IMG/VR virus record: IMGVR_UViG_3300009502_001749
Location: 1-64,000 of that record
Source of the DNA: a virus
DNA: 64,000 nt
Strand: one strand, 5' to 3'
Shown here: positions 1 to 64,000 of the stretch, in pieces
Layout: the number at the start of each line of letters is the position of its first letter
Position numbering within the stretch: position 1 is the stretch's first letter
Position numbers and translations under genes: made by a program
Notes under the pieces: generated by a model
The model's input: the letters and a program-made list of their open reading frames with translations, nothing else
What the model was told of the DNA's origin: nothing
Database searches by the model: none

Positions 1-1
1 A

Positions 2-139
2 TATAGATTTCCAGCGTTAGAAATTGAATCTCTTTTAGAGATAGCTTGGTGGAATTGGTCTGAAGAAAAAATAAAAGATGAATGTAATTTATTGTGGAGT
101 TCAAATATTAATGAGTTTATTAAAAAGTATAAGGAGTGA
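2..139 (+). CDS. C-terminal fragment of CatB/Vat-like (hexapeptide) O-acetyltransferase, truncated by window edge
   Basis: Frame from nt 2 reads YRFPALEIESLLEIAWWNWSEEKIK...KE*, matching the RF...I..LL.I.WW.W C-terminal helix of XAT/CatB acetyltransferases; not in ORF track. Confidence 0.6.
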   Translation, partial: YRFPALEIESLLEIAWWNWSEEKIKDECNLLWSSNINEFIKKYKE

Positions 140-143
140 AATT

Positions 144-512
144 ATGATTAGTATTTGTGAAGCATTAAGTGAAGATGAACGTAAGAAATATGAAGATCAT
201 ATACAAGGACTAAGAACCGGTAAAACATATCAACATATTTCTGATAGATTTTATAGTGGTCGTAGTAAAAATCCAGAAATTGATAGATCATTAATTGATC
301 ATGCTAAAGATAGGATAAGAGAAGCAAAAACTAATTTAGGTGCTGCAGAAGTAAGAAGCAATCTCAATGATAGATTTTCAATTTGGAATAAACTTAAAGA
401 TAATTATGCACAAAATATGAAGGATCAAGATTCAAAATATTCTAAATTATCAGCTCAGAATGCTTCAAATAAAATGGCTAATTTTAAACAAAATAAATAT
501 AATAAACCTTAA
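144..512 (+). CDS. Hypothetical protein with MISICEALSE leader (leader-family member)
   Basis: AGGAG at 132-136 precedes ATG 144; the ORF-track start at 78 overlaps the upstream gene. Confidence 0.6.
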   Translation: MISICEALSEDERKKYEDHIQGLRTGKTYQHISDRFYSGRSKNPEIDRSLIDHAKDRIREAKTNLGAAEVRSNLNDRFSIWNKLKDNYAQNMKDQDSKYSKLSAQNASNKMANFKQNKYNKP

Positions 513-532
513 ATATAAACTTCATCTTTTAC

Positions 533-540
533 ATAGAAAT
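533..540 (+). promoter_or_regulatory. Putative phage promoter motif ATAGAAAT
   Basis: Same motif in six intergenic regions, oriented towards the downstream gene. Confidence 0.4.
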
Positions 541-617
541 ATTATATTTATAAAAATGATCAACTGGAGGTTTTATGCCTTAGCTTTTTAAAATTAATTT
601 TTTGGAGGTAGACAAAA

Positions 618-1103
618 GTGATTATTAAAACACCTAATTGTTTCTTTCTTGTTTCAGGTAGTTCAGATGGTTTTTCTTTATTAAATGCTTTCGATGGTGC
701 TTTATTATCATCTGGAGTTGGAGACACAAATTTAGTTAGAATGAGTAGTATTCTTCCTCCAAGATGTAAAGAGATAGAAAAAGTAAAATTACCTTATGGT
801 GCTTTAATACCAGTTGCTTATGCGTCAATGACTAGTGATGTTAATGGTAATGTTATTTCTTCTGCAGTCGCAATAGGTATTCCAGAAGATTCAGAATTAG
901 CTGGTTTGATTATGGAATATTCTGCAAAAGATAGTAAAGAGATAGTTGAAGGACAAGTAAGAAAAATGGTAGAAGAAGGAATGAAAGTTAGAAATAGAAA
1001 AATTAAAGAAATAAAATCAATAGCAGCAACACATTATATAGCATCTAATTTTGGTGCTACATTTGCAGGTGTTGTACTTTGGGATGATGAGGTGATATTA
1101 TGA
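618..1103 (+). CDS. pdaD: Pyruvoyl-dependent arginine decarboxylase
   Basis: LNAFDGALLSSGVGDTNLVRMSSILPP with the Ser-Ser self-cleavage site; LPYGALIPVAY; GLIMEY; typical length. Confidence 0.85.
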   Translation: MIIKTPNCFFLVSGSSDGFSLLNAFDGALLSSGVGDTNLVRMSSILPPRCKEIEKVKLPYGALIPVAYASMTSDVNGNVISSAVAIGIPEDSELAGLIMEYSAKDSKEIVEGQVRKMVEEGMKVRNRKIKEIKSIAATHYIASNFGATFAGVVLWDDEVIL

Positions 1104-1333
1104 TTAGTATGAGTTATTTATTTGAAGAAGATCCAAATTGGATACAAGATGCTAAACCAAAGAAAGGTTTACTTCATCAGAAACTTGGAGTACCTCAAGA
1201 TGAAAAAATTCCACAACAGAAATTACAAAGTATAAAAGATAGATTACATAATAAAGCTGAGAAAGGTAGTTTAGCACCATCAGAACTTAAATTATCAAGA
1301 GAAGTTAATTTTGCAATAAATGCACAAGGTTAG
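1100..1333 (+). CDS. Small basic protein with MISMSYLFE leader
   Basis: Leader followed by NWIQDA..KKGLLHQKLGVPQDEKIP, a small-protein motif typical of large phages. Confidence 0.65.
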   Translation: MISMSYLFEEDPNWIQDAKPKKGLLHQKLGVPQDEKIPQQKLQSIKDRLHNKAEKGSLAPSELKLSREVNFAINAQG

Positions 1334-1361
1334 TAAAAATAAAAATGGAGGCGTTGTAGAA

Positions 1362-1946
1362 ATGGAAGAACAGAAAAAAGTAGTAGAAAATAAACCAGTA
1401 GATTTTATTTCTAGACAACAGAGACGTCAGCAAGAAAGAGAAGATGAAAAATATAATAAAATGATGAAGAAACAATTAGCAGCAATGGCTACAAAAGGTG
1501 ATTTGATGATGTTAGTTGAAGCCTTTAATAAATTAAGAGATCGTTTATTTCAGATGGATATAATAAATTCAGCATTAGAAAAGATTATAATTAATAAAGG
1601 TTTAGCAACAAGAGATGAAATTATGGTAGCTGTTAAATGTGAAGCAGACAGAGCAATGAAAATGAAAGAAGTAAATGATGAAAAAGAAAATTATGAAAAG
1701 AGACTTGAGACTTGTTTGGAGTTTGATATTGATCCAAATTTTACTAGTGTTCCTTTACAGATTTTTCAGGATACTAATTTAACAGTTGATCAGAAAAGAG
1801 ATCTTGCCGTTAAATATAATTTAGAAACAGTTTTAGAAAAATTACCAAAAGAAGAAAGTAAAGAAGTAATTGAACAAAAAGAAAAGATTGTTAAATTGTT
1901 AGATGAAATTAAACCAAAGGAAGAAAAAGAAAAATGTTTGATTTAG
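1362..1946 (+). CDS. Hypothetical coiled-coil protein
   Basis: GGAGG before ATG 1362; charged helical sequence. Confidence 0.6.
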   Translation: MEEQKKVVENKPVDFISRQQRRQQEREDEKYNKMMKKQLAAMATKGDLMMLVEAFNKLRDRLFQMDIINSALEKIIINKGLATRDEIMVAVKCEADRAMKMKEVNDEKENYEKRLETCLEFDIDPNFTSVPLQIFQDTNLTVDQKRDLAVKYNLETVLEKLPKEESKEVIEQKEKIVKLLDEIKPKEEKEKCLI

Positions 1947-4900
1947 TATTAGGTCATAGTAGTTTTTTGGGTCATACCGGGTATGCTCATCATTCAAGAG
2001 AATTTTTCACTGAATTAAATAAACGTATTCCAGTTCGTATTAGAAATTTTGCATATGTTGATAATCTTGATTATTTAACACAAATTCAAAAAGATATGGT
2101 GATTTATCAGAAGTGGAATAATGCACCATATGAAGTTGGAACACCTTTTGAAAGAAATCCAAAAGATAAGGTTATTAATATAATTCTTAATGAAACTAAT
2201 CATTATTATTATTATGATAAATATGATGGTCCAAAGATTGCATATAATGTTTGGGAGAGCACTCTACAACCAGAACAATTTTTTAAGAAGTTGTTAGAGT
2301 TTGATCAGCTCTGGGTTCCCACCACTTGGCAACGTGATTGTTCGATTGGACAAGGTTTTCCAGCGGCGCGAGTTAAAATTATTCCAGAAGGAATTGATGG
2401 AAATAAATTTTGTCCTGGTGAGAGTGATATAGATTTAACTCAACTCAGAAAGGAAGAATTCAATTTCGTTCTATTTGGTCGCTGGGATAATCGTAAATCA
2501 ACAACTGAAATTATTAGAGCTTTTTTAAATGAATTTAAAGTAGAAGAACCAGTTAATTTATATCTTCATATTGATAATCCTTGGGGAGAAAGAATAGATG
2601 GATTTAAAACAACTCAGGAACGTATGGTTCATTATGGTTTTGATCCAAAACATAAAAGACTTATACTTCTTCATGGACTTGAAAATGCAGATAAAGATGA
2701 TTTATATATTAATTATTTAAGAAATGCTAATTGTTTTGTAAGTTGTGCAAAAGCGGAAGGTTGGAATATTCCATTGATTCAAGGAATTTCTGTTGGTACT
2801 CCAACAATATCCTCAAATTATGGAGCTCAATTAGATTTTGCCGGTGAAGCATCTCATCTTGTAAACATAAAAAAATATGTAAAACCTTATAAAGTTTTTA
2901 TGCAAGATGATAATACACCAGGATTAGTTGCTCAACCTGACTATGAACATTTACAATTTGTAATGAGAGATATTTATAATAATTATAATCAGTATAAACA
3001 AAAAGCTTTAGAAGATTCTATAATCATTAGAGAGAAATTTAGTTGGGAGAAAGCAGCTGATAAAGCTATGGTAGCACTTGAAGAACTTTATCAAACTTGT
3101 TATCCACCAAGAAAGAGACTTAATATTGGTTGTGGTAATGATATTAAAGATGGATATATTAATATTGATGAATTTGTTGAAAATAATAGTATTACAAAAA
3201 TGAGTATGCTTAATTTAGATTTTGCCGGTAATTTTATTGATGAAATATATACATCACATTCTCTCGAACATTTTGGTAAAGATGGAGTAAAACAAGTTCT
3301 TAAAGAATGTTATAGGGTATTAAAAACAGATGGTATTCTTAAAATTGAAGTTCCTAATCTTGAAAAAGTTTTACAGAATTGGTTAGATACAAAAGAAGAA
3401 GATAGATGGGGATTTCCTTTAGATACTATTTTTGGTATTCAAGATAATCCAGGTGAGTTTCATAAAACAGGATTTACGAAACAACATTTAATAGATACTG
3501 TTAAACAGGCTGGATTTGATATTGATGAAATTAATGATGTATATAGTCATGCACAAGATTGTATTGAATTAAAAGCTCATAAAATTAATATTAGAGATAA
3601 TAGTGTTATTATAGTTGATTGTTATCCTGATACTGATGAAAAACAAGATCTTTTAGTTAAACAAATTATTTATCTTAAACAGTTTGGTATGCCGCTTTTA
3701 TTAACTACCCATTATTCAGATATACCGAGAGAAATTATTGACTTAGTTGATTATATTGTTTATGATAGAAAAAACATTTTAAGTGATGATAGTATTGATT
3801 TTTTCTTTGTTATGAAAGATTTTATTAAAATTAAAAGTAAAGTATCAAAGAAATATCATTCAGTTGCAGTTCACACAAATCTTAAAAATGCTTTAAAGTT
3901 TTGTAAAGATAAATTTAGATATGCACATTTTATAGAATATGATACAAGTGTTGATTTTTCAAAACATTTGCAGATAGCTGAAAAATCTTTATTTGATGTT
4001 AAAGCTTGTATGTATTCTTATGATGAAGAACAAAAAGGAATCAGACAAATTTCAAATGATAATTCTATTATTGGATTAATAACAAATCTTATGTCATTTG
4101 ATATTAAGTGGTTTGATGATAATCTTGCCGATGTAAATTCATGGGAAGAATATAAAAATATTACTTTAGAATCATCAAAGAAACTCAATAAATATACAGA
4201 TTTAATTTATGAAAATTGGATGTATGATTATTTTAAATCCAATAATTTACTTAAAAATATTGGTGTAATTGATAATGAAACAAAAAATAAAATAATCAAA
4301 GAAAGAAGTAAAATAGTATCAGGAAAATTTGAAGATGATAATCTTATTATTTTATTATCAGAAACAAATCAACATGATGTTCTTATATTTGCAATAAACG
4401 ATTATAAAGATCATAAAGTTGATTATAGATTTACATGTAATGGAAAAGTTACAGAAGGACAAGTACCAACAAATGGATTTGCATATTATGTTGCAAATAA
4501 AATAGACAAAGTTCAAGTTATGCTTGATACTAAAGTAACAGATTTAGAATTTGATTATACAAAATTATACAGTTTAACAACTAGATTTAAATTTGTTGAT
4601 GATAGAATTAAATGTTTTGAATGGACAGAAAATGATGATAATGGATTTACAGTTAAAAAAGATGTTCCAGTTAGTGTAAAATATCATTTTGTTGATGGAG
4701 CATTTGTTGAAATATTAGGAAATAATGAAGAATCAAAAGATTATACTGTTGAATTTATAGATCAAAATGATAATAATAAAATAATATTTTCAACAAATAT
4801 ATCACCTAATAATTGGACAAGACCTAATTTAAAATATTTTATAAACTGGAAAACCCTTGTAAAACATAAAAATAAAATAATATTTGAACATTTATATAAC

Positions 4901-5755
4901 GCAAAAGATAAAAGAATATTAATAAATATAGATAGCAAAGCTCTGGGTGACACTATTGCTTGGATGCCTTATCTTGATGAATTTAGAAAGAAACATGAAT
5001 GTAAAGTTATTGCAACAACATTTTGGAATACACTTTTTAAAGATACTTATCCAGAAATTGAATTTTTTGAACCTGGACAATCTTTTAAAGATTTATATGC
5101 ACAATATATTGTTGGTGTATTTGATGGTGATTATAATCATAATAAAATTCACTGGAGATCTGGTCCATTACAAAAAGTTGCTTCTGATATTCTTGGTTTA
5201 GATTATAAAGAAGTTATTCCAAAAATTTCAGTTGTTAAAAAAGAAAGAGAAATTAAAGAAAAGTATGTTGCTATATCACAACATAGTACTTTTCAATGTA
5301 AATTTTGGATACACGCTAAAGGATGGCAATTCATAATTGATTATTTGAATAGTATAGGATATAAAGTTGTAGTTGTATCTTTACAAAAACCATTAGATAT
5401 TATTAATGTTGTTGATTATACAGGAAGATCAATTCCAGACACTATTAATATTATTAAAAATTCAGAGTTTTTTATAGGAGTTAGCTCTGGTTTATCTTGG
5501 TTAGCTTGGGCATTAAACATTCCAACAATTTTAATTTCTGGTTATAGTTCTGAATGGGCTGAAATGAATGAAACGGAAAAAGCTATTAGAGTTATAAATA
5601 AAAATGTATGTAATAGTTGTTGGCAAGATATAAGTTTGCCAATAGATCGTGGTAATTTTAATTGGTGTCCTAGAAATAAAGATATGGAATGCACAAAAGA
5701 AATAACTTCACAGATGGTAATTGAAGCAATAGAAAAAATAAAGGATAAGAAATGA
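1934..5755 (+). CDS. Multidomain glycosyltransferase: GT4-like + class I SAM methyltransferase + Aah/TibC-type O-heptosyltransferase (GT9-like)
   Basis: HTGYAHHSRE..YNVWEST..AEGWNIP (GT4); LNIGCG..SHSLEH..LKIEVPN (MTase); SKALGDTIAW, FIGVSSGLSWLAWAL, VCNSCW..WCP..MECTKEIT (autotransporter heptosyltransferase with Cys cluster). Confidence 0.8.
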   Translation: MFDLVLGHSSFLGHTGYAHHSREFFTELNKRIPVRIRNFAYVDNLDYLTQIQKDMVIYQKWNNAPYEVGTPFERNPKDKVINIILNETNHYYYYDKYDGPKIAYNVWESTLQPEQFFKKLLEFDQLWVPTTWQRDCSIGQGFPAARVKIIPEGIDGNKFCPGESDIDLTQLRKEEFNFVLFGRWDNRKSTTEIIRAFLNEFKVEEPVNLYLHIDNPWGERIDGFKTTQERMVHYGFDPKHKRLILLHGLENADKDDLYINYLRNANCFVSCAKAEGWNIPLIQGISVGTPTISSNYGAQLDFAGEASHLVNIKKYVKPYKVFMQDDNTPGLVAQPDYEHLQFVMRDIYNNYNQYKQKALEDSIIIREKFSWEKAADKAMVALEELYQTCYPPRKRLNIGCGNDIKDGYINIDEFVENNSITKMSMLNLDFAGNFIDEIYTSHSLEHFGKDGVKQVLKECYRVLKTDGILKIEVPNLEKVLQNWLDTKEEDRWGFPLDTIFGIQDNPGEFHKTGFTKQHLIDTVKQAGFDIDEINDVYSHAQDCIELKAHKINIRDNSVIIVDCYPDTDEKQDLLVKQIIYLKQFGMPLLLTTHYSDIPREIIDLVDYIVYDRKNILSDDSIDFFFVMKDFIKIKSKVSKKYHSVAVHTNLKNALKFCKDKFRYAHFIEYDTSVDFSKHLQIAEKSLFDVKACMYSYDEEQKGIRQISNDNSIIGLITNLMSFDIKWFDDNLADVNSWEEYKNITLESSKKLNKYTDLIYENWMYDYFKSNNLLKNIGVIDNETKNKIIKERSKIVSGKFEDDNLIILLSETNQHDVLIFAINDYKDHKVDYRFTCNGKVTEGQVPTNGFAYYVANKIDKVQVMLDTKVTDLEFDYTKLYSLTTRFKFVDDRIKCFEWTENDDNGFTVKKDVPVSVKYHFVDGAFVEILGNNEESKDYTVEFIDQNDNNKIIFSTNISPNNWTRPNLKYFINWKTLVKHKNKIIFEHLYNAKDKRILINIDSKALGDTIAWMPYLDEFRKKHECKVIATTFWNTLFKDTYPEIEFFEPGQSFKDLYAQYIVGVFDGDYNHNKIHWRSGPLQKVASDILGLDYKEVIPKISVVKKEREIKEKYVAISQHSTFQCKFWIHAKGWQFIIDYLNSIGYKVVVVSLQKPLDIINVVDYTGRSIPDTINIIKNSEFFIGVSSGLSWLAWALNIPTILISGYSSEWAEMNETEKAIRVINKNVCNSCWQDISLPIDRGNFNWCPRNKDMECTKEITSQMVIEAIEKIKDKK

Positions 5756-6180
5756 AAGAAGTAATAGTTATAACATCAGGATATTTTGATCCAATACATG
5801 TTGGACATTTAGAATGTTTAGAACTTGCTAAACAATTAGGAGATAAATTAATTGTAATTTTAAATTCTGATAAAGCTGCTATAAGAAAGAAGGGTTATTT
5901 TTTTATGCCTTCAGAAGAACGTGCTAAGATTCTTGCCGCTATTAAATATGTTGATATTGTTTGGAAATCTATTGATACAGATATGTCTGTTAAAGAATCA
6001 ATAAGAGATATTCATTCACATTTTAAAGATAATTATTTAATATTTGCAAAAGGTGGAGATGTATTTAAAGATAATATTATTGAAAAAGATTTATGTGAAG
6101 AATTAGGAATTAAAATTATTGATAGATTGGGTGAAAAAATCCAGTCAAGTTCAGAATTAGTTAAAAAGATAAAGAAATAG
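5752..6180 (+). CDS. Cytidylyltransferase-like nucleotidyltransferase (RfaE domain II / TagD family)
   Basis: SGYFDPIHVGH (HxGH), FAKGGD, KIQSSS. Confidence 0.8.
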   Translation: MKEVIVITSGYFDPIHVGHLECLELAKQLGDKLIVILNSDKAAIRKKGYFFMPSEERAKILAAIKYVDIVWKSIDTDMSVKESIRDIHSHFKDNYLIFAKGGDVFKDNIIEKDLCEELGIKIIDRLGEKIQSSSELVKKIKK

Positions 6181-6191
6181 AGTTTTATTTT

Positions 6192-6231
6192 AAAAGGTCA
6201 ATATCTTTAAATAATAAGATATTGACCTTTT
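6192..6231. terminator. 16-bp perfect inverted repeat, probable terminator/regulatory hairpin
   Basis: AAAAGGTCAATATCTT-TAAATAAT-AAGATATTGACCTTTT immediately after stop 6180. Confidence 0.55.
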
Positions 6232-6254
6232 TAATTAAGGAGGGAAATATATTT

Positions 6255-6605
6255 ATGTCTGATTTTAAATATGAAGAAACTATGGAACAACCTTTTGTAA
6301 ATTTAGTTTTGGGAACAACTAATAATAATATTGTTATTGAAAATTATAAAAAGTTTAGAATAACTGGACCAACTGAAGAATTTACAATTTCAGGTATTAC
6401 TGGTGGAACAGATGGAAGAGAAATATTATTATATAATAGTGTAGCTTTTAAAATGACAATTAATAATGATAGTGCAAATTCAAGTGCAGCTAATAGAATT
6501 TTGACTTTATCTGGTGGAGATTTTCAAACAACAACAGTAGGTTCTGTGACTTTAATATATGATGGAGCTGCATCAAGATGGATTTTTAAAGGTAGTATAG
6601 CATAG
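6255..6605 (+). CDS. Putative virion structural protein
   Basis: RBS before ATG 6255; beta-rich T/G/S sequence ending LIYDGAASRW as in fibre C-terminal domains. Confidence 0.45.
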   Translation: MSDFKYEETMEQPFVNLVLGTTNNNIVIENYKKFRITGPTEEFTISGITGGTDGREILLYNSVAFKMTINNDSANSSAANRILTLSGGDFQTTTVGSVTLIYDGAASRWIFKGSIA

Positions 6606-6627
6606 TAATTAAAGGAGAGGTTAAATT

Positions 6628-7722
6628 ATGCCTAAATATTTGAATGAAGCAAGTTATCCAATTTTTTACGGTGGTACAACATTTGTACCTGGAAAACCAA
6701 TTGAAACATTAGATGTTATAAATAATGAAGCTTTTGTATTTGGAACAGTTGGAGAAACTTATGCTATAGTTGCTGGTGTGAATGATAGTTTGTTAATTAG
6801 ATTTAATAATGAGACTGTTTTGACAACAGTAACACTTACAGCTGGAGTAGCACAAACAATAGATAATGTTGTAACAGATATTAATACTGCCTATGGTTAT
6901 ACTGTTGCATATAATGAAGGTGGAAGACTTAAGATAGTTGCTCCAAAAAGAGAGTCTGATATATCTGCTGTTTGGATAGAAAATACTAATGGAACGGCAA
7001 ATGCTACATTGGGTTTAATCGGACATGATTGTAATCCATCTGGTTTAGTGGCAATAAAAGCTTTTATTAATTCAACAAAATTATCAACATTTAATATTAC
7101 AACTGCTAACAATAAATTCATTTTTAAATTTAATAGTGATGATTGGATAACAGTTACATTAACTGTTGGAGCGGCAAGAACTGCACAAGAAATTGCCGAT
7201 GAAATTAATACTGCATATAGAATTGCTACTGGAAAATTTGAAATTGTTGCAAAAGCTGTTGAACTCATAACTGGTGGTGGAGATATTGTATTACAATTAA
7301 TTTCACCAGTTGTTAGCAATTATACATCATCAGTTTTTATCAGAACATTAAACAATACAGCTCTTACAGTTCTTGGATTTGATAGTGATGATAAATTACC
7401 TTTAGTTAGTAATGGTTATCCACAACTAACTATGCAAGAGATCTTGCCGTTATATAATCCTCTTGTATCATACACATTATTAACTTTCCCTGGAGCTGGT
7501 CTTACAACTTTTTATACAAATGCTGGTGTTACTGCTTTTGAATTTATTAGAGTAACTGGTGCTGCTGTTAATATTTTCATTGAAGATGTTCATAATCTCC
7601 CACCTATTAATTTAGCAGTTGGTGAAAAGATAACTATTGAACATAAAATTGCAAGAATTAACAAATTTATATTTCAGTCTTTGGGAGCTGGTACAATTAC
7701 AATTTTGGAATTAAATAATTAA
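6628..7722 (+). CDS. Putative virion structural protein with two internal repeats
   Basis: Repeated TVTLT.G.A.T...I...INTAY motif. Confidence 0.5.
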   Translation: MPKYLNEASYPIFYGGTTFVPGKPIETLDVINNEAFVFGTVGETYAIVAGVNDSLLIRFNNETVLTTVTLTAGVAQTIDNVVTDINTAYGYTVAYNEGGRLKIVAPKRESDISAVWIENTNGTANATLGLIGHDCNPSGLVAIKAFINSTKLSTFNITTANNKFIFKFNSDDWITVTLTVGAARTAQEIADEINTAYRIATGKFEIVAKAVELITGGGDIVLQLISPVVSNYTSSVFIRTLNNTALTVLGFDSDDKLPLVSNGYPQLTMQEILPLYNPLVSYTLLTFPGAGLTTFYTNAGVTAFEFIRVTGAAVNIFIEDVHNLPPINLAVGEKITIEHKIARINKFIFQSLGAGTITILELNN

Positions 7723-7745
7723 TAGAATTTTGGAGGTTTATTAAT

Positions 7746-8528
7746 ATGGAAGATGAAAGAATTTATATTGGTAGAGGTATGGGAACATCTGGAACAAGTG
7801 GAACTGGAACTAGCGGAAGTTCTGGTACATCTGGAACAGGAATAACAAGCGGCAGTTCAGGAACATCTGGTTCTAGCGGTTCTTCTGGAAGTTCAGGCAC
7901 TTCTGGTTCTAGTGGAACATCTGGAAGTTCAGGATCATCAGGTTCTTCCGGAACATCAGCAACTTCTGTAACATCTGGTAGTTCTGGAACAAGTGGTAGC
8001 TCTGGAACAAGTGGTAGCTCTGGAACAAGTGGTTCTTCAGGCACTAGTGGTTCTTCAGGAACAAGTGGAGCAATAGGTACTGGTGGCAGTTCAGGAACAT
8101 CTGGTAGTAGCGGTTCTTCTGGAACATCTGCAACATCAGTAACATCAGGTTCTTCTGGGGCTAATGGTTCTTCTGGGGCTAATGGTTCTTCTGGTACAAG
8201 TGGAAGTTCTGGTACTTCAATTGTAAATATTAGTTTAAAATATTATGATTATGATCAAGCTGTTGCTGATGATGCATCTTTTGATCTTCCTGCAATTACA
8301 AATGTTGGAAATGGTTGGGTTATAGCTGGTCAGAATCAAGAAAGAAGTTGGTTTGTTGTAGGTCCAGTTGGTACAGTTACATTAATAAATAATACAACAA
8401 ATGTTATTGCCGGTGCAGATACAAATGGTAAATTTTGTATTGGAACAGCTGAATCTCAAGAACCATTAACAATTAAGAATAGACTTGGTTCATCTATGAA
8501 TGTAATGTTACAGATGTGGTATGATTAA
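7746..8528 (+). CDS. Ser-Gly-Thr (SGTSGS) repeat fibre-like virion protein
   Basis: About 145 residues of Gly-every-third-residue SGT/SGS repeats. Confidence 0.6.
   Translation: MEDERIYIGRGMGTSGTSGTGTSGSSGTSGTGITSGSSGTSGSSGSSGSSGTSGSSGTSGSSGSSGSSGTSATSVTSGSSGTSGSSGTSGSSGTSGSSGTSGSSGTSGAIGTGGSSGTSGSSGSSGTSATSVTSGSSGANGSSGANGSSGTSGSSGTSIVNISLKYYDYDQAVADDASFDLPAITNVGNGWVIAGQNQERSWFVVGPVGTVTLINNTTNVIAGADTNGKFCIGTAESQEPLTIKNRLGSSMNVMLQMWYD
7782..8219 (+). repeat. Coding tandem repeat (SGTSGS)n, degenerate 9/18-bp units
   Basis: e.g. TCTGGAACAAGTGGTAGC repeated at about 7983-8035. Confidence 0.85.
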
Positions 8529-8546
8529 TTTTAGGAGGTTTTATTT

Positions 8547-9488
8547 ATGAATTTACCACCTTATGGAGATGATAATAAACGTGTATTAGCTCATTTTGGA
8601 GTTCTTAGGGTTTCTCCTCAAGATGTTCCAAGTATGACTGTGAAAGTTTCACCTGGAGGGTTCTGGTACTACACTAGTACTGGACCAGTATATACTGAAT
8701 TTGCTGGTGGTAATTCACCAACGATAAGTGCTCCAGGTACTAATGCAAAATGGGTAATGGTTGTTTTAAATTCTTCTTGTCAAATTGTTTTAATTGATGG
8801 TACCATTAGTTCACATCCTCAGATACCAACAATTCCAAGAGGAAGAATAATTCTCGCTGCAGTATATGTACAAACAGGAACAACAAAAATTACAAGCGAT
8901 ATAATTTTTGATGTTAGAACTTTATTTGCTCAATTTCCAACTGATCATAGAGATTTAGCTGGAACATCCGAGGTATCAGCACATCCAATATCTTCTATTA
9001 TTGATCTACAAACAACTTTAGACACATTAGTAACAGAAACAACTTTAGATTCAGAATTAGAATCTAAAGCTGATCAAACTGGTACTAATGAAACTTCTTT
9101 TATTTTAAATAAAGATTTTATTGGTACTCCTGCATCAAATGTTGAAATTTTAGTTGAAAGAGGTAGTGAATCTAATGTTGGTATTAAATGGAATGAAACT
9201 TTAGATCAATGGCAAGTTACTTCTGATGGAACAACTTGGAATACATTTGGTTCAGTTATGACAAGTGGATCTTCTGGAAGTTCCGGAACATCAGGTTCTA
9301 GCGGCACGAGTGGAAGTAGTGGAACATCTGGAAGTAGTGGAACATCTGGAAGTAGTGGAACATCTGGAAGTTCCGGAACAAGTGGTACATCTATGACCGG
9401 AGGAACTTCAGGAACATTTAGTATGACAAGTGGTGGAACAATTATTGTTCTTGATGGATTAGTTACGTCAATTTCAGGACCACCGTAA
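8547..9488 (+). CDS. Putative tail fibre/virion protein with C-terminal SGTSGS repeat; paralogue of 9570
   Basis: MNLPPYGD..KRV, VERG...NVGIKW shared with the next gene; repeat at about 9261-9425. Confidence 0.6.
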   Translation: MNLPPYGDDNKRVLAHFGVLRVSPQDVPSMTVKVSPGGFWYYTSTGPVYTEFAGGNSPTISAPGTNAKWVMVVLNSSCQIVLIDGTISSHPQIPTIPRGRIILAAVYVQTGTTKITSDIIFDVRTLFAQFPTDHRDLAGTSEVSAHPISSIIDLQTTLDTLVTETTLDSELESKADQTGTNETSFILNKDFIGTPASNVEILVERGSESNVGIKWNETLDQWQVTSDGTTWNTFGSVMTSGSSGSSGTSGSSGTSGSSGTSGSSGTSGSSGTSGSSGTSGTSMTGGTSGTFSMTSGGTIIVLDGLVTSISGPP

Positions 9489-9511
9489 CATGATTATATA
9501 AAATAAATAAC

Positions 9512-9543
9512 ATCGGCAAGATCTGAAATAAAATCTTGCCGAT
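9512..9543. repeat. Conserved intergenic palindrome, copy 1
   Basis: ATCGGCAAGAT-CTGAAATAAA-ATCTTGCCGAT. Confidence 0.9.
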
Positions 9544-9569
9544 AAAAATTTATATGGAGGTAAATTTTA

Positions 9570-10463
9570 ATGAATATTCCGCCTTATGGAGATAGTTATA
9601 AAAGAGTAGGAGCTTATTTTTCAAATCTACAAGTTTCAGCAAAATCAACACCAAATATGACAGTTAAAATATCAGCTGGTGGTTATTGGTATTATTCAGC
9701 AACAGGAGCTACATATGTAGAATATGTTGGCGGAAGTTCTCCAACTATTACAGCTCCAACAGGTACTGGTAATGCAAAGTGGGTTATTATAGCAATGGGA
9801 CCAAGTGGAGTTGTTTCCAATATTGATGGTGCAGCTGCTTCAAATCCTGTTTTACCAACGGTTCCTGGAAGAGCAAGAATACCTCTTGCTGCTATTTATA
9901 TTCAAACTGGAACAACAACAATTACAAATGATATGATTTATGATGTTAGACCAATGTTTCCATTGGAAGTAAGAGATCATAGAGATTTAGAAGGATTAAC
10001 ATCAACAGGTTCACATCCAATTTCTGCAATCTCAAATCTTACTGAGACTATTGCTAATCTTGTTACATCTTCAGCATTAACAACACTTCTTGCCGATAAA
10101 GCAGATCAAGATGGAACAAATGATACTACTTTTACTTTAAATAAAGATTATAGTGGTGCTCCTGCTTCAGATTGTTTATTTGAAGTTGAAAGAGGTAGTG
10201 GTGATAATGTTGGTATTAAATGGCATGAAGATATATCAAAGTGGCAATTTACTGATGATGGAACAAATTGGATAAATTTTGGAGATCTTTTTATAAATAC
10301 AGGAACACAAGAATTGAATATGTTAGTATATTCACAGAATGCAGAACCAACTTTGACAGTTGGAAATGTAGCGTTATGGATAGATACTAACAATTCAGAT
10401 AAAGTGTATTTGATTTATAGTAGGGGCTCTGCAGATCAAGTAAAAGTTGAATTAACTCAGTAA
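9570..10463 (+). CDS. Putative tail fibre/virion protein; paralogue of 8547
   Basis: Colinear similarity to 8547 over about 235 aa, different C-terminus. Confidence 0.6.
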   Translation: MNIPPYGDSYKRVGAYFSNLQVSAKSTPNMTVKISAGGYWYYSATGATYVEYVGGSSPTITAPTGTGNAKWVIIAMGPSGVVSNIDGAAASNPVLPTVPGRARIPLAAIYIQTGTTTITNDMIYDVRPMFPLEVRDHRDLEGLTSTGSHPISAISNLTETIANLVTSSALTTLLADKADQDGTNDTTFTLNKDYSGAPASDCLFEVERGSGDNVGIKWHEDISKWQFTDDGTNWINFGDLFINTGTQELNMLVYSQNAEPTLTVGNVALWIDTNNSDKVYLIYSRGSADQVKVELTQ

Positions 10464-10615
10464 AAGTTCTTATTGACTACACATTAATTTTGTAAACCCT
10501 TTACATTTTTTTAGTCAGGTTTAGACACATAACTATATTTATAGAAAGGTAAATGTGGTTATGATGTCGTAAATCTGATTATAGAGTTAAATAAGATTAG
10601 AGAGGAGATCTAATT

Positions 10616-11308
10616 ATGGCTAATCAAGAAATTGATAGTTTATCAAAATCTTGTTCAATTTCAGGTTGTACTGGTAAATATAAAGCTAAAGGGTTTTGCG
10701 GAAGACATTTACAACAAATTTATAAATATGGAGAAATTATAAACATTGGAAGAAGTAAATTAGATTCTAATGAAATTATTATAGAAAATAATATAGCTAA
10801 AATGAAATTATATGATCATAATGGAAATCAAATTGAAGAGACTATTTTTGATTCTAAATATGTTAATATCATATCACAATATAAATGGCATTTATTTACA
10901 TCAACAAAATATGTTGGTGGTGGTTGGAAAGATAATGATGTTTGGAAAGATATGTTATTACATAGATTTTTATTATATTTAGAAGATGGAAAATTTGATA
11001 CTGAAGTTGATCATAAAGATGGAAATAGATTAAATAATTTAATTAGTAATTTACGTAGATGTACTATTCAACAAAATAATCAAAATGCTAAGAAAACATC
11101 AAAAATAACATCTAGTAAATATAAAGGTGTTAATTTTTCTACGTATCATATGAAATTTAAAGCTTCCATTTCCGTTAATAAAATAAGTATATATTTAGGA
11201 ATTTTTTCATCAGAAATTGATGCAGCTAAAGCTTATAATGAAGCTGCTATAAAATATTTTGGTGAGTTTGCTTGGTTAAATAAATTTGAAGAGGTGAATC
11301 AATTATGA
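10616..11308 (+). CDS. Free-standing HNH endonuclease with AP2 DNA-binding domain
   Basis: LHRF..VDHKDGNRLNN..SNLR..QN (HNH); SKYKGV..YLGIF..EIDAAKAYNEAAIKYFGEFA (AP2); N-terminal CSISGC..GFCGRH. Confidence 0.9.
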   Translation: MANQEIDSLSKSCSISGCTGKYKAKGFCGRHLQQIYKYGEIINIGRSKLDSNEIIIENNIAKMKLYDHNGNQIEETIFDSKYVNIISQYKWHLFTSTKYVGGGWKDNDVWKDMLLHRFLLYLEDGKFDTEVDHKDGNRLNNLISNLRRCTIQQNNQNAKKTSKITSSKYKGVNFSTYHMKFKASISVNKISIYLGIFSSEIDAAKAYNEAAIKYFGEFAWLNKFEEVNQL

Positions 11309-11646
11309 GTAATCAATTTAAAGTTCAGGAAGCTGTGACCTTCTCACAGCAATCTCCACCTGAAACATTTAGACTTATGGATGTAACAATTCAAATCGTT
11401 CCTGTTGCATATGAACATGGAATGGTTATAGCTGAGAGTGAAGTTGTTGATCTTGAAGTTGCTGGAGAAGTTAATATCTTTATTTTAAATTGTGCTTCTG
11501 GGGTGAGTTTAAAGATAGGAAGTACAACAAACCCAGCGTTAACCAATGTTACACATTTTTCATATCAAGGAGCTAAAACAAGTTTTTATGTTTCTAATGC
11601 TGGAACAGAAGATATTACTATTAGTTTTGCTACTGCTAGTATCTAA
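11305..11646 (+). CDS. Hypothetical (possibly structural) protein
   Basis: ORF with RBS. Confidence 0.5.
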   Translation: MSNQFKVQEAVTFSQQSPPETFRLMDVTIQIVPVAYEHGMVIAESEVVDLEVAGEVNIFILNCASGVSLKIGSTTNPALTNVTHFSYQGAKTSFYVSNAGTEDITISFATASI

Positions 11647-11656
11647 AGAGGTAATA

Positions 11657-11860
11657 ATGATTAGTATAAGTTATTTATTTGAGAATCCAAATGTACAATC
11701 AGAACATCCAAGTGGACTTGTTGCTCCATTTGGAAGTTATAATCCGAGAAAAGATAATGATGATAGATTAGCAAAGTTACAAGATCTGAATAAATTTTCT
11801 CCGGATCAACAAACTAAAAGATTACGTGATGTTGGAGTTAATATTAATGATTTCATGTAA
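11657..11860 (+). CDS. Small protein with MISISYLFE leader
   Basis: GAGG before ATG 11657; ORF-track start 11546 overlaps the upstream gene. Confidence 0.65.
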   Translation: MISISYLFENPNVQSEHPSGLVAPFGSYNPRKDNDDRLAKLQDLNKFSPDQQTKRLRDVGVNINDFM

Positions 11861-11873
11861 TTAAGGAAAGATT

Positions 11874-13502
11874 ATGCTGATACACAATTTTTATGCTGAC
11901 TTATTACTTTCAGTAAGAGTTTTATTTGATAATTTTATATTTCAGAATGATCAATATATAAAAAGATATGAATTCAATGTGGGTAATAGAAGCTTTCAGA
12001 TGCCTAAAGATTTTAAAACACAATTTGAATTTCCAAATGTTATAGCAACTATTAATGATGAAATGCCAGCGTTTGGTCAACGTCCAGATGTATCACAAAC
12101 TATTTCTGGTTATAATGTTGATCAGGTTCCAGTTTTGTATAATTCAACAAATGAAAATGTTTTATATCTTCAGGAAGAACTTGTAACAGTTCCAATCTCT
12201 ATAATAATAAATTGTGAATCACCATTACAAGCAAAAGAAGTTGGAAATGTTATAAGACGATGGCTACCTTATAATAAGTTTATTCAATTTTTGGAGTATA
12301 CTTCATTTTTAGAAATTTCAAAACCATTTCTTGCCGATAATGGTTTTGATTTTAATAGTGATAACATTTCAAATCTTTATACAAAATTAAATCATCGCGA
12401 TGGTGAAATTTATAATTGTTTTTCAGTACAATATAAACCTTTTATTAGAATGGATGGTGTAGGCTCAACAATTCCAGATTCAACTCAAAGATCTTTTCAA
12501 GTGAGTGTTGATTTAACTTATATGGTTCAATTTCCTTTATGGCTTTTTAGTAACATAAAAGAAGGAACTATTGAAAGAATTGATATTGCTTTTAATATGG
12601 GTACTTTTGAGACTATAGCTGATTATCCATCGGCAAAATTAGTAAATCAATCTCTTAGTACAGTTCTTAATTTGAGAAAAGGTTATATACGAAGAAATTA
12701 TTTAGTTTATGATAATAATTCAACTGAAAATATTATCATGTTGGATAATTTATTATTAGATGTTAATATGGTAACGGCAAAAACATCAAAGTTAGAAGCA
12801 ACAAGAAAAGCTACAAATTTTGTTTATATAACTGTTAATGGAGATGAAACCTGCCGATATAAAGCAAACACTAATAATCTACCAATTGATGGTTTAACAA
12901 TTCCAATAGATGCTGATTATTATTTAATAGTTACAAGTGATGATTATGGAAATTTAAATATTGGGTATAGAAAGAAAGGAAAAGATTTAGTTATTCAATT
13001 TAGTAAAGATGATTTTATAATAGAACCAAGATATACATATAATTTACTTTGTAGATCTACAAGAATAATAAATTTTTTAGAATATCAACTAGATACCAAT
13101 TTAAATTATGTAACATTTTCAATTTCTGAAAGTTTATGGGCAAGTCTTTCTCCATCATTAACAAGTCCATTAATAGTTCAATTTTATGATGATGATTTTG
13201 AACAATCACATCAATATGGTGGAATAGCACCAGTATTAAACAATATTAAAGTAGCTCAAAAAAGTTCAAGTTCTGCAACTATTACATGGACATCTAGTTC
13301 TGAAACAACAACTTGTGTTGAATATGGACCAACTGCAGAATATGGATACTTTTCAGAAATTAAAACAGATTATGTACAAACACATAATTCAATAATTTAT
13401 TCTTTACAACCTTTTACTTTTTATCATTATCGAATTAATACAACTGATATTGATGGAAATGAAATTATATCTGATAATTATACATTTACAACAAGTCCTT
13501 AG
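11874..13502 (+). CDS. Putative neck/tail-completion-type virion protein with C-terminal fibronectin-III-like domain
   Basis: SATITWTS..VEYG..H...I..LQPFTFYHYRI (FN3-like); N-terminal role inferred only. Confidence 0.45.
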   Translation: MLIHNFYADLLLSVRVLFDNFIFQNDQYIKRYEFNVGNRSFQMPKDFKTQFEFPNVIATINDEMPAFGQRPDVSQTISGYNVDQVPVLYNSTNENVLYLQEELVTVPISIIINCESPLQAKEVGNVIRRWLPYNKFIQFLEYTSFLEISKPFLADNGFDFNSDNISNLYTKLNHRDGEIYNCFSVQYKPFIRMDGVGSTIPDSTQRSFQVSVDLTYMVQFPLWLFSNIKEGTIERIDIAFNMGTFETIADYPSAKLVNQSLSTVLNLRKGYIRRNYLVYDNNSTENIIMLDNLLLDVNMVTAKTSKLEATRKATNFVYITVNGDETCRYKANTNNLPIDGLTIPIDADYYLIVTSDDYGNLNIGYRKKGKDLVIQFSKDDFIIEPRYTYNLLCRSTRIINFLEYQLDTNLNYVTFSISESLWASLSPSLTSPLIVQFYDDDFEQSHQYGGIAPVLNNIKVAQKSSSSATITWTSSSETTTCVEYGPTAEYGYFSEIKTDYVQTHNSIIYSLQPFTFYHYRINTTDIDGNEIISDNYTFTTSP

Positions 13503-13513
13503 GGAGGAAGTTT

Positions 13514-13774
13514 ATGGTTTCGATTGTTATGGAGTTTGATTTTGGTGAAGCAGGTGAAAATATTATAGGTGGAGTTAAAAAATTAGGAACAGGAGTAGGT
13601 CAAGCAATTGGAACTGGAACTGGATATGTTGGACAAGGGTTACAGAAACTTGGTCAATATGCTCAAGAAGGTGGACAATTAATAAAAAGAAATCCATTAA
13701 CATCTACAGCAATTTTAGGTGGAGCTGCTATTGGTGGTGGAATTATGGCGAAAAGGAGAAAACAAAGTTTTTAG
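13514..13774 (+). CDS. Gly-rich leader-family protein (MVSIVME) with C-terminal hydrophobic helix and basic tail
   Basis: NPLTSTAILGGAAIGGGIMAKRRK. Confidence 0.6.
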   Translation: MVSIVMEFDFGEAGENIIGGVKKLGTGVGQAIGTGTGYVGQGLQKLGQYAQEGGQLIKRNPLTSTAILGGAAIGGGIMAKRRKQSF

Positions 13775-13782
13775 GAGTTATT

Positions 13783-14211
13783 ATGATATCTATAATTTAT
13801 GAATTTTTAGGATTTCAATCTTATAATGATTATAAAAGAGAACGAGCTGAAAAAGGAAGAGAATCTTTAAGTAATGATATAAATGAAAAAATCGCAGAGA
13901 GAGAACAAAAAATTGCAGAAAAAACAAATTTAACAAAGAAATTTAATGATGATAAAGATGTTATGAATTCACATTTAAAGTCTGGAAAGATTACACAACA
14001 GGAACATGCAGAATATTTAAAACAACATAAAAGTCTAAAAAAATCTGCAGGAATAATTGATGATGTTCCTTCAACACCAAAACCATCTGGAGGAATTACA
14101 GACGCTATTTCTGATCATCCAATATTAGCTGGTGCCGCTGGAGCACTTGGTGTTGGATTAATTGCTAAAAAATTAATAGATAATAAAAATAGAAAACCAC
14201 AATATGCTTAA
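13783..14211 (+). CDS. Leader-family protein (MISIIYE) with C-terminal Gly/Ala helix
   Basis: HPILAGAAGALGVGLIAKK. Confidence 0.6.
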   Translation: MISIIYEFLGFQSYNDYKRERAEKGRESLSNDINEKIAEREQKIAEKTNLTKKFNDDKDVMNSHLKSGKITQQEHAEYLKQHKSLKKSAGIIDDVPSTPKPSGGITDAISDHPILAGAAGALGVGLIAKKLIDNKNRKPQYA

Positions 14212-14237
14212 AAATAATTTTTCGGAGGTACAATTTT

Positions 14238-14759
14238 ATGAGTTTAGATATTAATAAAGTTATTATGGAAGCAACAAATAGTCTTTTGGAAACTACAAAA
14301 CCATCAGATGATAAAGGTGATAAGGCACAGACTGGAGCTGATAAGAATAGTTATCATGTTGGAGATGATAAAGTTCCTGGTGAGCCAACATCTGCAACAA
14401 AAGAAGTAACAGAGAATAAAGATATCGTTACAGAAGGAAAAAAAGTTGGTAAAGTAGATTATGAACCAGGTCCTTATGGTTCAGCTAATGTTGGAAAAGG
14501 TTACAGTGAACATGATTCAGAAATGCCAAAACAACATAGTTATCATGATTCAGATAATCCATCAGCAGTTAGTGAAATTGGTAGAAAAGCTTCAAGAGTA
14601 GTTGGTAATACTGTTCATGGTGCTATTGATGCAGTTAAACAGGAACCAATTGCAACTGGTACAGCAGCAGCTATCGCAGCTGGTCTTGGCGCAGTAGCGT
14701 TGGCAAAGAAACTCAGAAAAGAGAAAAAGAAATCAACACTTGTAAAAGCTAAAGCGTAA
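14238..14759 (+). CDS. Putative head-internal protein with C-terminal Gly/Ala helix
   Basis: N-terminal VIME; AAGLGAVALAKKLR identical to 14792. Confidence 0.55.
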   Translation: MSLDINKVIMEATNSLLETTKPSDDKGDKAQTGADKNSYHVGDDKVPGEPTSATKEVTENKDIVTEGKKVGKVDYEPGPYGSANVGKGYSEHDSEMPKQHSYHDSDNPSAVSEIGRKASRVVGNTVHGAIDAVKQEPIATGTAAAIAAGLGAVALAKKLRKEKKKSTLVKAKA

Positions 14760-14791
14760 AAAAGAAATAAATAATATATGGAGGTTTTAAA

Positions 14792-15073
14792 ATGAATCTT
14801 AGTAAAATTATAGACGAATCGGTAAAAACTGTTATTAATGATGTTAATGTTGATGATGCTGTTGATACTTTGAAAAAAGCTGTTAAAAGTGCTAAAGGAA
14901 AATTTGAAAATAGTGCAACTGATGATGTTGCTAGTAAACTTGGTTATATATCAAAAGGAAAAGCAGCTTTAGGTGCAGGTGGTGCTGGTGCAGCTGGTAT
15001 TGCAGCCGGTCTTGGTGCAGTTGCTTTAGCGAAGAAACTTCGTCAGAAAAAGAAAGCTGCGGCTAAGGCATAA
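14792..15073 (+). CDS. Putative head-internal protein with C-terminal Gly/Ala helix
   Basis: N-terminal IIDE; AAGLGAVALAKKLR. Confidence 0.55.
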   Translation: MNLSKIIDESVKTVINDVNVDDAVDTLKKAVKSAKGKFENSATDDVASKLGYISKGKAALGAGGAGAAGIAAGLGAVALAKKLRQKKKAAAKA

Positions 15074-15096
15074 AAATAAGTTTGAGGAGTCAATTT

Positions 15097-15759
15097 ATGA
15101 AATTAAATATGATTAAATTCATAACAGAAGATAATTCAGGTATATATAAACAAGCAGAAGATGCTGGTAAAAAAGCAAATGAAGAATTAACTTCAGGTAT
15201 ATCTAAAGGAGTTAAAAAAGCTTCTAATGCTGTTGAAGCTAAATTAGGATCTGGTGTTGAATCTGCTATAGATGCTGGTAAATCTCTTGAAAGAAAAGCT
15301 GGAGGTTTTACATTTAGTCTTCTGGGACAAAATAAAGCAACAGAAGATGCAAAACAAGCAGCTGATCTTGGTACTCGAATGGGAAAAGTAGCTGGTAAAA
15401 AATCTGTAAAAGCTTTAGCTGCAAAAGAAGAAGCAGGAAAAGATTTCCTACAGATTCCAAAGAAACCAATTAAAGCTAGTTTATTAGATAAAACTGATAA
15501 AGAGATTATGGCTTCTAAAGCTCGTCAAACAAAAGCTGAAGTCCAAGACGAATTATCAAAATCAGCAGTTCGTCAGAAAGATGCAGAAAGTGGAATAGTT
15601 GATTTTAAAACAAAAGCAATTAATAAAGGTAAATCTCTTTTAAAATCAGTTGAAGATATGCCAACAAATCACAAACTAGCAGCTGCTGTTGCTGCTGGAG
15701 CTTTAGCTGTTGGTGGTAATATGTTATATAATAACAAAAAGAAAAAAGCTTATGCTTAA
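15097..15759 (+). CDS. Lys/Ala-rich putative head-internal protein
   Basis: GAGGAG before ATG 15097; FITE near N-terminus; LAAAVAAGALAVGG..KKKK tail. Confidence 0.55.
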   Translation: MKLNMIKFITEDNSGIYKQAEDAGKKANEELTSGISKGVKKASNAVEAKLGSGVESAIDAGKSLERKAGGFTFSLLGQNKATEDAKQAADLGTRMGKVAGKKSVKALAAKEEAGKDFLQIPKKPIKASLLDKTDKEIMASKARQTKAEVQDELSKSAVRQKDAESGIVDFKTKAINKGKSLLKSVEDMPTNHKLAAAVAAGALAVGGNMLYNNKKKKAYA

Positions 15760-15792
15760 AATAATAAACAAATAACAATGGAGGTTATTAAT

Positions 15793-16092
15793 ATGTTAGA
15801 CAGAATTAATGCACTTATGGAAAGTGAAGATACACAGAAACTTTTGACTGAAAATGAGCAGTTGCTTACTGAAGCAGTAGGAGAAACTGTACAGTTTTCT
15901 AATACGTTGAAGGCATTCGTAATTAAACATCCTGATGAATTTCTTGGCGAAAGCACACAGGAAACATACAAAAATATTAGATTGTTTTCTGAAGTAGCAA
16001 CTTCACAGTTTCTTACCGAAGTTACACATGTTTATGGATCACAGATTCCAGTTCCAGTTCAGGAAGGGGATGCATTAAACGATTATCTGTAA
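15793..16092 (+). CDS. Acidic prohead core/scaffold-like protein
   Basis: Repeated L-x-E sites (LME, LTE, LTE). Confidence 0.4.
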   Translation: MLDRINALMESEDTQKLLTENEQLLTEAVGETVQFSNTLKAFVIKHPDEFLGESTQETYKNIRLFSEVATSQFLTEVTHVYGSQIPVPVQEGDALNDYL

Positions 16093-16104
16093 AAAGAGGG
16101 TGTT

Positions 16105-16356
16105 ATGCCAATTAGAACAATCAGCGAAAATTCAGATTTAGTTTTACCTGCTTTGGCCGCTGGTATAGCAGCTTATGCTGGTCATAAGCTTTACAAAAAA
16201 TATAAACAAAAACAATTATTTAAAAAGTATGGTATTAAAGAAGAGCCGAAAAAAGATGTTAATCCTGATGATGAAGATATTAAAAGAGATATGGCTTATT
16301 ATATTGCTGCAGATTTGCCAACACATCTTGCTTATTCATCACAAGTAAAGAGGTAG
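16105..16356 (+). CDS. Small membrane-anchored protein
   Basis: ISE then LPALAAGIAAYAGHKLYKKYK. Confidence 0.55.
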   Translation: MPIRTISENSDLVLPALAAGIAAYAGHKLYKKYKQKQLFKKYGIKEEPKKDVNPDDEDIKRDMAYYIAADLPTHLAYSSQVKR

Positions 16357-16358
16357 AT

Positions 16359-16580
16359 ATGGTGTCTGTAATTGGATATTTAAATGAGGGTAAGGTTTGG
16401 TCTTCTATAAAGTCTAGTTTTGCTAATCTTTTTGGTGGACCAACAAAAGTTAAAAAATCTGAATTAACTTCAAATGATAAAATTAATAATGCAGAAGCAA
16501 CATATCGTAGATTAACACCTAAATCTTTGGCATCTTCAAGAAATAAGCTTGGTTATAAACCTAAAAAAACAACAGTTTAA
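16359..16580 (+). CDS. Small basic leader-family protein (MVSVIGYLNE)
   Basis: RBS GAGG; leader variant. Confidence 0.55.
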   Translation: MVSVIGYLNEGKVWSSIKSSFANLFGGPTKVKKSELTSNDKINNAEATYRRLTPKSLASSRNKLGYKPKKTTV

Positions 16581-16593
16581 ACCTAAAAAGAAA

Positions 16594-16628
16594 TATCGGC
16601 AAGATCTTATAAATAGATCTTGCCGATA
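16594..16628. repeat. Conserved intergenic palindrome, copy 2, between convergent genes
   Basis: TATCGGCAAGATCT-TATAAAT-AGATCTTGCCGATA. Confidence 0.9.
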
Positions 16629-16632
16629 AAAT

Positions 16633-17973
16633 TTAATTATTTATCATTATTTGTGAGATGTTGGTATAACTTGAATCGAATGATATTAATTTTCCACCTT
16701 TTGTTATAATGAAAGTTAAAGGAATATTATTTCTGATCCAATTATAATCTTTGTAATAACTACCAATATCAGAATACATGTCTGTTAAACTTATAACCAT
16801 ACTTAATTCATCTTTATTTTTATCCCAGTATTCTTTTTCAACAAATTCAAAAACATATCTATGAGATGTTCCACCACGACCTTGATAACCTTCTTTTTTG
16901 AGGAACTCATAGAACATGTTAATATTTTCTAAATTAAATATTTTCTGTTGATGAATTTGTACATCATGTGTAATTAAATGAATTTCTTTAAAAAATCTCA
17001 TACTATTTTCTACTACATTTGAAAATTGTTTAAGATTTTTATCAGAAATTGAACCAGATGTATCTACAAATATTATTAATGTTCCAACACCTTCAATATC
17101 TTCTGTAAGAGAATATCCTGGAAGTATTAAACCATGTGGGATATATATTTTATTTAAATTTCTCCATGATCTATCATCTGGTTTCATAATAATATTTGTT
17201 TTAATTGATTTTTCAACTAGACGTTCCCAAGGAATTTCTACTTTTAAAAGTTCTTCTAAATAAGTAGTTAAATATCCTGGTAAGTCACCTTTTGATTTTA
17301 TTGTTTCAAAAACAGCTCTTGCTTCAGAAATTAATTGATTGAGCTGATAAATGGCTTCTGGAGAATCAGTCATATCTTCTTTTTCAGATTGTGAAAGATC
17401 ATCTGTCATTTCAAATAATATATTTCCATTTTGATCTTTTACAACTATTGTATCTGGACTATCTCCATCTCCCAATTCAACTTCAATCTCAATAAATTTT
17501 TCATTTTTTACTAACCAATCATATGCTTTTTCTACAGAACAATTAGGCTCTTCTGATTCTAATCTTTCTACGATATTGTATCTATTTTGATATGGTTTTA
17601 TAAGATGAGATAAATTTTTTCTAAGGTAAACTTCAATAACATGATCTGCTGCAACACACCAAATTTTATGGATTCTATCATCTTTTCTTAATCCATGTCT
17701 ATTTAGTATGTGTAGAAGTTCATGACAAAGAAGATATACTAAATGTATAAAAGTATAATCTAATTTATTTAAATAAATTTCATTTAAATGAATCTTGCCG
17801 CTCTCAATGGTTGATAAATCTTTTTCATTAAATACAACATATCCTTCCATTGACGGATGAAATTCATAAACTGTCCAATCAAATCTATGAAGCATCATAC
17901 CGAAAAAGATTAATTCTTTTGTGAATAATTTTATTTTACTTAATTTAATTAACTCATTAATTTTTGGAGTCAT
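16633..17973 (-). CDS. Metallopeptidase-like (HExxH) + vWA domain protein (DUF2201-like)
   Basis: LCHELLHIL..H; VDTSGSI MIDAS; GRGGTS; LTDMY. Confidence 0.85.
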   Translation of the reverse strand: MTPKINELIKLSKIKLFTKELIFFGMMLHRFDWTVYEFHPSMEGYVVFNEKDLSTIESGKIHLNEIYLNKLDYTFIHLVYLLCHELLHILNRHGLRKDDRIHKIWCVAADHVIEVYLRKNLSHLIKPYQNRYNIVERLESEEPNCSVEKAYDWLVKNEKFIEIEVELGDGDSPDTIVVKDQNGNILFEMTDDLSQSEKEDMTDSPEAIYQLNQLISEARAVFETIKSKGDLPGYLTTYLEELLKVEIPWERLVEKSIKTNIIMKPDDRSWRNLNKIYIPHGLILPGYSLTEDIEGVGTLIIFVDTSGSISDKNLKQFSNVVENSMRFFKEIHLITHDVQIHQQKIFNLENINMFYEFLKKEGYQGRGGTSHRYVFEFVEKEYWDKNKDELSMVISLTDMYSDIGSYYKDYNWIRNNIPLTFIITKGGKLISFDSSYTNISQIMINN

Positions 17974-17976
17974 TAT

Positions 17977-19218
17977 TTATACACCAGACATTAATTGATT
18001 GATTTCGTTTACTGATGATAAAATTTCTGTAGATCTGGAAGGATCAATTTTTTGAATTTCCATCAATATTTTAACAACAATATTTTTCTTATTTAATGTT
18101 TTTTCTAATTGTTTCATTTCTTTGAGCATCATAATAGAAAGTTCAGGTGCATGTATCATAAAAAGATCAATCAAATATGCTAAATTTTGTGTATATTTAG
18201 ATCTATCTTCTTTACCAATATAATTTGTTATTAATGCGTATGCTAAAGCATATCTTTTAACTGCATCGTTTGGAAGTTCATAATTTGTAGCATCCATTAA
18301 AATAGTGTCGATATCAAATTCTGAATAAACTTTATAATAAAGTACAAAGTCGCTTGCTCCTTCTTTTCCAACATAACCTGTTCCAAGATAAGAACATATG
18401 TCTGAAGAAATTGTTTTATTGTACCACTGTTCTCTTATTGCAAGTTCTCTGGCAAAACGAGTCCAAGATCTTGGAGATCCCCAAGCTTGATCGACTTGTT
18501 CTTCTTCATGGAAATATTTTCTATATTGATTATGTCCAAGAAATGAAATAACTGATGGATGAACATTTGTACCTTCTGTTAAAGCATAATTAGTTTTCCA
18601 ACCGTCAAAATCCGTATAAACTGGCATCATAACACATCTGTTAATGATAGCACTAAATATTGTTTTAGCACCTGATTTGTTAGATGTATTTCCTGCCATA
18701 ACAATTGCAACATTTGATGGAAGTTTATAACCTCTCAATGTGCGTTCTGTTAAAAGTTCATACAAAAGAGCCATGTGAACTGGACTTAAAAGATGTGAAT
18801 CATCAAGTAACCAAATAGTAAGTTTTGGTTCATCTTTTATTTCTTCTTCACCTTTTGCATTTTTTACTTTTACTTTTTTAGTTTCACTTGCTAGATAATA
18901 CAATGCTTTCATAATATCTGGAAAAGACCAAATTGTTCCAAGCATTGGTTTTCCATTTATTATGATATTTTCAAATTGTGGGATACCACCTGTTTCTTCA
19001 AGTGGCTTTAATGCTAAATGTGTAGATAAAACTCCAAAATTATATTGTGTACTTAAATAATGTAAGCTTGCTGTTTTTCCACCGCCTGGCGCACCACAAA
19101 TAAAAGGTGTACCAACATCATAACCACGTACTTGTAGATAACAATTTTCAACTACAAGACTAACGACTTCATGTAAAGCCTTTGCTCCTTTTGTAAACTG
19201 TTCATTATCTGTTAACAT
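17977..19218 (-). CDS. MoxR-like AAA+ ATPase
   Basis: GAPGGGKT Walker A, IVMAGN, AIINR, SPRSW; adjacent vWA partner. Confidence 0.85.
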   Translation of the reverse strand: MLTDNEQFTKGAKALHEVVSLVVENCYLQVRGYDVGTPFICGAPGGGKTASLHYLSTQYNFGVLSTHLALKPLEETGGIPQFENIIINGKPMLGTIWSFPDIMKALYYLASETKKVKVKNAKGEEEIKDEPKLTIWLLDDSHLLSPVHMALLYELLTERTLRGYKLPSNVAIVMAGNTSNKSGAKTIFSAIINRCVMMPVYTDFDGWKTNYALTEGTNVHPSVISFLGHNQYRKYFHEEEQVDQAWGSPRSWTRFARELAIREQWYNKTISSDICSYLGTGYVGKEGASDFVLYYKVYSEFDIDTILMDATNYELPNDAVKRYALAYALITNYIGKEDRSKYTQNLAYLIDLFMIHAPELSIMMLKEMKQLEKTLNKKNIVVKILMEIQKIDPSRSTEILSSVNEINQLMSGV

Positions 19219-19266
19219 TATGCCTCCTTAGGTTTTTTATGAAACAAAAATAATTATAACATTATT

Positions 19267-19274
19267 ATTTCTAT
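19267..19274 (-). promoter_or_regulatory. Putative phage promoter motif ATAGAAAT driving the MoxR/vWA operon
   Basis: Reverse strand reads CATATAGAAAT-AATAATGT-TATAAT. Confidence 0.45.
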
Positions 19275-19314
19275 ATGAAATGTTTGAAAACTAAATTTTT
19301 AGAGGGTTAATAGG

Positions 19315-19686
19315 ATGGCAGAACAACAAGTAAATGTGAAAGAGTATTATCAATTTCAACCTTATGATGTCAAAAAAGTTTTTTCAGAATTTTCTAAACC
19401 AATTTTAGATAACATATTTTTTAATAATTTAGCAACATTAAGAATGAATGCAGATTATATTAATTTTAAAGTAGACAAATGGCAATATCGACCAACAGTT
19501 TTTTGTAATGATATTTATAATGAACCACAATTATTTCCGGTGATCATGTTAGTTAATAATATTAAAAGTTTTTTAGAGTTTATTCCTGAATATTTTCCAA
19601 GAGTTCGGGAACCACCGTATCAAAGTTATGTAATAATTGCACCTTACCGTTCCGAAATTAAAAGAATATTGAATTTTGTTTCATAG
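19315..19686 (+). CDS. Putative baseplate wedge protein (T4 gp53/LysM-like)
   Basis: YRPTVFCNDIYNEPQLFPVIMLVNNI resembles RP....Y......I...N.I. Confidence 0.45.
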   Translation: MAEQQVNVKEYYQFQPYDVKKVFSEFSKPILDNIFFNNLATLRMNADYINFKVDKWQYRPTVFCNDIYNEPQLFPVIMLVNNIKSFLEFIPEYFPRVREPPYQSYVIIAPYRSEIKRILNFVS

Positions 19687-19698
19687 GAGTTTTGGTAT

Positions 19699-20676
19699 AT
19701 GTCGAATATAGATAAACTTTTTCAACCTAAGTTCTTTTCTAATTCTGATGTGAATAATATTTTACTTGATAGTGAACAGAAGATGTTAGTTATCGATAAA
19801 AATTCTGAATCAGAAAGTATTTACACAAATTTTTATAATGATCTTTCAACATATATTTCTAAATTATCAAACAATTCTGTTAAGAGTCAAGTACAAAATT
19901 TATTGAATAAGGATCTAATATATCTTGGTTTATCGAAAACCAAAATAGATAATATTTTTTCTAGGCTGCTTATAACAACTGATAATAAATTGGCAGGAAT
20001 AGTTTTAGACACTCAACAATTAGCAATAGATCCAATAACAGGATCTTGTGAGTCTGCTGATGAATGTACTTATGCTGTTTATTTTGGTTTAGTTCGAGCC
20101 GCTGTTGTACTCAATAAAGATGAAATTAGAAAAGATAAAGATCTACATAAATTAATGACAACTTATTTGTATTTATTATTATTGAAAGCAGTTGGTATTG
20201 ATAAAATATATTCTGAGAAATTTAAAGTTTTCATTCACATTTTAGCTATTTATATGTATTATAAATATTATTTAAAAGAGAAACATAATTTTATTATATC
20301 TATTCTTGAGAATGATTATGAACCTTTCATTGGAAAGAAAAATATTGAAGAATTCTTACCAACTATTGAAAAATTTGTAGATTATCAATCAATTAAAGAT
20401 TTTCCAAAAATGTTAATTGATGCAAAACTTTGGACTGAGAATCCAAATATTATTACAATTGCATTATTAAAAACTTTAAAACCAACTGGGTTTTATTGTT
20501 TATTAGGTCCATTAGATTATTTTGTAAGTTTAGCAGTTGTTTCAAAATATCCGGTTGAATTTTTTTCCAAGAAAAGTTTAGTGAATGAAAAATTACAAGA
20601 TGCAATAGAAGAAATTATAGTAAAGTATATTAACAAAATAAAATATGATTTGAGTGTGATTCAAAAAAAGAAATAA
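19699..20676 (+). CDS. Hypothetical protein
   Basis: 325-aa ORF with RBS. Confidence 0.6.
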   Translation: MSNIDKLFQPKFFSNSDVNNILLDSEQKMLVIDKNSESESIYTNFYNDLSTYISKLSNNSVKSQVQNLLNKDLIYLGLSKTKIDNIFSRLLITTDNKLAGIVLDTQQLAIDPITGSCESADECTYAVYFGLVRAAVVLNKDEIRKDKDLHKLMTTYLYLLLLKAVGIDKIYSEKFKVFIHILAIYMYYKYYLKEKHNFIISILENDYEPFIGKKNIEEFLPTIEKFVDYQSIKDFPKMLIDAKLWTENPNIITIALLKTLKPTGFYCLLGPLDYFVSLAVVSKYPVEFFSKKSLVNEKLQDAIEEIIVKYINKIKYDLSVIQKKK

Positions 20677-20697
20677 ATCTTTAGGAGGATAAATTTT

Positions 20698-21852
20698 ATG
20701 TTACCAAGACAAGATTCTAATGAATTTTTTATGGAAATTGCTAGAGGAAACGTTAATGGAATGTCAGCTCTTCGTATGTATGGTTATAATGGAGATGTTG
20801 ATGCAGGTACAGAAGATCTTTGGAAAACAGTAGCAGCTGGTGATGGTGCAATAGCAACAAGAACTCTTTTCACCACAGCAAAGTCACTTTCAATTTCTTC
20901 TTCAAATGCCGGGGATACAACTCAGTATGTTACAGTAATTGGTCTTGATATAAATTATAATATCATTACTGCAACAAAGAAACTCGCAGGTCAGACAGAA
21001 ACAGCATTAAGTTCAACACTTTCATTTTTCAGAGTTTTATCAGCAAGTCTTAATGCTGCTTGTGCTGGAAATGTTTTTATTTATGATGCTTCGGATACAG
21101 CATCATCTGGTGTACCTACTACAGGTGCAAAAGTTCAGGCTATAATTCCTATTGCTGATCTTGAAACAAAAATATCAGCATATACAATGCCAGCTGGACA
21201 GAAAGGTTGGTTGTATAATACTGCTTGGAATTCTTACAATGCAACTACAGAAAAAGGAGTTATTATATTTTTAGTTGTAACGACTGCAGCTGGTGTAACT
21301 ACAACAACAGTTCTTGCTCGTTATGAAGATCCGGCTTCTGGTCAGTTTCAGACTTGTTATTCACCAATCGAAATTCCTGAATTTGCAGATGTTAAACTTC
21401 AGGTAACTCTTGAAGCATCCGGCTCAAATATGGTTATTGAAGGATGGGCAGATATAGTACTTGAAGATATTACAACGACTCCTGCTACAGTAACAGTGTT
21501 AACAAAATCTCAGTTTGATGCTCAGCTTTCACCTCATACTCTTGCTTCAACGAAACTTTATCTTGTTGGTCTTGATGAAGTTCCTACAGTTTTTCCTACA
21601 GCAGTGGATCTTAATGATACACTTGCTATTATAACTGGCACAACAGCATATAATGTTGCTGCAACAGTTGAAGTAGCATTTAATATCGATATTTTCAGAA
21701 CAGGACTTTTGATTCAGACAACGCAGAAAGCTATTGCGTGCGTTTGGAGATGTGTTGACTCTAATGGTGATGTATTGTATAACTCTGGCTTGTCACCTAA
21801 GATAATTACTCTTGGTGGTAAAACTTTAAAAACAGTATTTACACAGGCATAA
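20698..21852 (+). CDS. Putative virion structural protein
   Basis: EIARGNVNG....GYN.DVD...EDLW; Thr/Ala-rich. Confidence 0.5.
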   Translation: MLPRQDSNEFFMEIARGNVNGMSALRMYGYNGDVDAGTEDLWKTVAAGDGAIATRTLFTTAKSLSISSSNAGDTTQYVTVIGLDINYNIITATKKLAGQTETALSSTLSFFRVLSASLNAACAGNVFIYDASDTASSGVPTTGAKVQAIIPIADLETKISAYTMPAGQKGWLYNTAWNSYNATTEKGVIIFLVVTTAAGVTTTTVLARYEDPASGQFQTCYSPIEIPEFADVKLQVTLEASGSNMVIEGWADIVLEDITTTPATVTVLTKSQFDAQLSPHTLASTKLYLVGLDEVPTVFPTAVDLNDTLAIITGTTAYNVAATVEVAFNIDIFRTGLLIQTTQKAIACVWRCVDSNGDVLYNSGLSPKIITLGGKTLKTVFTQA

Positions 21853-21863
21853 TTTTTAAAGTT

Positions 21864-21892
21864 TGGGAGATCAGAATTTTTCTGGTCTCCCA
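21864..21892 (+). terminator. Rho-independent terminator-like hairpin
   Basis: TGGGAGATCAGAA-TTT-TTCTGGTCTCCCA followed by CTCTTT. Confidence 0.6.
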
Positions 21893-21912
21893 CTCTTTAT
21901 CATATAAAATAT

Positions 21913-21920
21913 ATAGAAAT
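21913..21920 (+). promoter_or_regulatory. Putative phage promoter motif ATAGAAAT
   Basis: ATATAGAAAT just downstream of a terminator. Confidence 0.4.
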
Positions 21921-21976
21921 AAAACATAAAATTGTAAATAATATCTTAAAAAGATTTTAAAATAGAGGAGTAATTC

Positions 21977-22345
21977 ATGTTATCTATTGTTGATTTATTT
22001 AAAGATAAAGTAATTGAAGAGTCTGAATTAGATGGACCTTTGGATGATTATTCATATTTATTACATCATGTTGAAATAGATAATGATGGAGTTGAAAATT
22101 TACATCATTGTTTTGTATATGATCATCTTGGTAATATGTTTACTCAAGATACCATCATCATTAAAGATGGTAAATGTTATGATGAAAATAATAAATTATT
22201 GAAAGATGGAACATATCATACAATTTCAGGTTTAGAACCTGAACAAGAAGTTTGTTGGAGTGATTCACAAGCTGAAGAAAATGGAATTAAACCAAAACGT
22301 ATGGTTGCAGGAATGACATATAAACAGAAAGCTAAGGAGTGGTAA
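21977..22345 (+). CDS. Hypothetical protein with MLSIVDLF leader variant
   Basis: RBS GAGGAG. Confidence 0.55.
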   Translation: MLSIVDLFKDKVIEESELDGPLDDYSYLLHHVEIDNDGVENLHHCFVYDHLGNMFTQDTIIIKDGKCYDENNKLLKDGTYHTISGLEPEQEVCWSDSQAEENGIKPKRMVAGMTYKQKAKEW

Positions 22346-23049
22346 TGATTGTTTATCCAAATACTTGGAGAGAAATAGGAAAAGTTCCTACAATTGAAGA
22401 AATAGAGGATTATATTTTTGAAGTTATTAATAATCTTAATTGTACAAATTTAGCTTTATCTGGTGGAATTGATAGTTCTTATATGTTATGGTGTATGTTA
22501 AAAATTTTTGGAAAAAGAAATGTGAAATGTTATACTATATCTTTAAATCATGATCATCCAGATTATATTTATTCAAAACAAATAGTTAAAGATTTAGGAG
22601 TAATAAATTGGTCTTGTTATTTTCCTTCAAATAATGAAGTTGAAGAATTATTAAAAGATAAAAATGGAGATTCAATAGTTGAAAAATTCTTTGTTTGGTT
22701 AAATAAAGAAAAAGCAGAAGAGATAATTTGTTGTGATGGAATTGATGAGTTTATGGGTGGATATTATGATCATCTTCATAATCCAACTCATGAAACATAT
22801 TATGATTTTATGACTAGATTACAAAAAGAACAATTAGAACCTCTTCATAAAAATTCTGCCGATATCAAAGTATTTTTACCTTATATGAATAAAAAACTTA
22901 TTGAATTATATGATAGAATACCAATGAGTGATAGATTTGATAATAACAACAGAAAAAAGATAATGATAGAATTAGCGAAAGGTAAAATTCCAGAGGAAAT
23001 AATTAATAGAAGAAAATATGGTTTTGTTGATGCTATGAGAATAAAATAG
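22345..23049 (+). CDS. Asparagine-synthetase-like ATP pyrophosphatase (synthetase domain only)
   Basis: LALSGGIDSS PP-loop, DGIDEFMGGY, IPEEIINRRKYGF; no glutaminase domain. Confidence 0.8.
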   Translation: MIVYPNTWREIGKVPTIEEIEDYIFEVINNLNCTNLALSGGIDSSYMLWCMLKIFGKRNVKCYTISLNHDHPDYIYSKQIVKDLGVINWSCYFPSNNEVEELLKDKNGDSIVEKFFVWLNKEKAEEIICCDGIDEFMGGYYDHLHNPTHETYYDFMTRLQKEQLEPLHKNSADIKVFLPYMNKKLIELYDRIPMSDRFDNNNRKKIMIELAKGKIPEEIINRRKYGFVDAMRIK

Positions 23050-23067
23050 ATTTTTAGAGGAGTTATT

Positions 23068-23265
23068 ATGTTATCAATTTATAAATTATTTGAATTATCA
23101 CCGTCAGCTGTTGATTCTGTAGTTCAAAATCATATTGGAACTCCAAGAGAACAAGAAGCTAAAACTATAGGATATTTAAGTAAAATTAAAGAGAAAGCAC
23201 CACAATCATATCAAGCTCAAAAACCTATTTTGATGTATCAAATAAAACAAAGTAAAATATCATAG
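23068..23265 (+). CDS. Small protein with MLSIYKLFE leader
   Basis: First 27 nt identical to gene 23628. Confidence 0.65.
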   Translation: MLSIYKLFELSPSAVDSVVQNHIGTPREQEAKTIGYLSKIKEKAPQSYQAQKPILMYQIKQSKIS

Positions 23266-23276
23266 AGGAGTTTATT

Positions 23277-23625
23277 ATGATTAGTGTAAATTATTTGTTT
23301 GAAAATGAATATCAAAAAATAGCACAAGAATTAGTAGATTCTTCTGGTGTAAAAGATTGGAAAAAACATTCTTTAAAAAGTTACAATTAATCCAGTTGAT
23401 AATAGTAAAACTTTAGAATCAACAATTCATTTAAAAGATGGTTCTAAACATACATATTCTTTAAATGATAAAAGTTTAAATAAAGTATCAAAATCAATTG
23501 AAAAATTAAAAGATGAAATAAGTAAACATAATAAAGATAAAAAATCATTTTCTAGTCTTAAATTTGATATAGATAAAGATCATAATTTCAAGACAAAATT
23601 TTTATATTCTAAGAATGGAGATTAA
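23277..23625 (+). pseudogene. Frameshifted leader-family gene (MISVNYLFE)
   Basis: RBS + ATG 23277, stop 23390; +1 frame from the A5 run at 23375-23379 stays open to the next gene. Confidence 0.55.
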
Positions 23626-23627
23626 TT

Positions 23628-24071
23628 ATGTTATCAATTTATAAATTATTTGAAGGTGATGAATCTGGAGAACCTAAAGGTGCTATATCTGATGAAGATA
23701 TTTTAAAAGATGAAAATAAAACACAAGAACTTCAAAGTGCTGTTATAAAACTTATTTTAGATAAAAAATTGAGACCAGATGATGATGATATTCATAATCT
23801 TGCCGGTAAATTTAATATGGAACCACATGAATTTGAAGAAGTTATTTATGCACTTCTTGGTGATTTAATTAAAGGTGTGGGAAAACATAAAGATGTTCCA
23901 TTATCAAAGTTTGATCCGGAACAAATTAAAATAGGAATAGATATTGAAAAAGAACATACAGATAATCCAGCAGTAAGACTTGAAATTGCAAAAGATCATT
24001 TAGCTGAATTTCCAGATTATTATACAAGATTACTTAAATTGGAAAAAGAAGCTAAAGCCGCTAAAAAATAA
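23628..24071 (+). CDS. DUF5661-like protein with MLSIYKLFE leader
   Basis: GIDIEKEHTD....EIAKDHLAEFPDYYTRL. Confidence 0.65.
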   Translation: MLSIYKLFEGDESGEPKGAISDEDILKDENKTQELQSAVIKLILDKKLRPDDDDIHNLAGKFNMEPHEFEEVIYALLGDLIKGVGKHKDVPLSKFDPEQIKIGIDIEKEHTDNPAVRLEIAKDHLAEFPDYYTRLLKLEKEAKAAKK

Positions 24072-24085
24072 ATAGGAGTTAAATT

Positions 24086-24379
24086 ATGATTAGTGTTTCT
24101 TATTTATTTGAAGATGAAACTTTTCGAAAGAAGTTTGATCAAGGTTCTTTAAGACAAGATATGATGATGGGTGCATTAATAGCTCCAACATCATTAGCTT
24201 TAAAAACTGCTATAGTTGATAAAGATATATTACATAAATTAAATGTTGATCATCCTATGGCTGCTCCTACTGCTTTAGCTGCAGCTGCACTTGTAGGAGC
24301 TGGTAGTTCTGCAGCAGTTCATGGAGCAATTAAAGGATATTATAAGTTAAAGGATAAAGTAATTAATAAGAGGAAATAA
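24086..24379 (+). CDS. Leader-family (MISVSYLFE) membrane protein
   Basis: HPMAAPTALAAAALVGAG..; basic tail. Confidence 0.6.
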   Translation: MISVSYLFEDETFRKKFDQGSLRQDMMMGALIAPTSLALKTAIVDKDILHKLNVDHPMAAPTALAAAALVGAGSSAAVHGAIKGYYKLKDKVINKRK

Positions 24380-24397
24380 TTTTATGTAGGAGATATT

Positions 24398-25144
24398 ATG
24401 ATATCTGTTATTTTGGAAATTTGGAATCCACCACCGAAAGTGAATTTTACACAAAAAGTCATTAATAGATTTAGTGGTGAAAAACCACCCCCTCCGCCTC
24501 CTCCATCAGGATTTGATAGATACAAATCAGTAATTACTAATAAACAAGTTGAAAATAAAGATGCACGTTCAAATATTAATTGGAGAGATTTTGGTAAAAT
24601 AAAAGAAAATATATCAAATTATAAACAATCTAAAGATGTTGAAAAAGGTTTAAATGAAAAATTAACTAGAGCAACAGCTGTTAAAAATACTAATGATGCT
24701 AGTAAACAATCTGCAAAATCTGCTGGTGAATTAGCAGCAACAGAAGCTCAATCAGCAGCTTATAGTCAACAACATCCTATAAAAGCTGGATTAAAAAATT
24801 TACTTAGAATAGGATATTCTCCGGAAGAAAAAGCTCGAATATATGCAGATGCTGATCGAGAAAAATATGATTATAATAAAAATATATCTGATTCATTAAG
24901 AAATAAAAGTCAATCTTATAACAATGCAAATGAAGTTTTGCGTACTAATAAAACAACTTCACAAGAAGAACCAAAAGCTGTAACAACTGGACAACAAGCT
25001 ATTCCTGTTGGTTCTGCTCCAAAAGCTTTACCGCCAGCCTCAAATAATAATATTCCAATTAGAAGACCAGTTGGTCCTTTAAATATGGATGAATTATTAA
25101 GAGATAAATTAAATAAAAAGAAAAGAGAACAAGTTAATATATAA
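24398..25144 (+). CDS. Leader-family (MISVILE) Pro-rich, probably disordered protein
   Basis: PPPPPPP tract. Confidence 0.6.
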   Translation: MISVILEIWNPPPKVNFTQKVINRFSGEKPPPPPPPSGFDRYKSVITNKQVENKDARSNINWRDFGKIKENISNYKQSKDVEKGLNEKLTRATAVKNTNDASKQSAKSAGELAATEAQSAAYSQQHPIKAGLKNLLRIGYSPEEKARIYADADREKYDYNKNISDSLRNKSQSYNNANEVLRTNKTTSQEEPKAVTTGQQAIPVGSAPKALPPASNNNIPIRRPVGPLNMDELLRDKLNKKKREQVNI

Positions 25145-25162
25145 TTTTATATTGGAGAATAT

Positions 25163-25678
25163 ATGAAATCAATTAGAGAACAGTTATTTGAGAGTAAGAA
25201 AGAACATTCTGGTTATAAAATGGAAGATGTTGGTTCTGGTGCTGGTAAAGCAATTGGTGTAGCAGTAGGTAGTGTTCCAGGTATGGCTATTGGTCATTAT
25301 ATTGGAAAAGATTCACCACAACATCCTGATAATTCAATTGATGAAAAGAAAAAATCACATCGAGTTGGAGCTATGTTTAATGAAAGATATAATGCAAAAA
25401 GAATGGCTAAGGGTGCTGGTATAGGCGCTGGTATAGGTGCTGGTATAAGTGCTGCCACAAGTGATTATAATCAAGATTTAAAAACAAATTTAATACACAC
25501 TGCTGTTTCAGCTGGTATGGGTGCTATACCAGGTATAATTGGTGGAAAAATGGTTGGAGGTTATAAAGCTGCTAAGAAACTTGGATATGGATCAGTAGGA
25601 AAAACATTTGCAACAACAATTCCTGGTTCTCTCACAGGACTTACAACACCAAAAAGACAAAAAGAAGAAAAGAAATAA
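25163..25678 (+). CDS. Glycine-zipper protein with MKSIREQLFE leader
   Basis: GAGIGAGIGAG; leader shared with 29170. Confidence 0.6.
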   Translation: MKSIREQLFESKKEHSGYKMEDVGSGAGKAIGVAVGSVPGMAIGHYIGKDSPQHPDNSIDEKKKSHRVGAMFNERYNAKRMAKGAGIGAGIGAGISAATSDYNQDLKTNLIHTAVSAGMGAIPGIIGGKMVGGYKAAKKLGYGSVGKTFATTIPGSLTGLTTPKRQKEEKK

Positions 25679-25692
25679 ATAGGAGGATTACA

Positions 25693-25932
25693 ATGATATC
25701 AGTTTGTAGATTATTTGAAATAAGTAAAGGTGGAGCTGCAGCATTAGGAGTAGCAGGTGGAACAGCAGCTGGAGTTGCCGGTGTAGCAGCAAAGAAAATG
25801 TATGATGAAGAAATGGCAAATCGAGTAAGAGAAGCAAATCCTATTAGAAAAGGTGCAAAATTTGTAGCGAAAATGTTTGATGATGGTGGACAATGGATTG
25901 GACGTAAAATTTGGGATGCTCATAATGGATAA
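25693..25932 (+). CDS. Leader-family (MISVCRLFE) glycine-zipper protein
   Basis: GAAALGVAGGTAAGVAGVAAKK. Confidence 0.6.
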   Translation: MISVCRLFEISKGGAAALGVAGGTAAGVAGVAAKKMYDEEMANRVREANPIRKGAKFVAKMFDDGGQWIGRKIWDAHNG

Positions 25933-25946
25933 AAATAAGGTGTAAA

Positions 25947-26825
25947 ATGGAAATTAAAGATCAAGAATTTCTTGGAGTTATATTACCTGATAAAGATAAT
26001 AAACATCAAGGGCGTTATAAAGTTTATATACCAGTTCTTCAACCTTTTATGAAAGATAATGAAGGTATATGGGCTAAGAATCACGTTACTGATTATAGAA
26101 ATACACCTTCAGCAGATGGTGTTTATGGAAGTTATTTTCCTTTACATGCAAAAACTCAAGTTATTGTTAAATTTTATACTGAGCAATACACAAGTGCTTA
26201 TATTACTAGAATCACCTCAGATCACAATCCTGAATCTATGCCGTTCAAAATTATTGATAGAGACAGTTACTATCAACTTATTAGAACCCCAAAAAATAAT
26301 CATTTAATTGCTTTATGTGAAGATACTGCAACTGGTGGAGCTGCCACAACTGCAAACTCAATTCACATATATTATAATAATAAAGCGATTACATTAATAA
26401 TGGATAGTTCAGGAATGAGTATTAACGTAACAGCTGGAGATATAAATCTCAAAGGAGTTGCAAATACAAACATCCAAGTTGGTCAAGATTTAAATATAAA
26501 AGTAACTGGTGTTTGTAATATTCAATCTGATGCTGATGTTCATATTAAAGCTGGAGGAGATGCTAATATTGAAGCTGGTGGAAATGCCAATGTTAAAGCT
26601 GGTGGAGATGCTAATATTCAATCTGGTGGAAGTGTTAGTATAAAAGCAGGAGGAGTTTGTAATATTGATGGTTCTATGGTTAATTTAAATGGTGGTGGTT
26701 CTTCAGCTGCTAAAGCGGCAAGATCTTCTGGTGCTGCTGGAACTGGAACACCAATCACAACAACAGATGAATTTAAATATTATGAAGGAAAAGATGGAAC
26801 TGCAATTATAACAGCTAAAGGATAA
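25947..26825 (+). CDS. Baseplate central spike (T4 gp5/VgrG-like OB-fold + beta-helix)
   Basis: DKDNKHQGRYKVYIP..GSYFPL..QVIVKF; 8-residue repeats NIEAGGNA/NVKAGGDA; IDGSMVNLN. Confidence 0.75.
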   Translation: MEIKDQEFLGVILPDKDNKHQGRYKVYIPVLQPFMKDNEGIWAKNHVTDYRNTPSADGVYGSYFPLHAKTQVIVKFYTEQYTSAYITRITSDHNPESMPFKIIDRDSYYQLIRTPKNNHLIALCEDTATGGAATTANSIHIYYNNKAITLIMDSSGMSINVTAGDINLKGVANTNIQVGQDLNIKVTGVCNIQSDADVHIKAGGDANIEAGGNANVKAGGDANIQSGGSVSIKAGGVCNIDGSMVNLNGGGSSAAKAARSSGAAGTGTPITTTDEFKYYEGKDGTAIITAKG

Positions 26826-26831
26826 TTAATT

Positions 26832-27164
26832 ATGATATCAATTATGAATTTATTTTATGAAAATAAAAGTGAAGAGAAAGAGATAAAAGATTTTTTAAAG
26901 AAAGAAGTTACTAAAAGTCATATAAAAAATGTTTTATCAACAGGAGCTCTTGTTGGTACTGCTGTAACTGGTGGAACAGGATTATATAATATGTATAAAG
27001 GTGGAAGTTTTGTTGGAGATGAACCTGGAAGTTATGATTCTTTAAAAAGTGGATTACGTTCTGGAGTTGGTTCTGCAGCTTTAACAGGATTATTTAATAT
27101 TGGAAATGTTAGAAATCAACGAAAAGAGATTGATAGTTTAAAATTTAAAAAGAAAAAATCTTAG
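26832..27164 (+). CDS. Leader-family (MISIMNLFYE) glycine-zipper protein
   Basis: Two Gly-rich hydrophobic segments, poly-Lys tail. Confidence 0.6.
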   Translation: MISIMNLFYENKSEEKEIKDFLKKEVTKSHIKNVLSTGALVGTAVTGGTGLYNMYKGGSFVGDEPGSYDSLKSGLRSGVGSAALTGLFNIGNVRNQRKEIDSLKFKKKKS

Positions 27165-27175
27165 GAGATTTAATT

Positions 27176-27373
27176 ATGATTTCAATTGTTATGGAAATTA
27201 GTCCAGAATTTATTCAGAATAGAAATTTAACAGGTGATAATAAATTTTCTCAAGAACAAATTCGAAATGCATTAGTAGAAAAAGCAAAATCGCCTGTTGG
27301 TTCTGTTGCTAGAGCTGAAGCTGATAAAGTTATTAAAGACACAAGAGCAACATTTCCTTATCGTAAAAAATAA
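27176..27373 (+). CDS. Small leader-family protein (MISIVME)
   Basis: RBS; leader nearly identical to 13514. Confidence 0.6.
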   Translation: MISIVMEISPEFIQNRNLTGDNKFSQEQIRNALVEKAKSPVGSVARAEADKVIKDTRATFPYRKK

Positions 27374-27410
27374 GATTTTGCCGGTAAAAATAATACTTAG
27401 TGAGATTAAT

Positions 27411-27692
27411 ATGTTATCAATTATGGAAACCAAATTTGGTGTAGCAATATTGAATGAAGTTGGAAATAGCAGAGTAATGAGAGAAAGATTAGCAACTAGT
27501 TATGATCAAAATTATAAAAATAATCCACTTAAAGCAGAAAAAGCTGCATTTTTAAATTTGAGAATAAGAGCAAATAGAAATGAATTAACACCTTTTGAAA
27601 AAGGTAGTTCAGATAATGACCCGAATAAAGTTAAAGAATATATAAAATCTTATTTACCAACACTAAATGAAAAAATTAGAACAAATAAATAA
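27411..27692 (+). CDS. Small leader-family protein (MLSIMETKFGVAILNE)
   Basis: ATG 27411 in frame with the ORF at 27297; KFGVA shared with 28391. Confidence 0.55.
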   Translation: MLSIMETKFGVAILNEVGNSRVMRERLATSYDQNYKNNPLKAEKAAFLNLRIRANRNELTPFEKGSSDNDPNKVKEYIKSYLPTLNEKIRTNK

Positions 27693-27711
27693 TACTTTAG
27701 AGGTTAAAATA

Positions 27712-28362
27712 ATGTATATCAATTATGATAATACATATAAGTTACTTACAGAAGATGAAATTGATGAAATGATTAATAACCTTGGGCGTTTGGACAGTAC
27801 AGCTGACAGACCAGCAATACAAAATAAATTCACAATCAATATGAGACCACAAGGTATAATTGTATACGATTCATACAACAATCCATTTTATCCTATTAGA
27901 CCACGCCCAAGAATTGATACTTCAAAAATGGATTTATTTGAAATTTATAAAAGAACTAGAGAATTATATGAAGATTTTGCTCCAACTCTTTTACCATGGC
28001 ATTATGTAATTGAGTTTATTAATGATCGTTATTATGTGTTTAATACACGCCCGATCGATATGAAATTTCCCGTTTCAAATGTTGATGTAACTGATGATCG
28101 GCAAAAGTTCTGGGATAATACAACAAAACAATTTATGAAAGATCAAATTTTTGATATTAGAGAAGCAATTCATATTTTAATTCTTGGAGATTCAAATATT
28201 GATGTTTATACTAAGAAGTTTTATGAGTTATTAGGTCGTATTTGTATTGTTCCATTTATAAGATTTTTTAAGTTACCTGAAGGAATAGGTGAACGTATAT
28301 TTTATCTAAATATGGGTGAAAAATTTCACGGTCAACAAATAATGAAATTTATAAGAAAATAA
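27712..28362 (+). CDS. Hypothetical protein, possibly degenerate amidase_2-like fold
   Basis: PQGIIVYDS, PWHYVI, IHILILGD resemble amidase strands, but Zn ligands are not evident. Confidence 0.35.
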   Translation: MYINYDNTYKLLTEDEIDEMINNLGRLDSTADRPAIQNKFTINMRPQGIIVYDSYNNPFYPIRPRPRIDTSKMDLFEIYKRTRELYEDFAPTLLPWHYVIEFINDRYYVFNTRPIDMKFPVSNVDVTDDRQKFWDNTTKQFMKDQIFDIREAIHILILGDSNIDVYTKKFYELLGRICIVPFIRFFKLPEGIGERIFYLNMGEKFHGQQIMKFIRK

Positions 28363-28390
28363 TAATCAAAAACAAAAGGAGAGTAATATT

Positions 28391-28594
28391 ATGAAGACGA
28401 ATGAAGCAAAGTTTGGCGTAGCAGTAGTAGCATCAGTATTTGAAGTAGAAAATGCAATTCCTACAGATGGTGCATCTGATGTAACAACACCTGAAATTAT
28501 AGCAAAAGCTATAAAGAGTGTTCTTGGAGTAGAAGGTTCTGATAGCGTTGCAGAAGCAAAAACAACTGGTGGAGATGCAACAGCAGATAGATAA
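28391..28594 (+). CDS. Small acidic protein (MKTNEAKFGVAVVASVFE)
   Basis: AGGAG RBS. Confidence 0.55.
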   Translation: MKTNEAKFGVAVVASVFEVENAIPTDGASDVTTPEIIAKAIKSVLGVEGSDSVAEAKTTGGDATADR

Positions 28595-28609
28595 TTTCGG
28601 AGGTTTATT

Positions 28610-29151
28610 GTGATTAGTGTAAGTTATTTATTTGAGCTCGATACTTCAAATTTTACAAGAGAAGAAAAGAGACAATATCGTGAAGGTGCAAGAAAATTTC
28701 ATCCTGATTTTAATGGTGGTAAAGATGAAGAAATGAAAAAACATAATAGTAGATGGGAACAGTTTGCTCACGCAAAAAAGTCTGGTTATAATAAATCATT
28801 TGATGATTATGCTGCTGAACAGAAAGCAAAAAACAACAATCTTCTGGTTCTCAGCAACAATCTTCTGGAACGAATCAACCTGGTTCTCAGCAACAAAAGA
28901 CAAATACTAGTTATGGTCACACTTATAATAAAGGACAAGATTCTGGAACAAATCAATCTGGTTCTCAGAAAAACACAAATTCACAAAGTTCTAATTCTAA
29001 ACAGAACACTGGAACAACAAATCAAAAACAAAGCACAAATCAACAATCTTCTGCTGGAATAAATCAATCTAGTTCACAACAGAAAACAAGTTCAAAGCAA
29101 TTTTATCCTGGATTTAAAAGTTCAATTTTTTCACAAATAAGAAGAAAATAA
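28610..29151 (+). CDS. J-domain-like protein with MISVSYLFE leader; C-terminal Q/S/N-rich tail lies in the -1 frame
   Basis: KRQYREGARKFHPDFNGG..EEMKKHN (HPD); A-AAA-AAC at 28828-28834; -1 frame QQSSGSQQQ... ends 29151 next to the following RBS (0-frame stop 29062). Confidence 0.6.
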
Positions 29152-29169
29152 TTTGGAGGTTTATTATAC

Positions 29170-29601
29170 ATGAAAACAATTAGAGAACAATTATTTGAAG
29201 GTAAGAAAGAAGATAATAAATTGAATAAAGCAGCAAAAATTGCTGGCACAACAGCTTTAACTGGCGCAGGTTTATATGGTGGAAAAGAATTAACAAGAGC
29301 TGTTATTGATGCATCAGAAGGTGGCGCACCTGCATCAGATACAATAGATGCTGTCGCATCACTTCATAATTCTACTATTGGAAAAATAGCAAGAGGAGTT
29401 AGCAAAGGTATTAGAAAAACTTTTACAAATGAACATCCTTTATCAATTGAAGCAAAAGATAAAATGGGTGAATTAGCAGCTGGTACTTGGAAAGGAGCAA
29501 ATCAAATTGGAGATATTGGAGGAGCTGTTGCAATTCCTGCGACAGTAACAGCATTAGGATTAGCAGCTTATAATAAATTAAAAAAAAATAAGAAGAAATA
29601 G
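29170..29601 (+). CDS. Membrane protein with MKTIREQLFE leader
   Basis: Two Gly/Ala hydrophobic segments, poly-Lys tail. Confidence 0.6.
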   Translation: MKTIREQLFEGKKEDNKLNKAAKIAGTTALTGAGLYGGKELTRAVIDASEGGAPASDTIDAVASLHNSTIGKIARGVSKGIRKTFTNEHPLSIEAKDKMGELAAGTWKGANQIGDIGGAVAIPATVTALGLAAYNKLKKNKKK

Positions 29602-29617
29602 TTTTGGAGGTTTATTT

Positions 29618-29797
29618 ATGATTTCAATAATGGAATCATTTTTTTGGACAGTAGAAGGTTTTGGAGAAAAAACTCCAAAAGAGGCATATACAATAACAGA
29701 TGAATTTAAGCCTGATACAGAAATCAATAAAGATAACTTATTAATACGAGATGAAGGAATAGGAACAGCAAAAAATAATTATGAGTCTCAAAGATAA
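29618..29797 (+). CDS. 59-aa leader-family protein (MISIME)
   Basis: GGAGG + ATG 29618; below the ORF-track cutoff. Confidence 0.5.
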   Translation: MISIMESFFWTVEGFGEKTPKEAYTITDEFKPDTEINKDNLLIRDEGIGTAKNNYESQR

Positions 29798-29846
29798 AAC
29801 AAATTGATATGAAGTTGAGAACTAATTTCTCTGCTTCTAAAAATAT

Positions 29847-29854
29847 ATAGAAAT
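29847..29854 (+). promoter_or_regulatory. Putative phage promoter motif ATAGAAAT
   Basis: ATATAGAAAT-TATATTT-TATGAA. Confidence 0.4.
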
Positions 29855-29899
29855 TATATTTTATGAAAGGCTTTTAAAAGAATAAAATGTGAGGAAAAA

Positions 29900-31177
29900 A
29901 TGTTTTTAGAGGCATATGGATTAAATCCTTCCAAATCTGATACAAGTTTAGATATTTCTTATAAGCTTTTATTTTATCATATTAATGATGAATTAATAAA
30001 AGCAGCTAGTGATAATAATATTATTATTGCCACTAAATTGATCGAGAAGTATTGGGTGGAACTGAAAAATAATTTTGAATCATCAATTCAAGATAGACAC
30101 CCATTAGTTAAAGGTTTGTTTTATTTATATCAAACTGGTAATGCTTTGAATAGGTACAACACATTAGATTTAAAAATATCTAAAATTAAGTTTCGTTCAA
30201 AGGTTCTGTTTCCTTATTTAATTTATATTCTCCAACAATATTTACCTAATGTTCGGCAATTTCTTCAATATATTGTTTGGTCATCTTATGAAGAAATGAA
30301 AAAGAAATCTGCCGGTGCAGTTAATTTTTATGTTAATTCATTATATCTTGATCAAGATGTTATTAAACATGATGTGTTATTAGAGTTTTTAGGTAATGCT
30401 TTAATTAAATTTACACCATTAAGTGTTGGAAATGTTAACGCATTTTATAAAAAGATATTCAGAAACATTTTTAATTGGTATTTTAAAAATAAACAAGAAA
30501 ATCAACCAATTTGGTCAAATTTTTGGAATATTGAAAATGCATTAACATCAATTAACACTTCTGTGAGATTATCTATTTATCGAGATGTTTTATATGGTCT
30601 TGAAGTTGAGAAACTTTACAAACAATCACCAGTATTATCTCAACTAGGTTATAATTATAAGATTTTTAGAAATTTAATTATTAATAATGAAATTCAAGAT
30701 ATTTATATGTCACTTGATAAGTATAATTCAGCTGGAATTACAAATAATGAATACAAACTACTTAAGATTTATGATGATGATATTATGAATGAACAGATTA
30801 TAGAAAAAATTCGTAAATTACCAACGATTTTTAAACTATTGAAATGTGTTCATATTGTTAATCCAAAAGGTAAACCACACAATGAAATGGTTATAAAGCC
30901 TGAGTTATTGAAATTTGCCGTTAGAGATGAATTAATACATCCTTTTAGAAATTTCTTTAATGAAAATTATTTATTACCTATTTTAGAAAAAGTTGCTGAA
31001 AATTTTGTAAATTCATTATTGATGGGTGATTATATTAATTTAATAACGTTGGCACCCATTAAAATTAATCAGATTAGTTTTGTAGAACAAGTACGTAAAT
31101 TTGTTCGTATTTGTTTGGATGAAATGTCCAACGTTGGAGGCGAAACGGAAGATGTCAGGATCAGAGCAGTTCGATAA
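29900..31177 (+). CDS. Hypothetical protein
   Basis: 425-aa ORF, no recognised motif. Confidence 0.6.
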   Translation: MFLEAYGLNPSKSDTSLDISYKLLFYHINDELIKAASDNNIIIATKLIEKYWVELKNNFESSIQDRHPLVKGLFYLYQTGNALNRYNTLDLKISKIKFRSKVLFPYLIYILQQYLPNVRQFLQYIVWSSYEEMKKKSAGAVNFYVNSLYLDQDVIKHDVLLEFLGNALIKFTPLSVGNVNAFYKKIFRNIFNWYFKNKQENQPIWSNFWNIENALTSINTSVRLSIYRDVLYGLEVEKLYKQSPVLSQLGYNYKIFRNLIINNEIQDIYMSLDKYNSAGITNNEYKLLKIYDDDIMNEQIIEKIRKLPTIFKLLKCVHIVNPKGKPHNEMVIKPELLKFAVRDELIHPFRNFFNENYLLPILEKVAENFVNSLLMGDYINLITLAPIKINQISFVEQVRKFVRICLDEMSNVGGETEDVRIRAVR

Positions 31178-31634
31178 ACAAGAAATATCATCTAAAATTG
31201 AAGATCAAAAATCACAATTAGAAACACAAATTACACAATTAGGTACTAGAATTTTAAATTTACAAAAATACATTATAACTCTTGAACATGCTAATAATGT
31301 TATTGAACAATTAGCTAATAACGAAAAAGATGGCGCAAAAATAAAATCATATTATGCTGCAGTAAAACAGAATATTGAATTATTAGCTAAAATTTTTGAA
31401 GTTATTAAAGAGTATGAAGGTGTTAAATTTAAATATTATAAAGAAATAGATGATATTATAATTAGTAAGTATAAAATGATTTCTATTGATATTAAAAAAT
31501 TAGAAGAAAAACTTAACGGTTCAGATGATGTATTTGGATTTTTTGAAAGATTAACAGATGCATTAAAAAATTCAGGTGCTAAACGAGAACAAGTTACAAG
31601 TGAATTACAAAATGATCCAGATTATAAGTTGTAG
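31152..31634 (+). CDS. Hypothetical coiled-coil protein
   Basis: GGAGG before ATG 31152. Confidence 0.55.
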   Translation: MSGSEQFDKQEISSKIEDQKSQLETQITQLGTRILNLQKYIITLEHANNVIEQLANNEKDGAKIKSYYAAVKQNIELLAKIFEVIKEYEGVKFKYYKEIDDIIISKYKMISIDIKKLEEKLNGSDDVFGFFERLTDALKNSGAKREQVTSELQNDPDYKL

Positions 31635-31642
31635 GAGGAAAC

Positions 31643-32008
31643 ATGATTTCTATTATAAGACCGAATGCATTTTTAGGTGGAAGAGATTCTGATGATAGAA
31701 CTAATAATTTTATTCCACTCGGTGGTAATATAATCAGAATAATCAAAATAAGATCAGTTCCAACAGAAACGGAAGAAGAGGTAAAAAATATGTCAGATTA
31801 TGATGATGATAATATAGCAGATGACTATGATGATGAAAACATACAAGATCCAGATTTTTCTGAATTTCAAGATGAATTAGATCAAATTCCAGATGATGAT
31901 GAAACACTTGATTCACTTCCAGATATTGATATTGATGAATTAGATGTTGAAGATTTTGAAAATAGAGATGAAGAAGAAGATTTTGAGGGAATGGAAGATG
32001 ACTTATAA
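31643..32008 (+). CDS. Highly acidic hypothetical protein
   Basis: D/E-rich C-terminal 70 aa. Confidence 0.55.
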   Translation: MISIIRPNAFLGGRDSDDRTNNFIPLGGNIIRIIKIRSVPTETEEEVKNMSDYDDDNIADDYDDENIQDPDFSEFQDELDQIPDDDETLDSLPDIDIDELDVEDFENRDEEEDFEGMEDDL

Positions 32009-32183
32009 AGATGATCAAAAAATAGATTTAGATGAATTAATTACTGAATTTATGAATATGGTTAATGAAGATGGTACTGATTTAAGTACTGATCCTAATG
32101 TTAAAAGAGTAAAAGTAATTAAAGCAAGTGGTGGTTGTGCTTGTGGAAATTGTTTAGATGAAGAAGATGTTATGGAGGCGTAA
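31998..32183 (+). CDS. Small protein with CACGNC motif
   Basis: ATG 31998; SGGCACGNC. Confidence 0.45.
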   Translation: MTYKDDQKIDLDELITEFMNMVNEDGTDLSTDPNVKRVKVIKASGGCACGNCLDEEDVMEA

Positions 32184-32188
32184 ATAAA

Positions 32189-32425
32189 ATGAAGTTAACA
32201 AAATTTGATAATCAGATAAGTGAAAGGATTATTAAAAGTGTTATTTTTGAAAATTGGATGGAAATAACAAAACAAAAAATTAAAGATTGTTTAGAAGATA
32301 TAATTCATGGGTGGTATCAATTTAATTTTAATATTAGTCTAATATCAAATAGTATTATAATTAATTTTACTTATTGTCCTAGTGAATTTAAAATGAAAAC
32401 ACTTTGTATTAAAGTTGGAGGCTAA
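32189..32425 (+). CDS. Hypothetical protein
   Basis: ORF with RBS. Confidence 0.45.
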   Translation: MKLTKFDNQISERIIKSVIFENWMEITKQKIKDCLEDIIHGWYQFNFNISLISNSIIINFTYCPSEFKMKTLCIKVGG

Positions 32426-32435
32426 AAAATAAACA

Positions 32436-33037
32436 ATGGCAAGAAAAAAAGAAGATACAAATAAAAGTGCAAACAATAGTAGTTATGATTCTTCAAATTT
32501 TGAAAGTGCATCAACTAGTCAAGCTGAACTTTTGGGAACAGCATTTGAATCTATTATTACAACTAAATATGGATTTGCTAGAGCACCAGAACCTTATCTT
32601 ACTCCATTTGGAATTCAACATTTGGATGGTTTAATTGGTGGAGGAATAACTTCTTCAGCACCAGTTATGTTAACATCAACTCCAGAAACAGGTAAAAGTA
32701 CATTAGCTTTTCAGCTTTCAAAGATATTTCAAACATTATATCCAAATTCGATGGTTGTTTATTTGGATATTGAAACAGCAGCAAATAAATCTAATAAAAA
32801 TAATGCAATGTCTCGAGTTAATATATTTGAGATTGATGAAAAGAGATTCAGGTATGAACCTTTGGTTATTGATATAAACCAGTTGTTTGAGTTGATCGAA
32901 CAGTTGTGTCAAGTAAAACAAATGTTTGAACAAAAGTCACAGAAAGAGTTTAAAGTATTTATTATTTGGGATAGTATAGCGGCAACACCTTCTTCTAAAG
33001 TTGCTGACGCTGAAGATCCAAATAAAATAATTGGGGT
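32436..33037 (+). CDS. uvsX: RecA/UvsX-like recombinase, exon 1
   Basis: PFGIQHLDGLIGGG, TPETGKST, VYLDIE, IIWDSIAA; joins exon 2 as IIG-V-KARQL. Confidence 0.8.
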
Positions 33038-33353
33038 TAGCTCTAGGCTTTGGCTCCAATAAAATCTTGTGAATTGCTGGAACACCCTTAAAACTTTTCT
33101 ACTACAAAGTAATCTGAAAAGATAAACTTGAATGTTTAAAAAAGAAAAGATTGGGCAATCAGCAGCCGAGCTCCTAAAGAATCTGCTAAATTTTATGGAG
33201 AAGGTTCAACGACTAGTCGAAAGACGTAGAGTTTAAGTAAACTCGAAGCGCAAGACATTCAGAAATGAATGAAGATATAGTCTGATCTATATGGAAACAT
33301 ATAGCTGAATAAAATTCAGAAGAAGAATTAACGATTCTTCTTAAACACAAATG
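33038..33353 (+). ncRNA. Group I intron (ORF-less, 316 nt) in recA/uvsX
   Basis: GAATTGCTGGAA (P), AATCAGCAG (Q), TTCAACGACTA (R), AAGATATAGTCT (S); P1 TTGGGGT/GCTCCAA with U.G; P10 GCTTT/AAAGC; terminal G; splicing restores frame. Confidence 0.9.
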
Positions 33354-34158
33354 AAAAGCTCGCCAGTTAACATTTGCATTAGAAAAATATTTGCCAATGA
33401 TGGCTTTTAACAGAATCACATTTCTTGCTATTGATCAAGTTCGTGCAAATCTTCAGATTGATCCTTACGCTCAAAAAGAAAAGTCAGTCGGGATCTTTAA
33501 AGATTATCGCGCCGCTACATCAATATCAGCTCTCAATCATAGAGTTGCTCAATGGTTATTTTTATCCAGAAAAGCAGCTATAACACCAGATGATGGTTTG
33601 GGTATTAATGGTTGGCAGATGAATCTATATGTAGAGAAGAATAAAATTGCACCATCTCAAGAATCAATTACATGTGTTTTTGATAAAAGAAATGGTCTTC
33701 ATAAATTTTGGAGTGAGTATATTTTCCTTAGTGAAATGATGCCATCTGAAAAGAAATATTATAAAACTGAAGAAAAAATACCTTATCCATTATCAATTAT
33801 AAAATCTGGACCTCAGGTTCATCTTGAGTTTATAGATCCAACAACTGGAAATGTTACTTATTCATCAGATAATATGTATAAGAAAAATATGAACAAAGCA
33901 TATGATTCAGATGCTCAATTTAAAGCTGCTTTTGATTATGTTGTTAGTATGGCTGTTGAACTTAGAATTAAACAAGGTCTTTTTAGAGAGAATGAATCAA
34001 AAGTTAATTTAAGTTCTGAAGAGATTGAAGAATTTGAAACTGAAAGTCTTGTTGATGAAGATATAAATACACCTAAAATATCTGCCGCTGAACAAATTGT
34101 AGCAGAAATACCTTCAACTAATATTGAAACCGAAGCAACATATGAATCAATATTTTAA
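33354..34158 (+). CDS. uvsX: RecA/UvsX-like recombinase, exon 2 (spliced product 468 aa)
   Basis: KARQL..LAIDQVR..VEKNKIAP. Confidence 0.8.
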
Positions 34159-34181
34159 TATTGTTGTGTAGAGGAGTTATT

Positions 34182-35156
34182 ATGGATGTTAGATTTTTGA
34201 AAGAAATTAGTGAAGCATATATTATGGACACAGAACTTGATGCTTTTCCAGAACAAATATTTAATGAATTATATGGAATCACCAAATATATTCAAGCGAA
34301 TGATCTGGAATTATATAATGAACTTTATGAATCAAGCAGAATCACTCAACAAAGAATTTTAAAAACATATCTTGATTGTGTTTTTGAATTAGATGTTCCT
34401 GAAAAAGTTGATGAAGAATTGTTAACTGAAGATCCTGGAGTTGGAGCTGTTATTGGTATATTGGGTTCAATTGTAATTGGATTATATCGTAAAGGAATAA
34501 CAAAAAGCTTAATGAAAGCTGCATCTGAACTTGGAAAATTTTCTGAGTATATTGGAAAATTTCTAACTAAGAAAGGTAAATATTTTCAGCTTAGATATTC
34601 TATTATTCAGGAAAATTATAAAAAATGTTATGTTAAATGTGGAATTGAAAAACCTTCTGATATTAGTGCGCTTTCATATGGTTCTATTTCTTCATCGGCA
34701 AATTTCGCATCTAAAAAGTCAGCAGAGCAAGCAAAGTGTCTTAGAGAATGTTATCTTGAAAATTTAATAGAAACAATTTGTTTGCATATGGAAGGATATT
34801 TCGCTTGTTTAAAAAGAACTGGAAATTTTGCCGCTATACAAAATTCTGATTCTGATGATCTTATGAAACTTATATCTTCAACTAATATTGGAGCTGCATG
34901 TGCAGATTATTATGATTTAGCTCAATCATCTCTTGGAAATTTTTACAAAGTTCTTGAATTAGTTTATAATGAGATGGAAGAAGGAGATAAAAAATTAGAA
35001 TGGATCAACAAACTCAGAGGAAGATTATATCAAACAAGACAACAAGTACAAAAATATGATAATAATCAGTTACAAAAATATGATTCTAATAGCGGACAAA
35101 GACCAGATTTCAAAAACAATCAAAGACCTGATTTTAAAAAGTTTCAAAGGTCTTAA
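34182..35156 (+). CDS. Cys-containing putative head-associated protein
   Basis: ISE, LYE, LTE sites followed by a hydrophobic segment; CxxxC motifs. Confidence 0.5.
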   Translation: MDVRFLKEISEAYIMDTELDAFPEQIFNELYGITKYIQANDLELYNELYESSRITQQRILKTYLDCVFELDVPEKVDEELLTEDPGVGAVIGILGSIVIGLYRKGITKSLMKAASELGKFSEYIGKFLTKKGKYFQLRYSIIQENYKKCYVKCGIEKPSDISALSYGSISSSANFASKKSAEQAKCLRECYLENLIETICLHMEGYFACLKRTGNFAAIQNSDSDDLMKLISSTNIGAACADYYDLAQSSLGNFYKVLELVYNEMEEGDKKLEWINKLRGRLYQTRQQVQKYDNNQLQKYDSNSGQRPDFKNNQRPDFKKFQRS

Positions 35157-35219
35157 AAGAAATTTATTCCCATTAGGAGGGGTGTTTAAAATATCCTAGA
35201 TTCAATCAGAGGAGAAAAT

Positions 35220-35483
35220 ATGATTAGAGCTACAATGTCTAAACGTAGTAAAGCTGGAAAAATGAATGCACTTGGTGGTGCTTTTGCAATGAGAATTGCG
35301 AGAGAAAAAGGCGATCCTCTTTATGTTAAAATGAAGAAACTTAAATTTTTATACAAAGCTGCGAAACTAACACTTCTTAAAAGATATGGTTCAAAGGGTA
35401 AAATGGCTGCTCGTTTGGCTGCTATGGGCAAAGTTCAGAGTTTTGCTCCTCATGTTTCTGGTCAACCTGTTCACAAAAAATAA
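35220..35483 (+). CDS. Small very basic protein
   Basis: AMRIAREKGDPLYVKM; GAGGAG RBS. Confidence 0.55.
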   Translation: MIRATMSKRSKAGKMNALGGAFAMRIAREKGDPLYVKMKKLKFLYKAAKLTLLKRYGSKGKMAARLAAMGKVQSFAPHVSGQPVHKK

Positions 35484-35491
35484 AAATTTTA

Positions 35492-35528
35492 AATATTTGG
35501 GAAGGTGTCAAAAGCCTTCCCAAATATT
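35492..35528. terminator. Terminator-like hairpin
   Basis: AATATTTGGGAAGG-N9-CCTTCCCAAATATT. Confidence 0.6.
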
Positions 35529-35545
35529 ATATTTGCAATTTATAT

Positions 35546-35553
35546 ATAGAAAT
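35546..35553 (+). promoter_or_regulatory. Putative phage promoter motif ATAGAAAT
   Basis: ATATAGAAAT-TATATCT-TATATA after a terminator. Confidence 0.4.
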
Positions 35554-35590
35554 TATATCTTATATAAACTATATTAAATGGAGGCGTTGT

Positions 35591-36559
35591 TTGAGTGACT
35601 TAATTAATTTAATGGAAATGATCGAAACACCACAGGATATTATTGAAGATATTATTGAAAGAGAGAAAAGTTCTGAAATTGTAGACTGTCCTTCATATGA
35701 AATTGTAACACCAAATATTCCACAATCTTATTCTTTATTCGATATTGATAAATTTACAAAAGAATTGTATGATAAATCTGCCGCTAAAAATCAAGCTTAT
35801 CGTGAAATAGTTCAGAATATTAATGCATATGATTTAGCAAAAAATTGTATAAGAGATATTGTTTATAAATTATTAAATACACCAGTTGAATCTTTTGCCG
35901 ATAAATGGTTACCTATTTTATTAAGATCAACTTTAGGAAATGCTATACATAATTTCATTCAAGATAATTCTAATCAATTTACTGAAAGAGAAGTTTCTAT
36001 AAAAGTTCCATCTAAAAGAATGTCTGTTAGATTAGATAATCTTATCGGTCCAAATATTTTAGTAGAAATTAAAAGTTTACCTTATTTAGAATATGAAAAA
36101 ATAATTAGAACTTGCAAACCAAGATTGGCAGATTTTTATCAAGGAGTAACTTATAAATATTTATTAGAGAATCATTTAGAAGAAGCAAAAAATTCTGGAG
36201 GAAAAGGAAAAACAAGAACTGATCCTCCGGCTTTAGATAAATATGATATTCAACAAATTCAGTTCATTTATGTTGCACATGATGTAACAGCAAATGATGT
36301 TGAATCTTTAGCTGAAATTTTAGAACGAATCAAACAATTAAAAAGACTTCTTAAGTCTAAGTCTAATACATTTTTCTTCATAACAACATTATCAATTGAT
36401 GTAACAAATAATGTTGCAGATCCTTATATTAATCATATTAAAAATAAATTAGAAAGGATTAATTATTATTTAGATAATAATAAGATACCACCTGATGATG
36501 ATAAATATATGGAAAAAGAATGTTTTTTCTGTCTATACAAAAAGTTATGTGGAAAATAA
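35591..36559 (+). CDS. Cas4-like PD-(D/E)xK exonuclease
   Basis: C.R..Y; GNAIH; RLD..LVEIKS; Q...Y; C-terminal CFFCLYKKLC Fe-S ligands. Confidence 0.75.
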   Translation: MSDLINLMEMIETPQDIIEDIIEREKSSEIVDCPSYEIVTPNIPQSYSLFDIDKFTKELYDKSAAKNQAYREIVQNINAYDLAKNCIRDIVYKLLNTPVESFADKWLPILLRSTLGNAIHNFIQDNSNQFTEREVSIKVPSKRMSVRLDNLIGPNILVEIKSLPYLEYEKIIRTCKPRLADFYQGVTYKYLLENHLEEAKNSGGKGKTRTDPPALDKYDIQQIQFIYVAHDVTANDVESLAEILERIKQLKRLLKSKSNTFFFITTLSIDVTNNVADPYINHIKNKLERINYYLDNNKIPPDDDKYMEKECFFCLYKKLCGK

Positions 36560-36600
36560 TAATTTAGAGAAGAGTTAAATCTCTTCTCTAAATTATTATT
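36555..36600. terminator. 20-bp perfect inverted repeat
   Basis: AATAATAATTTAGAGAAGAG-TTAAAT-CTCTTCTCTAAATTATTATT. Confidence 0.6.
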
Positions 36601-36610
36601 TGGAGATAAA

Positions 36611-36811
36611 ATGGAAACGAAGGATGAACTATTAAATAAATATAAACATGATCCTTATTTGTTTATGAAAGATTTTATTATGAAACCAGGTCAAATATTT
36701 GATAAAAATCATGAAAAATTATTTATAAATTTACGCGAATTTTTAAAGAAAAGAATTAAAGCTAATGTGCCGATAGAAGATATCATTCATAAGGAGAGAT
36801 ATAATGATTAG
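36611..36811 (+). CDS. Hypothetical protein
   Basis: ORF with RBS. Confidence 0.45.
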   Translation: METKDELLNKYKHDPYLFMKDFIMKPGQIFDKNHEKLFINLREFLKKRIKANVPIEDIIHKERYND

Positions 36812-37241
36812 TGTTAAACATTTATTTGAATCGTTAAATCAATCAAAGAAAATTGGAATTGTAGGATATTCTGCAATGAAGTTTGATGAAGATTTAGCTA
36901 AAAAATTAATTAATGAAGGACTAGATAATGTTGATGCTAAAGAAGGAGATGAACTAGTTTCTGGATTAACAGATTTAGGAATACCAGGATTGGCTTACAG
37001 AATTGGTAAAGAACGAAATATGAAACTTATAGGTATAGCTTGTGAAAAAGCACATGATGAAGATAGTGTTTGTTATCCTGTTGATAGAGAAATAATAGTT
37101 GGAAAAAATTGGGGAGATGAATCAAAAACTTTTTTAGATTATATAGATGTTTTAATTAAAGTTGGTGGTGGAAAACAATCTAAAGAAGAATATGAAAAGT
37201 TTGATGGTCCTAAGATTAATTTTGAATTAGAATCTAAGTGA
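36804..37241 (+). CDS. SLOG-like protein with MISVKHLFE leader
   Basis: IGIVGYS, LVSGLTDLGIP, WGDES, LIKVGGGKQS. Confidence 0.55.
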   Translation: MISVKHLFESLNQSKKIGIVGYSAMKFDEDLAKKLINEGLDNVDAKEGDELVSGLTDLGIPGLAYRIGKERNMKLIGIACEKAHDEDSVCYPVDREIIVGKNWGDESKTFLDYIDVLIKVGGGKQSKEEYEKFDGPKINFELESK

Positions 37242-37251
37242 GGAAATTATT

Positions 37252-37383
37252 ATGAGAGATTTAGGTTTTCCACCTGATAAGTGTGATAAATGTGGTAATA
37301 CTTCTTTTAATTTATCTTTTTCTGAATCTGAAGTTATTTTTATTTGTGGTAAATGTGGAAATGTTATAAGAGGAGAGAAATGA
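37252..37383 (+). CDS. 43-aa zinc-ribbon protein
   Basis: CDKCG...ICGKCG; RBS GAGG. Confidence 0.5.
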   Translation: MRDLGFPPDKCDKCGNTSFNLSFSESEVIFICGKCGNVIRGEK

Positions 37384-37752
37384 ATTTTGAAAAATTTTTA
37401 GATTTTTATGATAAACATCCAGAATATGTTAATCATAATTTTTTTAAATTATCAAGAGAATCTGTTTTGAAATTATTAAAAAATAATTCTCAAGTTATTG
37501 TTTCTCTAGTAAATCCAGCAATATTTACAATTTCCTAATATTTATATAACTTATAAAAGATTAATATTTAAAGAAGAATTTAAAAATCATGATTTTATAA
37601 AAAATATAGATCAAATAATATATTCTTGCAATTTTAAAATAAATAGAGAAATAGATAATAAATTTGAGTGGAATTTTATAACTGAAGAATTTAAATATAA
37701 TAATAAACAAATTCAATATGTTGGATTTGAAAGATATATTGAGGAGAGATAA
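37380..37752 (+). pseudogene. Hypothetical gene split by a +1 frameshift near 37500-37535
   Basis: 0-frame stops at 37538; a second frame is open 37513-37752 with no start of its own. Confidence 0.4.
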
Positions 37753-37755
37753 ATA

Positions 37756-37905
37756 ATGGGATTTGTGCCATTTGGATTAGTTCCAAGAAAACATTTCATT
37801 TCAAATCAAAAAGGTTATGATTTTGTTTTAAATGAAATTAAATATGCTAAACAAAAAAGTTTAATAAGTAAAATTATTAATTTTTTAAGAAGGAAGAATA
37901 AATGA
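37756..37905 (+). CDS. 49-aa hypothetical protein
   Basis: GAGGAG RBS; stop overlaps the next start (ATGA). Confidence 0.4.
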   Translation: MGFVPFGLVPRKHFISNQKGYDFVLNEIKYAKQKSLISKIINFLRRKNK

Positions 37906-38432
37906 AATTATTTTTCGATACAGAGTTTACAGGATTACATAAGAATACAACTTTAATTTCTTTAGGAATAATTTCAGATAATAATAAAACATTTTATGCT
38001 GAATTTACAGATTTTGATGTGAGTCAATGTGATCATTGGATTTTTGATAATGTTGTGAAAAAATTAACTTTATGCGGTAAAACTGGAACATGTTATATTA
38101 ATGATGAAAACAATATACAAATTTGTAATAAAACCTTTACAATTAAAAAAGAACTTGAAAGATGGTTAGAACAATTTGATCAAGTTGAGATGTGGTCTGA
38201 TTGTCTATCATATGATTGGGTTTTATTTAATGATTTATTTGGAACAGCTTTTAATATACCTAAAAATATATATTATATTCCTTTTGATATTTGTACACTT
38301 TTTAAAATTAAGGGTGTTGATCCTGATATTAATCGTGAAGAATTTGCCGGTAGTCATTCTTTAGTTGATAAACATAATGCTTTACATGATGCTAAAATCA
38401 TTAAATTGTGTTATGAAAAATTGATGGAATAG
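37902..38432 (+). CDS. DEDDh 3'-5' exo(ribo)nuclease (Rv2179c-like)
   Basis: FFDTEFTG, SYDWV, HNALHDA. Confidence 0.85.
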   Translation: MKLFFDTEFTGLHKNTTLISLGIISDNNKTFYAEFTDFDVSQCDHWIFDNVVKKLTLCGKTGTCYINDENNIQICNKTFTIKKELERWLEQFDQVEMWSDCLSYDWVLFNDLFGTAFNIPKNIYYIPFDICTLFKIKGVDPDINREEFAGSHSLVDKHNALHDAKIIKLCYEKLME

Positions 38433-38441
38433 GGAGATATG

Positions 38442-39047
38442 ATGTTATCATTAAGTTATCTTTTTGAAGAAGATGAAGATTTTGATAGAGAAGATATGAT
38501 TGATCATTTTAACGAAAGAACACATAACCATATTTTTCTCGTAGAGAAATATTTAGATAAAATTATTAATTTAGAAGATTCAAATTTGGACAATTCTATT
38601 TTAGAAAAAGAAAAAGAAGGACATGATGAAAGTAAATTTTTAGCACCAGAACATGAACCATATTTAAAAATCAATTGGCGTTATCATATGAAAGATAGAG
38701 GAATAGATTATAATCCTGGAAAAAAGATTGAAGATCAAATGCAAGCGGCAACTTTTCATCATGTGAAGAATAATAAACATCATCCCGAATTTTGGGATGA
38801 AAAAAGTACTATAGAAAACGTTAATAATAAAGATCGTGATAAACCACCAGAACAAATTGTGGATGCAACAAAAATGCAGTTAGAGTATATTGCTTGTATG
38901 GTAGCTGATTGGTGTGCTATGTCTGAAGAACGAAATAGTGATCCTTATAAATGGGCAAAAGATAACATCAACGTTAGGTGGCAATTTACTCCAGAGCAAG
39001 AAAATTTTATTTATGATTTATTGGATGAAGTATGGAAAAAGAAATAA
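38442..39047 (+). CDS. HD-like phosphohydrolase (DUF5662-like) with MLSLSYLFE leader
   Basis: HI..V, HDESKF, HHVKNNKHHPEFW, MVADWCAMS. Confidence 0.7.
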   Translation: MLSLSYLFEEDEDFDREDMIDHFNERTHNHIFLVEKYLDKIINLEDSNLDNSILEKEKEGHDESKFLAPEHEPYLKINWRYHMKDRGIDYNPGKKIEDQMQAATFHHVKNNKHHPEFWDEKSTIENVNNKDRDKPPEQIVDATKMQLEYIACMVADWCAMSEERNSDPYKWAKDNINVRWQFTPEQENFIYDLLDEVWKKK

Positions 39048-39064
39048 CTTCATAGAGGGTACTT

Positions 39065-41221
39065 ATGAATATAACAGGACAAAGTCAATACTCGAAAATT
39101 GTAGCGGGTCTGAGAGATCCAAAAACACATCTTGCAGGTCAAGATTTAAATTTAATTTTTGTTTATCCAATCTTATTACCTAACAAATTACCTGATCTGC
39201 GAAATGTAGAAACAATAATAAGAAATTTCATATCAACAACATTTTTAAAAGAGATATTCATACAAAACACAATTAGTATGATTTCTTTAGCAAATCAAAT
39301 TCAACCTCTTTCAGATGAAAGTGGAATGAAAATTGATCCAAACACAACCATAGCACAAGTAATTCAAAATGTTCAAGCAACTGGATCTTCTGCTGGAATG
39401 GTAAGATCAGATACATCATCACCAAATTATAACGTGAGTTCAGGTTATCGTGATCAAATTCAAAGAAAGATTAATGAGAAGACAGCAGTAATTCAAAAAA
39501 TAGTAAAAACAGATCCAGTAATGAGTAAGTTAAATCCTTATATTGAAATGATAACAATGGGAAATCTTATTGATGTTCCTGTTATTGTTGGTACAAAAAC
39601 ATTTCAAGTTGATACTTTATCATTGATTCATATTTTATTAGCTTCTATTGCAATGGATAAAAAATTAAATCATGTTGATAATTTAAATTTTATTTGTGAT
39701 AAACTTAACGGTTTAAATGAAGAACAATATTGGCTCTTATTAAATAATCTTGCCGCTGCAGATAAATCATTCAATATGTGGCAATGGACTAAAGAACTTG
39801 GTGGTAAAATAGGTGATAAAATTCCTAATGTTTCACAATTTGTTGGAAAACAAACTGGAAAAATTGGATCTTTTTTATCTGGAATTAAATCATCAACTCA
39901 AAATTTTGCCGGTAACAAAAATGAATTTGTTGAAAATCCATCCTTTGATATTTTAAGAATTTTAAAAACCAAATTGGATGAAACAAAATTATTTTTTAGA
40001 TTTGTTTTAGATAGAGATTTTTTAAAATCTCAAATTGGACTTAATCCATATGATGCAAATGGTGCTAAAACAAAATTAATTTCAGATCTTTTTCCTGATT
40101 TGCAAAGGGCAAGTTCATCAACAATTCCCGGATTTCAAGATGCATTATCAAGCACAGGATTATCTGCTTTAAGATCAAGTGTAACTTTGGTTGAACCTGA
40201 ACCATTAATGTCTGATAATATTGATTTACTTGATTTGATAAGAAATGAAATAAATGAAAAATTAATAATTGGAATAGCACAATCAAATAAAGATTTATAT
40301 GAAAAAATAGCAGAAGGATTAAATAAAACTAATTTTGATACGACTAAAGGTGATGTTAATATTATTAAAAATTTAAGTTCATTTGATACCGGTGATGAAA
40401 TTCAAAAAGTTGGTTCAAAACTTCAAAATGAACTACCAGTAAATTTTTCAGATAGTCAGTATGAACAATTTTTACAAACATTAGATCAAGCTGGTCAATT
40501 ATCAGTATTAAAAAGTAAGCAGATTGAGAATATAATAACTGGATTTGGTGATGTTAGACAAGATATTATGAAAATTTTAAATGAAATTAGATCTATGATA
40601 AGAAATCAAATTAAAGTTATATTTGATAATTGTACTCGTCAATATATTTCTTCAGGTACAGTTGGAATGTCTCATTTACCAAGGGTAACAGTTAGAACAA
40701 ATGATAAACGAACAATGGCAGATGTTATTCAAGGTATTATACCAACATTAATCACTTATCTTACAGAATATTTTTATTTTTTATTTTTATCATCAGTTAA
40801 ATTATCAATTAAAAAATTTATGATGAAAGCTGAAATATCAATTGATACAGCTTCAAATGATGTAACTGAATGGCCAAATTATACATTAGTTTTGCCGATA
40901 GAAATTGTTTCTGCACTACATGCTGCAATGGTTTCTAAAGGTTGGTATAATTTAACAACTAATACTAAAACAGGTATTAAATTAACTAGTGAAGAATTAG
41001 CAAAAGGTAATGTTATTCATGTGACAGATAATTATGTTAAAGGAATAGTTAAGTTTGTAAGTATGAAATTAGGTGTTCCAAATTTTATAGTTATTGATTC
41101 TAAGAAAGGAGATGTTTATTATAAATTAATGAACCAATCTGGAATTAATAAAACTAAATTATCTACATTAGAAACATTTGTAACTGAGTCTTTAAATAAA
41201 CCAGTAATTAACTATTATTAA
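39065..41221 (+). CDS. Large hypothetical (probably virion) protein
   Basis: 718-aa ORF. Confidence 0.55.
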   Translation: MNITGQSQYSKIVAGLRDPKTHLAGQDLNLIFVYPILLPNKLPDLRNVETIIRNFISTTFLKEIFIQNTISMISLANQIQPLSDESGMKIDPNTTIAQVIQNVQATGSSAGMVRSDTSSPNYNVSSGYRDQIQRKINEKTAVIQKIVKTDPVMSKLNPYIEMITMGNLIDVPVIVGTKTFQVDTLSLIHILLASIAMDKKLNHVDNLNFICDKLNGLNEEQYWLLLNNLAAADKSFNMWQWTKELGGKIGDKIPNVSQFVGKQTGKIGSFLSGIKSSTQNFAGNKNEFVENPSFDILRILKTKLDETKLFFRFVLDRDFLKSQIGLNPYDANGAKTKLISDLFPDLQRASSSTIPGFQDALSSTGLSALRSSVTLVEPEPLMSDNIDLLDLIRNEINEKLIIGIAQSNKDLYEKIAEGLNKTNFDTTKGDVNIIKNLSSFDTGDEIQKVGSKLQNELPVNFSDSQYEQFLQTLDQAGQLSVLKSKQIENIITGFGDVRQDIMKILNEIRSMIRNQIKVIFDNCTRQYISSGTVGMSHLPRVTVRTNDKRTMADVIQGIIPTLITYLTEYFYFLFLSSVKLSIKKFMMKAEISIDTASNDVTEWPNYTLVLPIEIVSALHAAMVSKGWYNLTTNTKTGIKLTSEELAKGNVIHVTDNYVKGIVKFVSMKLGVPNFIVIDSKKGDVYYKLMNQSGINKTKLSTLETFVTESLNKPVINYY

Positions 41222-41237
41222 GTTAGGAGGAGTTATT

Positions 41238-41924
41238 ATGTATAATTTTTTAACAGATCAAGATCATTTCAAAGTAATGAATGAATCAGCAGAAGCACTT
41301 AGAAAAATGAAAAATGAAAAAGTCATAAAGAGAGATCCATTGGTAGTTTTATCGGAGCATCTTCAAGGTATAAATATTAATACTGAACTTTTTGAATCTT
41401 TTGATATAACTGTTTGGGAAGGAAAAGTTAAAGTTGATGTATTATATTTTGAACAATTACTTCAGAAATTAAATGAAGATCAGATTGAATTAGTTGAAAA
41501 TGCACTTGGTGTATATTTTAAAGATATAAGAATGATATATGAATTCATTAATCTTAAACCAGAAGTGTATGGAAAAAATATTGATATTAAGATTTTAGAA
41601 GATTCAAATGAAATGTGTCAACAGAAATTATCAAGTGTTATTTATGAATATTTTGATATTTATTTTTATGGATTATCTCCTGATAAAAGAGTTGATAAAT
41701 ATATTGAAACTTCTCGAGAATTATCCAGATCTTTAATTAATGAAGGAATAGAGCCAGATGAGGCTATTGAATTTAGTATAAAAACAACTATAATGGAAAA
41801 TTTACTTACAAAGATTGCTTTTCCGTTTGCAACATGGTCCAGAATAAATTATCTAATAGAATCTGAAGATTATGGCAAAGTATTCGATCAGAAAACATTG
41901 ATTGAATTGGTCGAATCATTTTAG
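41238..41924 (+). CDS. Hypothetical acidic protein rich in L/I/M-x-E sites
   Basis: MNE, LSE, LFE, LNE, INE; possible extension past the TAG to 41969. Confidence 0.55.
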   Translation: MYNFLTDQDHFKVMNESAEALRKMKNEKVIKRDPLVVLSEHLQGININTELFESFDITVWEGKVKVDVLYFEQLLQKLNEDQIELVENALGVYFKDIRMIYEFINLKPEVYGKNIDIKILEDSNEMCQQKLSSVIYEYFDIYFYGLSPDKRVDKYIETSRELSRSLINEGIEPDEAIEFSIKTTIMENLLTKIAFPFATWSRINYLIESEDYGKVFDQKTLIELVESF

Positions 41925-41996
41925 AAAAAGGTAGGTTCAATATCGAAGATAGCCGCGGCTGTAATATAAATAAAGAAAACACAAGAGGGGTGTATC

Positions 41997-43226
41997 GTGT
42001 CTAAAGTTATCGAAATGTACAATAAATTAGATCAAACTTTAAGTTCAAATGTGACTCTTGTTAATAATTTAAATACAGAATTGAGTAGATTAGTTTCACA
42101 AGCGTATTCACAAGCAATGGATTCTGATGAAGGATTTTGTTTTAAATTTACTCTTCCAATTACAGCAGTAATGAATTTATTTTCACTTGTAAAACTTGAT
42201 GTTGAAGAAGTGGGAAAAGCTTTTCAGAATGATTGGGATTATCCATCAAATGCAAATATGTATGCTGATCCATATTATCATATATTAATATTATTAATAT
42301 ATTATGGTCTTCGTAAAAAGAAAGATATTTTAGTTAATCATGCTTTGTTTATTATAATGATGAAGACATGGAATGGAAGGAAAGCTAAATATTTAAAGTA
42401 TTGTGATAAGAGAGTTATGAATTATGTTGTAACACATATGGTTAATAATAAACATTTAGTTTCAAAATATGATTCACCATTAACTTTAATAAAAGAATAT
42501 TTTGTTCCTAGTTTATTATCAAAATATGGTAGTGAAATTTTAAAAGATCCTTATAGATTAAGACAACTATTTATGCAGATATGGGTTAGAATAGATCAAT
42601 TATTTGCTTTTAATATGAGAGTAAATCCATTAACACAAGCTAACGAAGCACAGGGTGGATTATTACCATTATATATGAAAGCAAAGAAAGAAAATTTAAC
42701 TTTAACCACTCCAACAATTTCAACAGGTGAAGAAGAAGAACCAGAATTTGATCAATATTCAACAATACACAATAGAGATGAAATAACATCAGGTACAACA
42801 GATTTTATTATTATGAATGTTCAAACACAGTATCCTACAAATTTCATATCAACTGTTAATGATTATACAAAAGTATCATCACATATAATTGAAGAAATGT
42901 TAAAATCATTACACAATCATAAATATTATGATATTATTCATAATATAATCTCTATTATTTTAACAAGAACAAATGTTGTTGATAAGAGCGATATTTGTGG
43001 TTCTAATTTTTTATTGAATGTAAAAAAGAATATAATTTCATCTAAGAATAATACTGATGTTCAAAATATTCAGAAGTTATTAGATGCTCTTTGTATTCAG
43101 ATATTTATGGCACCAAATTTGAATTTAGATTTTAATAAGTATAGTAATGTTCAAAGAATTCAAATTAGAAATGTTTTGATTTACGGATTGATTTATAATT
43201 TGAAGAAATTAAATTGTCAGGGATAA
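41997..43226 (+). CDS. Hypothetical protein
   Basis: 409-aa ORF, GTG start with RBS. Confidence 0.6.
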   Translation: MSKVIEMYNKLDQTLSSNVTLVNNLNTELSRLVSQAYSQAMDSDEGFCFKFTLPITAVMNLFSLVKLDVEEVGKAFQNDWDYPSNANMYADPYYHILILLIYYGLRKKKDILVNHALFIIMMKTWNGRKAKYLKYCDKRVMNYVVTHMVNNKHLVSKYDSPLTLIKEYFVPSLLSKYGSEILKDPYRLRQLFMQIWVRIDQLFAFNMRVNPLTQANEAQGGLLPLYMKAKKENLTLTTPTISTGEEEEPEFDQYSTIHNRDEITSGTTDFIIMNVQTQYPTNFISTVNDYTKVSSHIIEEMLKSLHNHKYYDIIHNIISIILTRTNVVDKSDICGSNFLLNVKKNIISSKNNTDVQNIQKLLDALCIQIFMAPNLNLDFNKYSNVQRIQIRNVLIYGLIYNLKKLNCQG

Positions 43227-43230
43227 AATT

Positions 43231-43268
43231 AATATCGGCAGAATCTTTAACTAGATCTTGCCGATATT
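43231..43268. repeat. Conserved intergenic palindrome, copy 3 (imperfect)
   Basis: AATATCGGCAGAATCT-TTAACT-AGATCTTGCCGATATT. Confidence 0.85.
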
Positions 43269-43286
43269 TTTAAAATGAGGTAATAC

Positions 43287-44411
43287 ATGGAAACATTAAT
43301 AGAATATATAAACCAAGCTTTCTTTACAGAAGACTCTGGTGTTATGAATTATTTTTACCAACAACAATATCAAGATTATGCACCAGATATAAATGGATAT
43401 TTACTTTGTTTTATGGTTCCACCAGATCTTAGCGCATATGCACAAAAATACTCAGATGGAATATATGGTCAAAATGATCCCAATTCATATATGGGAGAAG
43501 TAGCTAATATGATGTCTTTTTTAGCTGTTGATTTTACTTCTCCTCAAAGTCAAGTTAATACTGAACAGATATCTTCTAGAACTGGAGCTATACCTTATGC
43601 AACAGAAGTCACAGAATCTGAAAATTGTTCTATCACATATATTGACACAAAAGATTTAGATATATATCATTTTCATCATTTATGGATAGAATATATTCGT
43701 GAAGTTTTAGAAGGAGTAATAGAACCAAAACCACAATATTTTATGAGAGAACAAGCTAATGATTTTGCTCCATCATCTGGGTTATCATATGGTGGTATTG
43801 ATTATGCAGCTTCTCTTTATATTGTGAAATATAGACCAGATATGAAAACAATAACATATGTTGCAAAATGTATGGGAATTTTTCCACAAGGTTTACCTAA
43901 TAAAGAATTAATAGGAACTAGAACATCAAATGAATTAACAACTTTACCATTTACTTATTTTTGCACAGCATTTAGAGAAGCAACAAGTCTTGATTCTGGA
44001 AATGCTAAATGGATACTTGGTGAATTAGAAAGTTTTATTTTTAAGAAATTTACAGGATCTTCTAGATCTATAATTGGATTATTAAGTGGATTAGGAATGA
44101 GATCATTACTTGAAACTAATACAGGTGCAAGATTACTTAAATCTGTTGGACAAATAGGTGATGATGTTGTAAAATATGCAGATTCAGCTTCAACAATTTA
44201 TAAATCTGCTACAAAATTTGGACAAATTTTTGGAGTGGGTCAATCAGCAGGAAGCTCAAAAGGTGGTATTGCTAGTGTAATAAATAGTTTTCCAAGTCCA
44301 TTTAGTTCTTCAAAAGATTCAGGTAGTAATTATGAAGCTCCTCCAGTTAGTGAATATAATGATATAACTCCTGAACAACAATATGAATATGATGTAGAAG
44401 AAAATAATTAA
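43287..44411 (+). CDS. Tail tube-like / tube-initiator protein
   Basis: Hcp/gp19-like pattern: SITYID..I..FH..WI.YI..., GIFP..LP, TLPFTY; adjacent to baseplate gene. Confidence 0.5.
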   Translation: METLIEYINQAFFTEDSGVMNYFYQQQYQDYAPDINGYLLCFMVPPDLSAYAQKYSDGIYGQNDPNSYMGEVANMMSFLAVDFTSPQSQVNTEQISSRTGAIPYATEVTESENCSITYIDTKDLDIYHFHHLWIEYIREVLEGVIEPKPQYFMREQANDFAPSSGLSYGGIDYAASLYIVKYRPDMKTITYVAKCMGIFPQGLPNKELIGTRTSNELTTLPFTYFCTAFREATSLDSGNAKWILGELESFIFKKFTGSSRSIIGLLSGLGMRSLLETNTGARLLKSVGQIGDDVVKYADSASTIYKSATKFGQIFGVGQSAGSSKGGIASVINSFPSPFSSSKDSGSNYEAPPVSEYNDITPEQQYEYDVEENN

Positions 44412-44428
44412 AATAAAAGAGGCATAAT

Positions 44429-47400
44429 ATGGCAGATTTACCAACTCTTAGTAATTCGTCACCAGAAGATTTTATTAATTATTATTTTAATAATTTAAAA
44501 TCAGATTTAGGAGTTTTTAATGTTGAAATAGCAAAAGTTGGTCTTATTGGTTTTTTAATGAATGTTCTAGGAAATACACATTTTGATCAAAAAATGTACT
44601 ATGATGGTTTATTTAAGGAAGCATTCATAGCAACAGCACAAAATGAAGAAACACAAAATCTTCATGCATCAATATATGGATATCTTCCTGGATTTGCAAA
44701 TCCAGCAACAGCAAATGGAGTTATTGAATTTGATTTTAATACTTGCATATCAACAAAACAATCAGATGTTGTTAAAAGAGAAGTATTTCTTGGTTATAGA
44801 GTAGTTGATGGAGTGGTATCAAAAATAAGTAGTTCATTCGATTCAGTAAATTATAAATTTACAATTGATGCTATTTATAAATTTGTTGAAGATAGAGGAA
44901 ATAATCCATTAAATTCACCTTCATATTTTACAGAGGTGTTAACAGCAGATGGAACAAAATTAATAATTCCTTCAGCTTCAGCTTCAATATCTGTTCCTCT
45001 TTATTCTACAACACAATATAATTTTGTTGAATACTTTTTTCAAATTCCTAAATATAGTTTAGGATCATATCAAACATATTATTTTACAATCAATAGTGGT
45101 TATTATTTATCTGATGTTAAAGTTTATATTACTCCACCAGGTGGAACAGAAGAACAATATGATATTCAATATGTTAAATATCTTGCCGGTGGAAATGATA
45201 AAGTTGTATTTCTTAAAAAATTATCAGCAACAAATTATATGATTGAATTTGGCTCAGGTATTCGTGGAGTTTGGGCTTCTCAATATACTGCACGAATTGT
45301 AGTTGAATATTGTGAAGGAACAGCTGGAAATTTAATAGATTCAACTTCAACAAAAATACCTGTTATCGGCGAAACAATATTACATGATTATACATATAAT
45401 TCTATTACTGGAGGTTTAGTTCCAACAGCAACTTCACCATCTCTTTTAAATAATATTGTTGTTGATTTTTTAAATTCTAGCGGTGGAACAAATACTTTAA
45501 CAGGTGAAAATTTAAGAAAAGAAATTGTTAATTTCATACAAACAAGAAATAATTTAATTAGTGAAGTTGATTATTATAATCTTGCCGTTCAAAATGGTTT
45601 TTCAAGAGATTTTAAATTTCTATTTAAAAAAGTAAATGTATTTGATAATATATTTTATCTTTACAGAGCTTTTAGAGATAAAAATCAAGATGTTAGTTAC
45701 ACGACAAATCATTTAATTCCAGTTGTAAATACTAATTTAAGTCCAACTAGTTTAGCGGCAGTTTCTGCTGTTGATGCTTCTGGAACATTAATTCCAGGTA
45801 ATACATATGCATATCGAGTTGATGCATATGATTTATGGGGTAGATGTATTCCTTGTACACAAGTCAGTCTTGTTTTAGCTGCTTTTAATAATAGTGTTTA
45901 TCTTACTTGGGATGCTATGGATAATGCTGTTGGATATAGAGTGTATGGAAGAACTTCTGTTTCTCAATCAATGTATTGGAATACAACAGATTTATTTTTT
46001 ACTGATGTTGGAAGTGCAGGAACTACAGGAACTGTTCCAGCAACTTCAACTCTTGCCGATACAAACTACAATCCAATATTTTATTTAGATAATGCTATTA
46101 GTTGTGTACCAAATGCAACAGATGATCTTTTTGCATGTACAAATAATGGTTTATCTGATGATAATGTTGTTACATTTTCTGGTACTGGAGGCGGAGTAAC
46201 TGTTGGAGTTTATTATTATATTGTTAATTCAACAGATGATACATTTCAAATTTCTCTTACTGAAGGTGGATCTATAATAGATCTTGTAAACACAACAACA
46301 AATGGATTTTATAGACCATTTATCAGTCCTTTCTTTTATAAAGGAAATAATAGAATGGGATATTTTGATGGTTATATTTTAGATCAATCTTTATTAGTTC
46401 AGTTCAGTGAGTTTATTCCAAGTGCATCTGTAATTGGTACTGGTTTAGATAATCCAGCGATATATCTTAATTTAAATTATAATATATCAACAAAACAAAC
46501 AACTATAAAAGTTAAATCATATCAAAATATTTCAACATATTCATTTAAAATTACAATTTTTGGTTACACGTCGATTTCAGATGTTAGTATGGTTTGGACT
46601 GTAGGAACAAGTTCATTTGATTATGTTTATATTAATTCATCAACATTTGGTATTTTAGAAAATGAAATGCAAATTGAAGTAGTTGCGTATCAAACTATTA
46701 GTGGAGTTACCACAGAAAGATTTAGAAGCAGAACTTCTAAGTTTTATCAATTAACAAATATTAGTGATCAATTAAGATTGTTTAGATATATTAATGGAAC
46801 TGATATGTATATTATAAACGTTCCAGTAATTTATTATGGTACTTATATTGAAGATTCAGATTATTATTTAGATAAATTATATCAGTTTATGATTAGTAAT
46901 AATTTTCAAAAGACTAGAATGATAACTGATATAGTTCAAGGTAGATTTTTAAACACATATATATTTGCATCTCCTGCTATTGAAGCTAATTTAGTTCAAA
47001 GAGGAGAAGTTTTTACAGACTATAATTGGTTAGATGATGTTATGATAACCAGAGATAGACCGTATACAACACTTACAATAGGAGATAGATATAAAGTAAG
47101 CGATTCTCCTTATGGAAGTGGAGCTTTTAATGGTCATGCTAAAGAAATAGCAGAATACACTTCAACAGGTTGGTCTTTTTATAGTCCAAGTGTTAATGAT
47201 GGAGTTTATGATTCTGATGCTAAAGTATCTACTATTTGGGGTGGTTCGAGTTGGGGTAGTATTCCATCAATAAGACTTCCTCTAAAAATGACAGTTGATA
47301 TTAAATTAAATAAAGATTTTATTGATAGAAATCCTATGAATTTAGGACAAGCGAAAGATCAGTTGAATTTAATGTTAGCACAACATTTACAAAGGTGGAG

Positions 47401-47656
47401 AACTGGAGTTGATGTTAAATTTTACAACAGTCAAATAGTTGATATAATACATGATACAGGTCCTTGGATTAAATCTGTTATAGTTTCTGTTACAGATTCA
47501 TCTCAAGTTCCGAATAATTTAAATAGTGGAATTGAAATGGTTTCAGTTGATACAACAGTTCTTAGTGATTTACCAGATAAATTTGAGATTTTAAAATATG
47601 TTCCAGCAATGTTATTTTGGGATATAAATGATATTGTTATAAATTTAAGTTTGTAA
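44429..47656 (+). CDS. Baseplate wedge protein (T4 gp6-like) with inserted FN3-like and DUF2793-like domains
   Basis: EAFIATAQ..HASIYGY.P, IEFGSGIRG, SGG....GENLR; WDAMDNAVGYRVYGRT; GHAKEIAEY...W.FY.P. Confidence 0.7.
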   Translation: MADLPTLSNSSPEDFINYYFNNLKSDLGVFNVEIAKVGLIGFLMNVLGNTHFDQKMYYDGLFKEAFIATAQNEETQNLHASIYGYLPGFANPATANGVIEFDFNTCISTKQSDVVKREVFLGYRVVDGVVSKISSSFDSVNYKFTIDAIYKFVEDRGNNPLNSPSYFTEVLTADGTKLIIPSASASISVPLYSTTQYNFVEYFFQIPKYSLGSYQTYYFTINSGYYLSDVKVYITPPGGTEEQYDIQYVKYLAGGNDKVVFLKKLSATNYMIEFGSGIRGVWASQYTARIVVEYCEGTAGNLIDSTSTKIPVIGETILHDYTYNSITGGLVPTATSPSLLNNIVVDFLNSSGGTNTLTGENLRKEIVNFIQTRNNLISEVDYYNLAVQNGFSRDFKFLFKKVNVFDNIFYLYRAFRDKNQDVSYTTNHLIPVVNTNLSPTSLAAVSAVDASGTLIPGNTYAYRVDAYDLWGRCIPCTQVSLVLAAFNNSVYLTWDAMDNAVGYRVYGRTSVSQSMYWNTTDLFFTDVGSAGTTGTVPATSTLADTNYNPIFYLDNAISCVPNATDDLFACTNNGLSDDNVVTFSGTGGGVTVGVYYYIVNSTDDTFQISLTEGGSIIDLVNTTTNGFYRPFISPFFYKGNNRMGYFDGYILDQSLLVQFSEFIPSASVIGTGLDNPAIYLNLNYNISTKQTTIKVKSYQNISTYSFKITIFGYTSISDVSMVWTVGTSSFDYVYINSSTFGILENEMQIEVVAYQTISGVTTERFRSRTSKFYQLTNISDQLRLFRYINGTDMYIINVPVIYYGTYIEDSDYYLDKLYQFMISNNFQKTRMITDIVQGRFLNTYIFASPAIEANLVQRGEVFTDYNWLDDVMITRDRPYTTLTIGDRYKVSDSPYGSGAFNGHAKEIAEYTSTGWSFYSPSVNDGVYDSDAKVSTIWGGSSWGSIPSIRLPLKMTVDIKLNKDFIDRNPMNLGQAKDQLNLMLAQHLQRWRTGVDVKFYNSQIVDIIHDTGPWIKSVIVSVTDSSQVPNNLNSGIEMVSVDTTVLSDLPDKFEILKYVPAMLFWDINDIVINLSL

Positions 47657-47665
47657 ATTGTTTTA

Positions 47666-47699
47666 TATCGGCAAGATCTGAAATATGATCTTGCCGATA
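47666..47699. repeat. Conserved intergenic palindrome, copy 4
   Basis: TATCGGCAAGATC-TGAAATAT-GATCTTGCCGATA. Confidence 0.9.
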
Positions 47700-47724
47700 A
47701 AATTTGGAGGCGAAAAGAAAATTT

Positions 47725-48278
47725 ATGATACGGGCACCATTTGTTTTAACTAAATATGATGAAGAGTCACTGAATCTTCTTCAAGAAAGTAATGGGATAA
47801 GTATTGATGAAATTAAACAAAACGAATGGTTTAAATGTCGAGAAAATCCTTTTTATTTTATTTTGAACTATGTTTATCTACCAGAAGTTGGTGGAAAATT
47901 AAAATACACAAAAGAGTACTTACACCCAAAATTTAGAAGAATAATCAAATCAATATATAAAAATCATATGGCAATGTTGATGGCAAGTCGGCAGCTTGGG
48001 AAGAGCTCTATCGCTGCATGTCTTTTAGCATGGGCTTTAATCTTTTTTCCAAACAACAGAGTTGTCATTTTAAACTATCGAAAAATTGCCGCTCAAGAAA
48101 ACTTAAAGAAAATAAAGTTTATAATACAAAATTTACCAACATGGATGAAAATTCCTTATAGATCGAAAAGTGAAATTAAGGAATATGCTGAACTTCAAAA
48201 CGGTTCAAGAATAGATACATTTTATCCTTCTTCAACAAGTTCACCATCAACATTAGCTAGATCGCTTACAGTTCCGAT
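47725..48278 (+). CDS. terL: Terminase large subunit (T4 gp17-like), exon 1
   Basis: KCRENPFYFILNY, ASRQLGKS Walker A, ELQNGSRI. Confidence 0.9.
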
Positions 48279-49280
48279 TAACTTATAAAGTCGCTTTCAT
48301 CAGTAATGATGATCGAATAATCCGGTGAATTCAGGGAAACTCCTAGTAATAGGACAATCCTGAGCCAAGCTTTAAATCTTGCCGCTAACAAGATTTACTG
48401 AAGGTGCAACGACTATCCCGAAAGGGAGTACATTCAAGCGAGTGGAAGCGCCGGACAACCTTAAAAATGAAAAATAAAAAAGGAAATAAATATGGAAGAA
48501 AATGAATATAATAAAATGAATTATTCTCAAGATATTTTAAAAAGATTTTGGAGTAAGATAGAAATTCCAGTTGATTGGGAAACAAATGATCAATGTTGGA
48601 AATGGAAAGCTAGTACATGGAAAGGATATGGACAATTTTTATTATATGAAAATAAAAAAGTAAGAGCTCATAGATTTATATATGAATATTATTATGGTCC
48701 AATTTTAGATGATTTAATTATAAGACATAAATGTGATAATCCAAGTTGTTGTAATCCTAATCATTTAATAACTGGTACTCAAATAGATAATGTAAATGAT
48801 ATGATTGAAAGAAAAAGACAAAATAATGTTAAAGGTTCTGAAAATGGTAATTCAGTTTTAACAGAAGAACAAGTTATTGAAATTTTAGAAAATATTAAAA
48901 ATGGGTTATATTCAACTCAATTACAAATATCTGATGATTATTTTATTAGTAAATCTGTTATTAATAAAATTTTAAACGGATATTTGTGGAAATCTATTAC
49001 AGATAAATATAATCTTGATGAATTAAGAAAGATATTTACACATCCAAATTCACAATTAACAAAAGAAGAAGTTTTAGAAATTAGAAAATTATTTTTGGAT
49101 GGAAAAAATAATATTGAAATTGGTAAAGAATTTAATGTTTCACCTATCACAATTTCAAGAATAAGAACTGGAAAATTATATAAAAATTTTTAAGGTTGAT
49201 GAGATAGTCTAATCTACATAGTAATATGTAGCAGTCTAACAAGACGGGTAGAGAGTAGCGATCTCTATTGAATACAAATG
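48279..49280 (+). mobile_element. Group I intron (1002 nt) with HNH gene in P8, in terL
   Basis: GAATTCAGGGAA, AATCCTGAG, GCAACGACTA, GAGATAGTCT; P1 CGAT/GTCG; P10 TATAAA/TTTATA; splicing gives Walker B PILYVDEVAF. Confidence 0.92.
48492..49193 (+). CDS. Intron-encoded HNH homing endonuclease
   Basis: CWKW..GYG..AHR..HKCDNPSCCNPNHL..GT..DN; two C-terminal HTH-like repeats. Confidence 0.9.
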   Translation: MEENEYNKMNYSQDILKRFWSKIEIPVDWETNDQCWKWKASTWKGYGQFLLYENKKVRAHRFIYEYYYGPILDDLIIRHKCDNPSCCNPNHLITGTQIDNVNDMIERKRQNNVKGSENGNSVLTEEQVIEILENIKNGLYSTQLQISDDYFISKSVINKILNGYLWKSITDKYNLDELRKIFTHPNSQLTKEEVLEIRKLFLDGKNNIEIGKEFNVSPITISRIRTGKLYKNF

Positions 49281-50583
49281 TTTATATGTTGATGAAGTAG
49301 CATTTATTAGTCATATGGAAGAAATTTATGGGAGCGCACAACAAACACTTTCAAGTGCAAGAGACCAAGCTATAAAGAATGATTATCCTTACTTTATTTT
49401 AATGACTTCAACTCCAAATGGTGTTGAAGGTGATGGAAAATTCTTTTATGATTTTTGGACTAATGCAGTTGAATCAGATGATATTTTTGAAGAAGATCCA
49501 GAAAATGGAATGGAAGATTGGAAACCAGATATATCAGGTCTTCTTAATCAAGCAGATAGAAATAGTTTTATAAGAGTTAAATATCATTGGTCTGAAAATC
49601 CAGATAAAACTATGGCTTGGTATGAACAACAAAAGAAAGAACTTAACTTTGATCTTAGAAAAATAAACCAAGAATTAGATATTCTTTTTGTTGGTGGAAC
49701 AAATTGTATTTTTACTGATGAAGTTTTACAAAAATTAACTTATATACCCAGAACTAATTATATTGAACTTTCAAATCAAGTTCAATTTGATATGTATGGA
49801 GAAATTGATGAACAAGATTATCTTTTAGTTGGAGTTGATACAGCAAGTTCAATTAAAGGAGCTTTTAATGCTATAGAATTGTTTTCTTATAGAGATTTTA
49901 TCCAGTTAGGTGAAGCTAATATTCGTTTGGGTTCATTAACTAAATATGGTGAAACAGTTGATTCATTATTTAGAAATTTATATAAAACAACTAAGAGAAT
50001 ACTTCTTTGTATAGAAAATAACTCAATTGGTAAAGCTGTTATTGAACATTTAATTTATCATGTTAAAGATTTTAATTATATGCCTTTTATATATAAAGAA
50101 AAGAAATTGGATATGACAGATAAAGATGAATTTGGAATATCAACAACAGGTCAATCAAAAGAATTAATGGTTTCACTTTTTTATGATCATATTAATCAAA
50201 ATCCAGGATGTTTAAAGTCACAGAATTTGATTGCTCAGTTAGGTACAATACAAAGATCAAATCGTGGTACTGTTAAAGGTTCTGGTTATAGTGATATGTT
50301 TATGTCTGGTAGTTTTTGTGCATATGTTAGGAATAAAACTTATCTAGATATTTTGCCGCTATTAGGACAATCAAATAAACAAGTACAAGATACATTTTTT
50401 AACTCAGTAAAAACAGCTGCTGAAATGATGAATGTTAAATTAATTATTAAAAATTCAATTCAACAAGAAACAGGATATTTATCTATTGAAGAAGATAGAT
50501 ATAGAGATGAAGAAGCAAGACATGAACATGATACAATAATGGATGAAGATTGGAGAGTGTTTATACCTATTTTAACACCATAG
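49281..50583 (+). CDS. terL: Terminase large subunit, exon 2 (spliced product 618 aa)
   Basis: LYVDE, TSTPNG, GVDTA, IENNSIG, SDMFM. Confidence 0.9.
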
Positions 50584-50593
50584 GAGAAATAGA

Positions 50594-53500
50594 ATGCCTA
50601 ATTATGCAAATCCTCATTTAGGATTAAATGATAATTTATTAAAGATGCAATTAAAGGCACAAGCTGCCGCTAGAGATTCAGAACAACAAAAAGGTGCTTA
50701 TACGAGACAAGGATATAATGAAGGTGGAATGACTGCCGCTAATGAAATGATTTATCGGCAGTTTCAGAAAAATATTGGTAAAGTTCAGGGTAATAAAGCT
50801 TTTATGGCTGCTTCAATTGCTTTACCAATGGCAGTAGATTATTCAAAAGATATTAGTAAGTTGATTGGTAAAATAAGCGGAAAAGAATTATCAACAAATA
50901 TTGCAGAAACGATGGGTAAAATGGGAGCAATGTTTTATCTTATGCCATCAGCAATGAGTAAAGTTCTTCAATCTAAAAGGGATTCTTTTGAAAAGAATTT
51001 TTCAAGAGAACTTGGTAAAGTTGGAACTGCTTATAAAGTTCTTAATCTTTTGAATCTTATGAGATATCCAATGAGAACTTTACCAGCAGGTTTAGCAATG
51101 TTAGCTGGATTTTCTGGTAAAGGTGTAGGAATAAGACCAGAACAGATTATGGCTGGATTAGGTTTAGCAACTGGAGCTTATAAAGGTGCAAAAGCTGCTG
51201 CTGGATATGGTATTGGAGCTGCTGGTGGACTAGTTAATAAAGTAACTGGTGGAGCAGCTGGAAGAACAGTTGATGCTGTTACTGGAACACAACTTGGTGG
51301 AGCTTCTGCTGGATTAATAAAGAAAGTTTTTGGAGGAGTAGATTCAAAAATTTTATCAATACTTGGTTCACCAATGGGTCTTTCTTTAGCTCTTGCCGGT
51401 GCAACAGTAGGATTATCGATATTGAAATCTATTAAACTGTCAAGATTATTACCATCTAGAAAATCTCCAATGAATTTAGAAAGACAATATTCTGATAGTT
51501 TAGCTTTCGATTCTGTTTTAAATAATTTAACTTCAAGACTTGCTTCTGGTACAATAAAAACAGATCAAGGTATATTAGAATCTAATTTAATAATTGCTCA
51601 AGCATCAATACTTACTGAAAGACATACAAGTCTATTGAGATTAATGGCAGTTGAAACAGAATATAAGAGTCAAGAACGTGAAAAACAAGGTCGTTCATAT
51701 AGTATTGATGTACTTGGTCAAGATCCAGCTGGAATGATTTCACAAGGATTAAATGCAATAACAGGACGTTTACATCATACGATTGCAAAATATGATCCGA
51801 TAACACAAATGTTAAACTTCATATTTTCCGGTGGTAAATTAAGACCAATGGGAGAATTAGGAAGACTCGAAAAAACATATGGTATTGGGATGTATGGAAA
51901 AATTGTAAAAGGTCATGCTAGTAATTTTGGTTTAAGTATGTCAGATGCTAGATTAACAACTATAAATTCAGATGAAGTATTACGTATGGGAATAAGTCAT
52001 GAAGATAGAATGGAAAAATTAGGTCAATGGCAAGGAGATCTCTTAAAAGGAATATATACTGAAAATATAACTCTTCGTACTGGTTTTGGTTTTAAGAAAA
52101 ATGTTTTTACTATACCACATGAAAATTTAATGAAATTTCTCAGAGGAATAAATCCTCTTAACTTACCAGGTATTCATGCTATAAGTAGTTTAGTTCAAGC
52201 CCCATTTAGAGCTGTTAATGCAGTTAGTAGAGGTATTACAAATACAATTGGTTTACATCGTGGACCTGGTGGAATTCTTGGTGCAGTAAAAAATATGTTA
52301 AGACCAGGTGGACCAGATCAATTAGCATTAGGCGGTCCTGGTGGTCCTGCTTTACCAGTTAGAATAATGGGTAAAGGTGGTCCATTTAAGAAATTTTCCC
52401 CTTTCATTGCTGGAGATCAAGGTCCAGAATTGATTTTTCCTAAAAATGATGGAAGAGTTGCTCCACATCGGGAAGTTAGAAATAATCTCGCAAAAGCTTT
52501 ATTTTTAAGAAACAGAACTCTTTCTCAAGAACTTAATGAAGTTTCAGTTGGAAAAGAAAAAGCTGCAACAACTAAACATCAAGGTGATGTTAGTGAATTA
52601 GTAAAATACATGAAACAAGAGAGAACTGCAGGAGCTATTAAAGGTATTATTGGTGGAGCTGGTGGATTAGTTTATAGAGGTGCTGATAAAGCATTTTCTG
52701 CCGGTAAAGGTTTCTTATCATCTGGATTAGGTTTTATTGGTGATATTTTTAAAGGTTTATTAAATTTTGTTGTTCACAATCCTTTATTAACAATTGCAGG
52801 TGGTTTAATAACTTACATAGTTCCAACTTTAATTAAAAAATTAACAGATAAATTCAGTATCAATTGGGATGCTATTCAAGGTAAAATTGGCGACATGATG
52901 AAAGGAGCATTAGATCTATCAAATACTCCTATCGGCAAATATGCTTCTATTGGTTTTGCTATGGGTATTCCTTATGGTGTAACTCCAGGTATTATGGGAG
53001 CTATGGTTGGTGGTGGTCTTGGTGGATTTATTACATTAATGGCAAAAATTAAAGAGAAAGATCCTGATAACATCTGGAAGAAACTACTTGAAGGTGGAAT
53101 GTTAGAGAAAGTTGAACAAGGTGGTTTTGCTTTAGGCGGTGCATTATTAGGATTAAAATTAGGTACAATGGTAGGTGGACCAATTGGTGGTATCGCTGGA
53201 AGTTTACTTGGTGGTGGATTAGCTTGGTATCTCTCACTTTTAAAACAAGATAAAGTAAAACCTGGGTGGGAAGGATTTAAAGAAGTTGCAACTGCTATTT
53301 GGGAAACTGCAAAAATTAATCTTGAAGCTAATCCAATAATTGGTAGACTTGCTGGAATAGGTTTTCTAGCTGGTGTTCCTTTTGGCTTACCAGGTATGAT
53401 TGCTGGAAGTTTACTTGGTGGTGGTCTTGGAGTTTATTTATCATTTTTTAGAACACCTGAAGAAAAAGAGAAAGATGATATATGGAAAAAATTATCAAAT

Positions 53501-55279
53501 CCAAATTCTGAATTAGTAAAAGAAATTGGTGGTATAGCTGGTGGAGTTGCTGGTTTTTCTATTGGAGCTAGTTTTGGTCCAATTGGGGCTATTTTAGGTA
53601 CAACAATTGGTTATTATATTGGAAGTATGGGTCTTATTGGTCAAATGTTTGATAAAGAAAAAGGTGGAGTAAGTGGAGTTTTAGGAAGGGTTATTATACA
53701 ACTTGGTAAAGATGCGTTTAAATTATCAGGTGAACATCCAGTTTATTCTGCTATGGGTGGTGCTTTAGCAGGATTAACTGTAACATTACCATTATTAACA
53801 GTTAATCCAATGATACCTATATATGGTGCACTTACAGGTATGCTTATTGGGGTATTATTCAGTTCAATAAGTGAAATGGTTAGTTTATTTGATAAAGATA
53901 AAGATTGGAAAGATGTAATTTGGACAGTTACTAAATCTATGGCAAGAGGTGTATTTGGTTTACCTGCAACAATAGCTACAAGTGGTTTAGAACGTTATTT
54001 TAAAAATCCACCTAACACTTCTACAACATCAGAAACACCAAAAAGAACTGGTACTTCAGGAGAGTTCAATACTGATCCAATAAAAGAATTATCAGGTAGA
54101 ACACCTAATATAGTTGGACCAGGATCTGGTGGAAATTTAACAAAAGAAGAACAAGATGCAGTAATAAAAGATGCATCTTTAAAAACTGGAGTTCCAATAC
54201 CAATATTACAAGGATTGATTACAACAGAAAGTGGTGGATTAAATAAACAAAATATAGCAGGAAGTCGTGCTTATGGTCCTATGCAAATAATGCCAGGAAC
54301 ATTTGCAGCTCTTAGAGGTCCAGCTGCAAGTTATGGTATTGATCTTACAGCAGATGGTTTAAAAGATCCAGTTCAAAATATATATGCTGGAGCTGTGTTT
54401 GCTGCTAGAAATATAGAAAGATTTAAAAAAATGGGTATAACAGATCCCACAGCTACTGATATGTATATTTCACATTGGTTAGGTCCAGGAGATACACCAA
54501 AATTTTATAACGCATATAAAGAAAATCCAAATCAATTAACATCTAAAATATTACCTAATATAATTGATAAAAATGAACCATATTTTTATTTTGATGAAAA
54601 AAATAAAACTGGCTCTAAATATGATGATAGAAATAAAAAATATCCTATGTCATTACAACAAACTATGAATAAAATTTCTAGTTTAAAAGGTATTAAAACT
54701 GCAACATTAAATACTAATAGTGGTATAGGAACTTCAGATGTTACACCTGTCACAGGTGGATCCGTTGGTGGTTCATTGATGAGTCAAAATTCCCCAAATA
54801 ATTTAGTAGCAAAAGATGATATTGATCTTGAGAGAAAATTAGCTGTGTTAGGAGCATTATATGAAACTGATTATGCTAAAGCAAAAGATGAAATTGATAA
54901 AGTAAAATTAAAAGAAGAATATTTTACAAATGTTCAAAAATTAGTTAATTCTGTTCCTAAACAAACAACAAAATCTTTACCAGAAAAACTTGGAGGAGCA
55001 CTTTCAGCTTTTGGAAAACTTTTCTCTGGAGAAATGTCTCTTGATCAAGTTAAAGAATCATTATCAAAAGCATTTGCTCTTACAGCTGAAGTTGCAAAAG
55101 AAACAAAAGAAGCTGTCGCTTCAACTGCAAGTAATGTAACTAATAATTCTTCAAGTAGTTCTAATGTGTCACCAACAACACAACTTGGTGATACTTCATT
55201 TGAGTCAATGTGTAAAGAATTATTCAGCACAGTCATAAAAGAATTTAAAAATTCTTCAATACTTTATGCAGGTTTATAA
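50594..55279 (+). CDS. Tape-measure-like protein with C-terminal lytic transglycosylase (SLT) domain
   Basis: Gly/Ala-rich amphipathic repeats; LITTESGG..AYGPMQIMPGT..DPVQNIYAGA. Confidence 0.75.
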   Translation: MPNYANPHLGLNDNLLKMQLKAQAAARDSEQQKGAYTRQGYNEGGMTAANEMIYRQFQKNIGKVQGNKAFMAASIALPMAVDYSKDISKLIGKISGKELSTNIAETMGKMGAMFYLMPSAMSKVLQSKRDSFEKNFSRELGKVGTAYKVLNLLNLMRYPMRTLPAGLAMLAGFSGKGVGIRPEQIMAGLGLATGAYKGAKAAAGYGIGAAGGLVNKVTGGAAGRTVDAVTGTQLGGASAGLIKKVFGGVDSKILSILGSPMGLSLALAGATVGLSILKSIKLSRLLPSRKSPMNLERQYSDSLAFDSVLNNLTSRLASGTIKTDQGILESNLIIAQASILTERHTSLLRLMAVETEYKSQEREKQGRSYSIDVLGQDPAGMISQGLNAITGRLHHTIAKYDPITQMLNFIFSGGKLRPMGELGRLEKTYGIGMYGKIVKGHASNFGLSMSDARLTTINSDEVLRMGISHEDRMEKLGQWQGDLLKGIYTENITLRTGFGFKKNVFTIPHENLMKFLRGINPLNLPGIHAISSLVQAPFRAVNAVSRGITNTIGLHRGPGGILGAVKNMLRPGGPDQLALGGPGGPALPVRIMGKGGPFKKFSPFIAGDQGPELIFPKNDGRVAPHREVRNNLAKALFLRNRTLSQELNEVSVGKEKAATTKHQGDVSELVKYMKQERTAGAIKGIIGGAGGLVYRGADKAFSAGKGFLSSGLGFIGDIFKGLLNFVVHNPLLTIAGGLITYIVPTLIKKLTDKFSINWDAIQGKIGDMMKGALDLSNTPIGKYASIGFAMGIPYGVTPGIMGAMVGGGLGGFITLMAKIKEKDPDNIWKKLLEGGMLEKVEQGGFALGGALLGLKLGTMVGGPIGGIAGSLLGGGLAWYLSLLKQDKVKPGWEGFKEVATAIWETAKINLEANPIIGRLAGIGFLAGVPFGLPGMIAGSLLGGGLGVYLSFFRTPEEKEKDDIWKKLSNPNSELVKEIGGIAGGVAGFSIGASFGPIGAILGTTIGYYIGSMGLIGQMFDKEKGGVSGVLGRVIIQLGKDAFKLSGEHPVYSAMGGALAGLTVTLPLLTVNPMIPIYGALTGMLIGVLFSSISEMVSLFDKDKDWKDVIWTVTKSMARGVFGLPATIATSGLERYFKNPPNTSTTSETPKRTGTSGEFNTDPIKELSGRTPNIVGPGSGGNLTKEEQDAVIKDASLKTGVPIPILQGLITTESGGLNKQNIAGSRAYGPMQIMPGTFAALRGPAASYGIDLTADGLKDPVQNIYAGAVFAARNIERFKKMGITDPTATDMYISHWLGPGDTPKFYNAYKENPNQLTSKILPNIIDKNEPYFYFDEKNKTGSKYDDRNKKYPMSLQQTMNKISSLKGIKTATLNTNSGIGTSDVTPVTGGSVGGSLMSQNSPNNLVAKDDIDLERKLAVLGALYETDYAKAKDEIDKVKLKEEYFTNVQKLVNSVPKQTTKSLPEKLGGALSAFGKLFSGEMSLDQVKESLSKAFALTAEVAKETKEAVASTASNVTNNSSSSSNVSPTTQLGDTSFESMCKELFSTVIKEFKNSSILYAGL

Positions 55280-55283
55280 AACA

Positions 55284-55324
55284 AATTATCGGCAAGATCT
55301 TTAAATTAGATCTTGCCGATAATT
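55284..55324. repeat. Conserved intergenic palindrome, copy 5
   Basis: AATTATCGGCAAGATCT-TTAAATT-AGATCTTGCCGATAATT. Confidence 0.9.
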
Positions 55325-55345
55325 ATTAGTAGGAGGCGAAAAAAG

Positions 55346-57595
55346 ATGTCAATTGAAAAAATTGTAAATAAAATTTTACCAACTGCAGTTGCAGCAGCAG
55401 CTTTAACTAAAACTGTTACTAATCTATCTGATATGAAATTTATTAATAATGAATTTTTACCCGGAATATCTGCGGTAACTGGTTTAAAATTAGGTCCTAT
55501 TCCAAATTTAAGTGATTTAGCTAAAAATGCTATGGGTTCTGTATCAGATATGTTTGGTTCAGCTAAAGATGCAGTAGGAAATATGTTTGGATCATCCAAA
55601 TCTGATATAATAAAAGAAGATGCAATACATACTTTAGATGAAAGTGTTGGTATGGCTGCTTCTCCAGAAAGTATATGTTGCAATACAATTCCAGTAGATG
55701 AAGCTGTAAAAACAACAGGTGATAGTTTTGGTGGTAATTTTGCTGCTGCGGCAACAAAATCAACATTTTTAGATTCAAATCTTTTACCAGAATTACCTGA
55801 TAATTTAAAGACAATAGAACCTCAATCTTTTGGTGATCTTGGTAGTGATTATGATTCTGCTCCAGAAGGTTATAATCCTTCTTATGAAGGTGAATGGACA
55901 GAACCATCATTTGGTGAATTAGGTAGTGATTATGATTCTCCTTCTTGGGATGAAAATGCTTATGAAGCTCCTCCAGAAGGTTATAATCCTTCTTATGAAG
56001 GTGAATGGTATGAAGATGATTTTAGTATGTTAGGTAGTGATTATGAAGCTCCTCCTCCAGATTTTAGCGAACTTGGAAGTGATTATGAAACACCTCCTTG
56101 GGATGCAGATGCTTATGAAGCTAGTCCTAATTGTATAGGAAATAGTATAGATTCTGGTGAAGAATCAATAACAGACTTTGATTCTCCAAGTGGTGGCGGT
56201 TCAATGCCAACTGGTAGTAGTCTATATGTTATTGGTAAACCAGTAGGATTTAATGAATCTATAGATCCAGGTGGAAGACTTAGTAATTATATTAAATCAA
56301 AAATGAGTGTTATTGATCTTATTCCATGTGATTATAAATTAGATTTTACAAAAATGAAAGAACAAAGTATGGAAGGAGGTAATCCTGTTGGTGATGGACT
56401 TTACACAATAAAATATGATGAAAAAGTTAAAATATATCAAAGGCTCCAGAGACATTATGGATTAGATTCTGGAGATTCTGCAAAATCTGGAGTAAGATTA
56501 TATACAACGGACGATACAACTTCAGTTGATAATTTTAGCATTCAATATAAACCAAATATATTTCAAGGTCCAATTGATAAACTTGGTGATGCTACAAGAT
56601 CATTAGCTGATTTTATGAATTCTGTGGATAGTACTTGGCAAGCAACTGCTAATAAAAAAGTTTCAGAAGGTATTGATTGGTTAAAAACGAAAATGGGAAA
56701 TAATAATGCTACTAATGCAGCAGGAGCTTTTTTAGAAACTGCAATAACTTCTATTGTGAAAGGTAATAGAGTTTCATTTCCTAAAATTTGGCAGAATACA
56801 TCTTATAATAATACACTATCAACTGTTATTAAATTAGTATCTCCATATGGTCATCCTAAAGCTGTTTATGAGTTTATAATTAAACCATTAACATATTTAA
56901 TTTTATTAGCTTCTCCACAAACAATAGATGGTTTTACATATGGTGGTTCGATACCATTAACAATAAAAGCATATGGTATGAATCATACAACTTTAGGAAC
57001 AATTAGTAATATAACAGCTCGACGCGGTGGAAATGACACAAGTTTTAATGTTTATCGGCAACCTTTATCTATTGATGTTAGTATAACTTTTGAAACATTA
57101 TTTGACGGTTTTGCCGCTTACTTACCAAATGGAAGCGGACAAGGAATAGATGAAATGTTTTCAGCTAAAGATGGTACATTAACAGGTCAATCTGGTCCTG
57201 GAAATGAATTATATCAAAAGACACCAAGAACACCTTTAATGACTGTTGGAAAAGTGCTTGAATCATTAAAACCAATAAAAATTGTTGAAGGTAATTTTGA
57301 TACATATGGTTCTATGAATAGACCTTCAAGAATAAATGCTCCTGGTGCTGGTGGTTTAGGAGATCTTAATCGTTCTCTTGGAAATATTTCTTCTGGTGTA
57401 TCAACAGCAACAAATACAGTTGGAGATTTTTTAGGAATGTCTAATCTTTCAGAATTTACAACTGCAAAAAAATCAATCACAGGTGTTATAAATTCAGTAA
57501 CAGGTTGGGTTGGAGAGAGAACAAAAGATGTATCTGTAGGAGATGCAGCAAAAGAAAAAATATTTGGAAATATGGGAATTAACTTAAAAATGTGA
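55346..57595 (+). CDS. Putative baseplate/tail-hub protein with acidic repeat region
   Basis: AGGAGG before ATG 55346; FPKIWQNTSY..IKLVSPYG..RRGG..PLSIDVSITF tube-like domain; follows tape measure. Confidence 0.5.
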   Translation: MSIEKIVNKILPTAVAAAALTKTVTNLSDMKFINNEFLPGISAVTGLKLGPIPNLSDLAKNAMGSVSDMFGSAKDAVGNMFGSSKSDIIKEDAIHTLDESVGMAASPESICCNTIPVDEAVKTTGDSFGGNFAAAATKSTFLDSNLLPELPDNLKTIEPQSFGDLGSDYDSAPEGYNPSYEGEWTEPSFGELGSDYDSPSWDENAYEAPPEGYNPSYEGEWYEDDFSMLGSDYEAPPPDFSELGSDYETPPWDADAYEASPNCIGNSIDSGEESITDFDSPSGGGSMPTGSSLYVIGKPVGFNESIDPGGRLSNYIKSKMSVIDLIPCDYKLDFTKMKEQSMEGGNPVGDGLYTIKYDEKVKIYQRLQRHYGLDSGDSAKSGVRLYTTDDTTSVDNFSIQYKPNIFQGPIDKLGDATRSLADFMNSVDSTWQATANKKVSEGIDWLKTKMGNNNATNAAGAFLETAITSIVKGNRVSFPKIWQNTSYNNTLSTVIKLVSPYGHPKAVYEFIIKPLTYLILLASPQTIDGFTYGGSIPLTIKAYGMNHTTLGTISNITARRGGNDTSFNVYRQPLSIDVSITFETLFDGFAAYLPNGSGQGIDEMFSAKDGTLTGQSGPGNELYQKTPRTPLMTVGKVLESLKPIKIVEGNFDTYGSMNRPSRINAPGAGGLGDLNRSLGNISSGVSTATNTVGDFLGMSNLSEFTTAKKSITGVINSVTGWVGERTKDVSVGDAAKEKIFGNMGINLKM
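55820..56125 (+). repeat. Coding acidic repeats (LGSDY x4; PEGYNPSYEGEW x2)
   Basis: 38-bp exact direct repeat at 55860-55897 and 55971-56008. Confidence 0.8.
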
Positions 57596-57605
57596 GGATA
57601 AAAAG

Positions 57606-59459
57606 ATGAGTGTTTTTGCTAATAATTTTTCAAGTTATTTAAATTATACAGCTAATTATACAAATAGATTGACCAATTTAGAATCTATTTTTAAAGAAGC
57701 ATATGAAACAGTTAAAGATCCAAATTTTATTTCAGTTGATTTTTTAGATAAAATTGGTCAGTTTCCGAAATTTCCATATTTTATGAGTATCATGTCAAAA
57801 ACAAATTATTTAAAAATACCAAATATTTATAATGTTTCATTAGATAGACCTGAAAGTTTACTTACAACTATGTTAGAATCAAATATAACTTATTTGAAAT
57901 CAGATTATGATACAGTTCCTAATGAGATTGAAAATATTTTAAGACATGCAAATTTTCAATATACTTATCTAAGTACTGTTAATCAAATTTATGATGTGAA
58001 TAAAACTTGTAAAACAACTAATACAGAAACATCTTATCGTAATTTTTTTACAAATCTTTATTCACAGAAATATTTTAGTGTTGGTTATCCAGTTTCAGCT
58101 GGTTTTGAAAGTAGTTGTTCAATGAACGAACAAGCTTTAATATCATTATTTTCAAATAATTTATCAGCTTCATGTTCATTAACAACTAATTTATTAAAAT
58201 ATATTTTATATTTTAATGCTTTACAACCAGGTGATTTTGGATATTTTCTTGGGATTGAAGCTCAACAAATTAAAAGTGCAAATTTTCAACAAGCTTTTGA
58301 TTATTTTATTATAAATAATAAAGTTGATATGAGTGGAAATATTATAGATTTAATTTCTAAATCACTTTATAATTATAATAATTTATCTACTAGTTTAAAA
58401 AGTGAACTTACAGTTGTTGTTGAACCTCTCATATTAGGTTTATCACAATACTTTACAGATTATTTAAATTCATTTTCAAATTTTGAACCTAATTTTGATA
58501 TCACTTCAAATTTTATTGATTCTCTATATTATCTTTGTTCTGTTGATTTAACGTCTTTGTGTTTTAAAGATGCTACAATTATGGAACAGGCAAATTCAAA
58601 TATTTTGGCTATTGAAGAAGATGCAAAATTTACATTATATATGAATAAAATTGATTCCATGAATATTCAAGATTATCTCTTTCTTGTTTATCTTTATAAG
58701 TTCTGGCCGCTAAAATTTGTGAATGTTTTACAAATGGTTGTTAAAGAATATATTCAAAATATAATAAAAACAGTAGATATTGAAGATAATGCTTTTGATA
58801 TTTCAGAATTTACAGAATTCATGGGAAGACTTTACGCCGATACATATACACCTTTTGATCCATTACATCCTTTTGTAAACTCTAAAATAAATTATACTGC
58901 TCTTGATACTTTTATTCAATCAATATTTACATTAACTCCAGATAATTATCTTTGGAGAATGGAAAACACAAAAGAAGTTTCTAAATTTGCTTGTGAATTA
59001 TATTATATTCAATTGATAGATAATTTTATGGCAAGTGAATATTATATTGATTTTACAAAAGATTTATTGAAAACTATTTTTGAATATTTACGTGATAATG
59101 GACATGTTAGTTATTTATTTAATTGGTATAATAACCATGAAGTTGTTGATATCTTTATTAAAACATTTTTAAGATATCGAATTTTTAGTGAGGATAGTAA
59201 AGGACCAGGAACAAGATTATTTCATTCTATAACGGCAAATTTTAAAGCAATTTTTGATAGAGTTGTAACAAATACAACTGGCGAACCAGTATATGATATA
59301 TCTATTACTTACAAAACACCACAACAATTAAATGATCAATTTAAAAATTTAGTTGAAGGTGCAACAATTAATAGAATGTATCAATTTAATGAAAATTTAT
59401 ATTTATCAAGTTTGACATGTGAAAGTTTTTATGCAATACTTGGAAAATTCTTTTCATAA
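57606..59459 (+). CDS. Hypothetical (probably virion) protein
   Basis: 617-aa ORF. Confidence 0.55.
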   Translation: MSVFANNFSSYLNYTANYTNRLTNLESIFKEAYETVKDPNFISVDFLDKIGQFPKFPYFMSIMSKTNYLKIPNIYNVSLDRPESLLTTMLESNITYLKSDYDTVPNEIENILRHANFQYTYLSTVNQIYDVNKTCKTTNTETSYRNFFTNLYSQKYFSVGYPVSAGFESSCSMNEQALISLFSNNLSASCSLTTNLLKYILYFNALQPGDFGYFLGIEAQQIKSANFQQAFDYFIINNKVDMSGNIIDLISKSLYNYNNLSTSLKSELTVVVEPLILGLSQYFTDYLNSFSNFEPNFDITSNFIDSLYYLCSVDLTSLCFKDATIMEQANSNILAIEEDAKFTLYMNKIDSMNIQDYLFLVYLYKFWPLKFVNVLQMVVKEYIQNIIKTVDIEDNAFDISEFTEFMGRLYADTYTPFDPLHPFVNSKINYTALDTFIQSIFTLTPDNYLWRMENTKEVSKFACELYYIQLIDNFMASEYYIDFTKDLLKTIFEYLRDNGHVSYLFNWYNNHEVVDIFIKTFLRYRIFSEDSKGPGTRLFHSITANFKAIFDRVVTNTTGEPVYDISITYKTPQQLNDQFKNLVEGATINRMYQFNENLYLSSLTCESFYAILGKFFS

Positions 59460-59474
59460 AAATTCTATTTTTAT

Positions 59475-59482
59475 ATAGAAAT
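59475..59482 (+). promoter_or_regulatory. Putative phage promoter motif ATAGAAAT
   Basis: ATATAGAAAT upstream of the helicase unit. Confidence 0.4.
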
Positions 59483-59503
59483 AATTATTTTAAAGAGGTG
59501 TAT

Positions 59504-59737
59504 ATGATTTCAATTACAAATTTATTTGAAGAAATTTCAGCAGTAGATGATAGAATGAATTATGCTAGTGAAAGAATTGCTACATTACAAAGAGCTTTTA
59601 AAGCTGGAAGAATATCTGCAAAAATTTATCAACAACAATTAAAACAATTCCAACAAGTTAAACGTGGAGTTCCATCGAAAGAAATGCCTGAAAGTGAAAT
59701 TAAAGCAGCAGGCACATATTTAAATACTCAACAATAG
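59504..59737 (+). CDS. Small protein with MISITNLFE leader
   Basis: GAGG before ATG 59504. Confidence 0.6.
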   Translation: MISITNLFEEISAVDDRMNYASERIATLQRAFKAGRISAKIYQQQLKQFQQVKRGVPSKEMPESEIKAAGTYLNTQQ

Positions 59738-59751
59738 TAAAGAGGAGGCGT

Positions 59752-60648
59752 ATGGATTTTGCATCAAACAGTACAAAAAAAGTTGTATCAAATTCTTTAT
59801 TAAAAGCTTTCATATCAAGATATGTTGCAGAAGATTTTTTTACAAATATTGCAAGAATAATTCTTTATCCATCTGATTTTGGTAATTTTATTTCAGATAG
59901 AACAAATTCTGTAATTGATTATATGCAAGAATTTTTAAAGAGTTTATCAATTTTTTCTGGTAAATTACAACTGCAAAATACTAAAGTTGTTAGAAGTCAA
60001 ATTGCTATTTTAAGTTCTTTATTAACAATTAGAGAAACAAGTCCAATTTTATTAACTTATGATAATGTGAATCAACATTTAATGCCAGGACAAGATTTAA
60101 TTGTTACTAAACTTATTCAAAAATGTGTTGATGAAAGAATTACTGATCCTGATGAATTTAGAAAAATTACAGATGAAATTATCAGTACAATTTCTTCTTA
60201 TTATGAAATGATGTCAGCTTCAGATAGTATTACTATGGTTGGGAATCTTTATGATTTGATTAATGAAGGTAATCTTGTGCCGATGGAAACATTAAAAAGT
60301 TATAAAGATGTTATTAATGTTGCATATAACGATTTATCTAAATTACAATCTTTAAGTAAAGCTGAAACAGCTGCAGATTATTTTGTTATTTCAGATGATA
60401 AGTCTTGTGATGCATTATCAAAAACATTAGTTAATTATGTGTCAAAAGGTTTTTCAGTATTTAAAACTGGTTTTGATTTATTTGATAAATATATTAATGG
60501 AATTGAAAGTTCCAGCGTACATTTGATAGGGGCTCCGAGCAACCACGCTAAGAGTTTGTTTACGATTAATCTCTCATATAGAATGATAAAAAATAATCTT
60601 GCCGATTTCGATAAACAAGATTGTATATTATTTGTAACATTAGAAGAT
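59752..60648 (+). CDS. dnaB: DnaB-like replicative helicase, exon 1
   Basis: KTGFDLFDKYING, GAPSNHAKS (variant Walker A), LFVTLE. Confidence 0.8.
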
Positions 60649-61632
60649 TTAGTTAATAACTAACTTTGTCTCTTTTACTGGTGACAGTAATTGAAAAAAT
60701 CCGGTGAATTCAGGGAACATCCTAGTAATAGGACAATCCTGAGCCAAGCTTTAAATCTTGCCGCTAACAAGATTTATTGAAGGTGCAACGACTATCCCGA
60801 AAGGGAGTACACTCAAGCGAGTGGAAGCGCCGGACATCTTGAGAAATTTAATATTATGGAGTTATTAAAATGTTTAATGAAATGAATTACCCAGAAAAAT
60901 ATATTATAAGATTTTGGGACAAAGTAAATGTTCCAAAAGATTGGGCTGAAAAAGATCAATGTTGGAAATGGAATGGACTTTTATTTATAAAAACTAATTA
61001 TGGAAGTTTTTCTTTTAATGGTAAAAATCTTAAAGCTCACAGATTCTCATATGAAATTCATTATGGTCCAATTCCTGAAGGATTAGATGTTATGCACAAA
61101 TGTGATAATCGAAAATGTGTAAATCCAAATCATTTAAAAGTTGGTTCCAGAAAAGAAAATATGGAAGATTGTGTTGAAAAAGGAAGATCAAAATTTGGTT
61201 CTAAAAATAATATGTCTAAGTTAACAGAAAATAATATTATAGATATTATTAATAAAAGTTTAAATGGAACATATACAAATAGAAATCAAGTTATTAATGA
61301 TTATAAAATATCATTATCAGAACTTTCAAATATTCTTTGTGGAAAAAGATGGACACATATAACTTCTAATTTTACACAACAAGAAATTGAAAAAGTAAAA
61401 TATTTATTAGGATGTAGGTTATCAATAGAAGATATTGCTGATATAAAAATGAGATTAGATAAAGGTGAATCACAAAGTTCAATAGCTAGAAGTTATAATA
61501 TATCTCAACCGGTAATATCAAATATGATAAAATTTATAAAACTCAAGATGATGAGATAGTCTAATCTTATAGGTAACTATAAGCAGTCTAATAAGACGGG
61601 TAGGGAGTAGCGATCTCTATTGAATAAAAATG
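60649..61632 (+). mobile_element. Group I intron (984 nt) with HNH gene in P8, in dnaB
   Basis: Core nearly identical to the terL intron; P1 AGAT/GTCT; terminal G 61632; splicing gives TLED-DIYKLIRRF. Confidence 0.9.
60870..61559 (+). CDS. Intron-encoded HNH homing endonuclease
   Basis: CWKW..YG..AHR..HKCDNRKCVNPNHL..G...EN; HTH-like C-terminus. Confidence 0.9.
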   Translation: MFNEMNYPEKYIIRFWDKVNVPKDWAEKDQCWKWNGLLFIKTNYGSFSFNGKNLKAHRFSYEIHYGPIPEGLDVMHKCDNRKCVNPNHLKVGSRKENMEDCVEKGRSKFGSKNNMSKLTENNIIDIINKSLNGTYTNRNQVINDYKISLSELSNILCGKRWTHITSNFTQQEIEKVKYLLGCRLSIEDIADIKMRLDKGESQSSIARSYNISQPVISNMIKFIKLKMMR

Positions 61633-62613
61633 GATATTTACAAATTAATTCGTAGGTTCGCGTCAATATATGGAAATTATAAATTTGAATCTTTAAAAAG
61701 ATTATTTTCAAAATCATATGAAATGACAAGAGCAACACAAATAATGGACATGTCAACTGAAGCAAGTTCAAGATTGTATAATAATTTAGACGGGATGTTT
61801 AAAAATGTTTTAAAAACAAGTATTGCTAAAGTAACACAAGGTAAAGTTAATATAGCAATTAAACATTGTTCAGAGAATTCGTTTTCTCCTGGTGATTTAG
61901 GAAGATTTATAGATCGTTTGAATATTGAAGGTTATAAGATTAAGATGGTCTTTGTAGATTACTTAGATGTTATGTCTGCGACAATTAACAGATTTGGTGG
62001 AGCAGGGAAAGAATATGATATACTCGGTCAGATCACACAAGAACTTCGTAACTTAGCTCGTATACATAAAGTACCAATAATAAGTCCTACACAGAATAGA
62101 AGAGAGTCAGAGAATGTAAGCACAAAACTAAGTAATGAACAAACTGGTGATTCATATAAAAAAATCAGATATTCGGATTTTATATATTCATGTAGATTAA
62201 GACCAGATTTAGATTTTCTATCTGAAGGAGTTAGACATCATGTGATTCCAACAAAAGTAAGTCCAGATGGAACAATTGCAGATTTTATTTCTCCAGAACT
62301 TATAAAACTTAAAGAAAGCTTATTTAGAGTATTAGTACCTTTTGAAGTTAAAATTACAAAGTCAAAAGATTCAGAAAAAGATTCAACAAAATTTTTCTTA
62401 TTTTGTAAAGAAAATTTGAGAATGTATAATAATGTAGATGAATATATTAAAGATGCTCCTGTTCTTGTTGCTAATAGTGAAAAGTTAGAGAAAGATATTG
62501 CTATATTAACTGAATTAGCTATTACAAGTGTTTCAAGTGGAATTAATGAATTTTTTGATAATGATCAGAGTGATATTGAATTTGGTGATATTCCAAATGT
62601 TGTTTTTGGATAA
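61633..62613 (+). CDS. dnaB: DnaB-like replicative helicase, exon 2 (spliced product 625 aa)
   Basis: VFVDYLD, ELRNLA....VPIISPTQNRR, GDSYKK..SD, ITKSK. Confidence 0.85.
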   Translation, partial: DIYKLIRRFASIYGNYKFESLKRLFSKSYEMTRATQIMDMSTEASSRLYNNLDGMFKNVLKTSIAKVTQGKVNIAIKHCSENSFSPGDLGRFIDRLNIEGYKIKMVFVDYLDVMSATINRFGGAGKEYDILGQITQELRNLARIHKVPIISPTQNRRESENVSTKLSNEQTGDSYKKIRYSDFIYSCRLRPDLDFLSEGVRHHVIPTKVSPDGTIADFISPELIKLKESLFRVLVPFEVKITKSKDSEKDSTKFFLFCKENLRMYNNVDEYIKDAPVLVANSEKLEKDIAILTELAITSVSSGINEFFDNDQSDIEFGDIPNVVFG

Positions 62614-62658
62614 TGGAGATTAATATGAAAAAAGATCCAACAGAAGATTAATATTTTA

Positions 62659-62691
62659 ATCGGCAAGATTTAGAAATAAGATCTTGCCGAT
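62659..62691. repeat. Conserved intergenic palindrome, copy 6
   Basis: ATCGGCAAGAT-TTAGAAATAAG-ATCTTGCCGAT. Confidence 0.9.
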
Positions 62692-62721
62692 ATTTTAAAC
62701 TAATAGGGGGAAACTGATAAA

Positions 62722-62961
62722 ATGGATTTAGTGGATAATCCAACTAATTGTAATCAACTTGAAAGTAATTCTGCTCAAAATTTTAGAAATTTTTATTGTT
62801 GTGAATATGATAATTGCCTCGATAAAGCTATTGAAAATAATTGGAGAAGTTTTAGTTGTCAAGATTGTTGGAAATTTTCTTATAAAGAATCTATGAAAAA
62901 ATTATATTTATTATCATCATTTTTATTATTAATTAAAAATAGATATGGATTAATAGTTTAA
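62722..62961 (+). CDS. Small Cys-rich protein
   Basis: C.EYDNCLD.A....W.SFSC..C. Confidence 0.5.
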   Translation: MDLVDNPTNCNQLESNSAQNFRNFYCCEYDNCLDKAIENNWRSFSCQDCWKFSYKESMKKLYLLSSFLLLIKNRYGLIV

Positions 62962-63120
62962 TTTTTAAAAAGTTGAAACCCTTTTAACAAATACATGAAA
63001 ATAGTCTACATATAATGAAAAATGTAATGGGGTAACTATATTAATAACCGGAAAAGTATTAACAAAATGTTGTGAATCAATAGTGATTCAACAAAAAATT
63101 AATTTAATGGAGGTTTTTAC

Positions 63121-63369
63121 ATGTTAAGAGAGTTTATACAGTTGGTAGACGAAGCAGTCGATGAGGGTTATGATCGCGGACTTAATCTTTTTATGGAAAG
63201 TCTTGAAGAGGATCTTACTAAGAATGAAGTCATTGCTGAAAGTGGTGGTTTTGACAAGGTAATTTCTGAGATGATGACTGCAGATGGTATCGAACTTCTG
63301 AATGAGGAAGAAATTAGTGAAGATCAGATCGATGCCCTTTTAAAAGAATTAGAGAAAGAGGAGAAATAA
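63121..63369 (+). CDS. Small acidic prohead core/scaffold-like protein
   Basis: VDE, FME, IAE, ISE, LNE sites; GGAGG RBS. Confidence 0.45.
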   Translation: MLREFIQLVDEAVDEGYDRGLNLFMESLEEDLTKNEVIAESGGFDKVISEMMTADGIELLNEEEISEDQIDALLKELEKEEK

Positions 63370-63750
63370 TTGTATAATATTTTTGCAATATGCTTATCAT
63401 TAATTGAAATAGGAGTTTTGTTATTAATTTTATTAAAATTTGATAAAGAAAGAATTCATGAAGATGAATTTGTAATTTCTAACACAGTTTTAAATAATGT
63501 TATGAATAATTATTATGAATCAATTCTTGTTTTTAAAATTGAAGAATTGAAGAAAAATTATGACTTAGATCCGAGTTCAAAAACGAATTCAATTAAGCCA
63601 TTTACAGAAAATTATAATATAATGCTTAAAGATTGTTCTAAAGAAATTATAACTTCTTATTTATCAAAAAATTGTTTAAGTGTATTGTTGAAATATTATA
63701 GCGTTGAGAGTCTTGTTTTAATTATAATATCAAATTTGAAGAAAAGGTAA
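63370..63750 (+). CDS. Hypothetical protein with N-terminal transmembrane helix
   Basis: IFAICLSLIEIGVLLLILL. Confidence 0.5.
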   Translation: MYNIFAICLSLIEIGVLLLILLKFDKERIHEDEFVISNTVLNNVMNNYYESILVFKIEELKKNYDLDPSSKTNSIKPFTENYNIMLKDCSKEIITSYLSKNCLSVLLKYYSVESLVLIIISNLKKR

Positions 63751-63753
63751 TTT

Positions 63754-64000
63754 ATGTCATTATTTGGCCAGTTTTTTAAAGATGATTCACTTGAAAATTT
63801 TGATGCTAGAATAGATTCACTTGTTAGTCAATTTCCTTCTACTGAAAAAGGAGAACCAGTTGATTTGTTATCTGGAGATTTTATTTCATCGTTTATGGAA
63901 CATTCATCTAAAGATGAACTTGAAAAAGTACTTGCAGGAATATCTGTTTCTAGAGATAGACTTGAAAGATATGCTGTTTATGATGAAGCATATAAATATG
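63754..64000 (+). CDS. Truncated ORF, possibly portal protein N-terminus
   Basis: Open to the window end; RDRLERYAVYDEA resembles the R..RY..YD helix of large-phage portals. Confidence 0.35.
   Translation, partial: MSLFGQFFKDDSLENFDARIDSLVSQFPSTEKGEPVDLLSGDFISSFMEHSSKDELEKVLAGISVSRDRLERYAVYDEAYKY

Follow-up and report, generated by a model that had tools for sequence, protein, structure and literature searches.

A total of twenty-four genes with a common short N-terminal leader were found in the window, the 64,000-nucleotide stretch analysed here (positions 1 to 64,000 of an 87.8-kb viral contig), all of them on the plus strand. The leader follows the consensus M-[IL]-S-[IV]-(x)1-3-E, with a long form M-[IL]-S-[IV]-x-x-L-F-E, and is 6-10 residues long. 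A T4-like head module comprising portal, gp68-like core protein, protease and MCP lies on the same contig just past the window. The features are as follows.

144..512 (+): MISICE leader, 122 aa, mature pI 9.7
1100..1333 (+): MISMSYLFE leader, 77 aa
11657..11860 (+): MISISYLFE leader, 67 aa
13514..13774 (+): MVSIVME leader, 86 aa
13783..14211 (+): MISIIYE leader, 142 aa
16359..16580 (+): MVSVIGYLNE leader, 73 aa, added member absent from the earlier list
21977..22345 (+): degenerate leader MLSIVDLFKD followed by VIEE, added member
23068..23265 (+): MLSIYKLFE leader, 65 aa
23277..23390 (+): MISVNYLFE(NEY) leader, 37 aa
23628..24071 (+): MLSIYKLFE leader, 147 aa, DUF5661 domain
24086..24379 (+): MISVSYLFE leader, 97 aa
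24398..25144 (+): MISVILE leader, 248 aa, basic
25163..25678 (+): T4-like leader MKSIREQLFE, 171 aa
25693..25932 (+): MISVCRLFE leader, 79 aa
26832..27164 (+): MISIMNLFYE leader, 110 aa
27176..27373 (+): MISIVME leader, 65 aa
27411..27692 (+): MLSIME leader, 93 aa
28610..29062 (+): (M)ISVSYLFE leader, GTG start, 150 aa
29170..29601 (+): T4-like leader MKTIREQLFE, 143 aa
29618..29797 (+): MISIME leader, 59 aa
31643..32008 (+): MISIIRPNAF, 121 aa, very acidic, added member without a Glu cut site near the N-terminus
36804..37241 (+): MISVKHLFE leader, 145 aa
38442..39047 (+): MLSLSYLFE leader, 201 aa, DUF5662, HD-superfamily-like predicted fold and metal-ligand pattern
59504..59737 (+): MISITNLFE leader, 77 aa
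63754..64000 (+): 5' end of the portal gene (T4-type), first in the head module, which continues past the window
contig 67287-67715: gp68-like core protein, MFLVEVLFE...
contig 67696-68457: gp21-family protease, 3.7 kb past the window end
contig from 68492: MCP, MYDQAIFENYE...

The first-pass annotation had listed twenty-one of these genes as unrelated proteins with a common leader, and this description was found to hold. All 21 N-termini translate as given from their start positions, and each start is preceded 5-10 nt upstream by a GGAG/GAGG-type ribosome-binding site. With the three added genes (16359, 21977 and 31643) included, the 24 proteins form 24 separate families in an all-against-all BLASTP, where the family cut-off was E <= 1e-4 and alignments confined to the first 20 residues were ignored. 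The genes had also been described as scattered over 59 kb; they do spread over this distance, but they are strongly clustered, with fifteen of the 24 packed into 21977-29797. Twenty-two of the 24 leaders finish in [LIV]-x-E within 10 residues. The product of 31643..32008 is an exception and is possibly targeted but uncut.

That the motif marks N-termini was borne out by scanning the contig and a 285-kb relative. On the contig, 12 of 169 SD-preceded starts (counting those that open an ORF of 35 aa or more) but none of the 8,552 other ATG/GTG/TTG positions have the strict motif, M[ILV]S[ILVM]xx[LI]F(x)E; in the relative, it stands at 15 of 677 SD starts against 3 of 27,215 other start codons. 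The tripeptide [LI]FE begins within the first 15 residues of 16 proteins of the contig, where 1.3 would be expected from its internal rate, and of 28 proteins of the relative (3.7 expected). Outside the MIS class, the generic hydrophobic-x-Glu, which is a low-information motif, is not significantly enriched at late-block N-termini (26/71 versus 79/320, p 0.05). The pattern M..(D/S)INK[VI]IxE, carried by five adjacent genes (14238-16356), is therefore not claimed as a second class of leader.

The tagged genes lie in the late/structural plus-strand block, where their products have a median length of 77 aa compared with 269 aa for untagged ones. Basic mature parts predominate among the cargo (median pI 9.7 versus 6.6), and a mature pI above 8 was observed for 42 of 58 tagged but 114 of 306 untagged small proteins (Fisher p 1e-6). 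Pfam and PHROGs searches with 20 of the tagged proteins returned DUF5661 and DUF5662 as the only matches, and the 248-aa product of 24398..25144 gave no family match and nothing usable in the ESM Atlas. Orthologues were found to exchange leader forms while their mature parts can still be aligned: MISITE stands in the relative in place of the MKSIREQLFE of 25163..25678, and the orthologue of 21977..22345 in the 285-kb relative begins MISVSQIFE. Orthologues are 67% identical over the leader, 49% over the 15 residues that follow and 58% over the remainder.

DUF5662 is the only cargo family tested; there, the leader is an add-on confined to one clade and falls outside the modelled fold. It occurs in 27 of the 38 closest homologues and in none of the next 82, and residues 1-10 of the AlphaFold model have a pLDDT of 50, the rest being at 85-99. 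HD-superfamily phosphohydrolases have an H...HD...H...D metal-ligand pattern in an all-helical fold, and seven residues of this protein (H30, H61, D62, H107, H113, H114 and D156) are invariant in 60 homologues. Its top VIA-wide matches are all HD or HD-GYP cyclic-dinucleotide phosphodiesterases, with Z scores of 8.5-6.7 that are middling for a helical protein; the Foldseek E value is only 0.7 and Pfam gives DUF5662 alone. The protein appears HD-hydrolase-like and looks like an enzyme.

About 37-40 tagged genes were found in the 285-kb relative, a Pfam HD protein being among this cargo. An apparent tagged polymerase subunit in this relative was rejected, as the 52-aa tagged ORF upstream of the RNA-polymerase beta'-like gene is a separate gene with overlapping stop and start. 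When 12 kb of the window were compared with isolated phages by megablast, no match was obtained, and the sheath protein is only about 25% identical to those of AR9, PBS1 and phiR1-37; there is therefore no cultured relative with a virion proteome.

The first-pass annotation had also proposed looking for a gp21-type prohead protease, and one is present at contig 67696-68457. Its family profile (82 homologues) matches PDB 5JBL with an E value of 9e-20, and 5JBL is the only strong Foldseek match of its AlphaFold model (E 1e-10, TM 0.83 on target). The invariant His85 and Ser151 align with His85 and Ser140 of gp21, and it is clear from profile and fold that the protease is homologous to T4 gp21. 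Detection came only through PHROGs, Pfam S80 and the family profile. Peptidase_S80 scores 26.8 bits for the relative's protease and 21.4 bits, under the cut-off of 23.4, for the copy on this contig, and Peptidase_S77 and S78 gave no match in six-frame searches of the contig and relatives. For the other head genes, Portal_T4 was above cut-off in two relatives and Pfam Gp23 matched some relatives of the MCP; a six-frame Gp23 search gave no match, but it is uninformative because its control was equally silent.

Taken from the sequences, the leader is probably a T4-type capsid-targeting propeptide in a scaled-up version carried by two dozen proteins. Late in infection, the tagged proteins would dock through the leader onto the core of the assembling prohead, where the gp21-family protease would cut after the leader Glu (P3 = L/I/V, P1 = E). 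The mostly basic mature proteins would then stay in the head with the DNA and leave it together with the DNA at the next infection. The MK[ST]IREQLFE leaders may represent a second form of the same signal that is closer to that of T4. This capsid-targeting interpretation, already put forward in the first-pass annotation, appears supported by the gp21-family protease, the T4-like head module, the [LIV]-x-E ends, the covariation with the MCP (see below) and the basic cargo. The earlier term 'expanded analogue' is fair, but the principle had already been established for T-even phages (PMC3012670, PMC9026906). Counting against a T4-type propeptide are the lack of similarity between the MIS class and the T4 capsid-targeting sequence (CTS) beyond the final hydrophobic-x-Glu, the conserved member at 31643 without a Glu site, and the leaders of some relatives that end in Asp. 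The acidic cargo, about a quarter of the total, and three tagged genes of the 285-kb relative that lie outside the late block, adjoining ribonucleotide reductase and RNA-polymerase-like genes, also count against it.

In T4, the CTS is carried by IPI, IPII, IPIII and Alt and is removed by the prohead protease gp21 (Mullaney & Black 1996, as reviewed in PMC9026906, PMC3012670, PMC5694885). It is sufficient for encapsidation, with residues 4 and 7 targeting and residues 8 and 10 governing processing, and an Asp end blocks processing (PMC9026906). The first-pass statement that T4 internal proteins have a leader of about 10 aa ending in Glu agrees with the T4 record, where ipII and ipIII both start MKTYQEFIAE. 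The same hydrophobic-x-Glu design was read there for gp67 (MEGLIE), gp21 (...QLLIE), gp22 (...QLIAE), gp24 (...ELLRE) and IPII/III (...EFIAE). In both phages, a short N-terminal peptide is the sole common part of unrelated, mostly basic small proteins and ends in the kind of site that gp21 cuts, and the gp21-family protease with its catalytic His and Ser occurs in the order portal, small core protein, protease and MCP. The MK[ST]IREQLFE leaders (25163 and 29170) have M1, K2, T/S3, E6 and E10 of MKTYQEFIAE, five of ten positions being identical. In contrast, the main consensus MIS[IV]xxLFE and its short form of 6-7 residues are unrelated to the T4 CTS in sequence, and the 22 MIS-type leaders match it only in the terminal hydrophobic-x-Glu. 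The scale also differs, as T4 has a handful of tagged genes compared with 24 in 88 kb here, and the phage here is an uncultured jumbo phage with RNA-polymerase beta-like genes.

Other T-even phages have CTS-like basic proteins in their hyperplastic IP loci (Repoila et al. 1994, as cited in PMC9026906). These loci likewise hold variable sets of unrelated proteins that keep only the leader, and such sets are read as arms-race cargo. Whereas the few genes of the T-even loci are described as keeping a T4-type leader, here the leader itself has diverged and differs between sub-lineages, with S3 changed to P/T/A in relative G002 and ...LILE in the distant relative G006.

In phiKZ, 201phi2-1 and SPN3US, propeptides of head and ejection proteins are removed by the MEROPS S80 protease gp175/gp245, and conserved paralogue N-termini of giant phages were noted as 'reminiscent of the T4 CTS' (PMC5694885, PMC10052503). 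Nine substrates are known in SPN3US, where most propeptides have 111-254 residues, only two have 20-24, and the motif is A/S/G-x-E (PMC5694885, PMC10052503). In these phages, a gp21-related protease processes many head proteins after Glu; the phage studied here is likewise a jumbo phage with such a protease, for which Peptidase_S80 is Pfam's best model. The leaders here differ from the long (>100 aa) A/S/G-x-E propeptides in being 6-10 residues long with L/I/V at P3, and both MCP and portal resemble those of T4. Encapsulin cargo-loading peptides similarly address unrelated enzymes into an HK97-fold shell through a short terminal peptide, with no homology implied, although they mostly sit at the C-terminus, bind directly to the shell protein and stay on the cargo.

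It is also conceivable, if rather unlikely, that the leader is a prohead-targeting signal and is removed, while the cargo consists mainly of internal structural, scaffold or DNA-charge-neutralising components, and not of injected effectors. The T4 internal peptides and the bulk role of the IPs are the model for such components, most tagged proteins are basic and very small, with a median of 77 aa and no recognisable domain, and the gp68-like core protein has the same LFE ending. The division of the cargo into 24 unrelated families and its rapid turnover between relatives argue for effectors, as do at least two cargo types that look like enzymes, namely the DUF5662 protein with its HD-like predicted fold and metal ligands and the Pfam HD protein of the relative. 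In addition, the diverse CTS-bearing IPs of T-even phages have been described as anti-restriction proteins (PMC3012670).

Less probable still is a tag for another partner, such as a RiPP-like/radical-SAM modifying enzyme, a chaperonin, or localisation machinery of a phage nucleus or membrane. The leader ending does resemble the N-terminus of the MCP, and the N-terminus of T4 gp23 directs proteins to GroEL (in a paper cited in PMC10052503); the relative also has RNA-polymerase beta-like genes, as in nucleus-forming jumbo phages. However, a single-sequence search with phiKZ chimallin was empty in two near-complete relatives, a weak negative, and the leader is too short and its end too acidic for a Sec, Tat or lipoprotein signal. 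A radical-SAM/RiPP tag was rejected since radical-SAM genes are not linked to the tags: the tag-dense contigs G000, G002 and G005 have none, and the only one in the 285-kb relative is QueE-like and far from the tags. With lengths of up to 277 aa, the tagged proteins are not RiPP-like either, and another partner would leave the invariant Glu end and the match to gp21-type sites unexplained.

Over 54 leaders from two genomes, Ser3 is encoded by AGT (18), AGC (2), TCA (22), TCT (10) and TCG (2). The use of both AGY (20) and TCN (34) codons indicates that selection acts on the peptide, as was first argued from fewer leaders. Synonymous codons were also found for Ile2 (ATT/ATA), Leu7 (TTA/TTG/CTT), Phe8 (TTT/TTC) and Glu9 (GAA/GAG), whereas residues 5-6 vary freely. 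A nucleic-acid element (translation-initiation enhancer, repressor site or recombination hotspot) or an N-terminal stability/translation signal is thus very improbable: the conserved stretch begins at the start codon, is A/T-rich and belongs to co-oriented, clustered genes, but each conserved residue varies synonymously, residue 3 drifts to Pro/Thr/Ala in G002 with the hydrophobic pattern and LFE kept, and information content upstream of the starts is confined to the ribosome site.

Because they act ahead of all phage gene expression, proteins that enter with the DNA are prime candidates for first-strike anti-defence factors, T4 IPI* being the known example (PMC3012670). With a tag recognisable in the sequence, dozens of orphan genes in each genome would become a defined list of candidates, with 24 here and about 37-40 in the 285-kb relative. 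A natural tag of 6-9 residues could also widen the tools for protein packaging, which have so far been based on the T4 CTS (PMC9026906, PMC10229621).

The final tripeptide of the leader seems to be a lineage-specific code, also present on the MCP, the gp68-like core protein and the protease. Each of these head proteins has [LI]FE near its N-terminus, and about 100 homologues of the MCP conserve the motif. In the distant relative G006, the MCP begins MNENLILEN, at least 11 small proteins begin MK..xLILE[NAS], and no LFE leaders were found. N-terminal [LI]FE and xI[LV]E were counted at 58:7 for the LFE lineages and at 0:13 for G006, a covariation of leader and MCP that rests on two lineages only. 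An 'IYE'-type MCP had no close relative in the viral collection, and 77 metagenome loci around MCP homologues held mostly core genes within 10 kb and too few cargo genes for this comparison. As the leader ends in the tripeptide of the head-protein N-termini, we propose that the cargo may use the head components' own recognition site, and this apparent match provides a testable rule for cargo recognition.

In a more tentative form, which we regard as possible but doubtful, the tripeptide would be a 'house code' of the MCP, gp68-like protein, protease and all cargo that co-evolves across T4-like phages (LFE here, ILE in the distant relative, IAE in T4 gp22 and the IPs). In that case, the sequence alone of any uncultured T4-like phage would reveal its full set of proteins delivered by the capsid. 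In this jumbo-phage clade, the set would amount to about a tenth of all genes and would include HD-type phosphohydrolases, which may arrive ready-made to destroy nucleotide immune signals at injection. The conserved [LI]FENYE of the MCP resembles the IFENQE inside the T4 gp23 propeptide, which to our knowledge is not a cleavage site, and the shared LFE may therefore reflect docking and not cutting.

A total of twenty-four genes in the window were found to carry the leader M-[IL]-S-[IV]-x-x-L-F-E or a variant of it at the N-terminus of their products. The first-pass annotation had listed twenty-one N-termini, all correct as written and each preceded by a GGAG-type ribosome site, and three genes (16359, 21977 and 31643) were added here; fifteen of the twenty-four lie in a single island at 21977-29797. 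The strict form of the motif, M[ILV]S[ILVM]xx[LI]F(x)E, occurs at 12 of the 169 contig starts that follow a Shine-Dalgarno site (ORF of at least 35 aa) and at none of the 8,552 other start codons, the corresponding counts in a 285-kb relative (G001) being 15/677 and 3/27,215. Within the first 15 residues, an [LI]FE begins in 16 proteins of the contig against 1.3 expected. The twenty-four proteins represent twenty-four BLAST-unrelated families, and together with the motif counts and the codons they bear out the earlier observation of a shared leader on unrelated proteins. Over 54 leaders of the contig and G001, Ser3 is encoded by AGT/AGC in 20 cases and by TCN in 34, and synonymous variation occurs at every conserved residue, which rules out a purely nucleotide-level element and upholds the view that selection acts on the peptide.

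The contig measures 87,836 bp with 29% G+C, the window being its first 64 kb, and its completeness is estimated by CheckV at 31%. Nearly all genes are on the + strand, among them tail-fibre-like, baseplate-like and sheath genes; the sheath protein is only about 25% identical to those of the jumbo phages AR9, PBS1 and phiR1-37. Three relatives were taken whole, namely G001 (285,572 bp, completeness 95%), G002 (109 kb) and G003 (314,837 bp with terminal repeats); the sheath is 76% identical in G001 and 56% identical in G002, and the major capsid protein (MCP) is 53% identical in G003. Further comparisons were made with the fragments G004, G005 and G007 and with the distant G006 (181 kb, MCP 30% identical).

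The leader had been read as a T4-like capsid-targeting sequence (CTS) cut by a gp21-type prohead protease, and a T4-like head module that includes a gp21-family protease indeed adjoins the window on the same contig:

From 63754, portal gene, first in the order and continuing just past the window
67287-67715, gp68-like acidic protein of 142 aa that starts MFLVEVLFE, second
67696-68457, protease of 253 aa, third
From 68492, MCP, fourth

This order resembles 20-67-68-21-22-23 of T4, in which gp68 is also 142 aa long and starts MLLIPETHELVLEN, similar to MLLVEVLFEQ of the gp68-like protein in G001. The protease was identified by both profile and structure matches to T4 gp21 (5JBL). A family profile built from 82 homologues, out of an exhaustive search with 657 hits, matches 5JBL with an E of 9e-20, and 5JBL is the sole strong Foldseek match of the AlphaFold model (pLDDT 82; E 1e-10, TM 0.83 on the target). 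The best Pfam model is Peptidase_S80, with 26.8 bits for the G001 orthologue (cut-off 23.4) and 21.4 bits, under the cut-off, for the contig copy; PHROGs assigns the G001 orthologue as head maturation protease. In an alignment with wild-type gp21, the invariant His85 and Ser151 fall on its His85 and Ser140, and the chain crystallised in 5JBL has Ala at both positions, substitutions that fit the catalytic pair we take these residues to be. Portal_T4 is above the Pfam cut-off in G002 and G003, and Gp23 is present on some MCP relatives.

Portal and MCP are split in the contig (63754-71417, L001), but each is an uninterrupted ORF in G001 (702 and 535 aa); together with an HNH-type ORF at 69763-70659 within the MCP region, this fits introns or homing endonucleases. 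Inside the G001 portal (92377-94485), residues 188-190 belong to a ..TTLFE|GEY.. that could be a maturation site, since the portals of giant phages are trimmed of long N-terminal propeptides (PMC5694885).

The leaders end in [LIV]-x-E in 22 of the 24 tagged genes, the same style of ending as in the T4 head proteins (gp67 MEGLIE, gp21 ..QLLIE, gp22 ..QLIAE, gp24 ..ELLRE and IPII/III MKTYQEFIAE). The first 10 residues of IPIII are reported to be enough for packaging, with targeting dependent on residues 4 and 7 and processing on residues 8 and 10; when position 10 is Asp, targeting is kept and cutting is blocked (PMC9026906). Outside the MIS class, the only N-terminal [LI]FE in the contig are those of the two MK[ST]IREQLFE genes, the gp68-like protein, the protease (..NFIFETTS) and the MCP (MYDQAIFENYE). 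The MCP motif [LI]FENYExF[IL]xE follows a variable start of 2-20 residues in some 100 homologues, the most distant of them 37% identical. In G006 the MCP starts MNENLILEN, and MK..(K)xLILE[NAS] is the start of at least 11 small proteins; the ratio of N-terminal [LI]FE to xI[LV]E is 58:7 in the LFE lineages, compared with 0:13 in G006, counts that come from two lineages and are phylogenetically non-independent. The leader ending is thus seen, in these sequences, to covary with the MCP N-terminus between the LFE lineages and G006. Inside the clade the leader drifts with its pattern kept, to MI[SPTA][IV]xxLFE in G002 and ML[PS]..LFE in G005; about 10 genes of G003 have a weaker form, M[IL]S[IV]xx[VIL]LxE.

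This convergent sequence evidence supports the capsid-targeting interpretation, and the leader quite probably serves a T4-type mechanism that would predict packaging, cleavage and injection. An import signal for a phage nucleus is unlikely, as a chimallin search was empty (a weak negative) and import would leave the Glu end of the leader unexplained. A radical-SAM or RiPP-type tag has no support, with no radical-SAM gene in the tag-dense contigs and only a QueE-like one, distant from the tags, in G001. T-even phages likewise have diverse internal proteins with only the CTS in common, trimmed by gp21 (PMC3012670, PMC9026906). In contrast to the short leaders with L/I/V at P3 described here, propeptides in the giant phages studied are mostly 111-254 residues long, their sites have the form A/S/G-x-E, and substrates are few (PMC5694885, PMC10052503). 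In our literature search, no jumbo-phage clade was described as having short leaders on dozens of cargo genes.

The 285-kb relative has about 37 tagged genes, or about 40 with near-variants such as MMSVMYLFE and MINIGYLFE. Thirty-two of them are in a + strand late block (15-100 kb), where the median length is 77 aa for tagged and 269 aa for untagged genes. Three tagged genes, one of them for a Pfam HD-domain protein, adjoin ribonucleotide reductase and RNA-polymerase beta-like genes. Mature cargo has a median pI of 9.7, with values above 8 in 42/58 compared to 114/306 untagged small proteins (Fisher p 1e-6); T4 internal proteins are also basic (PMC9026906). A cargo that is mainly structural or DNA-neutralising, and not effector, is a less likely alternative. 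In one orthologue pair the leader is swapped (MKSIREQLFE in the contig, MISITE in G001) and the mature parts are still alignable. Across orthologues, identity falls from 67% in the leader to 49% over the following 15 residues and is 58% in the remainder, so the tag is followed by a variable linker.

Among 120 listed homologues of the DUF5662 cargo (38442-39047), the leader was found on 27 of the 38 closest and on none of the other 82, which makes it a clade-confined add-on. In its AlphaFold model (pLDDT 93), residues 1-10 have a pLDDT of 50 and structural matches begin at about residue 20. An HD-superfamily hydrolase would fit the invariant His and Asp columns and also the VIA-wide top matches, every one of which is an HD or HD-GYP cyclic-dinucleotide phosphodiesterase (Z 8.5-6.7); Foldseek alone gave no significant match, so this candidate fold is provisional. 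More distant homologues (P0302, P0305, P0331 and others) have other recurrent N-termini, MTKSAFLMNLLE and M[NS]WYK.A..., with which other phage lineages may tag this same cargo family.

Five adjacent small genes at 14238-16356 start MSLDINKVIME, MNLSKIIDE, MKLNMIKFITE, MLDRINALME and MPIRTISE, starts conserved in G001; they may represent a second leader type resembling MAKINELLRE of T4 gp24, not statistically separable from background. Another small-protein family (window 27411-27692 and 28391-28594; G001 48222, 58449, 58663 and 59071) has varied short N-termini (MLSIME, MKTNE, MKNINE, MINNE) with Glu always just before the conserved xKFGV mature start.

Long fibre-like proteins at 8547-9488 and 9570-10463 have the common N-terminus MN[LV]PPYGD(D/N/G)xK[RK], and G001 has at least 8 copies (30042-39513, 277175-285571); the N-terminus looks like an attachment module that variable fibres have in common, which would be the second example of a modular N-terminus in the phage. 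Upstream of the fibre genes, 1934-5755 encodes a protein of 1273 aa that matches glycosyltransferases and methyltransferases.

QueD-, QueC- and QueE-like N-termini in G001 (170928-173644 and 201476-202324), with one radical-SAM hit, suggest a 7-deazaguanine pathway and hence possibly modified DNA. At 177910-184858 (locus L037), a class II ribonucleotide reductase has as neighbours large genes that resemble RNA-polymerase beta (Rpb2 domains 3 and 6) and, weakly, beta'; phiKZ/AR9-type jumbo phages have such polymerase genes too, and the head module of G001 is T4-like. Finally, G001 1563-4957 encodes five paralogues in tandem, each about 220 aa long, with the common start ML[IV]KIAGRVRGLFAGNYP.

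Follow-up and report, generated by a model that had tools for sequence, protein, structure and literature searches.

A short DNA word repeated in the genes and intergenic hairpins of a freshwater jumbo phage subclade, a putative recognition signal

In uncultured freshwater jumbo phages of ~260-285 kb, which have their own multisubunit RNA polymerase, the octamer TCTTGCCG is enriched beyond what codon and amino-acid constraints produce and recurs in the arms of hairpins between genes. We put roughly even chances on the reading that the octamer is a DNA-level word private to one phage subclade, with hairpins that are used a second time as RNA. Under this reading, the word would be favored wherever it fits, and its intergenic inverted pairs would double as RNA hairpins. 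The window analyzed here is the first 64 kb of an 87.8-kb record, which is a genome fragment that is ~31% complete.

Octamer enrichment and the 13-nt unit

The window contains 29 matches to TCTTGCCG on both strands together versus 0.18 expected, and none of 100 dinucleotide shuffles attained that count. Over the whole 87,836-bp record, the octamer is the top over-represented 8-mer relative to a first-order Markov expectation, with 26 copies on the + strand and 11 on the - strand versus 0.12 expected per strand. Every CTTGCC on the + strand of the record lies within TCTTGCCG (26 of 26). A preliminary description of this DNA had claimed strong over-representation, which these counts bear out, and all 16 of the + strand copies and both of the - strand copies (7172 and 26716) that it listed were found. 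Its estimate of ~27% GC was low, as the measured content of the window is 28.9%. It had also treated the palindromes as a separate matter, when in fact the hairpins consist of the same word: six hairpins supply 11 of the 29 matches, as their arms, and the rest are the following copies, with G001 denoting a syntenic relative.

1802-1809, + strand: isolated copy, sense, read as T-CTT-GCC-G, in 1320-1946; the G001 ortholog is AACTTGCTG
4123-4130, + strand: isolated copy, sense, Leu-Ala, in a 1273-aa glycosyltransferase fusion gene
5931-5938, + strand: isolated copy, sense, Leu-Ala, in a cytidylyltransferase-like gene (5752-6180)
7172-7179, - strand: isolated copy, antisense in 6628-7722; orthologous position kept in G001
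7442-7449, + strand: isolated copy, sense, the sole xTC-TTG-CCG reading; G001 has TTTTGCCG
10088-10095, + strand: isolated copy, sense, Leu-Ala, in 9570-10463
12329-12336, + strand: isolated copy, sense, Leu-Ala, in 11874-13502
17793-17800, + strand: isolated copy, antisense in a VWA-like - strand gene (16633-17973; Pfam DUF2201); kept in G001
23798-23805, + strand: isolated copy, sense, Leu-Ala, in a DUF5661 gene (23628-24071); kept in G001
26716-26723, - strand: isolated copy, antisense in 25947-26825
39748-39755, + strand: isolated copy, sense, Leu-Ala, in 39065-41221; G001 has ACTTGCCG
45181-45188, + strand: isolated copy, sense, Leu-Ala, in a 1075-aa tail-fibre-like gene; G001 has TCTTGCTA
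45580-45587, + strand: isolated copy, sense, Leu-Ala, in the 1075-aa tail-fibre-like gene
46051-46058, + strand: isolated copy, sense, Leu-Ala, in the 1075-aa tail-fibre-like gene
48377-48384, + strand: copy within the group I intron interrupting the terminase gene; its paralog is the copy at 60756
51391-51398, + strand: isolated copy, sense, Leu-Ala, in a 1561-aa tail protein gene; G001 has TCTTGCTG
60597-60604, + strand: isolated copy, sense, Leu-Ala, in helicase exon 1; G001 has TCTTGCTG
60756-60763, + strand: copy within the group I intron interrupting the helicase gene (Rfam Intron_gpI, 73 bits)

The preliminary description had correctly placed the 17793 copy antisense within the vWA gene and had found the octamer in both HNH introns, which are the group I introns with the copies at 48377 and 60756. 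The sequence surrounding the two intron copies is near-identical, and therefore they count as one event.

A 13-nt unit, AGATCTTGCCGAT, has the octamer as its invariant core. The minimal core is TTGCCG; its GCCG is strict, the four bases preceding GCCG are tolerant, and (A/C)T follows. Variants at octamer positions 1-4 are still 2- to 12-fold enriched, while variants of GCCG occur at expectation, and the presumed precursor TCTTGCTG occurs at 1.1-fold with no depletion. The 97 isolated copies compared from four genomes have hairpin-arm flanks, with A at -3, G/A at -2, A at -1, A/C at +8 and T at +9, and no other conserved position was detected within 40 nt; a nearby partner for the isolated copies was not found either.

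Coding constraint, turnover, spacing and strand

The enrichment within genes was evaluated by shuffling synonymous codons inside each gene (300 rounds), which preserves every protein and the codon usage of each gene. Coding DNA of this record contains 15 sense and 4 antisense copies versus 0.49 and 0.64 expected from the shuffle; the corresponding counts are 26 and 23 versus 1.6 and 1.3 for one relative and 34 and 22 versus 1.7 and 2.4 for another. The residual excess in the three genomes is 12- to 30-fold for sense and 6- to 18-fold for antisense copies. Loss of enrichment in such a shuffle had been named beforehand as the outcome that would refute a DNA signal, and the enrichment persists. 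In coding DNA, the top hexamers are TTGCCG and CGGCAA, with 224 and 201 occurrences versus 43 and 34 expected. The octamer had been called frame-independent, which is wrong for the sense strand, where 12 of 13 coding copies share the frame xxT-CTT-GCC-Gxx and encode Leu-Ala. Antisense copies of TCTTGCCG use all frames, and the codon shuffle fails to reproduce the excess, which together uphold the earlier view that the octamer is a nucleic-acid signal rather than a protein motif. Where a protein provides a T|Leu-Ala|G context, CTT-GCC was chosen 12 of 35 times versus 0.36 expected. The word occupies 6-21% of protein-permitted positions overall and about half of those in the rarest tripeptide frames, and rare tripeptides appear to be accepted to host it. 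Such isolated intragenic copies, on both strands at a steady and unusually even density, would be maintained by selection that acts directly on the DNA, for the most part by way of synonymous codons.

Individual copies turn over. Only 3 of ~16 isolated copies are common to the window and G001, and the remainder differ by point changes, such as GCT/GCC. The density of the word is ~0.1-0.3 per kb and is alike in conserved and lineage-specific genes. Copies are also evenly spaced: among ~560-577 equally frequent hexamers, TTGCCG and CGGCAA rank first or second for low spacing variability on each strand, with coefficients of variation of 0.78-0.84 versus a control mean of 1.15-1.19. The mean spacing per strand is 2.3-4.9 kb for TTGCCG(A/C/G)T and 1.9-2.8 kb for bare TTGCCG.

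The strand bias reported for the window is real, as isolated copies are distributed 17:2 between the + and - strands, but complete relatives show far less of it (30:20 and 39:22), and it is limited to the arm that the window samples. In the arm with genes on the + strand, the octamer prefers that strand ~3:1, and in the opposite gene arm of complete relatives the ratio is ~1:1. The earlier term "polar" is only partly supported, as the pattern is neither a KOPS-like sign flip nor a uniform polarity. A genome-wide signal, selected at the nucleotide level on both strands, is supported. Within the structural arm, sense copies are in excess, which a pure DNA-level word alone leaves unexplained.

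Hairpins between genes

Inverted pairs of the AGATCTTGCCGAT unit form 10 intergenic hairpins in the record and ~25 in each complete relative. The 64 hairpins from five genomes typically start 6-25 nt past a stop codon, and gene junctions with a hairpin include 8 convergent and 0 divergent junctions (Fisher p = 0.006). The six hairpins of the window are as follows.

9512-9543, + strand: arms CGGCAAGA at 9514 and TCTTGCCG at 9534; 25 nt past the stop of 8547-9488 and 28 nt ahead of the start of 9570-10463; RNA fold -17.1 kcal/mol, z -5.3
16594-16628, no strand assigned: convergent junction between + strand genes ending by 16580 and the - strand gene 16633-17973; both strands stable (-22.2 and -21.8 kcal/mol)
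43234-43265, + strand: imperfect hairpin with 5' arm CGGCAGAATCT and 3' arm AGATCTTGCCG, flanked by 41997-43226 and 43287-44411; the octamer is in the 3' arm alone, at 43256
47666-47699, + strand: immediately 5' of large terminase exon 1 (47704-48288); -22.7 kcal/mol
55284-55324, + strand: longest of the hairpins (perfect arms of 17 nt), separating the genes for the 1561-aa tail protein and a 760-aa virion protein; -25.3 kcal/mol, z -9.6
62659-62691, + strand: 3' of DnaB-like helicase exon 2 (61630-62613); -18.1 kcal/mol

The G001 ortholog of the imperfect hairpin is perfect. Fold energies of the hairpin RNAs range from -17 to -25 kcal/mol, and covariation is seen in the outer stem, with a core that is unchanged throughout. 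GNRA-type loops are in transcript orientation 23 times versus 4 times in the other (p = 3e-4), and stem mismatches (26 G-U versus 15 C-A) weakly favor the RNA orientation. Like intrinsic (Rho-independent) terminators, the hairpins are stable, contain G/C and lie a few bases past the stop codon, also at convergent junctions. Unlike those terminators, their stem sequence is invariant rather than merely complementary, and none is followed by a U-tract, which indicates that the hairpin is not a canonical terminator and leaves position and loop orientation as the basis for a role at transcript 3' ends. We propose that inverted pairs in short spacers directly 3' of genes would fold in the transcript as very stable hairpins that may mark or protect 3' ends or separate cistrons. 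The hairpins are the positionally conserved half of the phenomenon, which probably acts at the RNA level.

Owner clade, candidate readers and rival explanations

The word is confined to one subclade. Among the relatives examined, all those at a large-terminase identity of at least 56% have both word and hairpin, and those at 41-46% lack the octamer and uniform hairpins alike; three of the latter, analyzed over their full records, revealed no alternative word. Bacterial bins that hold such phage contigs are not enriched for the word, and in one 3.5-Mb bin at least 100 of 153 copies are on a single 257-kb phage contig. We infer that a single phage-encoded reader recognizes the word on DNA. Relatives encode possible private readers, i.e., pieces of the multisubunit RNA polymerase, a DnaG-type primase and HNH-AP2 endonucleases.

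In layout and evolutionary behavior, the word is a match for the DNA uptake sequences of bacteria (USS of Pasteurellaceae, DUS of Neisseriaceae), which are likewise asymmetric 9-13-nt words, ~100-fold enriched on both strands, with intragenic copies mainly in the least costly reading frames, intergenic inverted pairs that fold as hairpins at gene ends, and copies that turn over by point mutation while density is kept. However, the owner here is a lytic-type jumbo phage rather than a naturally competent bacterium, and the bacterial bins examined show no enrichment of the word. Uptake cannot drive a word that belongs to a virus, and since the phage lacks uptake machinery the driving process differs. 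Stoperators of cluster A mycobacteriophages, which are sites for the L5 gp71 repressor, are similar as asymmetric ~13-bp sites private to a phage group, with dozens per genome at ~one per 2 kb. Stoperators are mostly intergenic, keep a single orientation with respect to transcription and occur in temperate phages that have a repressor, whereas the phage word is mostly intragenic and enriched in both orientations, and no repressor or integrase was seen.

Tentatively, the reader may be a replication or recombination enzyme for which the word would supply a place to land or to start once per 2-3 kb of each strand, in lagging-strand priming or primosome loading. Primase sites of T7 gp4 are 3'-CTG-5', and ssiA and ssiB of RSF1010 are single-strand initiation hairpins. 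The phage word resembles such signals in its one-strand reading, strict in the 3' part and tolerant in the 5' part, primase sites in its presence on both strands at Okazaki-fragment spacing (1.9-2.8 kb per strand for the TTGCCG core), and ssi signals in its inverted hairpin pairs. Known DnaG-type primases, in contrast, read trinucleotides rather than 6-13 nt and require no enrichment, which counts against the priming reading; the phage word is enriched and longer, and its priming role is putative. A Chi-like nuclease control word and the site of a DNA-binding or nicking protein rank close behind priming.

The Chi-like alternative, which we regard as unlikely, supposes that a host or phage helicase-nuclease degrading linear DNA switches to repair mode at the word, with the phage selected for short regular intervals in both orientations and the orientation excess facing ends exposed in concatemer replication or packaging. 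Like Chi of E. coli (GCTGGTGG) and its counterparts, the phage word is short (6-8-nt core), asymmetric, the most over-represented of its length and spread over the genome with moderate orientation bias; its even spacing per strand and individual turnover at constant density also fit. Unlike Chi, its similarity spans the entire 13-nt hairpin arm, and we know of no Chi of that length. In addition, the second gene arm lacks orientation bias, and neither a PDDEXK_1 (RecB-type) nuclease nor a UvrD-type helicase was found in a 95%-complete relative. A host Chi, like a host uptake signal, is disfavored because the phage-carrying bacterial bins lack enrichment. Slightly less probable is a signal for the phage's own RNA polymerase or a polymerase-bound factor, in which an upstream complement would give hairpin-dependent termination without a U-tract, and a lone word would be a pause or polar block, e.g., against antisense or read-in transcription. 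Relatives do encode the polymerase subunits, the structural arm has a sense excess, and hairpins at gene ends with transcript-oriented GNRA loops and no U-tracts would need a sequence-specific substitute. Yet antisense enrichment nearly equals sense enrichment, with a 1:1 ratio in the second arm, mid-gene sense copies would stall expression of long essential genes, isolated copies have no second element at a fixed distance, and even spacing per DNA strand is not predicted.

We give the same low credence to sites for a sequence-specific phage DNA protein that acts in compaction, packaging or strand-specific nicking of the T5 kind, which would suit an asymmetric word with even spacing and a partial strand bias. 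Among concrete candidates for the reader are the HNH-AP2 endonuclease paralogs, since AP2 domains often bind short G/C-rich motifs (preprint 10.64898/2026.02.23.707548). HNH_3-AP2 genes number 1, 4 and 2 in three large word-bearing genomes and were not found in sister-clade fragments, but the correlation is weak because two smaller word-bearing fragments also lack them and the sister-clade contigs are incomplete; moreover, these genes are mobile, non-syntenic paralogs that do not adjoin the sites. It is very improbable that the hairpins are the sole functional element and that a mutational or gene-conversion bias copies the arm sequence onto near-matches. Isolated copies do match the entire arm, single point changes in near-matches create them, and their conservation between relatives is no higher than neutral. 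However, such even spacing per strand (among the most even of ~570 hexamers) is unexpected from mutation, the likely precursor is undepleted, donor homology would span just 13 nt, and rare tripeptides are apparently accepted. Least probable of all is a base-modification target, such as 7-deazaguanine at G residues of GCCG, which is conceivable since relatives G001 and G007 carry precursor genes (QueC, QueD, FolE2 and a precursor transporter). A DNA transglycosylase (TGT/DpdA) was not detected with a Pfam model or among PHROGs on neighboring genes, and modification gives no reason for 15- to 100-fold enrichment or even spacing.

An equally fitting interpretation of the sequence-invariant hairpin arms is that transcription is where the primary reader acts and that the isolated copies are secondary. 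The reader may also be encoded by the host. Taken together, the word looks like a putative recognition signal that belongs to the virus itself, distributed evenly over the two genome strands, both within genes and in the arms of intergenic hairpins.

Enrichment of the octamer and the lineage that carries it

The window contains 29 copies of the octamer TCTTGCCG (22 on the + strand and 7 on the - strand), where dinucleotide shuffles give an expectation of 0.18, and with 26 + and 11 - copies it is the most over-represented 8-mer of the whole record. On the + strand of the record, the hexamer CTTGCC is always found within the octamer and never elsewhere. A preliminary description, made by a model from the sequence alone, had located copies of the octamer and proposed a codon-preserving shuffle as a test that could refute their excess. 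Counting over the window returned every one of its coordinates, and when synonymous codons were permuted within each gene 300 times, the enrichment persisted in the source record and in two large relatives that carry the octamer, G001 and G007.

Octamers in coding DNA (sense / antisense), observed and as the mean of codon-preserving shuffles
Source record (G000): observed 15 / 4; shuffle mean 0.49 / 0.64
G001: observed 26 / 23; shuffle mean 1.6 / 1.3
G007: observed 34 / 22; shuffle mean 1.7 / 2.4

The top hexamers in coding DNA are the core of the word, TTGCCG (224 vs 43), and its reverse complement CGGCAA (201 vs 34), so that the two orientations are near-symmetric. The word is asymmetric, and its enrichment is approximately 100-fold, on both strands and both inside and between genes.

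The source record (87,836 bp, 28.8% GC), whose first 64 kb make up the window, has a CheckV completeness of 31% and is a fragment of a jumbo phage genome of ~260-285 kb. Syntenic homologs of 80 of its 105 ORFs, with 24-97% amino-acid identity (mostly 50-97%), are present in G001 (IMGVR_UViG_3300021520_000002; an IMG/VR contig of 285,572 bp, 95% complete), and the synteny maps to 18.7-114 kb of that genome. To the same group belong G007:C1 (CAZRCF010000001.1), a 256,708-bp contig inside a Lentimicrobiaceae bin, and two fragments, G002 and G003. Nine public sequencing runs contain the window, all of them lake or freshwater DNA metagenomes, and no RNA run is listed among them. T4-like phages and other large phages in culture have large terminases with only 20-24% identity to that of the record, which indicates that the record represents an uncultured jumbo-phage lineage. 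Genes of the relatives include multisubunit RNA polymerase pieces (Rpb2_6 and Rpb1 domains 1, 2 and 5 by Pfam), a family-B DNA polymerase, SSB, ribonucleotide reductase and a DnaG-type primase (phrog_47, 7e-12; at 163270-164229 in G001). Further features, among them three group I introns, are as follows.

Window 7746-9488: two neighbouring collagen-repeat proteins, downstream of a gene for a 1273-aa glycosyltransferase fusion and a cytidylyltransferase-like gene
Window 32985-33304: group I intron in a RecA/KaiC-like ATPase gene
Window 48289-49314: group I intron in the large terminase gene, with an HNH_3 gene
Window 60664-61629: group I intron between exons 59752-60663 and 61630-62613 of a DnaB-like helicase gene, with an HNH_3 gene and a ~90-nt stretch near-identical to one in the terminase intron
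G001, ~110-208 kb (L063-L068): ORFs with Pfam matches to Apyc1 anti-Pycsar protein (3e-28), RVT_3 (reverse transcriptase-like) and PDDEXK_5 endonuclease
G001:170900-174000 (L066:10928-13641) and G007:C1:158083-158709: 7-deazaguanine precursor genes (QueC, QueD/PTPS, YhhQ-type transporter), with FolE2 elsewhere and TGT/DpdA not detectable; the set may serve modification of either DNA or tRNA

Within this group, every examined relative with at least 56% terminase identity has the same hairpin core, formed by inverted intergenic pairs of octamer-bearing arms. Relatives at 41-46% identity lack the octamer and have ordinary, heterogeneous hairpins; the core hexamer is not enriched in three of four such records and is weakly enriched, by 2.5-fold, in the remaining one. 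The idea that these sister phages use a different word was rejected, as the same analysis of three sister genomes fetched whole revealed no alternative word (maximum z of 4-6, versus 15 in the source record). Eight small, uninformative genes are candidates for gain together with the word, the sister contigs covering the structural arm only.

We also considered whether the word is an uptake or Chi signal of the host, which was rejected because whole-bin counts place its excess on phage-like contigs. In a bin of 3.5 Mb that includes G007:C1 (257 kb), this contig carries at least 100 of the 153 word copies; the excesses in four other bins are no more than modest. A hairpin scan of 185,579 species genomes gave multiple matches only on low-GC contigs, which are binned into five different phyla and several of which encode homologs of phage proteins of the source record. 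As far as is testable in bins, the word is therefore without host enrichment. Lineage contigs are found inside species-representative bins assigned to Lentimicrobiaceae, 'Bacteroidetes', Nitrospiraceae, Patescibacteria and Geobacteraceae (G007:C1, and the L081-L159 loci of JAGVVH01, CAZFOG01, JALNZW01 and CAYSWG01), and their presence in several phyla probably reflects errors of binning. Contigs of this kind are easily recognised by the hairpin. In the literature, the motif strings are present only as primers in unrelated papers, and nothing relevant was found on jumbo phages and conserved stem-loops.

Frame, strand and extent of isolated copies

The preliminary description had called the octamer frame-independent, which fails on the sense strand, where 12 of 13 coding copies are read as Leu-Ala in the frame xxT-CTT-GCC-Gxx. 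In this Leu-Ala context CTT-GCC is picked 12 of 35 times, compared with 0.36 expected from codon usage, and antisense copies use all three frames. The octamer is present at 6-21% of the positions that the protein sequence permits, and at about half of those in frames needing rare tripeptides. On these three grounds the frame preference reflects cost and not a protein motif, and we agree with the earlier view on the latter point. The copies at 48377 and 60756 lie in introns whose surrounding sequence is near-identical and were counted as one event.

The strand bias described earlier is evident in the window, where isolated octamers (those outside hairpins) stand at 17:2 (+ : -), and shrinks to 30:20 in G001 and 39:22 in G007; it was 12:4 in G002 and 5:7 in G003 after these fragments were turned to a common orientation. 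The excess is confined to the + gene arm, which the window samples and in which sense:antisense ratios are 13:3, 10:6 and 13:3 across three genomes; the ratio in the other arm is ~1:1. The core hexamer stands at 121:85 (+ : -) overall in G001 and 100:63 in G007, with a + lean in most bins of both arms. Strand asymmetry is therefore real but moderate, with no clean assignment to either a DNA strand or the sense strand.

Across four genomes, 97 isolated copies carry the flanks of a hairpin arm (A at -3, G/A at -2, A at -1, A/C at +8 and T at +9) and no other conserved position within 40 nt, which indicates that they are single hairpin arms. Hidden hairpins at these sites were rejected, since 9 of 158 copies have a CGGCA partner no more than 60 nt away, versus 5.5 expected. 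Measured against the codon shuffle, enrichment persists in variants that differ at positions 1-4 (TTTTGCCG 6.7-fold, TCTCGCCG 11.8-fold), and any substitution in GCCG returns the count to expectation. A sigma-70-type promoter with TTGCCG as its -35 element was rejected, as neither a -10-like nor any other conserved position occurs at a fixed distance and promoter-like matches are at shuffle level.

Only 3 of ~16 isolated copies are common to the source record and G001 at orthologous positions. The remaining copies differ by point changes, typically GCT versus GCC, and not by insertions, which rejects the idea that they are relics of inserted hairpin arms. Word density is 0.1-0.3 per kb, with little difference between conserved and lineage-specific genes. 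In both G001 and G007, the spacing of TTGCCG and CGGCAA along each strand has a CV of 0.78-0.84 (control means 1.15-1.19), which ranks lowest or second lowest against ~560-577 equally frequent hexamers, with a mean gap per strand of 1.9-2.8 kb for TTGCCG. The near-symmetric antisense enrichment and the even per-strand spacing argue for recognition on DNA and not mRNA. A drive by very-short-patch-type repair was rejected, since the deamination product TCTTGCTG shows no depletion, and this lack of precursor depletion, along with the antisense enrichment and even spacing, argues against a purely mutational origin.

Intergenic hairpins

Of the 29 octamer copies in the window, 11 are arms of six hairpins, in which ATCGGCAAGATCT is followed by a loop of 7-10 nt and AGATCTTGCCGAT; the whole record has ten such hairpins. 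Unlike isolated copies, hairpins are mostly common to the record and G001 at orthologous positions. Among 64 hairpins from five genomes, the typical hairpin starts 6-25 nt past a stop codon and ends 15-35 nt before the next start; hairpins occupy 8 of 53 convergent junctions and 0 of 49 divergent ones (Fisher p = 0.006). The core is invariant while four base pairs outside it covary (the first as T-A, C-G or G-C, the second as A-T, T-A or G-C), and fold energies range from -17 to -25 kcal/mol. In the record and G001, a GNRA-type loop (GAAA or GCAA) is in transcript orientation in 23 cases versus 4 (p = 3e-4), which points to an RNA role of the hairpins. No U-tract follows the stem, where T frequency is 0.25-0.55, which indicates that the hairpins are not canonical intrinsic terminators; a terminator scan flagged one of the four window hairpins in the scanned stretch, on the opposite strand. 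Possible functions of the hairpins are termination of the phage's own polymerase, or the protection or processing of transcript ends. A ribosome-binding stretch, GGAGGCGAAAA, is conserved just after several hairpins (window 47700-47730, 55325-55345 and other sites), and TGGAGGCG is found on the + strand only (7 vs 0 copies), ~59-fold above expectation.

Comparison with known systems and candidate readers

Chi, KOPS and uptake sequences, all of them words spread over a genome, are known from bacterial chromosomes, where each is tied to a single machine. The combination of features here is that of bacterial uptake sequences (USS/DUS), yet owned by a virus. Like USS/DUS, the octamer is short and asymmetric and is enriched ~100-fold on either strand, within genes as well as between them, with intergenic inverted pairs forming gene-end hairpins and single sites turning over at constant density; unlike them, its owner is not a competent bacterial chromosome with an uptake receptor, and host enrichment is lacking. 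KOPS-like polarity, which the preliminary description had suggested, does not fit, as KOPS are confined almost entirely to one strand and change strand at the replication terminus, whereas the complete relatives show ratios of ~1.5:1 without a sign flip. Stoperators, the repressor sites of cluster A mycobacteriophages, keep one orientation to transcription in both arms, unlike the ~1:1 ratio in the second arm here. We read the octamer as a phage-private DNA word with a putative reader, and its signature is explained by no known machine.

Among candidate roles for such a reader, we favour priming or primosome loading, based on the strict 3' and tolerant 5' parts of the word, its recurrence every 2-3 kb on each strand and the fact that a primase is encoded. 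Like primase and primosome start sites, the word lies on both strands with Okazaki-fragment spacing (a mean gap of 1.9-2.8 kb for TTGCCG) that is more even than chance; a family search of the 95%-complete relative gave no match to a Prim-Pol primase. Chi-like nuclease control is our second candidate. Chi resembles the word in being over-represented and asymmetric within 5-8 nt. Chi is co-aligned with replication over the whole replicon; the octamer is ~3:1 in one arm and ~1:1 in the other. Family searches of the same relative gave no PDDEXK_1 or UvrD match that would represent RecBCD/AddAB-type parts. The E. coli Chi sequence itself, GCTGGTGG, occurs 8 times on the + strand and 0 times on the - strand of the whole record (0.21 expected), together with related GGTGG words, which probably reflects fibre and collagen-like genes whose coding is rich in Ala and Gly.

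The third candidate is a word at which the phage polymerase pauses or terminates. The hairpins resemble intrinsic terminators in being stable, in containing G/C and in lying downstream of genes, and differ from them in that the stem is not immediately followed by a run of U. In the 95%-complete relative, family searches gave no match to RNase III, TGT/DpdA transglycosylase or T7-type RNA polymerase (the last without a match in control genomes as well). The fourth candidate is a binding or nicking site, for which HNH-AP2 endonucleases are a concrete lead because AP2 domains favour short G/C-rich motifs (10.64898/2026.02.23.707548). One such gene lies in the window.

Window 10616-11308 (+): free-standing HNH_3-AP2 endonuclease gene, with non-syntenic paralogs (four in G001, two in G007)

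More specifically, though we hold this to be rather unlikely, the word could be an address code for a phage-encoded enzyme that works on DNA at regular intervals, either a long-site primase/primosome or an AP2-guided HNH nickase. If so, a jumbo phage would programme its own strand starts or nicks and distinguish its own DNA from that of its host.

A virus lineage has its own genome-wide word, with a signature as strong as that of uptake sequences, which comprises a 100-fold excess, use of up to a fifth of the silent opportunities and a spacing more even than that of any other hexamer. The hairpins are of separate interest because, in a phage with an RNA polymerase of its own, they appear to signal transcript ends in the absence of a U-tract. 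A reader, if found, would reveal either a new way in which large phages organise replication, recombination or packaging, or a way in which they mark self DNA. It would also allow metagenomic contigs, including several now inside bacterial bins, to be assigned to this lineage by a simple sequence marker.

Follow-up and report, generated by a model that had tools for sequence, protein, structure and literature searches.

Two group I introns of an uncultured giant freshwater lake phage, one in the terminase large subunit gene (terL) and one in a DnaB-like helicase gene (dnaB), share a core that is 97.1% identical, although their guides, outer hairpins and endonuclease genes differ, and their likeness probably goes back to recent, patchy gene conversion between introns resident in the same genome. 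The preliminary description of this DNA had proposed recent ectopic transposition or gene conversion, with modular exchange of core, guide and endonuclease. Conversion with modular exchange fits the core identity and the finding that the individual modules have different nearest relatives, whereas a recent jump of the whole intron does not fit, as the HNH genes are not sisters and P2, P8 and P9 are unrelated. The analysed window, i.e., the whole stretch of 64,000 nt, comes from IMG/VR record IMGVR_UViG_3300009502_001749, an 88-kb genome fragment. Intron I1 in terL (48279-49280, 1002 nt) and intron I2 in the helicase gene (60649-61632, 984 nt) have the same architecture, a group I fold with P7.1/P7.2 and an HNH gene within P8; all features given here with window coordinates are located on the plus strand.

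The claim that both elements are group I introns was borne out by local scans, in which I1 scored 58.2 bits and I2 73.1 bits against RF00028 (gathering score 50). The 3′ parts matched the model separately, with 26.2 bits for I1 and 21.8 bits for I2, because the ORF of about 700 nt splits the match. A scan of the whole window against Rfam at the gathering threshold with default filters reported only a further intron, I4, so that local scans were needed for I1 and I2. In both introns P7.1 and P7.2 are present between P7 and P3′, as in the IA2-like phage introns of the T4 td type. This segment appears as an insert after P7 in the Rfam alignments and folds as UCCC-GAAA-GGGA plus a 5-bp hairpin; P7.2 covaries at three of its five pairs. 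Over the 52 nt of P7-P7.1-P7.2-P3′, conservation among introns from phages with very different hosts amounts to 85-98%.

The fold was examined over five members of the intron family, in an alignment of 60 pairs in 11 helices. Here, 100% and 98.8% of the cells were paired, and compensatory changes occurred in 20 of 44 and 13 of 16 pairs (33 in total), a number that none of 500 shuffles reached; slid controls paired at only 29-48%. P7 was invariant across the alignment, and P8 formed a perfect helix of 8-12 bp in all six introns checked, with a different sequence around each ORF. From their sequences, I1 and I2 look like working group I introns of the P7.1/P7.2 phage type, and we infer that both are spliced.

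Exon 1 of terL (47704..48278) matches Pfam Terminase_6N and the terminase large subunit profile phrog_5989 (6e-27) and contains Walker A (QLGKSS); exon 2 (49281..50583) starts inside Walker B (LYVDE). Reading on from exon 1, an in-frame stop is encountered 8 nt inside I1. In a related phage with a genome of 285 kb (G001), to which exon 2 has 86% amino acid identity, terL is uninterrupted and contiguous across the I1 site, where it reads LTVPILYVDEVAF; the junction peptide expected after splicing, PILYVDE, is present across the site in this intronless allele. The border of I1 is ambiguous by one T, and 48279-49280 was chosen because U48278 then forms the G.U pair with G48290 and the intron terminates in G at 49280. 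The internal guide (48284..48293) consists of a P10 part, UAUAAA (48284-48289), pairing over 6 bp with UUUAUA of the 3′ exon, and a P1 part, GUCG (48290-48293), pairing over 4 bp, including the G.U pair, with CGAU of the 5′ exon. It is followed by the P2 hairpin (48297..48312; 6 bp, GUAA loop) and by the shared core (48320..48457), which comprises P3, P4, P5, P6, P6a, the 5′ strand of P7, P7.1, P7.2 and P3′ and in which every stem cell pairs. The P8 strands (48457-48468 and 49186-49197) bracket the HNH1 gene (48492..49193; 233 aa, HNH_3 plus C-terminal HTH). The 3′ part (49197..49280) carries J8/7-P7′ (49197-49214), P9 (49215-49232) and P9.1-P9.2 with the terminal G (49233-49280).

Exon 1 of the DnaB-like helicase gene (59752..60648) ends in FVTLED, which we read as the H1a motif, and its residues 236-298 match positions 334-390 of the phrog_19 profile. 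Exon 2 (61633..62613) matches Pfam DnaB_C (5e-9) and phrog_19 positions 410-584, with 89% amino acid identity to G001. The proposed junction TLED|DIY is supported by the kept reading frame together with the order of both exons on phrog_19. In I2 the guide GUCU (60668-60671) pairs over 4 bp with AGAU of the 5′ exon, including the G.U pair between U60648 and G60668; P10 is nearly absent (about 2 bp) and the terminal G lies at 61632. P2 (60675-60690) has a GUGA loop, and the shared core (60699..60836) is identical to that of I1 at 134 of 138 positions. P8 (60836-60843 and 61542-61549) encloses most of the HNH2 gene (60870..61559; 229 aa), the last codons of which overlap the 3′ strand of P8 and J8/7.

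Searches for an intronless dnaB allele found none; dnaB of G001 is interrupted at the same codon as in the lake phage. The intron at this site, R1, encodes an unrelated endonuclease, and its core is 78.6% identical to that of I2. In 60-nt windows, identity between the flanking exons of the two phages is mostly about 80-95%, or roughly 87%, and sliding identity against G001 made no co-conversion tract visible in them. Locus searches with terL exon 2, dnaB exon 2 and HNH1 recovered one related genome, G001, and distant HNH relatives, and one metagenome scan yielded nothing beyond these.

I1 and I2 had been described as twins. They do form a core-sharing pair, but they are not the only family members: the 88-kb fragment carries at least five, in essential genes. 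A third copy of the core, with 88% identity, belongs to intron I3 (genome 65333-65470), the host gene of which is intronless in G001. Intron I5 (genome 69460-70777) is the fifth member. I4 (32985-33354, 3′ border approximate) is a more distant relative without ORF that scores 93.2 bits against RF00028 and contains a 145-nt block 88% identical to I5; it interrupts a gene for a UvsX-like recombinase encoded within the window, exon 1 of which matches phrog_97 (1.5e-20). The cores of I1, I2 and I3 are the three closest known and all lie inside 17 kb of one genome. In IMG/VR, 68 loci carry the same 32-nt P7-P7.1 signature; they reach at most 87% identity to the core (partial), and none of them is closer to I1 than I2 and I3. 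An exact 24-mer from P4′-P6a had no match in IMG/VR, and the phage collection contained at most 77% identity over the full core.

The comparison of I1 with I2 reveals a mosaic. A repeat match extends over 48316-48490 and 60695-60869, within which, as first reported, 48320-48457 and 60699-60836 differ at 4 of 138 nt in a pairwise alignment (at 48340/41, 48398 and 48433). The 3′ ends align as well, with 70 of 83 positions identical and 46 of 49 when P9 is left out, and J8/7-P7′ is the same in both. P9 (CTACATA-GTAA-TATGTAG vs CTTATAG-GTAA-CTATAAG) has indeed diverged by compensation, five of its seven pairs being changed on both sides, and so are four of the six pairs of P2. Among the pairs that vary in the family, compensatory differences between I1 and I2 affect 9 of 11 in P2 and P9, vs 0 of 26 in P3, P4, P5, P6a, P7.2, P9.1 and P9.2 (Fisher p = 4.4e-7). 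Guides and P8 stems had been said to differ and to match their own exons. This is correct for the guides, which differ by one base and pair each with its own 5′ exon; the P8 stems do differ (12 bp in I1, 8 bp in I2, unrelated sequence), but their two strands pair with each other across the ORF, the exons not being involved.

Searching for the nearest relatives of each module, we found different ones for neighbouring blocks, and the blocks of high identity are bounded by unrelated sequence, as in intron-intron recombination of the T4 kind. To the core identity of 97.1% between I1 and I2 compare 86-88% for I3, 79-82% for another related intron, R2, 78.6% for R1 and 74-88% for other family members overall. 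The guide and P2 of I1 are most similar to those of I5 and R2, and its P2 also resembles that of I3; its P9 is similar to I3 and to the outside introns L035 and L033 (90%), that of I2 to R1 and R2. A newly evolved I1 guide is not supported, GUCGC being common to I1 and I5; the guides of these two introns differ in the P10 part, each fitting its own 3′ exon. Maximum likelihood trees of the short cores (140-190 nt) gave no support for I1 and I2 as sisters and were unresolved, with long-branch warnings. They were set aside, and the closeness of the two cores is stated here on the basis of pairwise identities.

The two HNH proteins are related yet diverged, as originally noted, with 38% identity over 218 aa. 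Both ORFs are full length with an intact H-x-C-D-N ... N-P-x-H-L motif and match Pfam PF13392 (HNH_3) with 43.4 bits (HNH1) and 52.3 bits (HNH2) at a cut-off of 24.8; for HTH_38, HNH1 reaches 27.6 against a cut-off of 27 and HNH2 stays below it. Their profile matches differ too, phrog_59 for HNH1 (2e-33) and phrog_1872 for HNH2 (4e-32). In the tree, HNH1 groups with P0002 (100/100), its nearest database protein (67% identity), and HNH2 with P0006-P0008 (91/90), so that the two are not sisters. The endonuclease of I3 is of a type unrelated to either and common to R1, R2 and I5. At the sequence level, a phmmer search of HNH1 against all PDB chains gave no match at E ≤ 0.01, including chains of the I-HmuI type. 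The exact HNH1 sequence is carried by 22 contigs, and its homolog P0002 sits on a contig of 1155 bp.

A recent ectopic jump of one intron together with its ORF, from dnaB to terL or the other way round, through reverse splicing or HNH cleavage at an off-target site and with all differences arising later, would explain the nearly identical core, and also that both target sites end in NGAU with guides one base apart and that both ORFs are of the HNH_3 + HTH type at the same position in P8; with terL intronless in G001, I1 could be a recent gain. Such a jump is nonetheless very improbable. It is largely refuted by the HNH tree, with several database proteins as close or closer to each enzyme than the other is, and it leaves unexplained the unrelated P8, the concentration of changed pairs in P2 and P9 while 26 other variable pairs stayed the same, and the resemblance of the I1 guide and P2 to I5 and R2 and not to I2. 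The same distribution of changes makes it quite unlikely that I1 and I2 are old paralogs without exchange, in which strong ribozyme selection kept the core alike and P2, P8, P9 and the ORF drifted. P2, P8 and P9 are peripheral elements, and the high conservation of the 52-nt stretch from P7 to P3′ across phages shows how well parts of the core can be kept; however, the family varies freely by compensatory change in P3, P4, P6a, P7.2, P9.1 and P9.2, precisely where I1 equals I2, and even loop and joining bases are identical in the pair. Moreover, R1, which occupies the I2 site in G001, has retained a core identity of only 78.6% between exons that are roughly 87% identical, a rate argument that is indirect, since R1 is possibly no true ortholog of I2 because of its different type of endonuclease.

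Separate acquisition of both introns or cores, by homing or recombination, from other lake phages carrying this core, with a common donor outside this genome, is unlikely as well, even though introns evidently do come from outside: the introns found at the one dnaB site differ between two related phages, so introns have been replaced there. In addition, the P9 type of I1 occurs in unrelated IMG/VR contigs, and one run contains a further ORF-less family member at lower depth. Against such a donor, the contigs of IMG/VR, the JGI metagenomes and the phage collection do not exceed 89% identity to this core, and the three closest cores lie together within 17 kb of one genome. Extremely unlikely is an assembly artefact, in which the shared core would be a collapsed or chimeric repeat of a short-read metagenome contig. 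Logan contigs are indeed interrupted within the identical stretches (48370/48403 and 60749/60801), where short k-mers cannot phase the repeat, but contigs of two studies (2017 and 2020) link the flanks of each intron to its own distinguishing bases with 0 mismatches, depth about doubles in the core bins, as a true repeat predicts, and gene order and spacing match G001, with both exons of each gene flanking their own intron. A collapse is also unable to make two different sequences alike. One low-depth contig from a third study has the I1 base at I2 position 60777 and could represent a strain variant or a misplaced contig. No DNA form lacking either intron was seen among the contigs, which drop rare variants and are hence uninformative on polymorphism.

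In the favoured reading, gene conversion between resident introns, each intron would fold in the pre-mRNA with its guide pairing to its own exon (GUCG-CGAU in terL, GUCU-AGAU in dnaB), and splicing would restore Walker B of the terminase (PI|LYVDE) and the presumed H1a motif of the helicase (TLED|DIY). Homing would be driven by the HNH enzymes, which presumably cleave the intronless alleles of relatives infecting the same cell. Non-reciprocal recombination would have overwritten core blocks of one intron (P3 to P3′ and P9.1-P9.2) with those of the other, leaving unconverted the site-specific guide, P9, the endonuclease gene, and P2 and P8, which are apparently fitted to each other; each of these parts would have kept its own history. 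It is equally parsimonious to assume an I2-like backbone in which three patches were replaced or a native I1 in which two or three core patches were converted. Counted against conversion were the P1 helices of only 4 bp in both introns and the almost absent P10 of I2.

The closest precedent is the recombination between introns of phage T4, for which Bryk and Belfort reportedly described domain shuffling in 1990. Recombination between the group I introns in td, nrdB and sunY of T4 was reported by Hall, Liu and Shub (1989, Nature 340:574). Like T4, the lake phage has several introns of the same structural type spread over different essential genes, with unrelated ORFs splitting the homologous core blocks, a UvsX-type recombination system and, probably, exchange between non-allelic introns. 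It differs in that the T4 events were recovered in the laboratory between cores much less alike, whereas the exchange considered here is deduced from natural sequence with a core identity of 97%, and in that its introns encode HNH enzymes instead of the T4 intron enzymes. In Staphylococcus phage Twort (Landthaler and Shub 1999, as described in PMC3073962), three similar introns occupy one gene, unlike in the lake phage, and there is no such contrast of a common core with endonuclease genes that have diverged.

In Bodo saltans virus, the group I introns of polr2a/polr2b were classed as “parental” and “offspring” (Deeg et al. 2018, PMC5871332), and as in the lake phage, related ribozymes and homing endonucleases have spread to new sites in essential genes; introns and endonucleases were proposed to act in virus-virus competition. 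This is, however, a eukaryotic giant virus with its offspring introns in the same or the partner gene, and the text consulted does not describe a near-identical core with distinct endonucleases. Intron-rich jumbo phages include the Jug phages, with about 18.5 group I introns per genome and a split terL (PMC12880540), and PhiPA3, in which the gp210 intron endonuclease can serve interference competition (PMC11620839). In these jumbo phages, too, essential genes, terL among them, carry many group I introns with HNH genes, but the hosts and habitats differ (gut, Pseudomonas), and the text consulted from both papers describes no exchange of core modules between introns. Group I introns can also spread ectopically through reverse splicing or through endonucleases of relaxed specificity (review PMC3984707; rDNA case PMC1299323). 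The lake phage resembles such cases in that related introns occupy different sites, each with a short guide (4-6 nt) that fits its site, and departs from them in that its pattern points to patch exchange at the DNA level between resident introns, not to fresh RNA-mediated insertion.

The routes by which group I introns arrive at new sites, and the way in which ribozyme, guide and endonuclease are brought together, are still called an open question (PMC3984707). Part of this process is recorded with unusual clarity in the present locus, and I1 and I2 give a clear example from nature of a probable transfer of parts between introns, as is known from T4. What one genome combines here are five related introns, a core pair at 97%, endonucleases at 38% and a single-base guide difference that matches the exons, to which the sister phage G001 adds a terL site with no intron and a dnaB site occupied by another intron. 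Two related HNH enzymes with predicted different targets and one core serving two guide sets are ready experimental material. The accepted picture is left unchanged, as phage intron recombination has been known since 1989 and intron-rich jumbo phages are documented.

Additionally, the octamer TCTTGCCG is strongly over-used in this phage lineage. It could be a candidate recombination hot spot or a binding site for a phage factor acting on all these introns. That the core is a cassette sweeping through the resident introns of one genome, perhaps aided by TCTTGCCG, and not the product of chance homogenisation, we regard as distinctly improbable. Precisely the two introns with the common core carry the octamer in their P6a hairpin.

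The preliminary description had reported a near-identical repeat at 48320-48457 and 60699-60836 of the window, and our repeat search and pairwise alignment reproduced it, with differences at 4 of the 138 positions. The repeat lies within two introns, I1 in the terminase gene terL (48279-49280) and I2 in a DnaB-like helicase gene (60649-61632). Local Rfam scans with RF00028 (gathering score 50) yielded 58.2 and 73.1 bits for I1 and I2; their 3′ parts constitute separate matches because an ORF of ~700 nt interrupts the model. The alignment of the two 3′ ends, likewise described before, holds except for one 18-nt hairpin. In both cases, the final G belongs to the intron and the terminal U of the 5′ exon pairs with a G of the guide. 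Judged from their sequence, I1 and I2 are group I introns, and splicing is predicted. In terL, the first exon contains Walker A, and the beginning of the second encodes Walker B (LYVDE). The helicase gene is interrupted directly after FVTLED, read as the H1a motif, and both of its exons align in order with the phrog_19 profile. The strongest single check is the terL gene of the related phage genome G001, which is uninterrupted at the I1 site and reads LTVPILYVDEVAF, the junction that the preliminary description had predicted for I1.

The window covers the initial 64 kb of a virus record from IMG/VR, which has a length of 87.8 kb and an estimated completeness of 31%, and the runs containing this DNA originated from lake and freshwater metagenomes. 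G001, a 285.6-kb virus contig (95% complete), is the sole close relative in the collections. Altogether, the genome fragment contains five introns. I4 (window 32985-33354) resides in a UvsX-like recombinase gene and lacks an ORF (RF00028, 93.2 bits). I3 is located just past the window (genome 65299-66708; loci L006 and L087) in the gene for an unknown protein of ~700 aa, and I5 (genome 69460-70777; L087:5460-6777) interrupts a gene that weakly matches a major head protein. The P2 helix of I5 is similar to that of I1, and over 145 nt, the P4-P5 extension of I5 is 88% identical to that of I4. G001 has intronless versions of both terL and the gene hosting I3. Its dnaB gene carries the intron R1 (L009:2827-4000) at the same codon as I2, with a core (the P3 to P3′ block) 78.6% identical to that of I2 and no P2; this position in dnaB has hosted different introns. 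A second G001 intron, R2, is found in a gene bearing the motif GADHDGDQ, from which we read the product as probably RNA polymerase beta′-like. In one lake run (X2), a joint of 60826 to 49200 indicated a further family member without ORF, at a depth below that of the phage, in which the core is followed by a short P8 hairpin of ~30 nt and then the 3′ part. This member may belong to an unsampled part of this genome or to a related phage.

The P1 guide and exon end read GUCG/CGAU in I1, GUCU/AGAU in I2, GUCC/GGAU in I3 and GUCGC/GCGAU in I5. Therefore, one guide base covaries with the exon, and the earlier statement that the guides of I1 and I2 differ and match their own exons stands. I1 and I5 have the P1 guide in common and differ in the adjoining P10 part (UAUAAA-UUUAUA and UUAAAG-CUUUAA, respectively), each matching its own 3′ exon. 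P1 is weak and P10 nearly absent in I2; both are stronger in R1, where in our reading each comprises 6 bp.

For a structural alignment of five introns (I1, I2, I3, R1 and R2) we imposed the helices P2, P3, P4, P5, P6, P6a, P7.1, P7.2, P9, P9.1 and P9.2. Paired cells amounted to 100% and 98.8%, with compensatory change in 33 of 60 pairs; this pairing and covariation was unmatched by any shuffle, and slid controls were 29-48% paired. The presence of P7.1 and P7.2 assigns these introns to the T4 td-like (IA2) phage type. P8 forms a perfect helix of 8-12 bp enclosing each ORF, with a different sequence each time. Wherever P2 of a member carries a GUAA loop, pairs three and four of P8 read CC:GG; in I2, the sole member with a GUGA loop, they read CU:AG. 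Read with the GNRA tetraloop rules reportedly published by Costa and Michel, this match suggests that P2 and P8 are mutually fitted.

The endonuclease ORFs of I1 and I2 are intact and encode HNH1 (233 aa) and HNH2 (229 aa). In both, the HNH_3 score exceeds its cut-off and the C terminus holds a helix-turn-helix (the HTH_38 match of HNH2 is below cut-off), and at 38% identity they are, as had been noted, related but clearly diverged. The proposed tree, computed with database homologs, separated them: HNH1 grouped with P0002 (67% identity, support 100/100) and HNH2 with P0006-P0008 (support 91/90), hence the two are not sisters. An exact HNH1 sequence occurs on 22 contigs. I3, I5, R1 and R2 encode an endonuclease of another, unrelated type (phrog_1035-like); the gene in I3 combines CxxC fingers with a classical HNH and has a frameshift near genome 65920-65950. 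Before the ORF of this second type, I3 and R1 share a conserved stretch of ~55 nt (L006:1690-1760 and L009:3010-3075), starting with GGAGGACAG and ending with CTTACTCC, possibly a structured or regulatory leader.

Among the introns compared, the cores of I1 and I2 are 97.1% identical, those of I1/I2 and I3 86-88% (I1-I3 88%), and identities are 79-82% with R2 and 76-79% with R1; the exons flanking the introns are mostly 80-95% identical between this phage and G001. The best match over the full core in the phage collection reached at most 77%, and no core among 68 IMG/VR loci with the 32-nt P7-P7.1 signature surpassed I2 and I3 in its likeness to I1. That the shared core is an assembly collapse, the refutation envisaged in the preliminary description, is unlikely because of contig linkage, depth and gene order. 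Logan contigs from two studies (2017, 2020) matched the window with zero mismatches, and they break exactly within the identical stretches of I1 and I2 and join the flanks of each intron to its own distinguishing bases. Sequencing depth is approximately doubled across the two cores, and the surrounding gene order is the same as in G001. At 60777, one of the four positions telling the I2 core from that of I1, a low-depth contig of run X6 from a third study has C, the I1 base; strain variation, another conversion event or misplacement of the contig could account for this.

The differences between I1 and I2 are unevenly distributed. Of the pairs that vary in the family, P2 and P9 contain 11, of which 9 differ between I1 and I2 in a compensatory manner; the other aligned helices contain 26, none of which does so (Fisher p = 4.4e-7). 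Such a pattern cannot arise under uniform divergence. The modules also point in different directions. The guide plus P2 of I1 is most similar to I5 and R2, and P9 of I1 to I3 and outside introns, that of I2 to R1 and R2. Constraint rather than exchange as the cause of the core likeness is very improbable; stems in the family are free to change, yet compensatory changes outside P2 and P9 are absent from this pair. The preliminary description had proposed recent transposition or gene conversion. A recent jump of the whole intron is extremely unlikely because HNH1 and HNH2 are separate in the tree and the P8 helices of I1 and I2 are unrelated; the other part of the proposal, recent gene conversion with module exchange, is supported by these comparisons and would explain the shared core.

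Recombination between non-allelic T4 introns was reportedly described by Hall, Liu and Shub in 1989, and the process inferred here for I1 and I2 from sequence would resemble it. We regard the pair as a new, well-documented case of a process already known, not as a new kind of element. Published work describes similar introns in Staphylococcus phage Twort (PMC3073962), introns of Bodo saltans virus termed parental and offspring (PMC5871332), intron-rich jumbo phages with split terL (PMC12880540) and an intron HNH serving phage-phage competition (PMC11620839).

Additionally, directly downstream of terL, a 1561-aa ORF (window 50594-55279) contains repeated Gly-rich units of the G-x-G-G-L-V type. 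The window contains 29 copies of the octamer TCTTGCCG, vs an expectation of 0.18, with the + strand predominating, and G001 contains 102. It lies within the P6a hairpin of I1 (48377-48384) and I2 (60756-60763); in I3 this stretch reads TCTTGCTG, and P6a of the G001 introns is unrelated. The octamer was also found in intergenic palindromes, e.g., at 47669-47696, 55290-55318 and 62661-62689.
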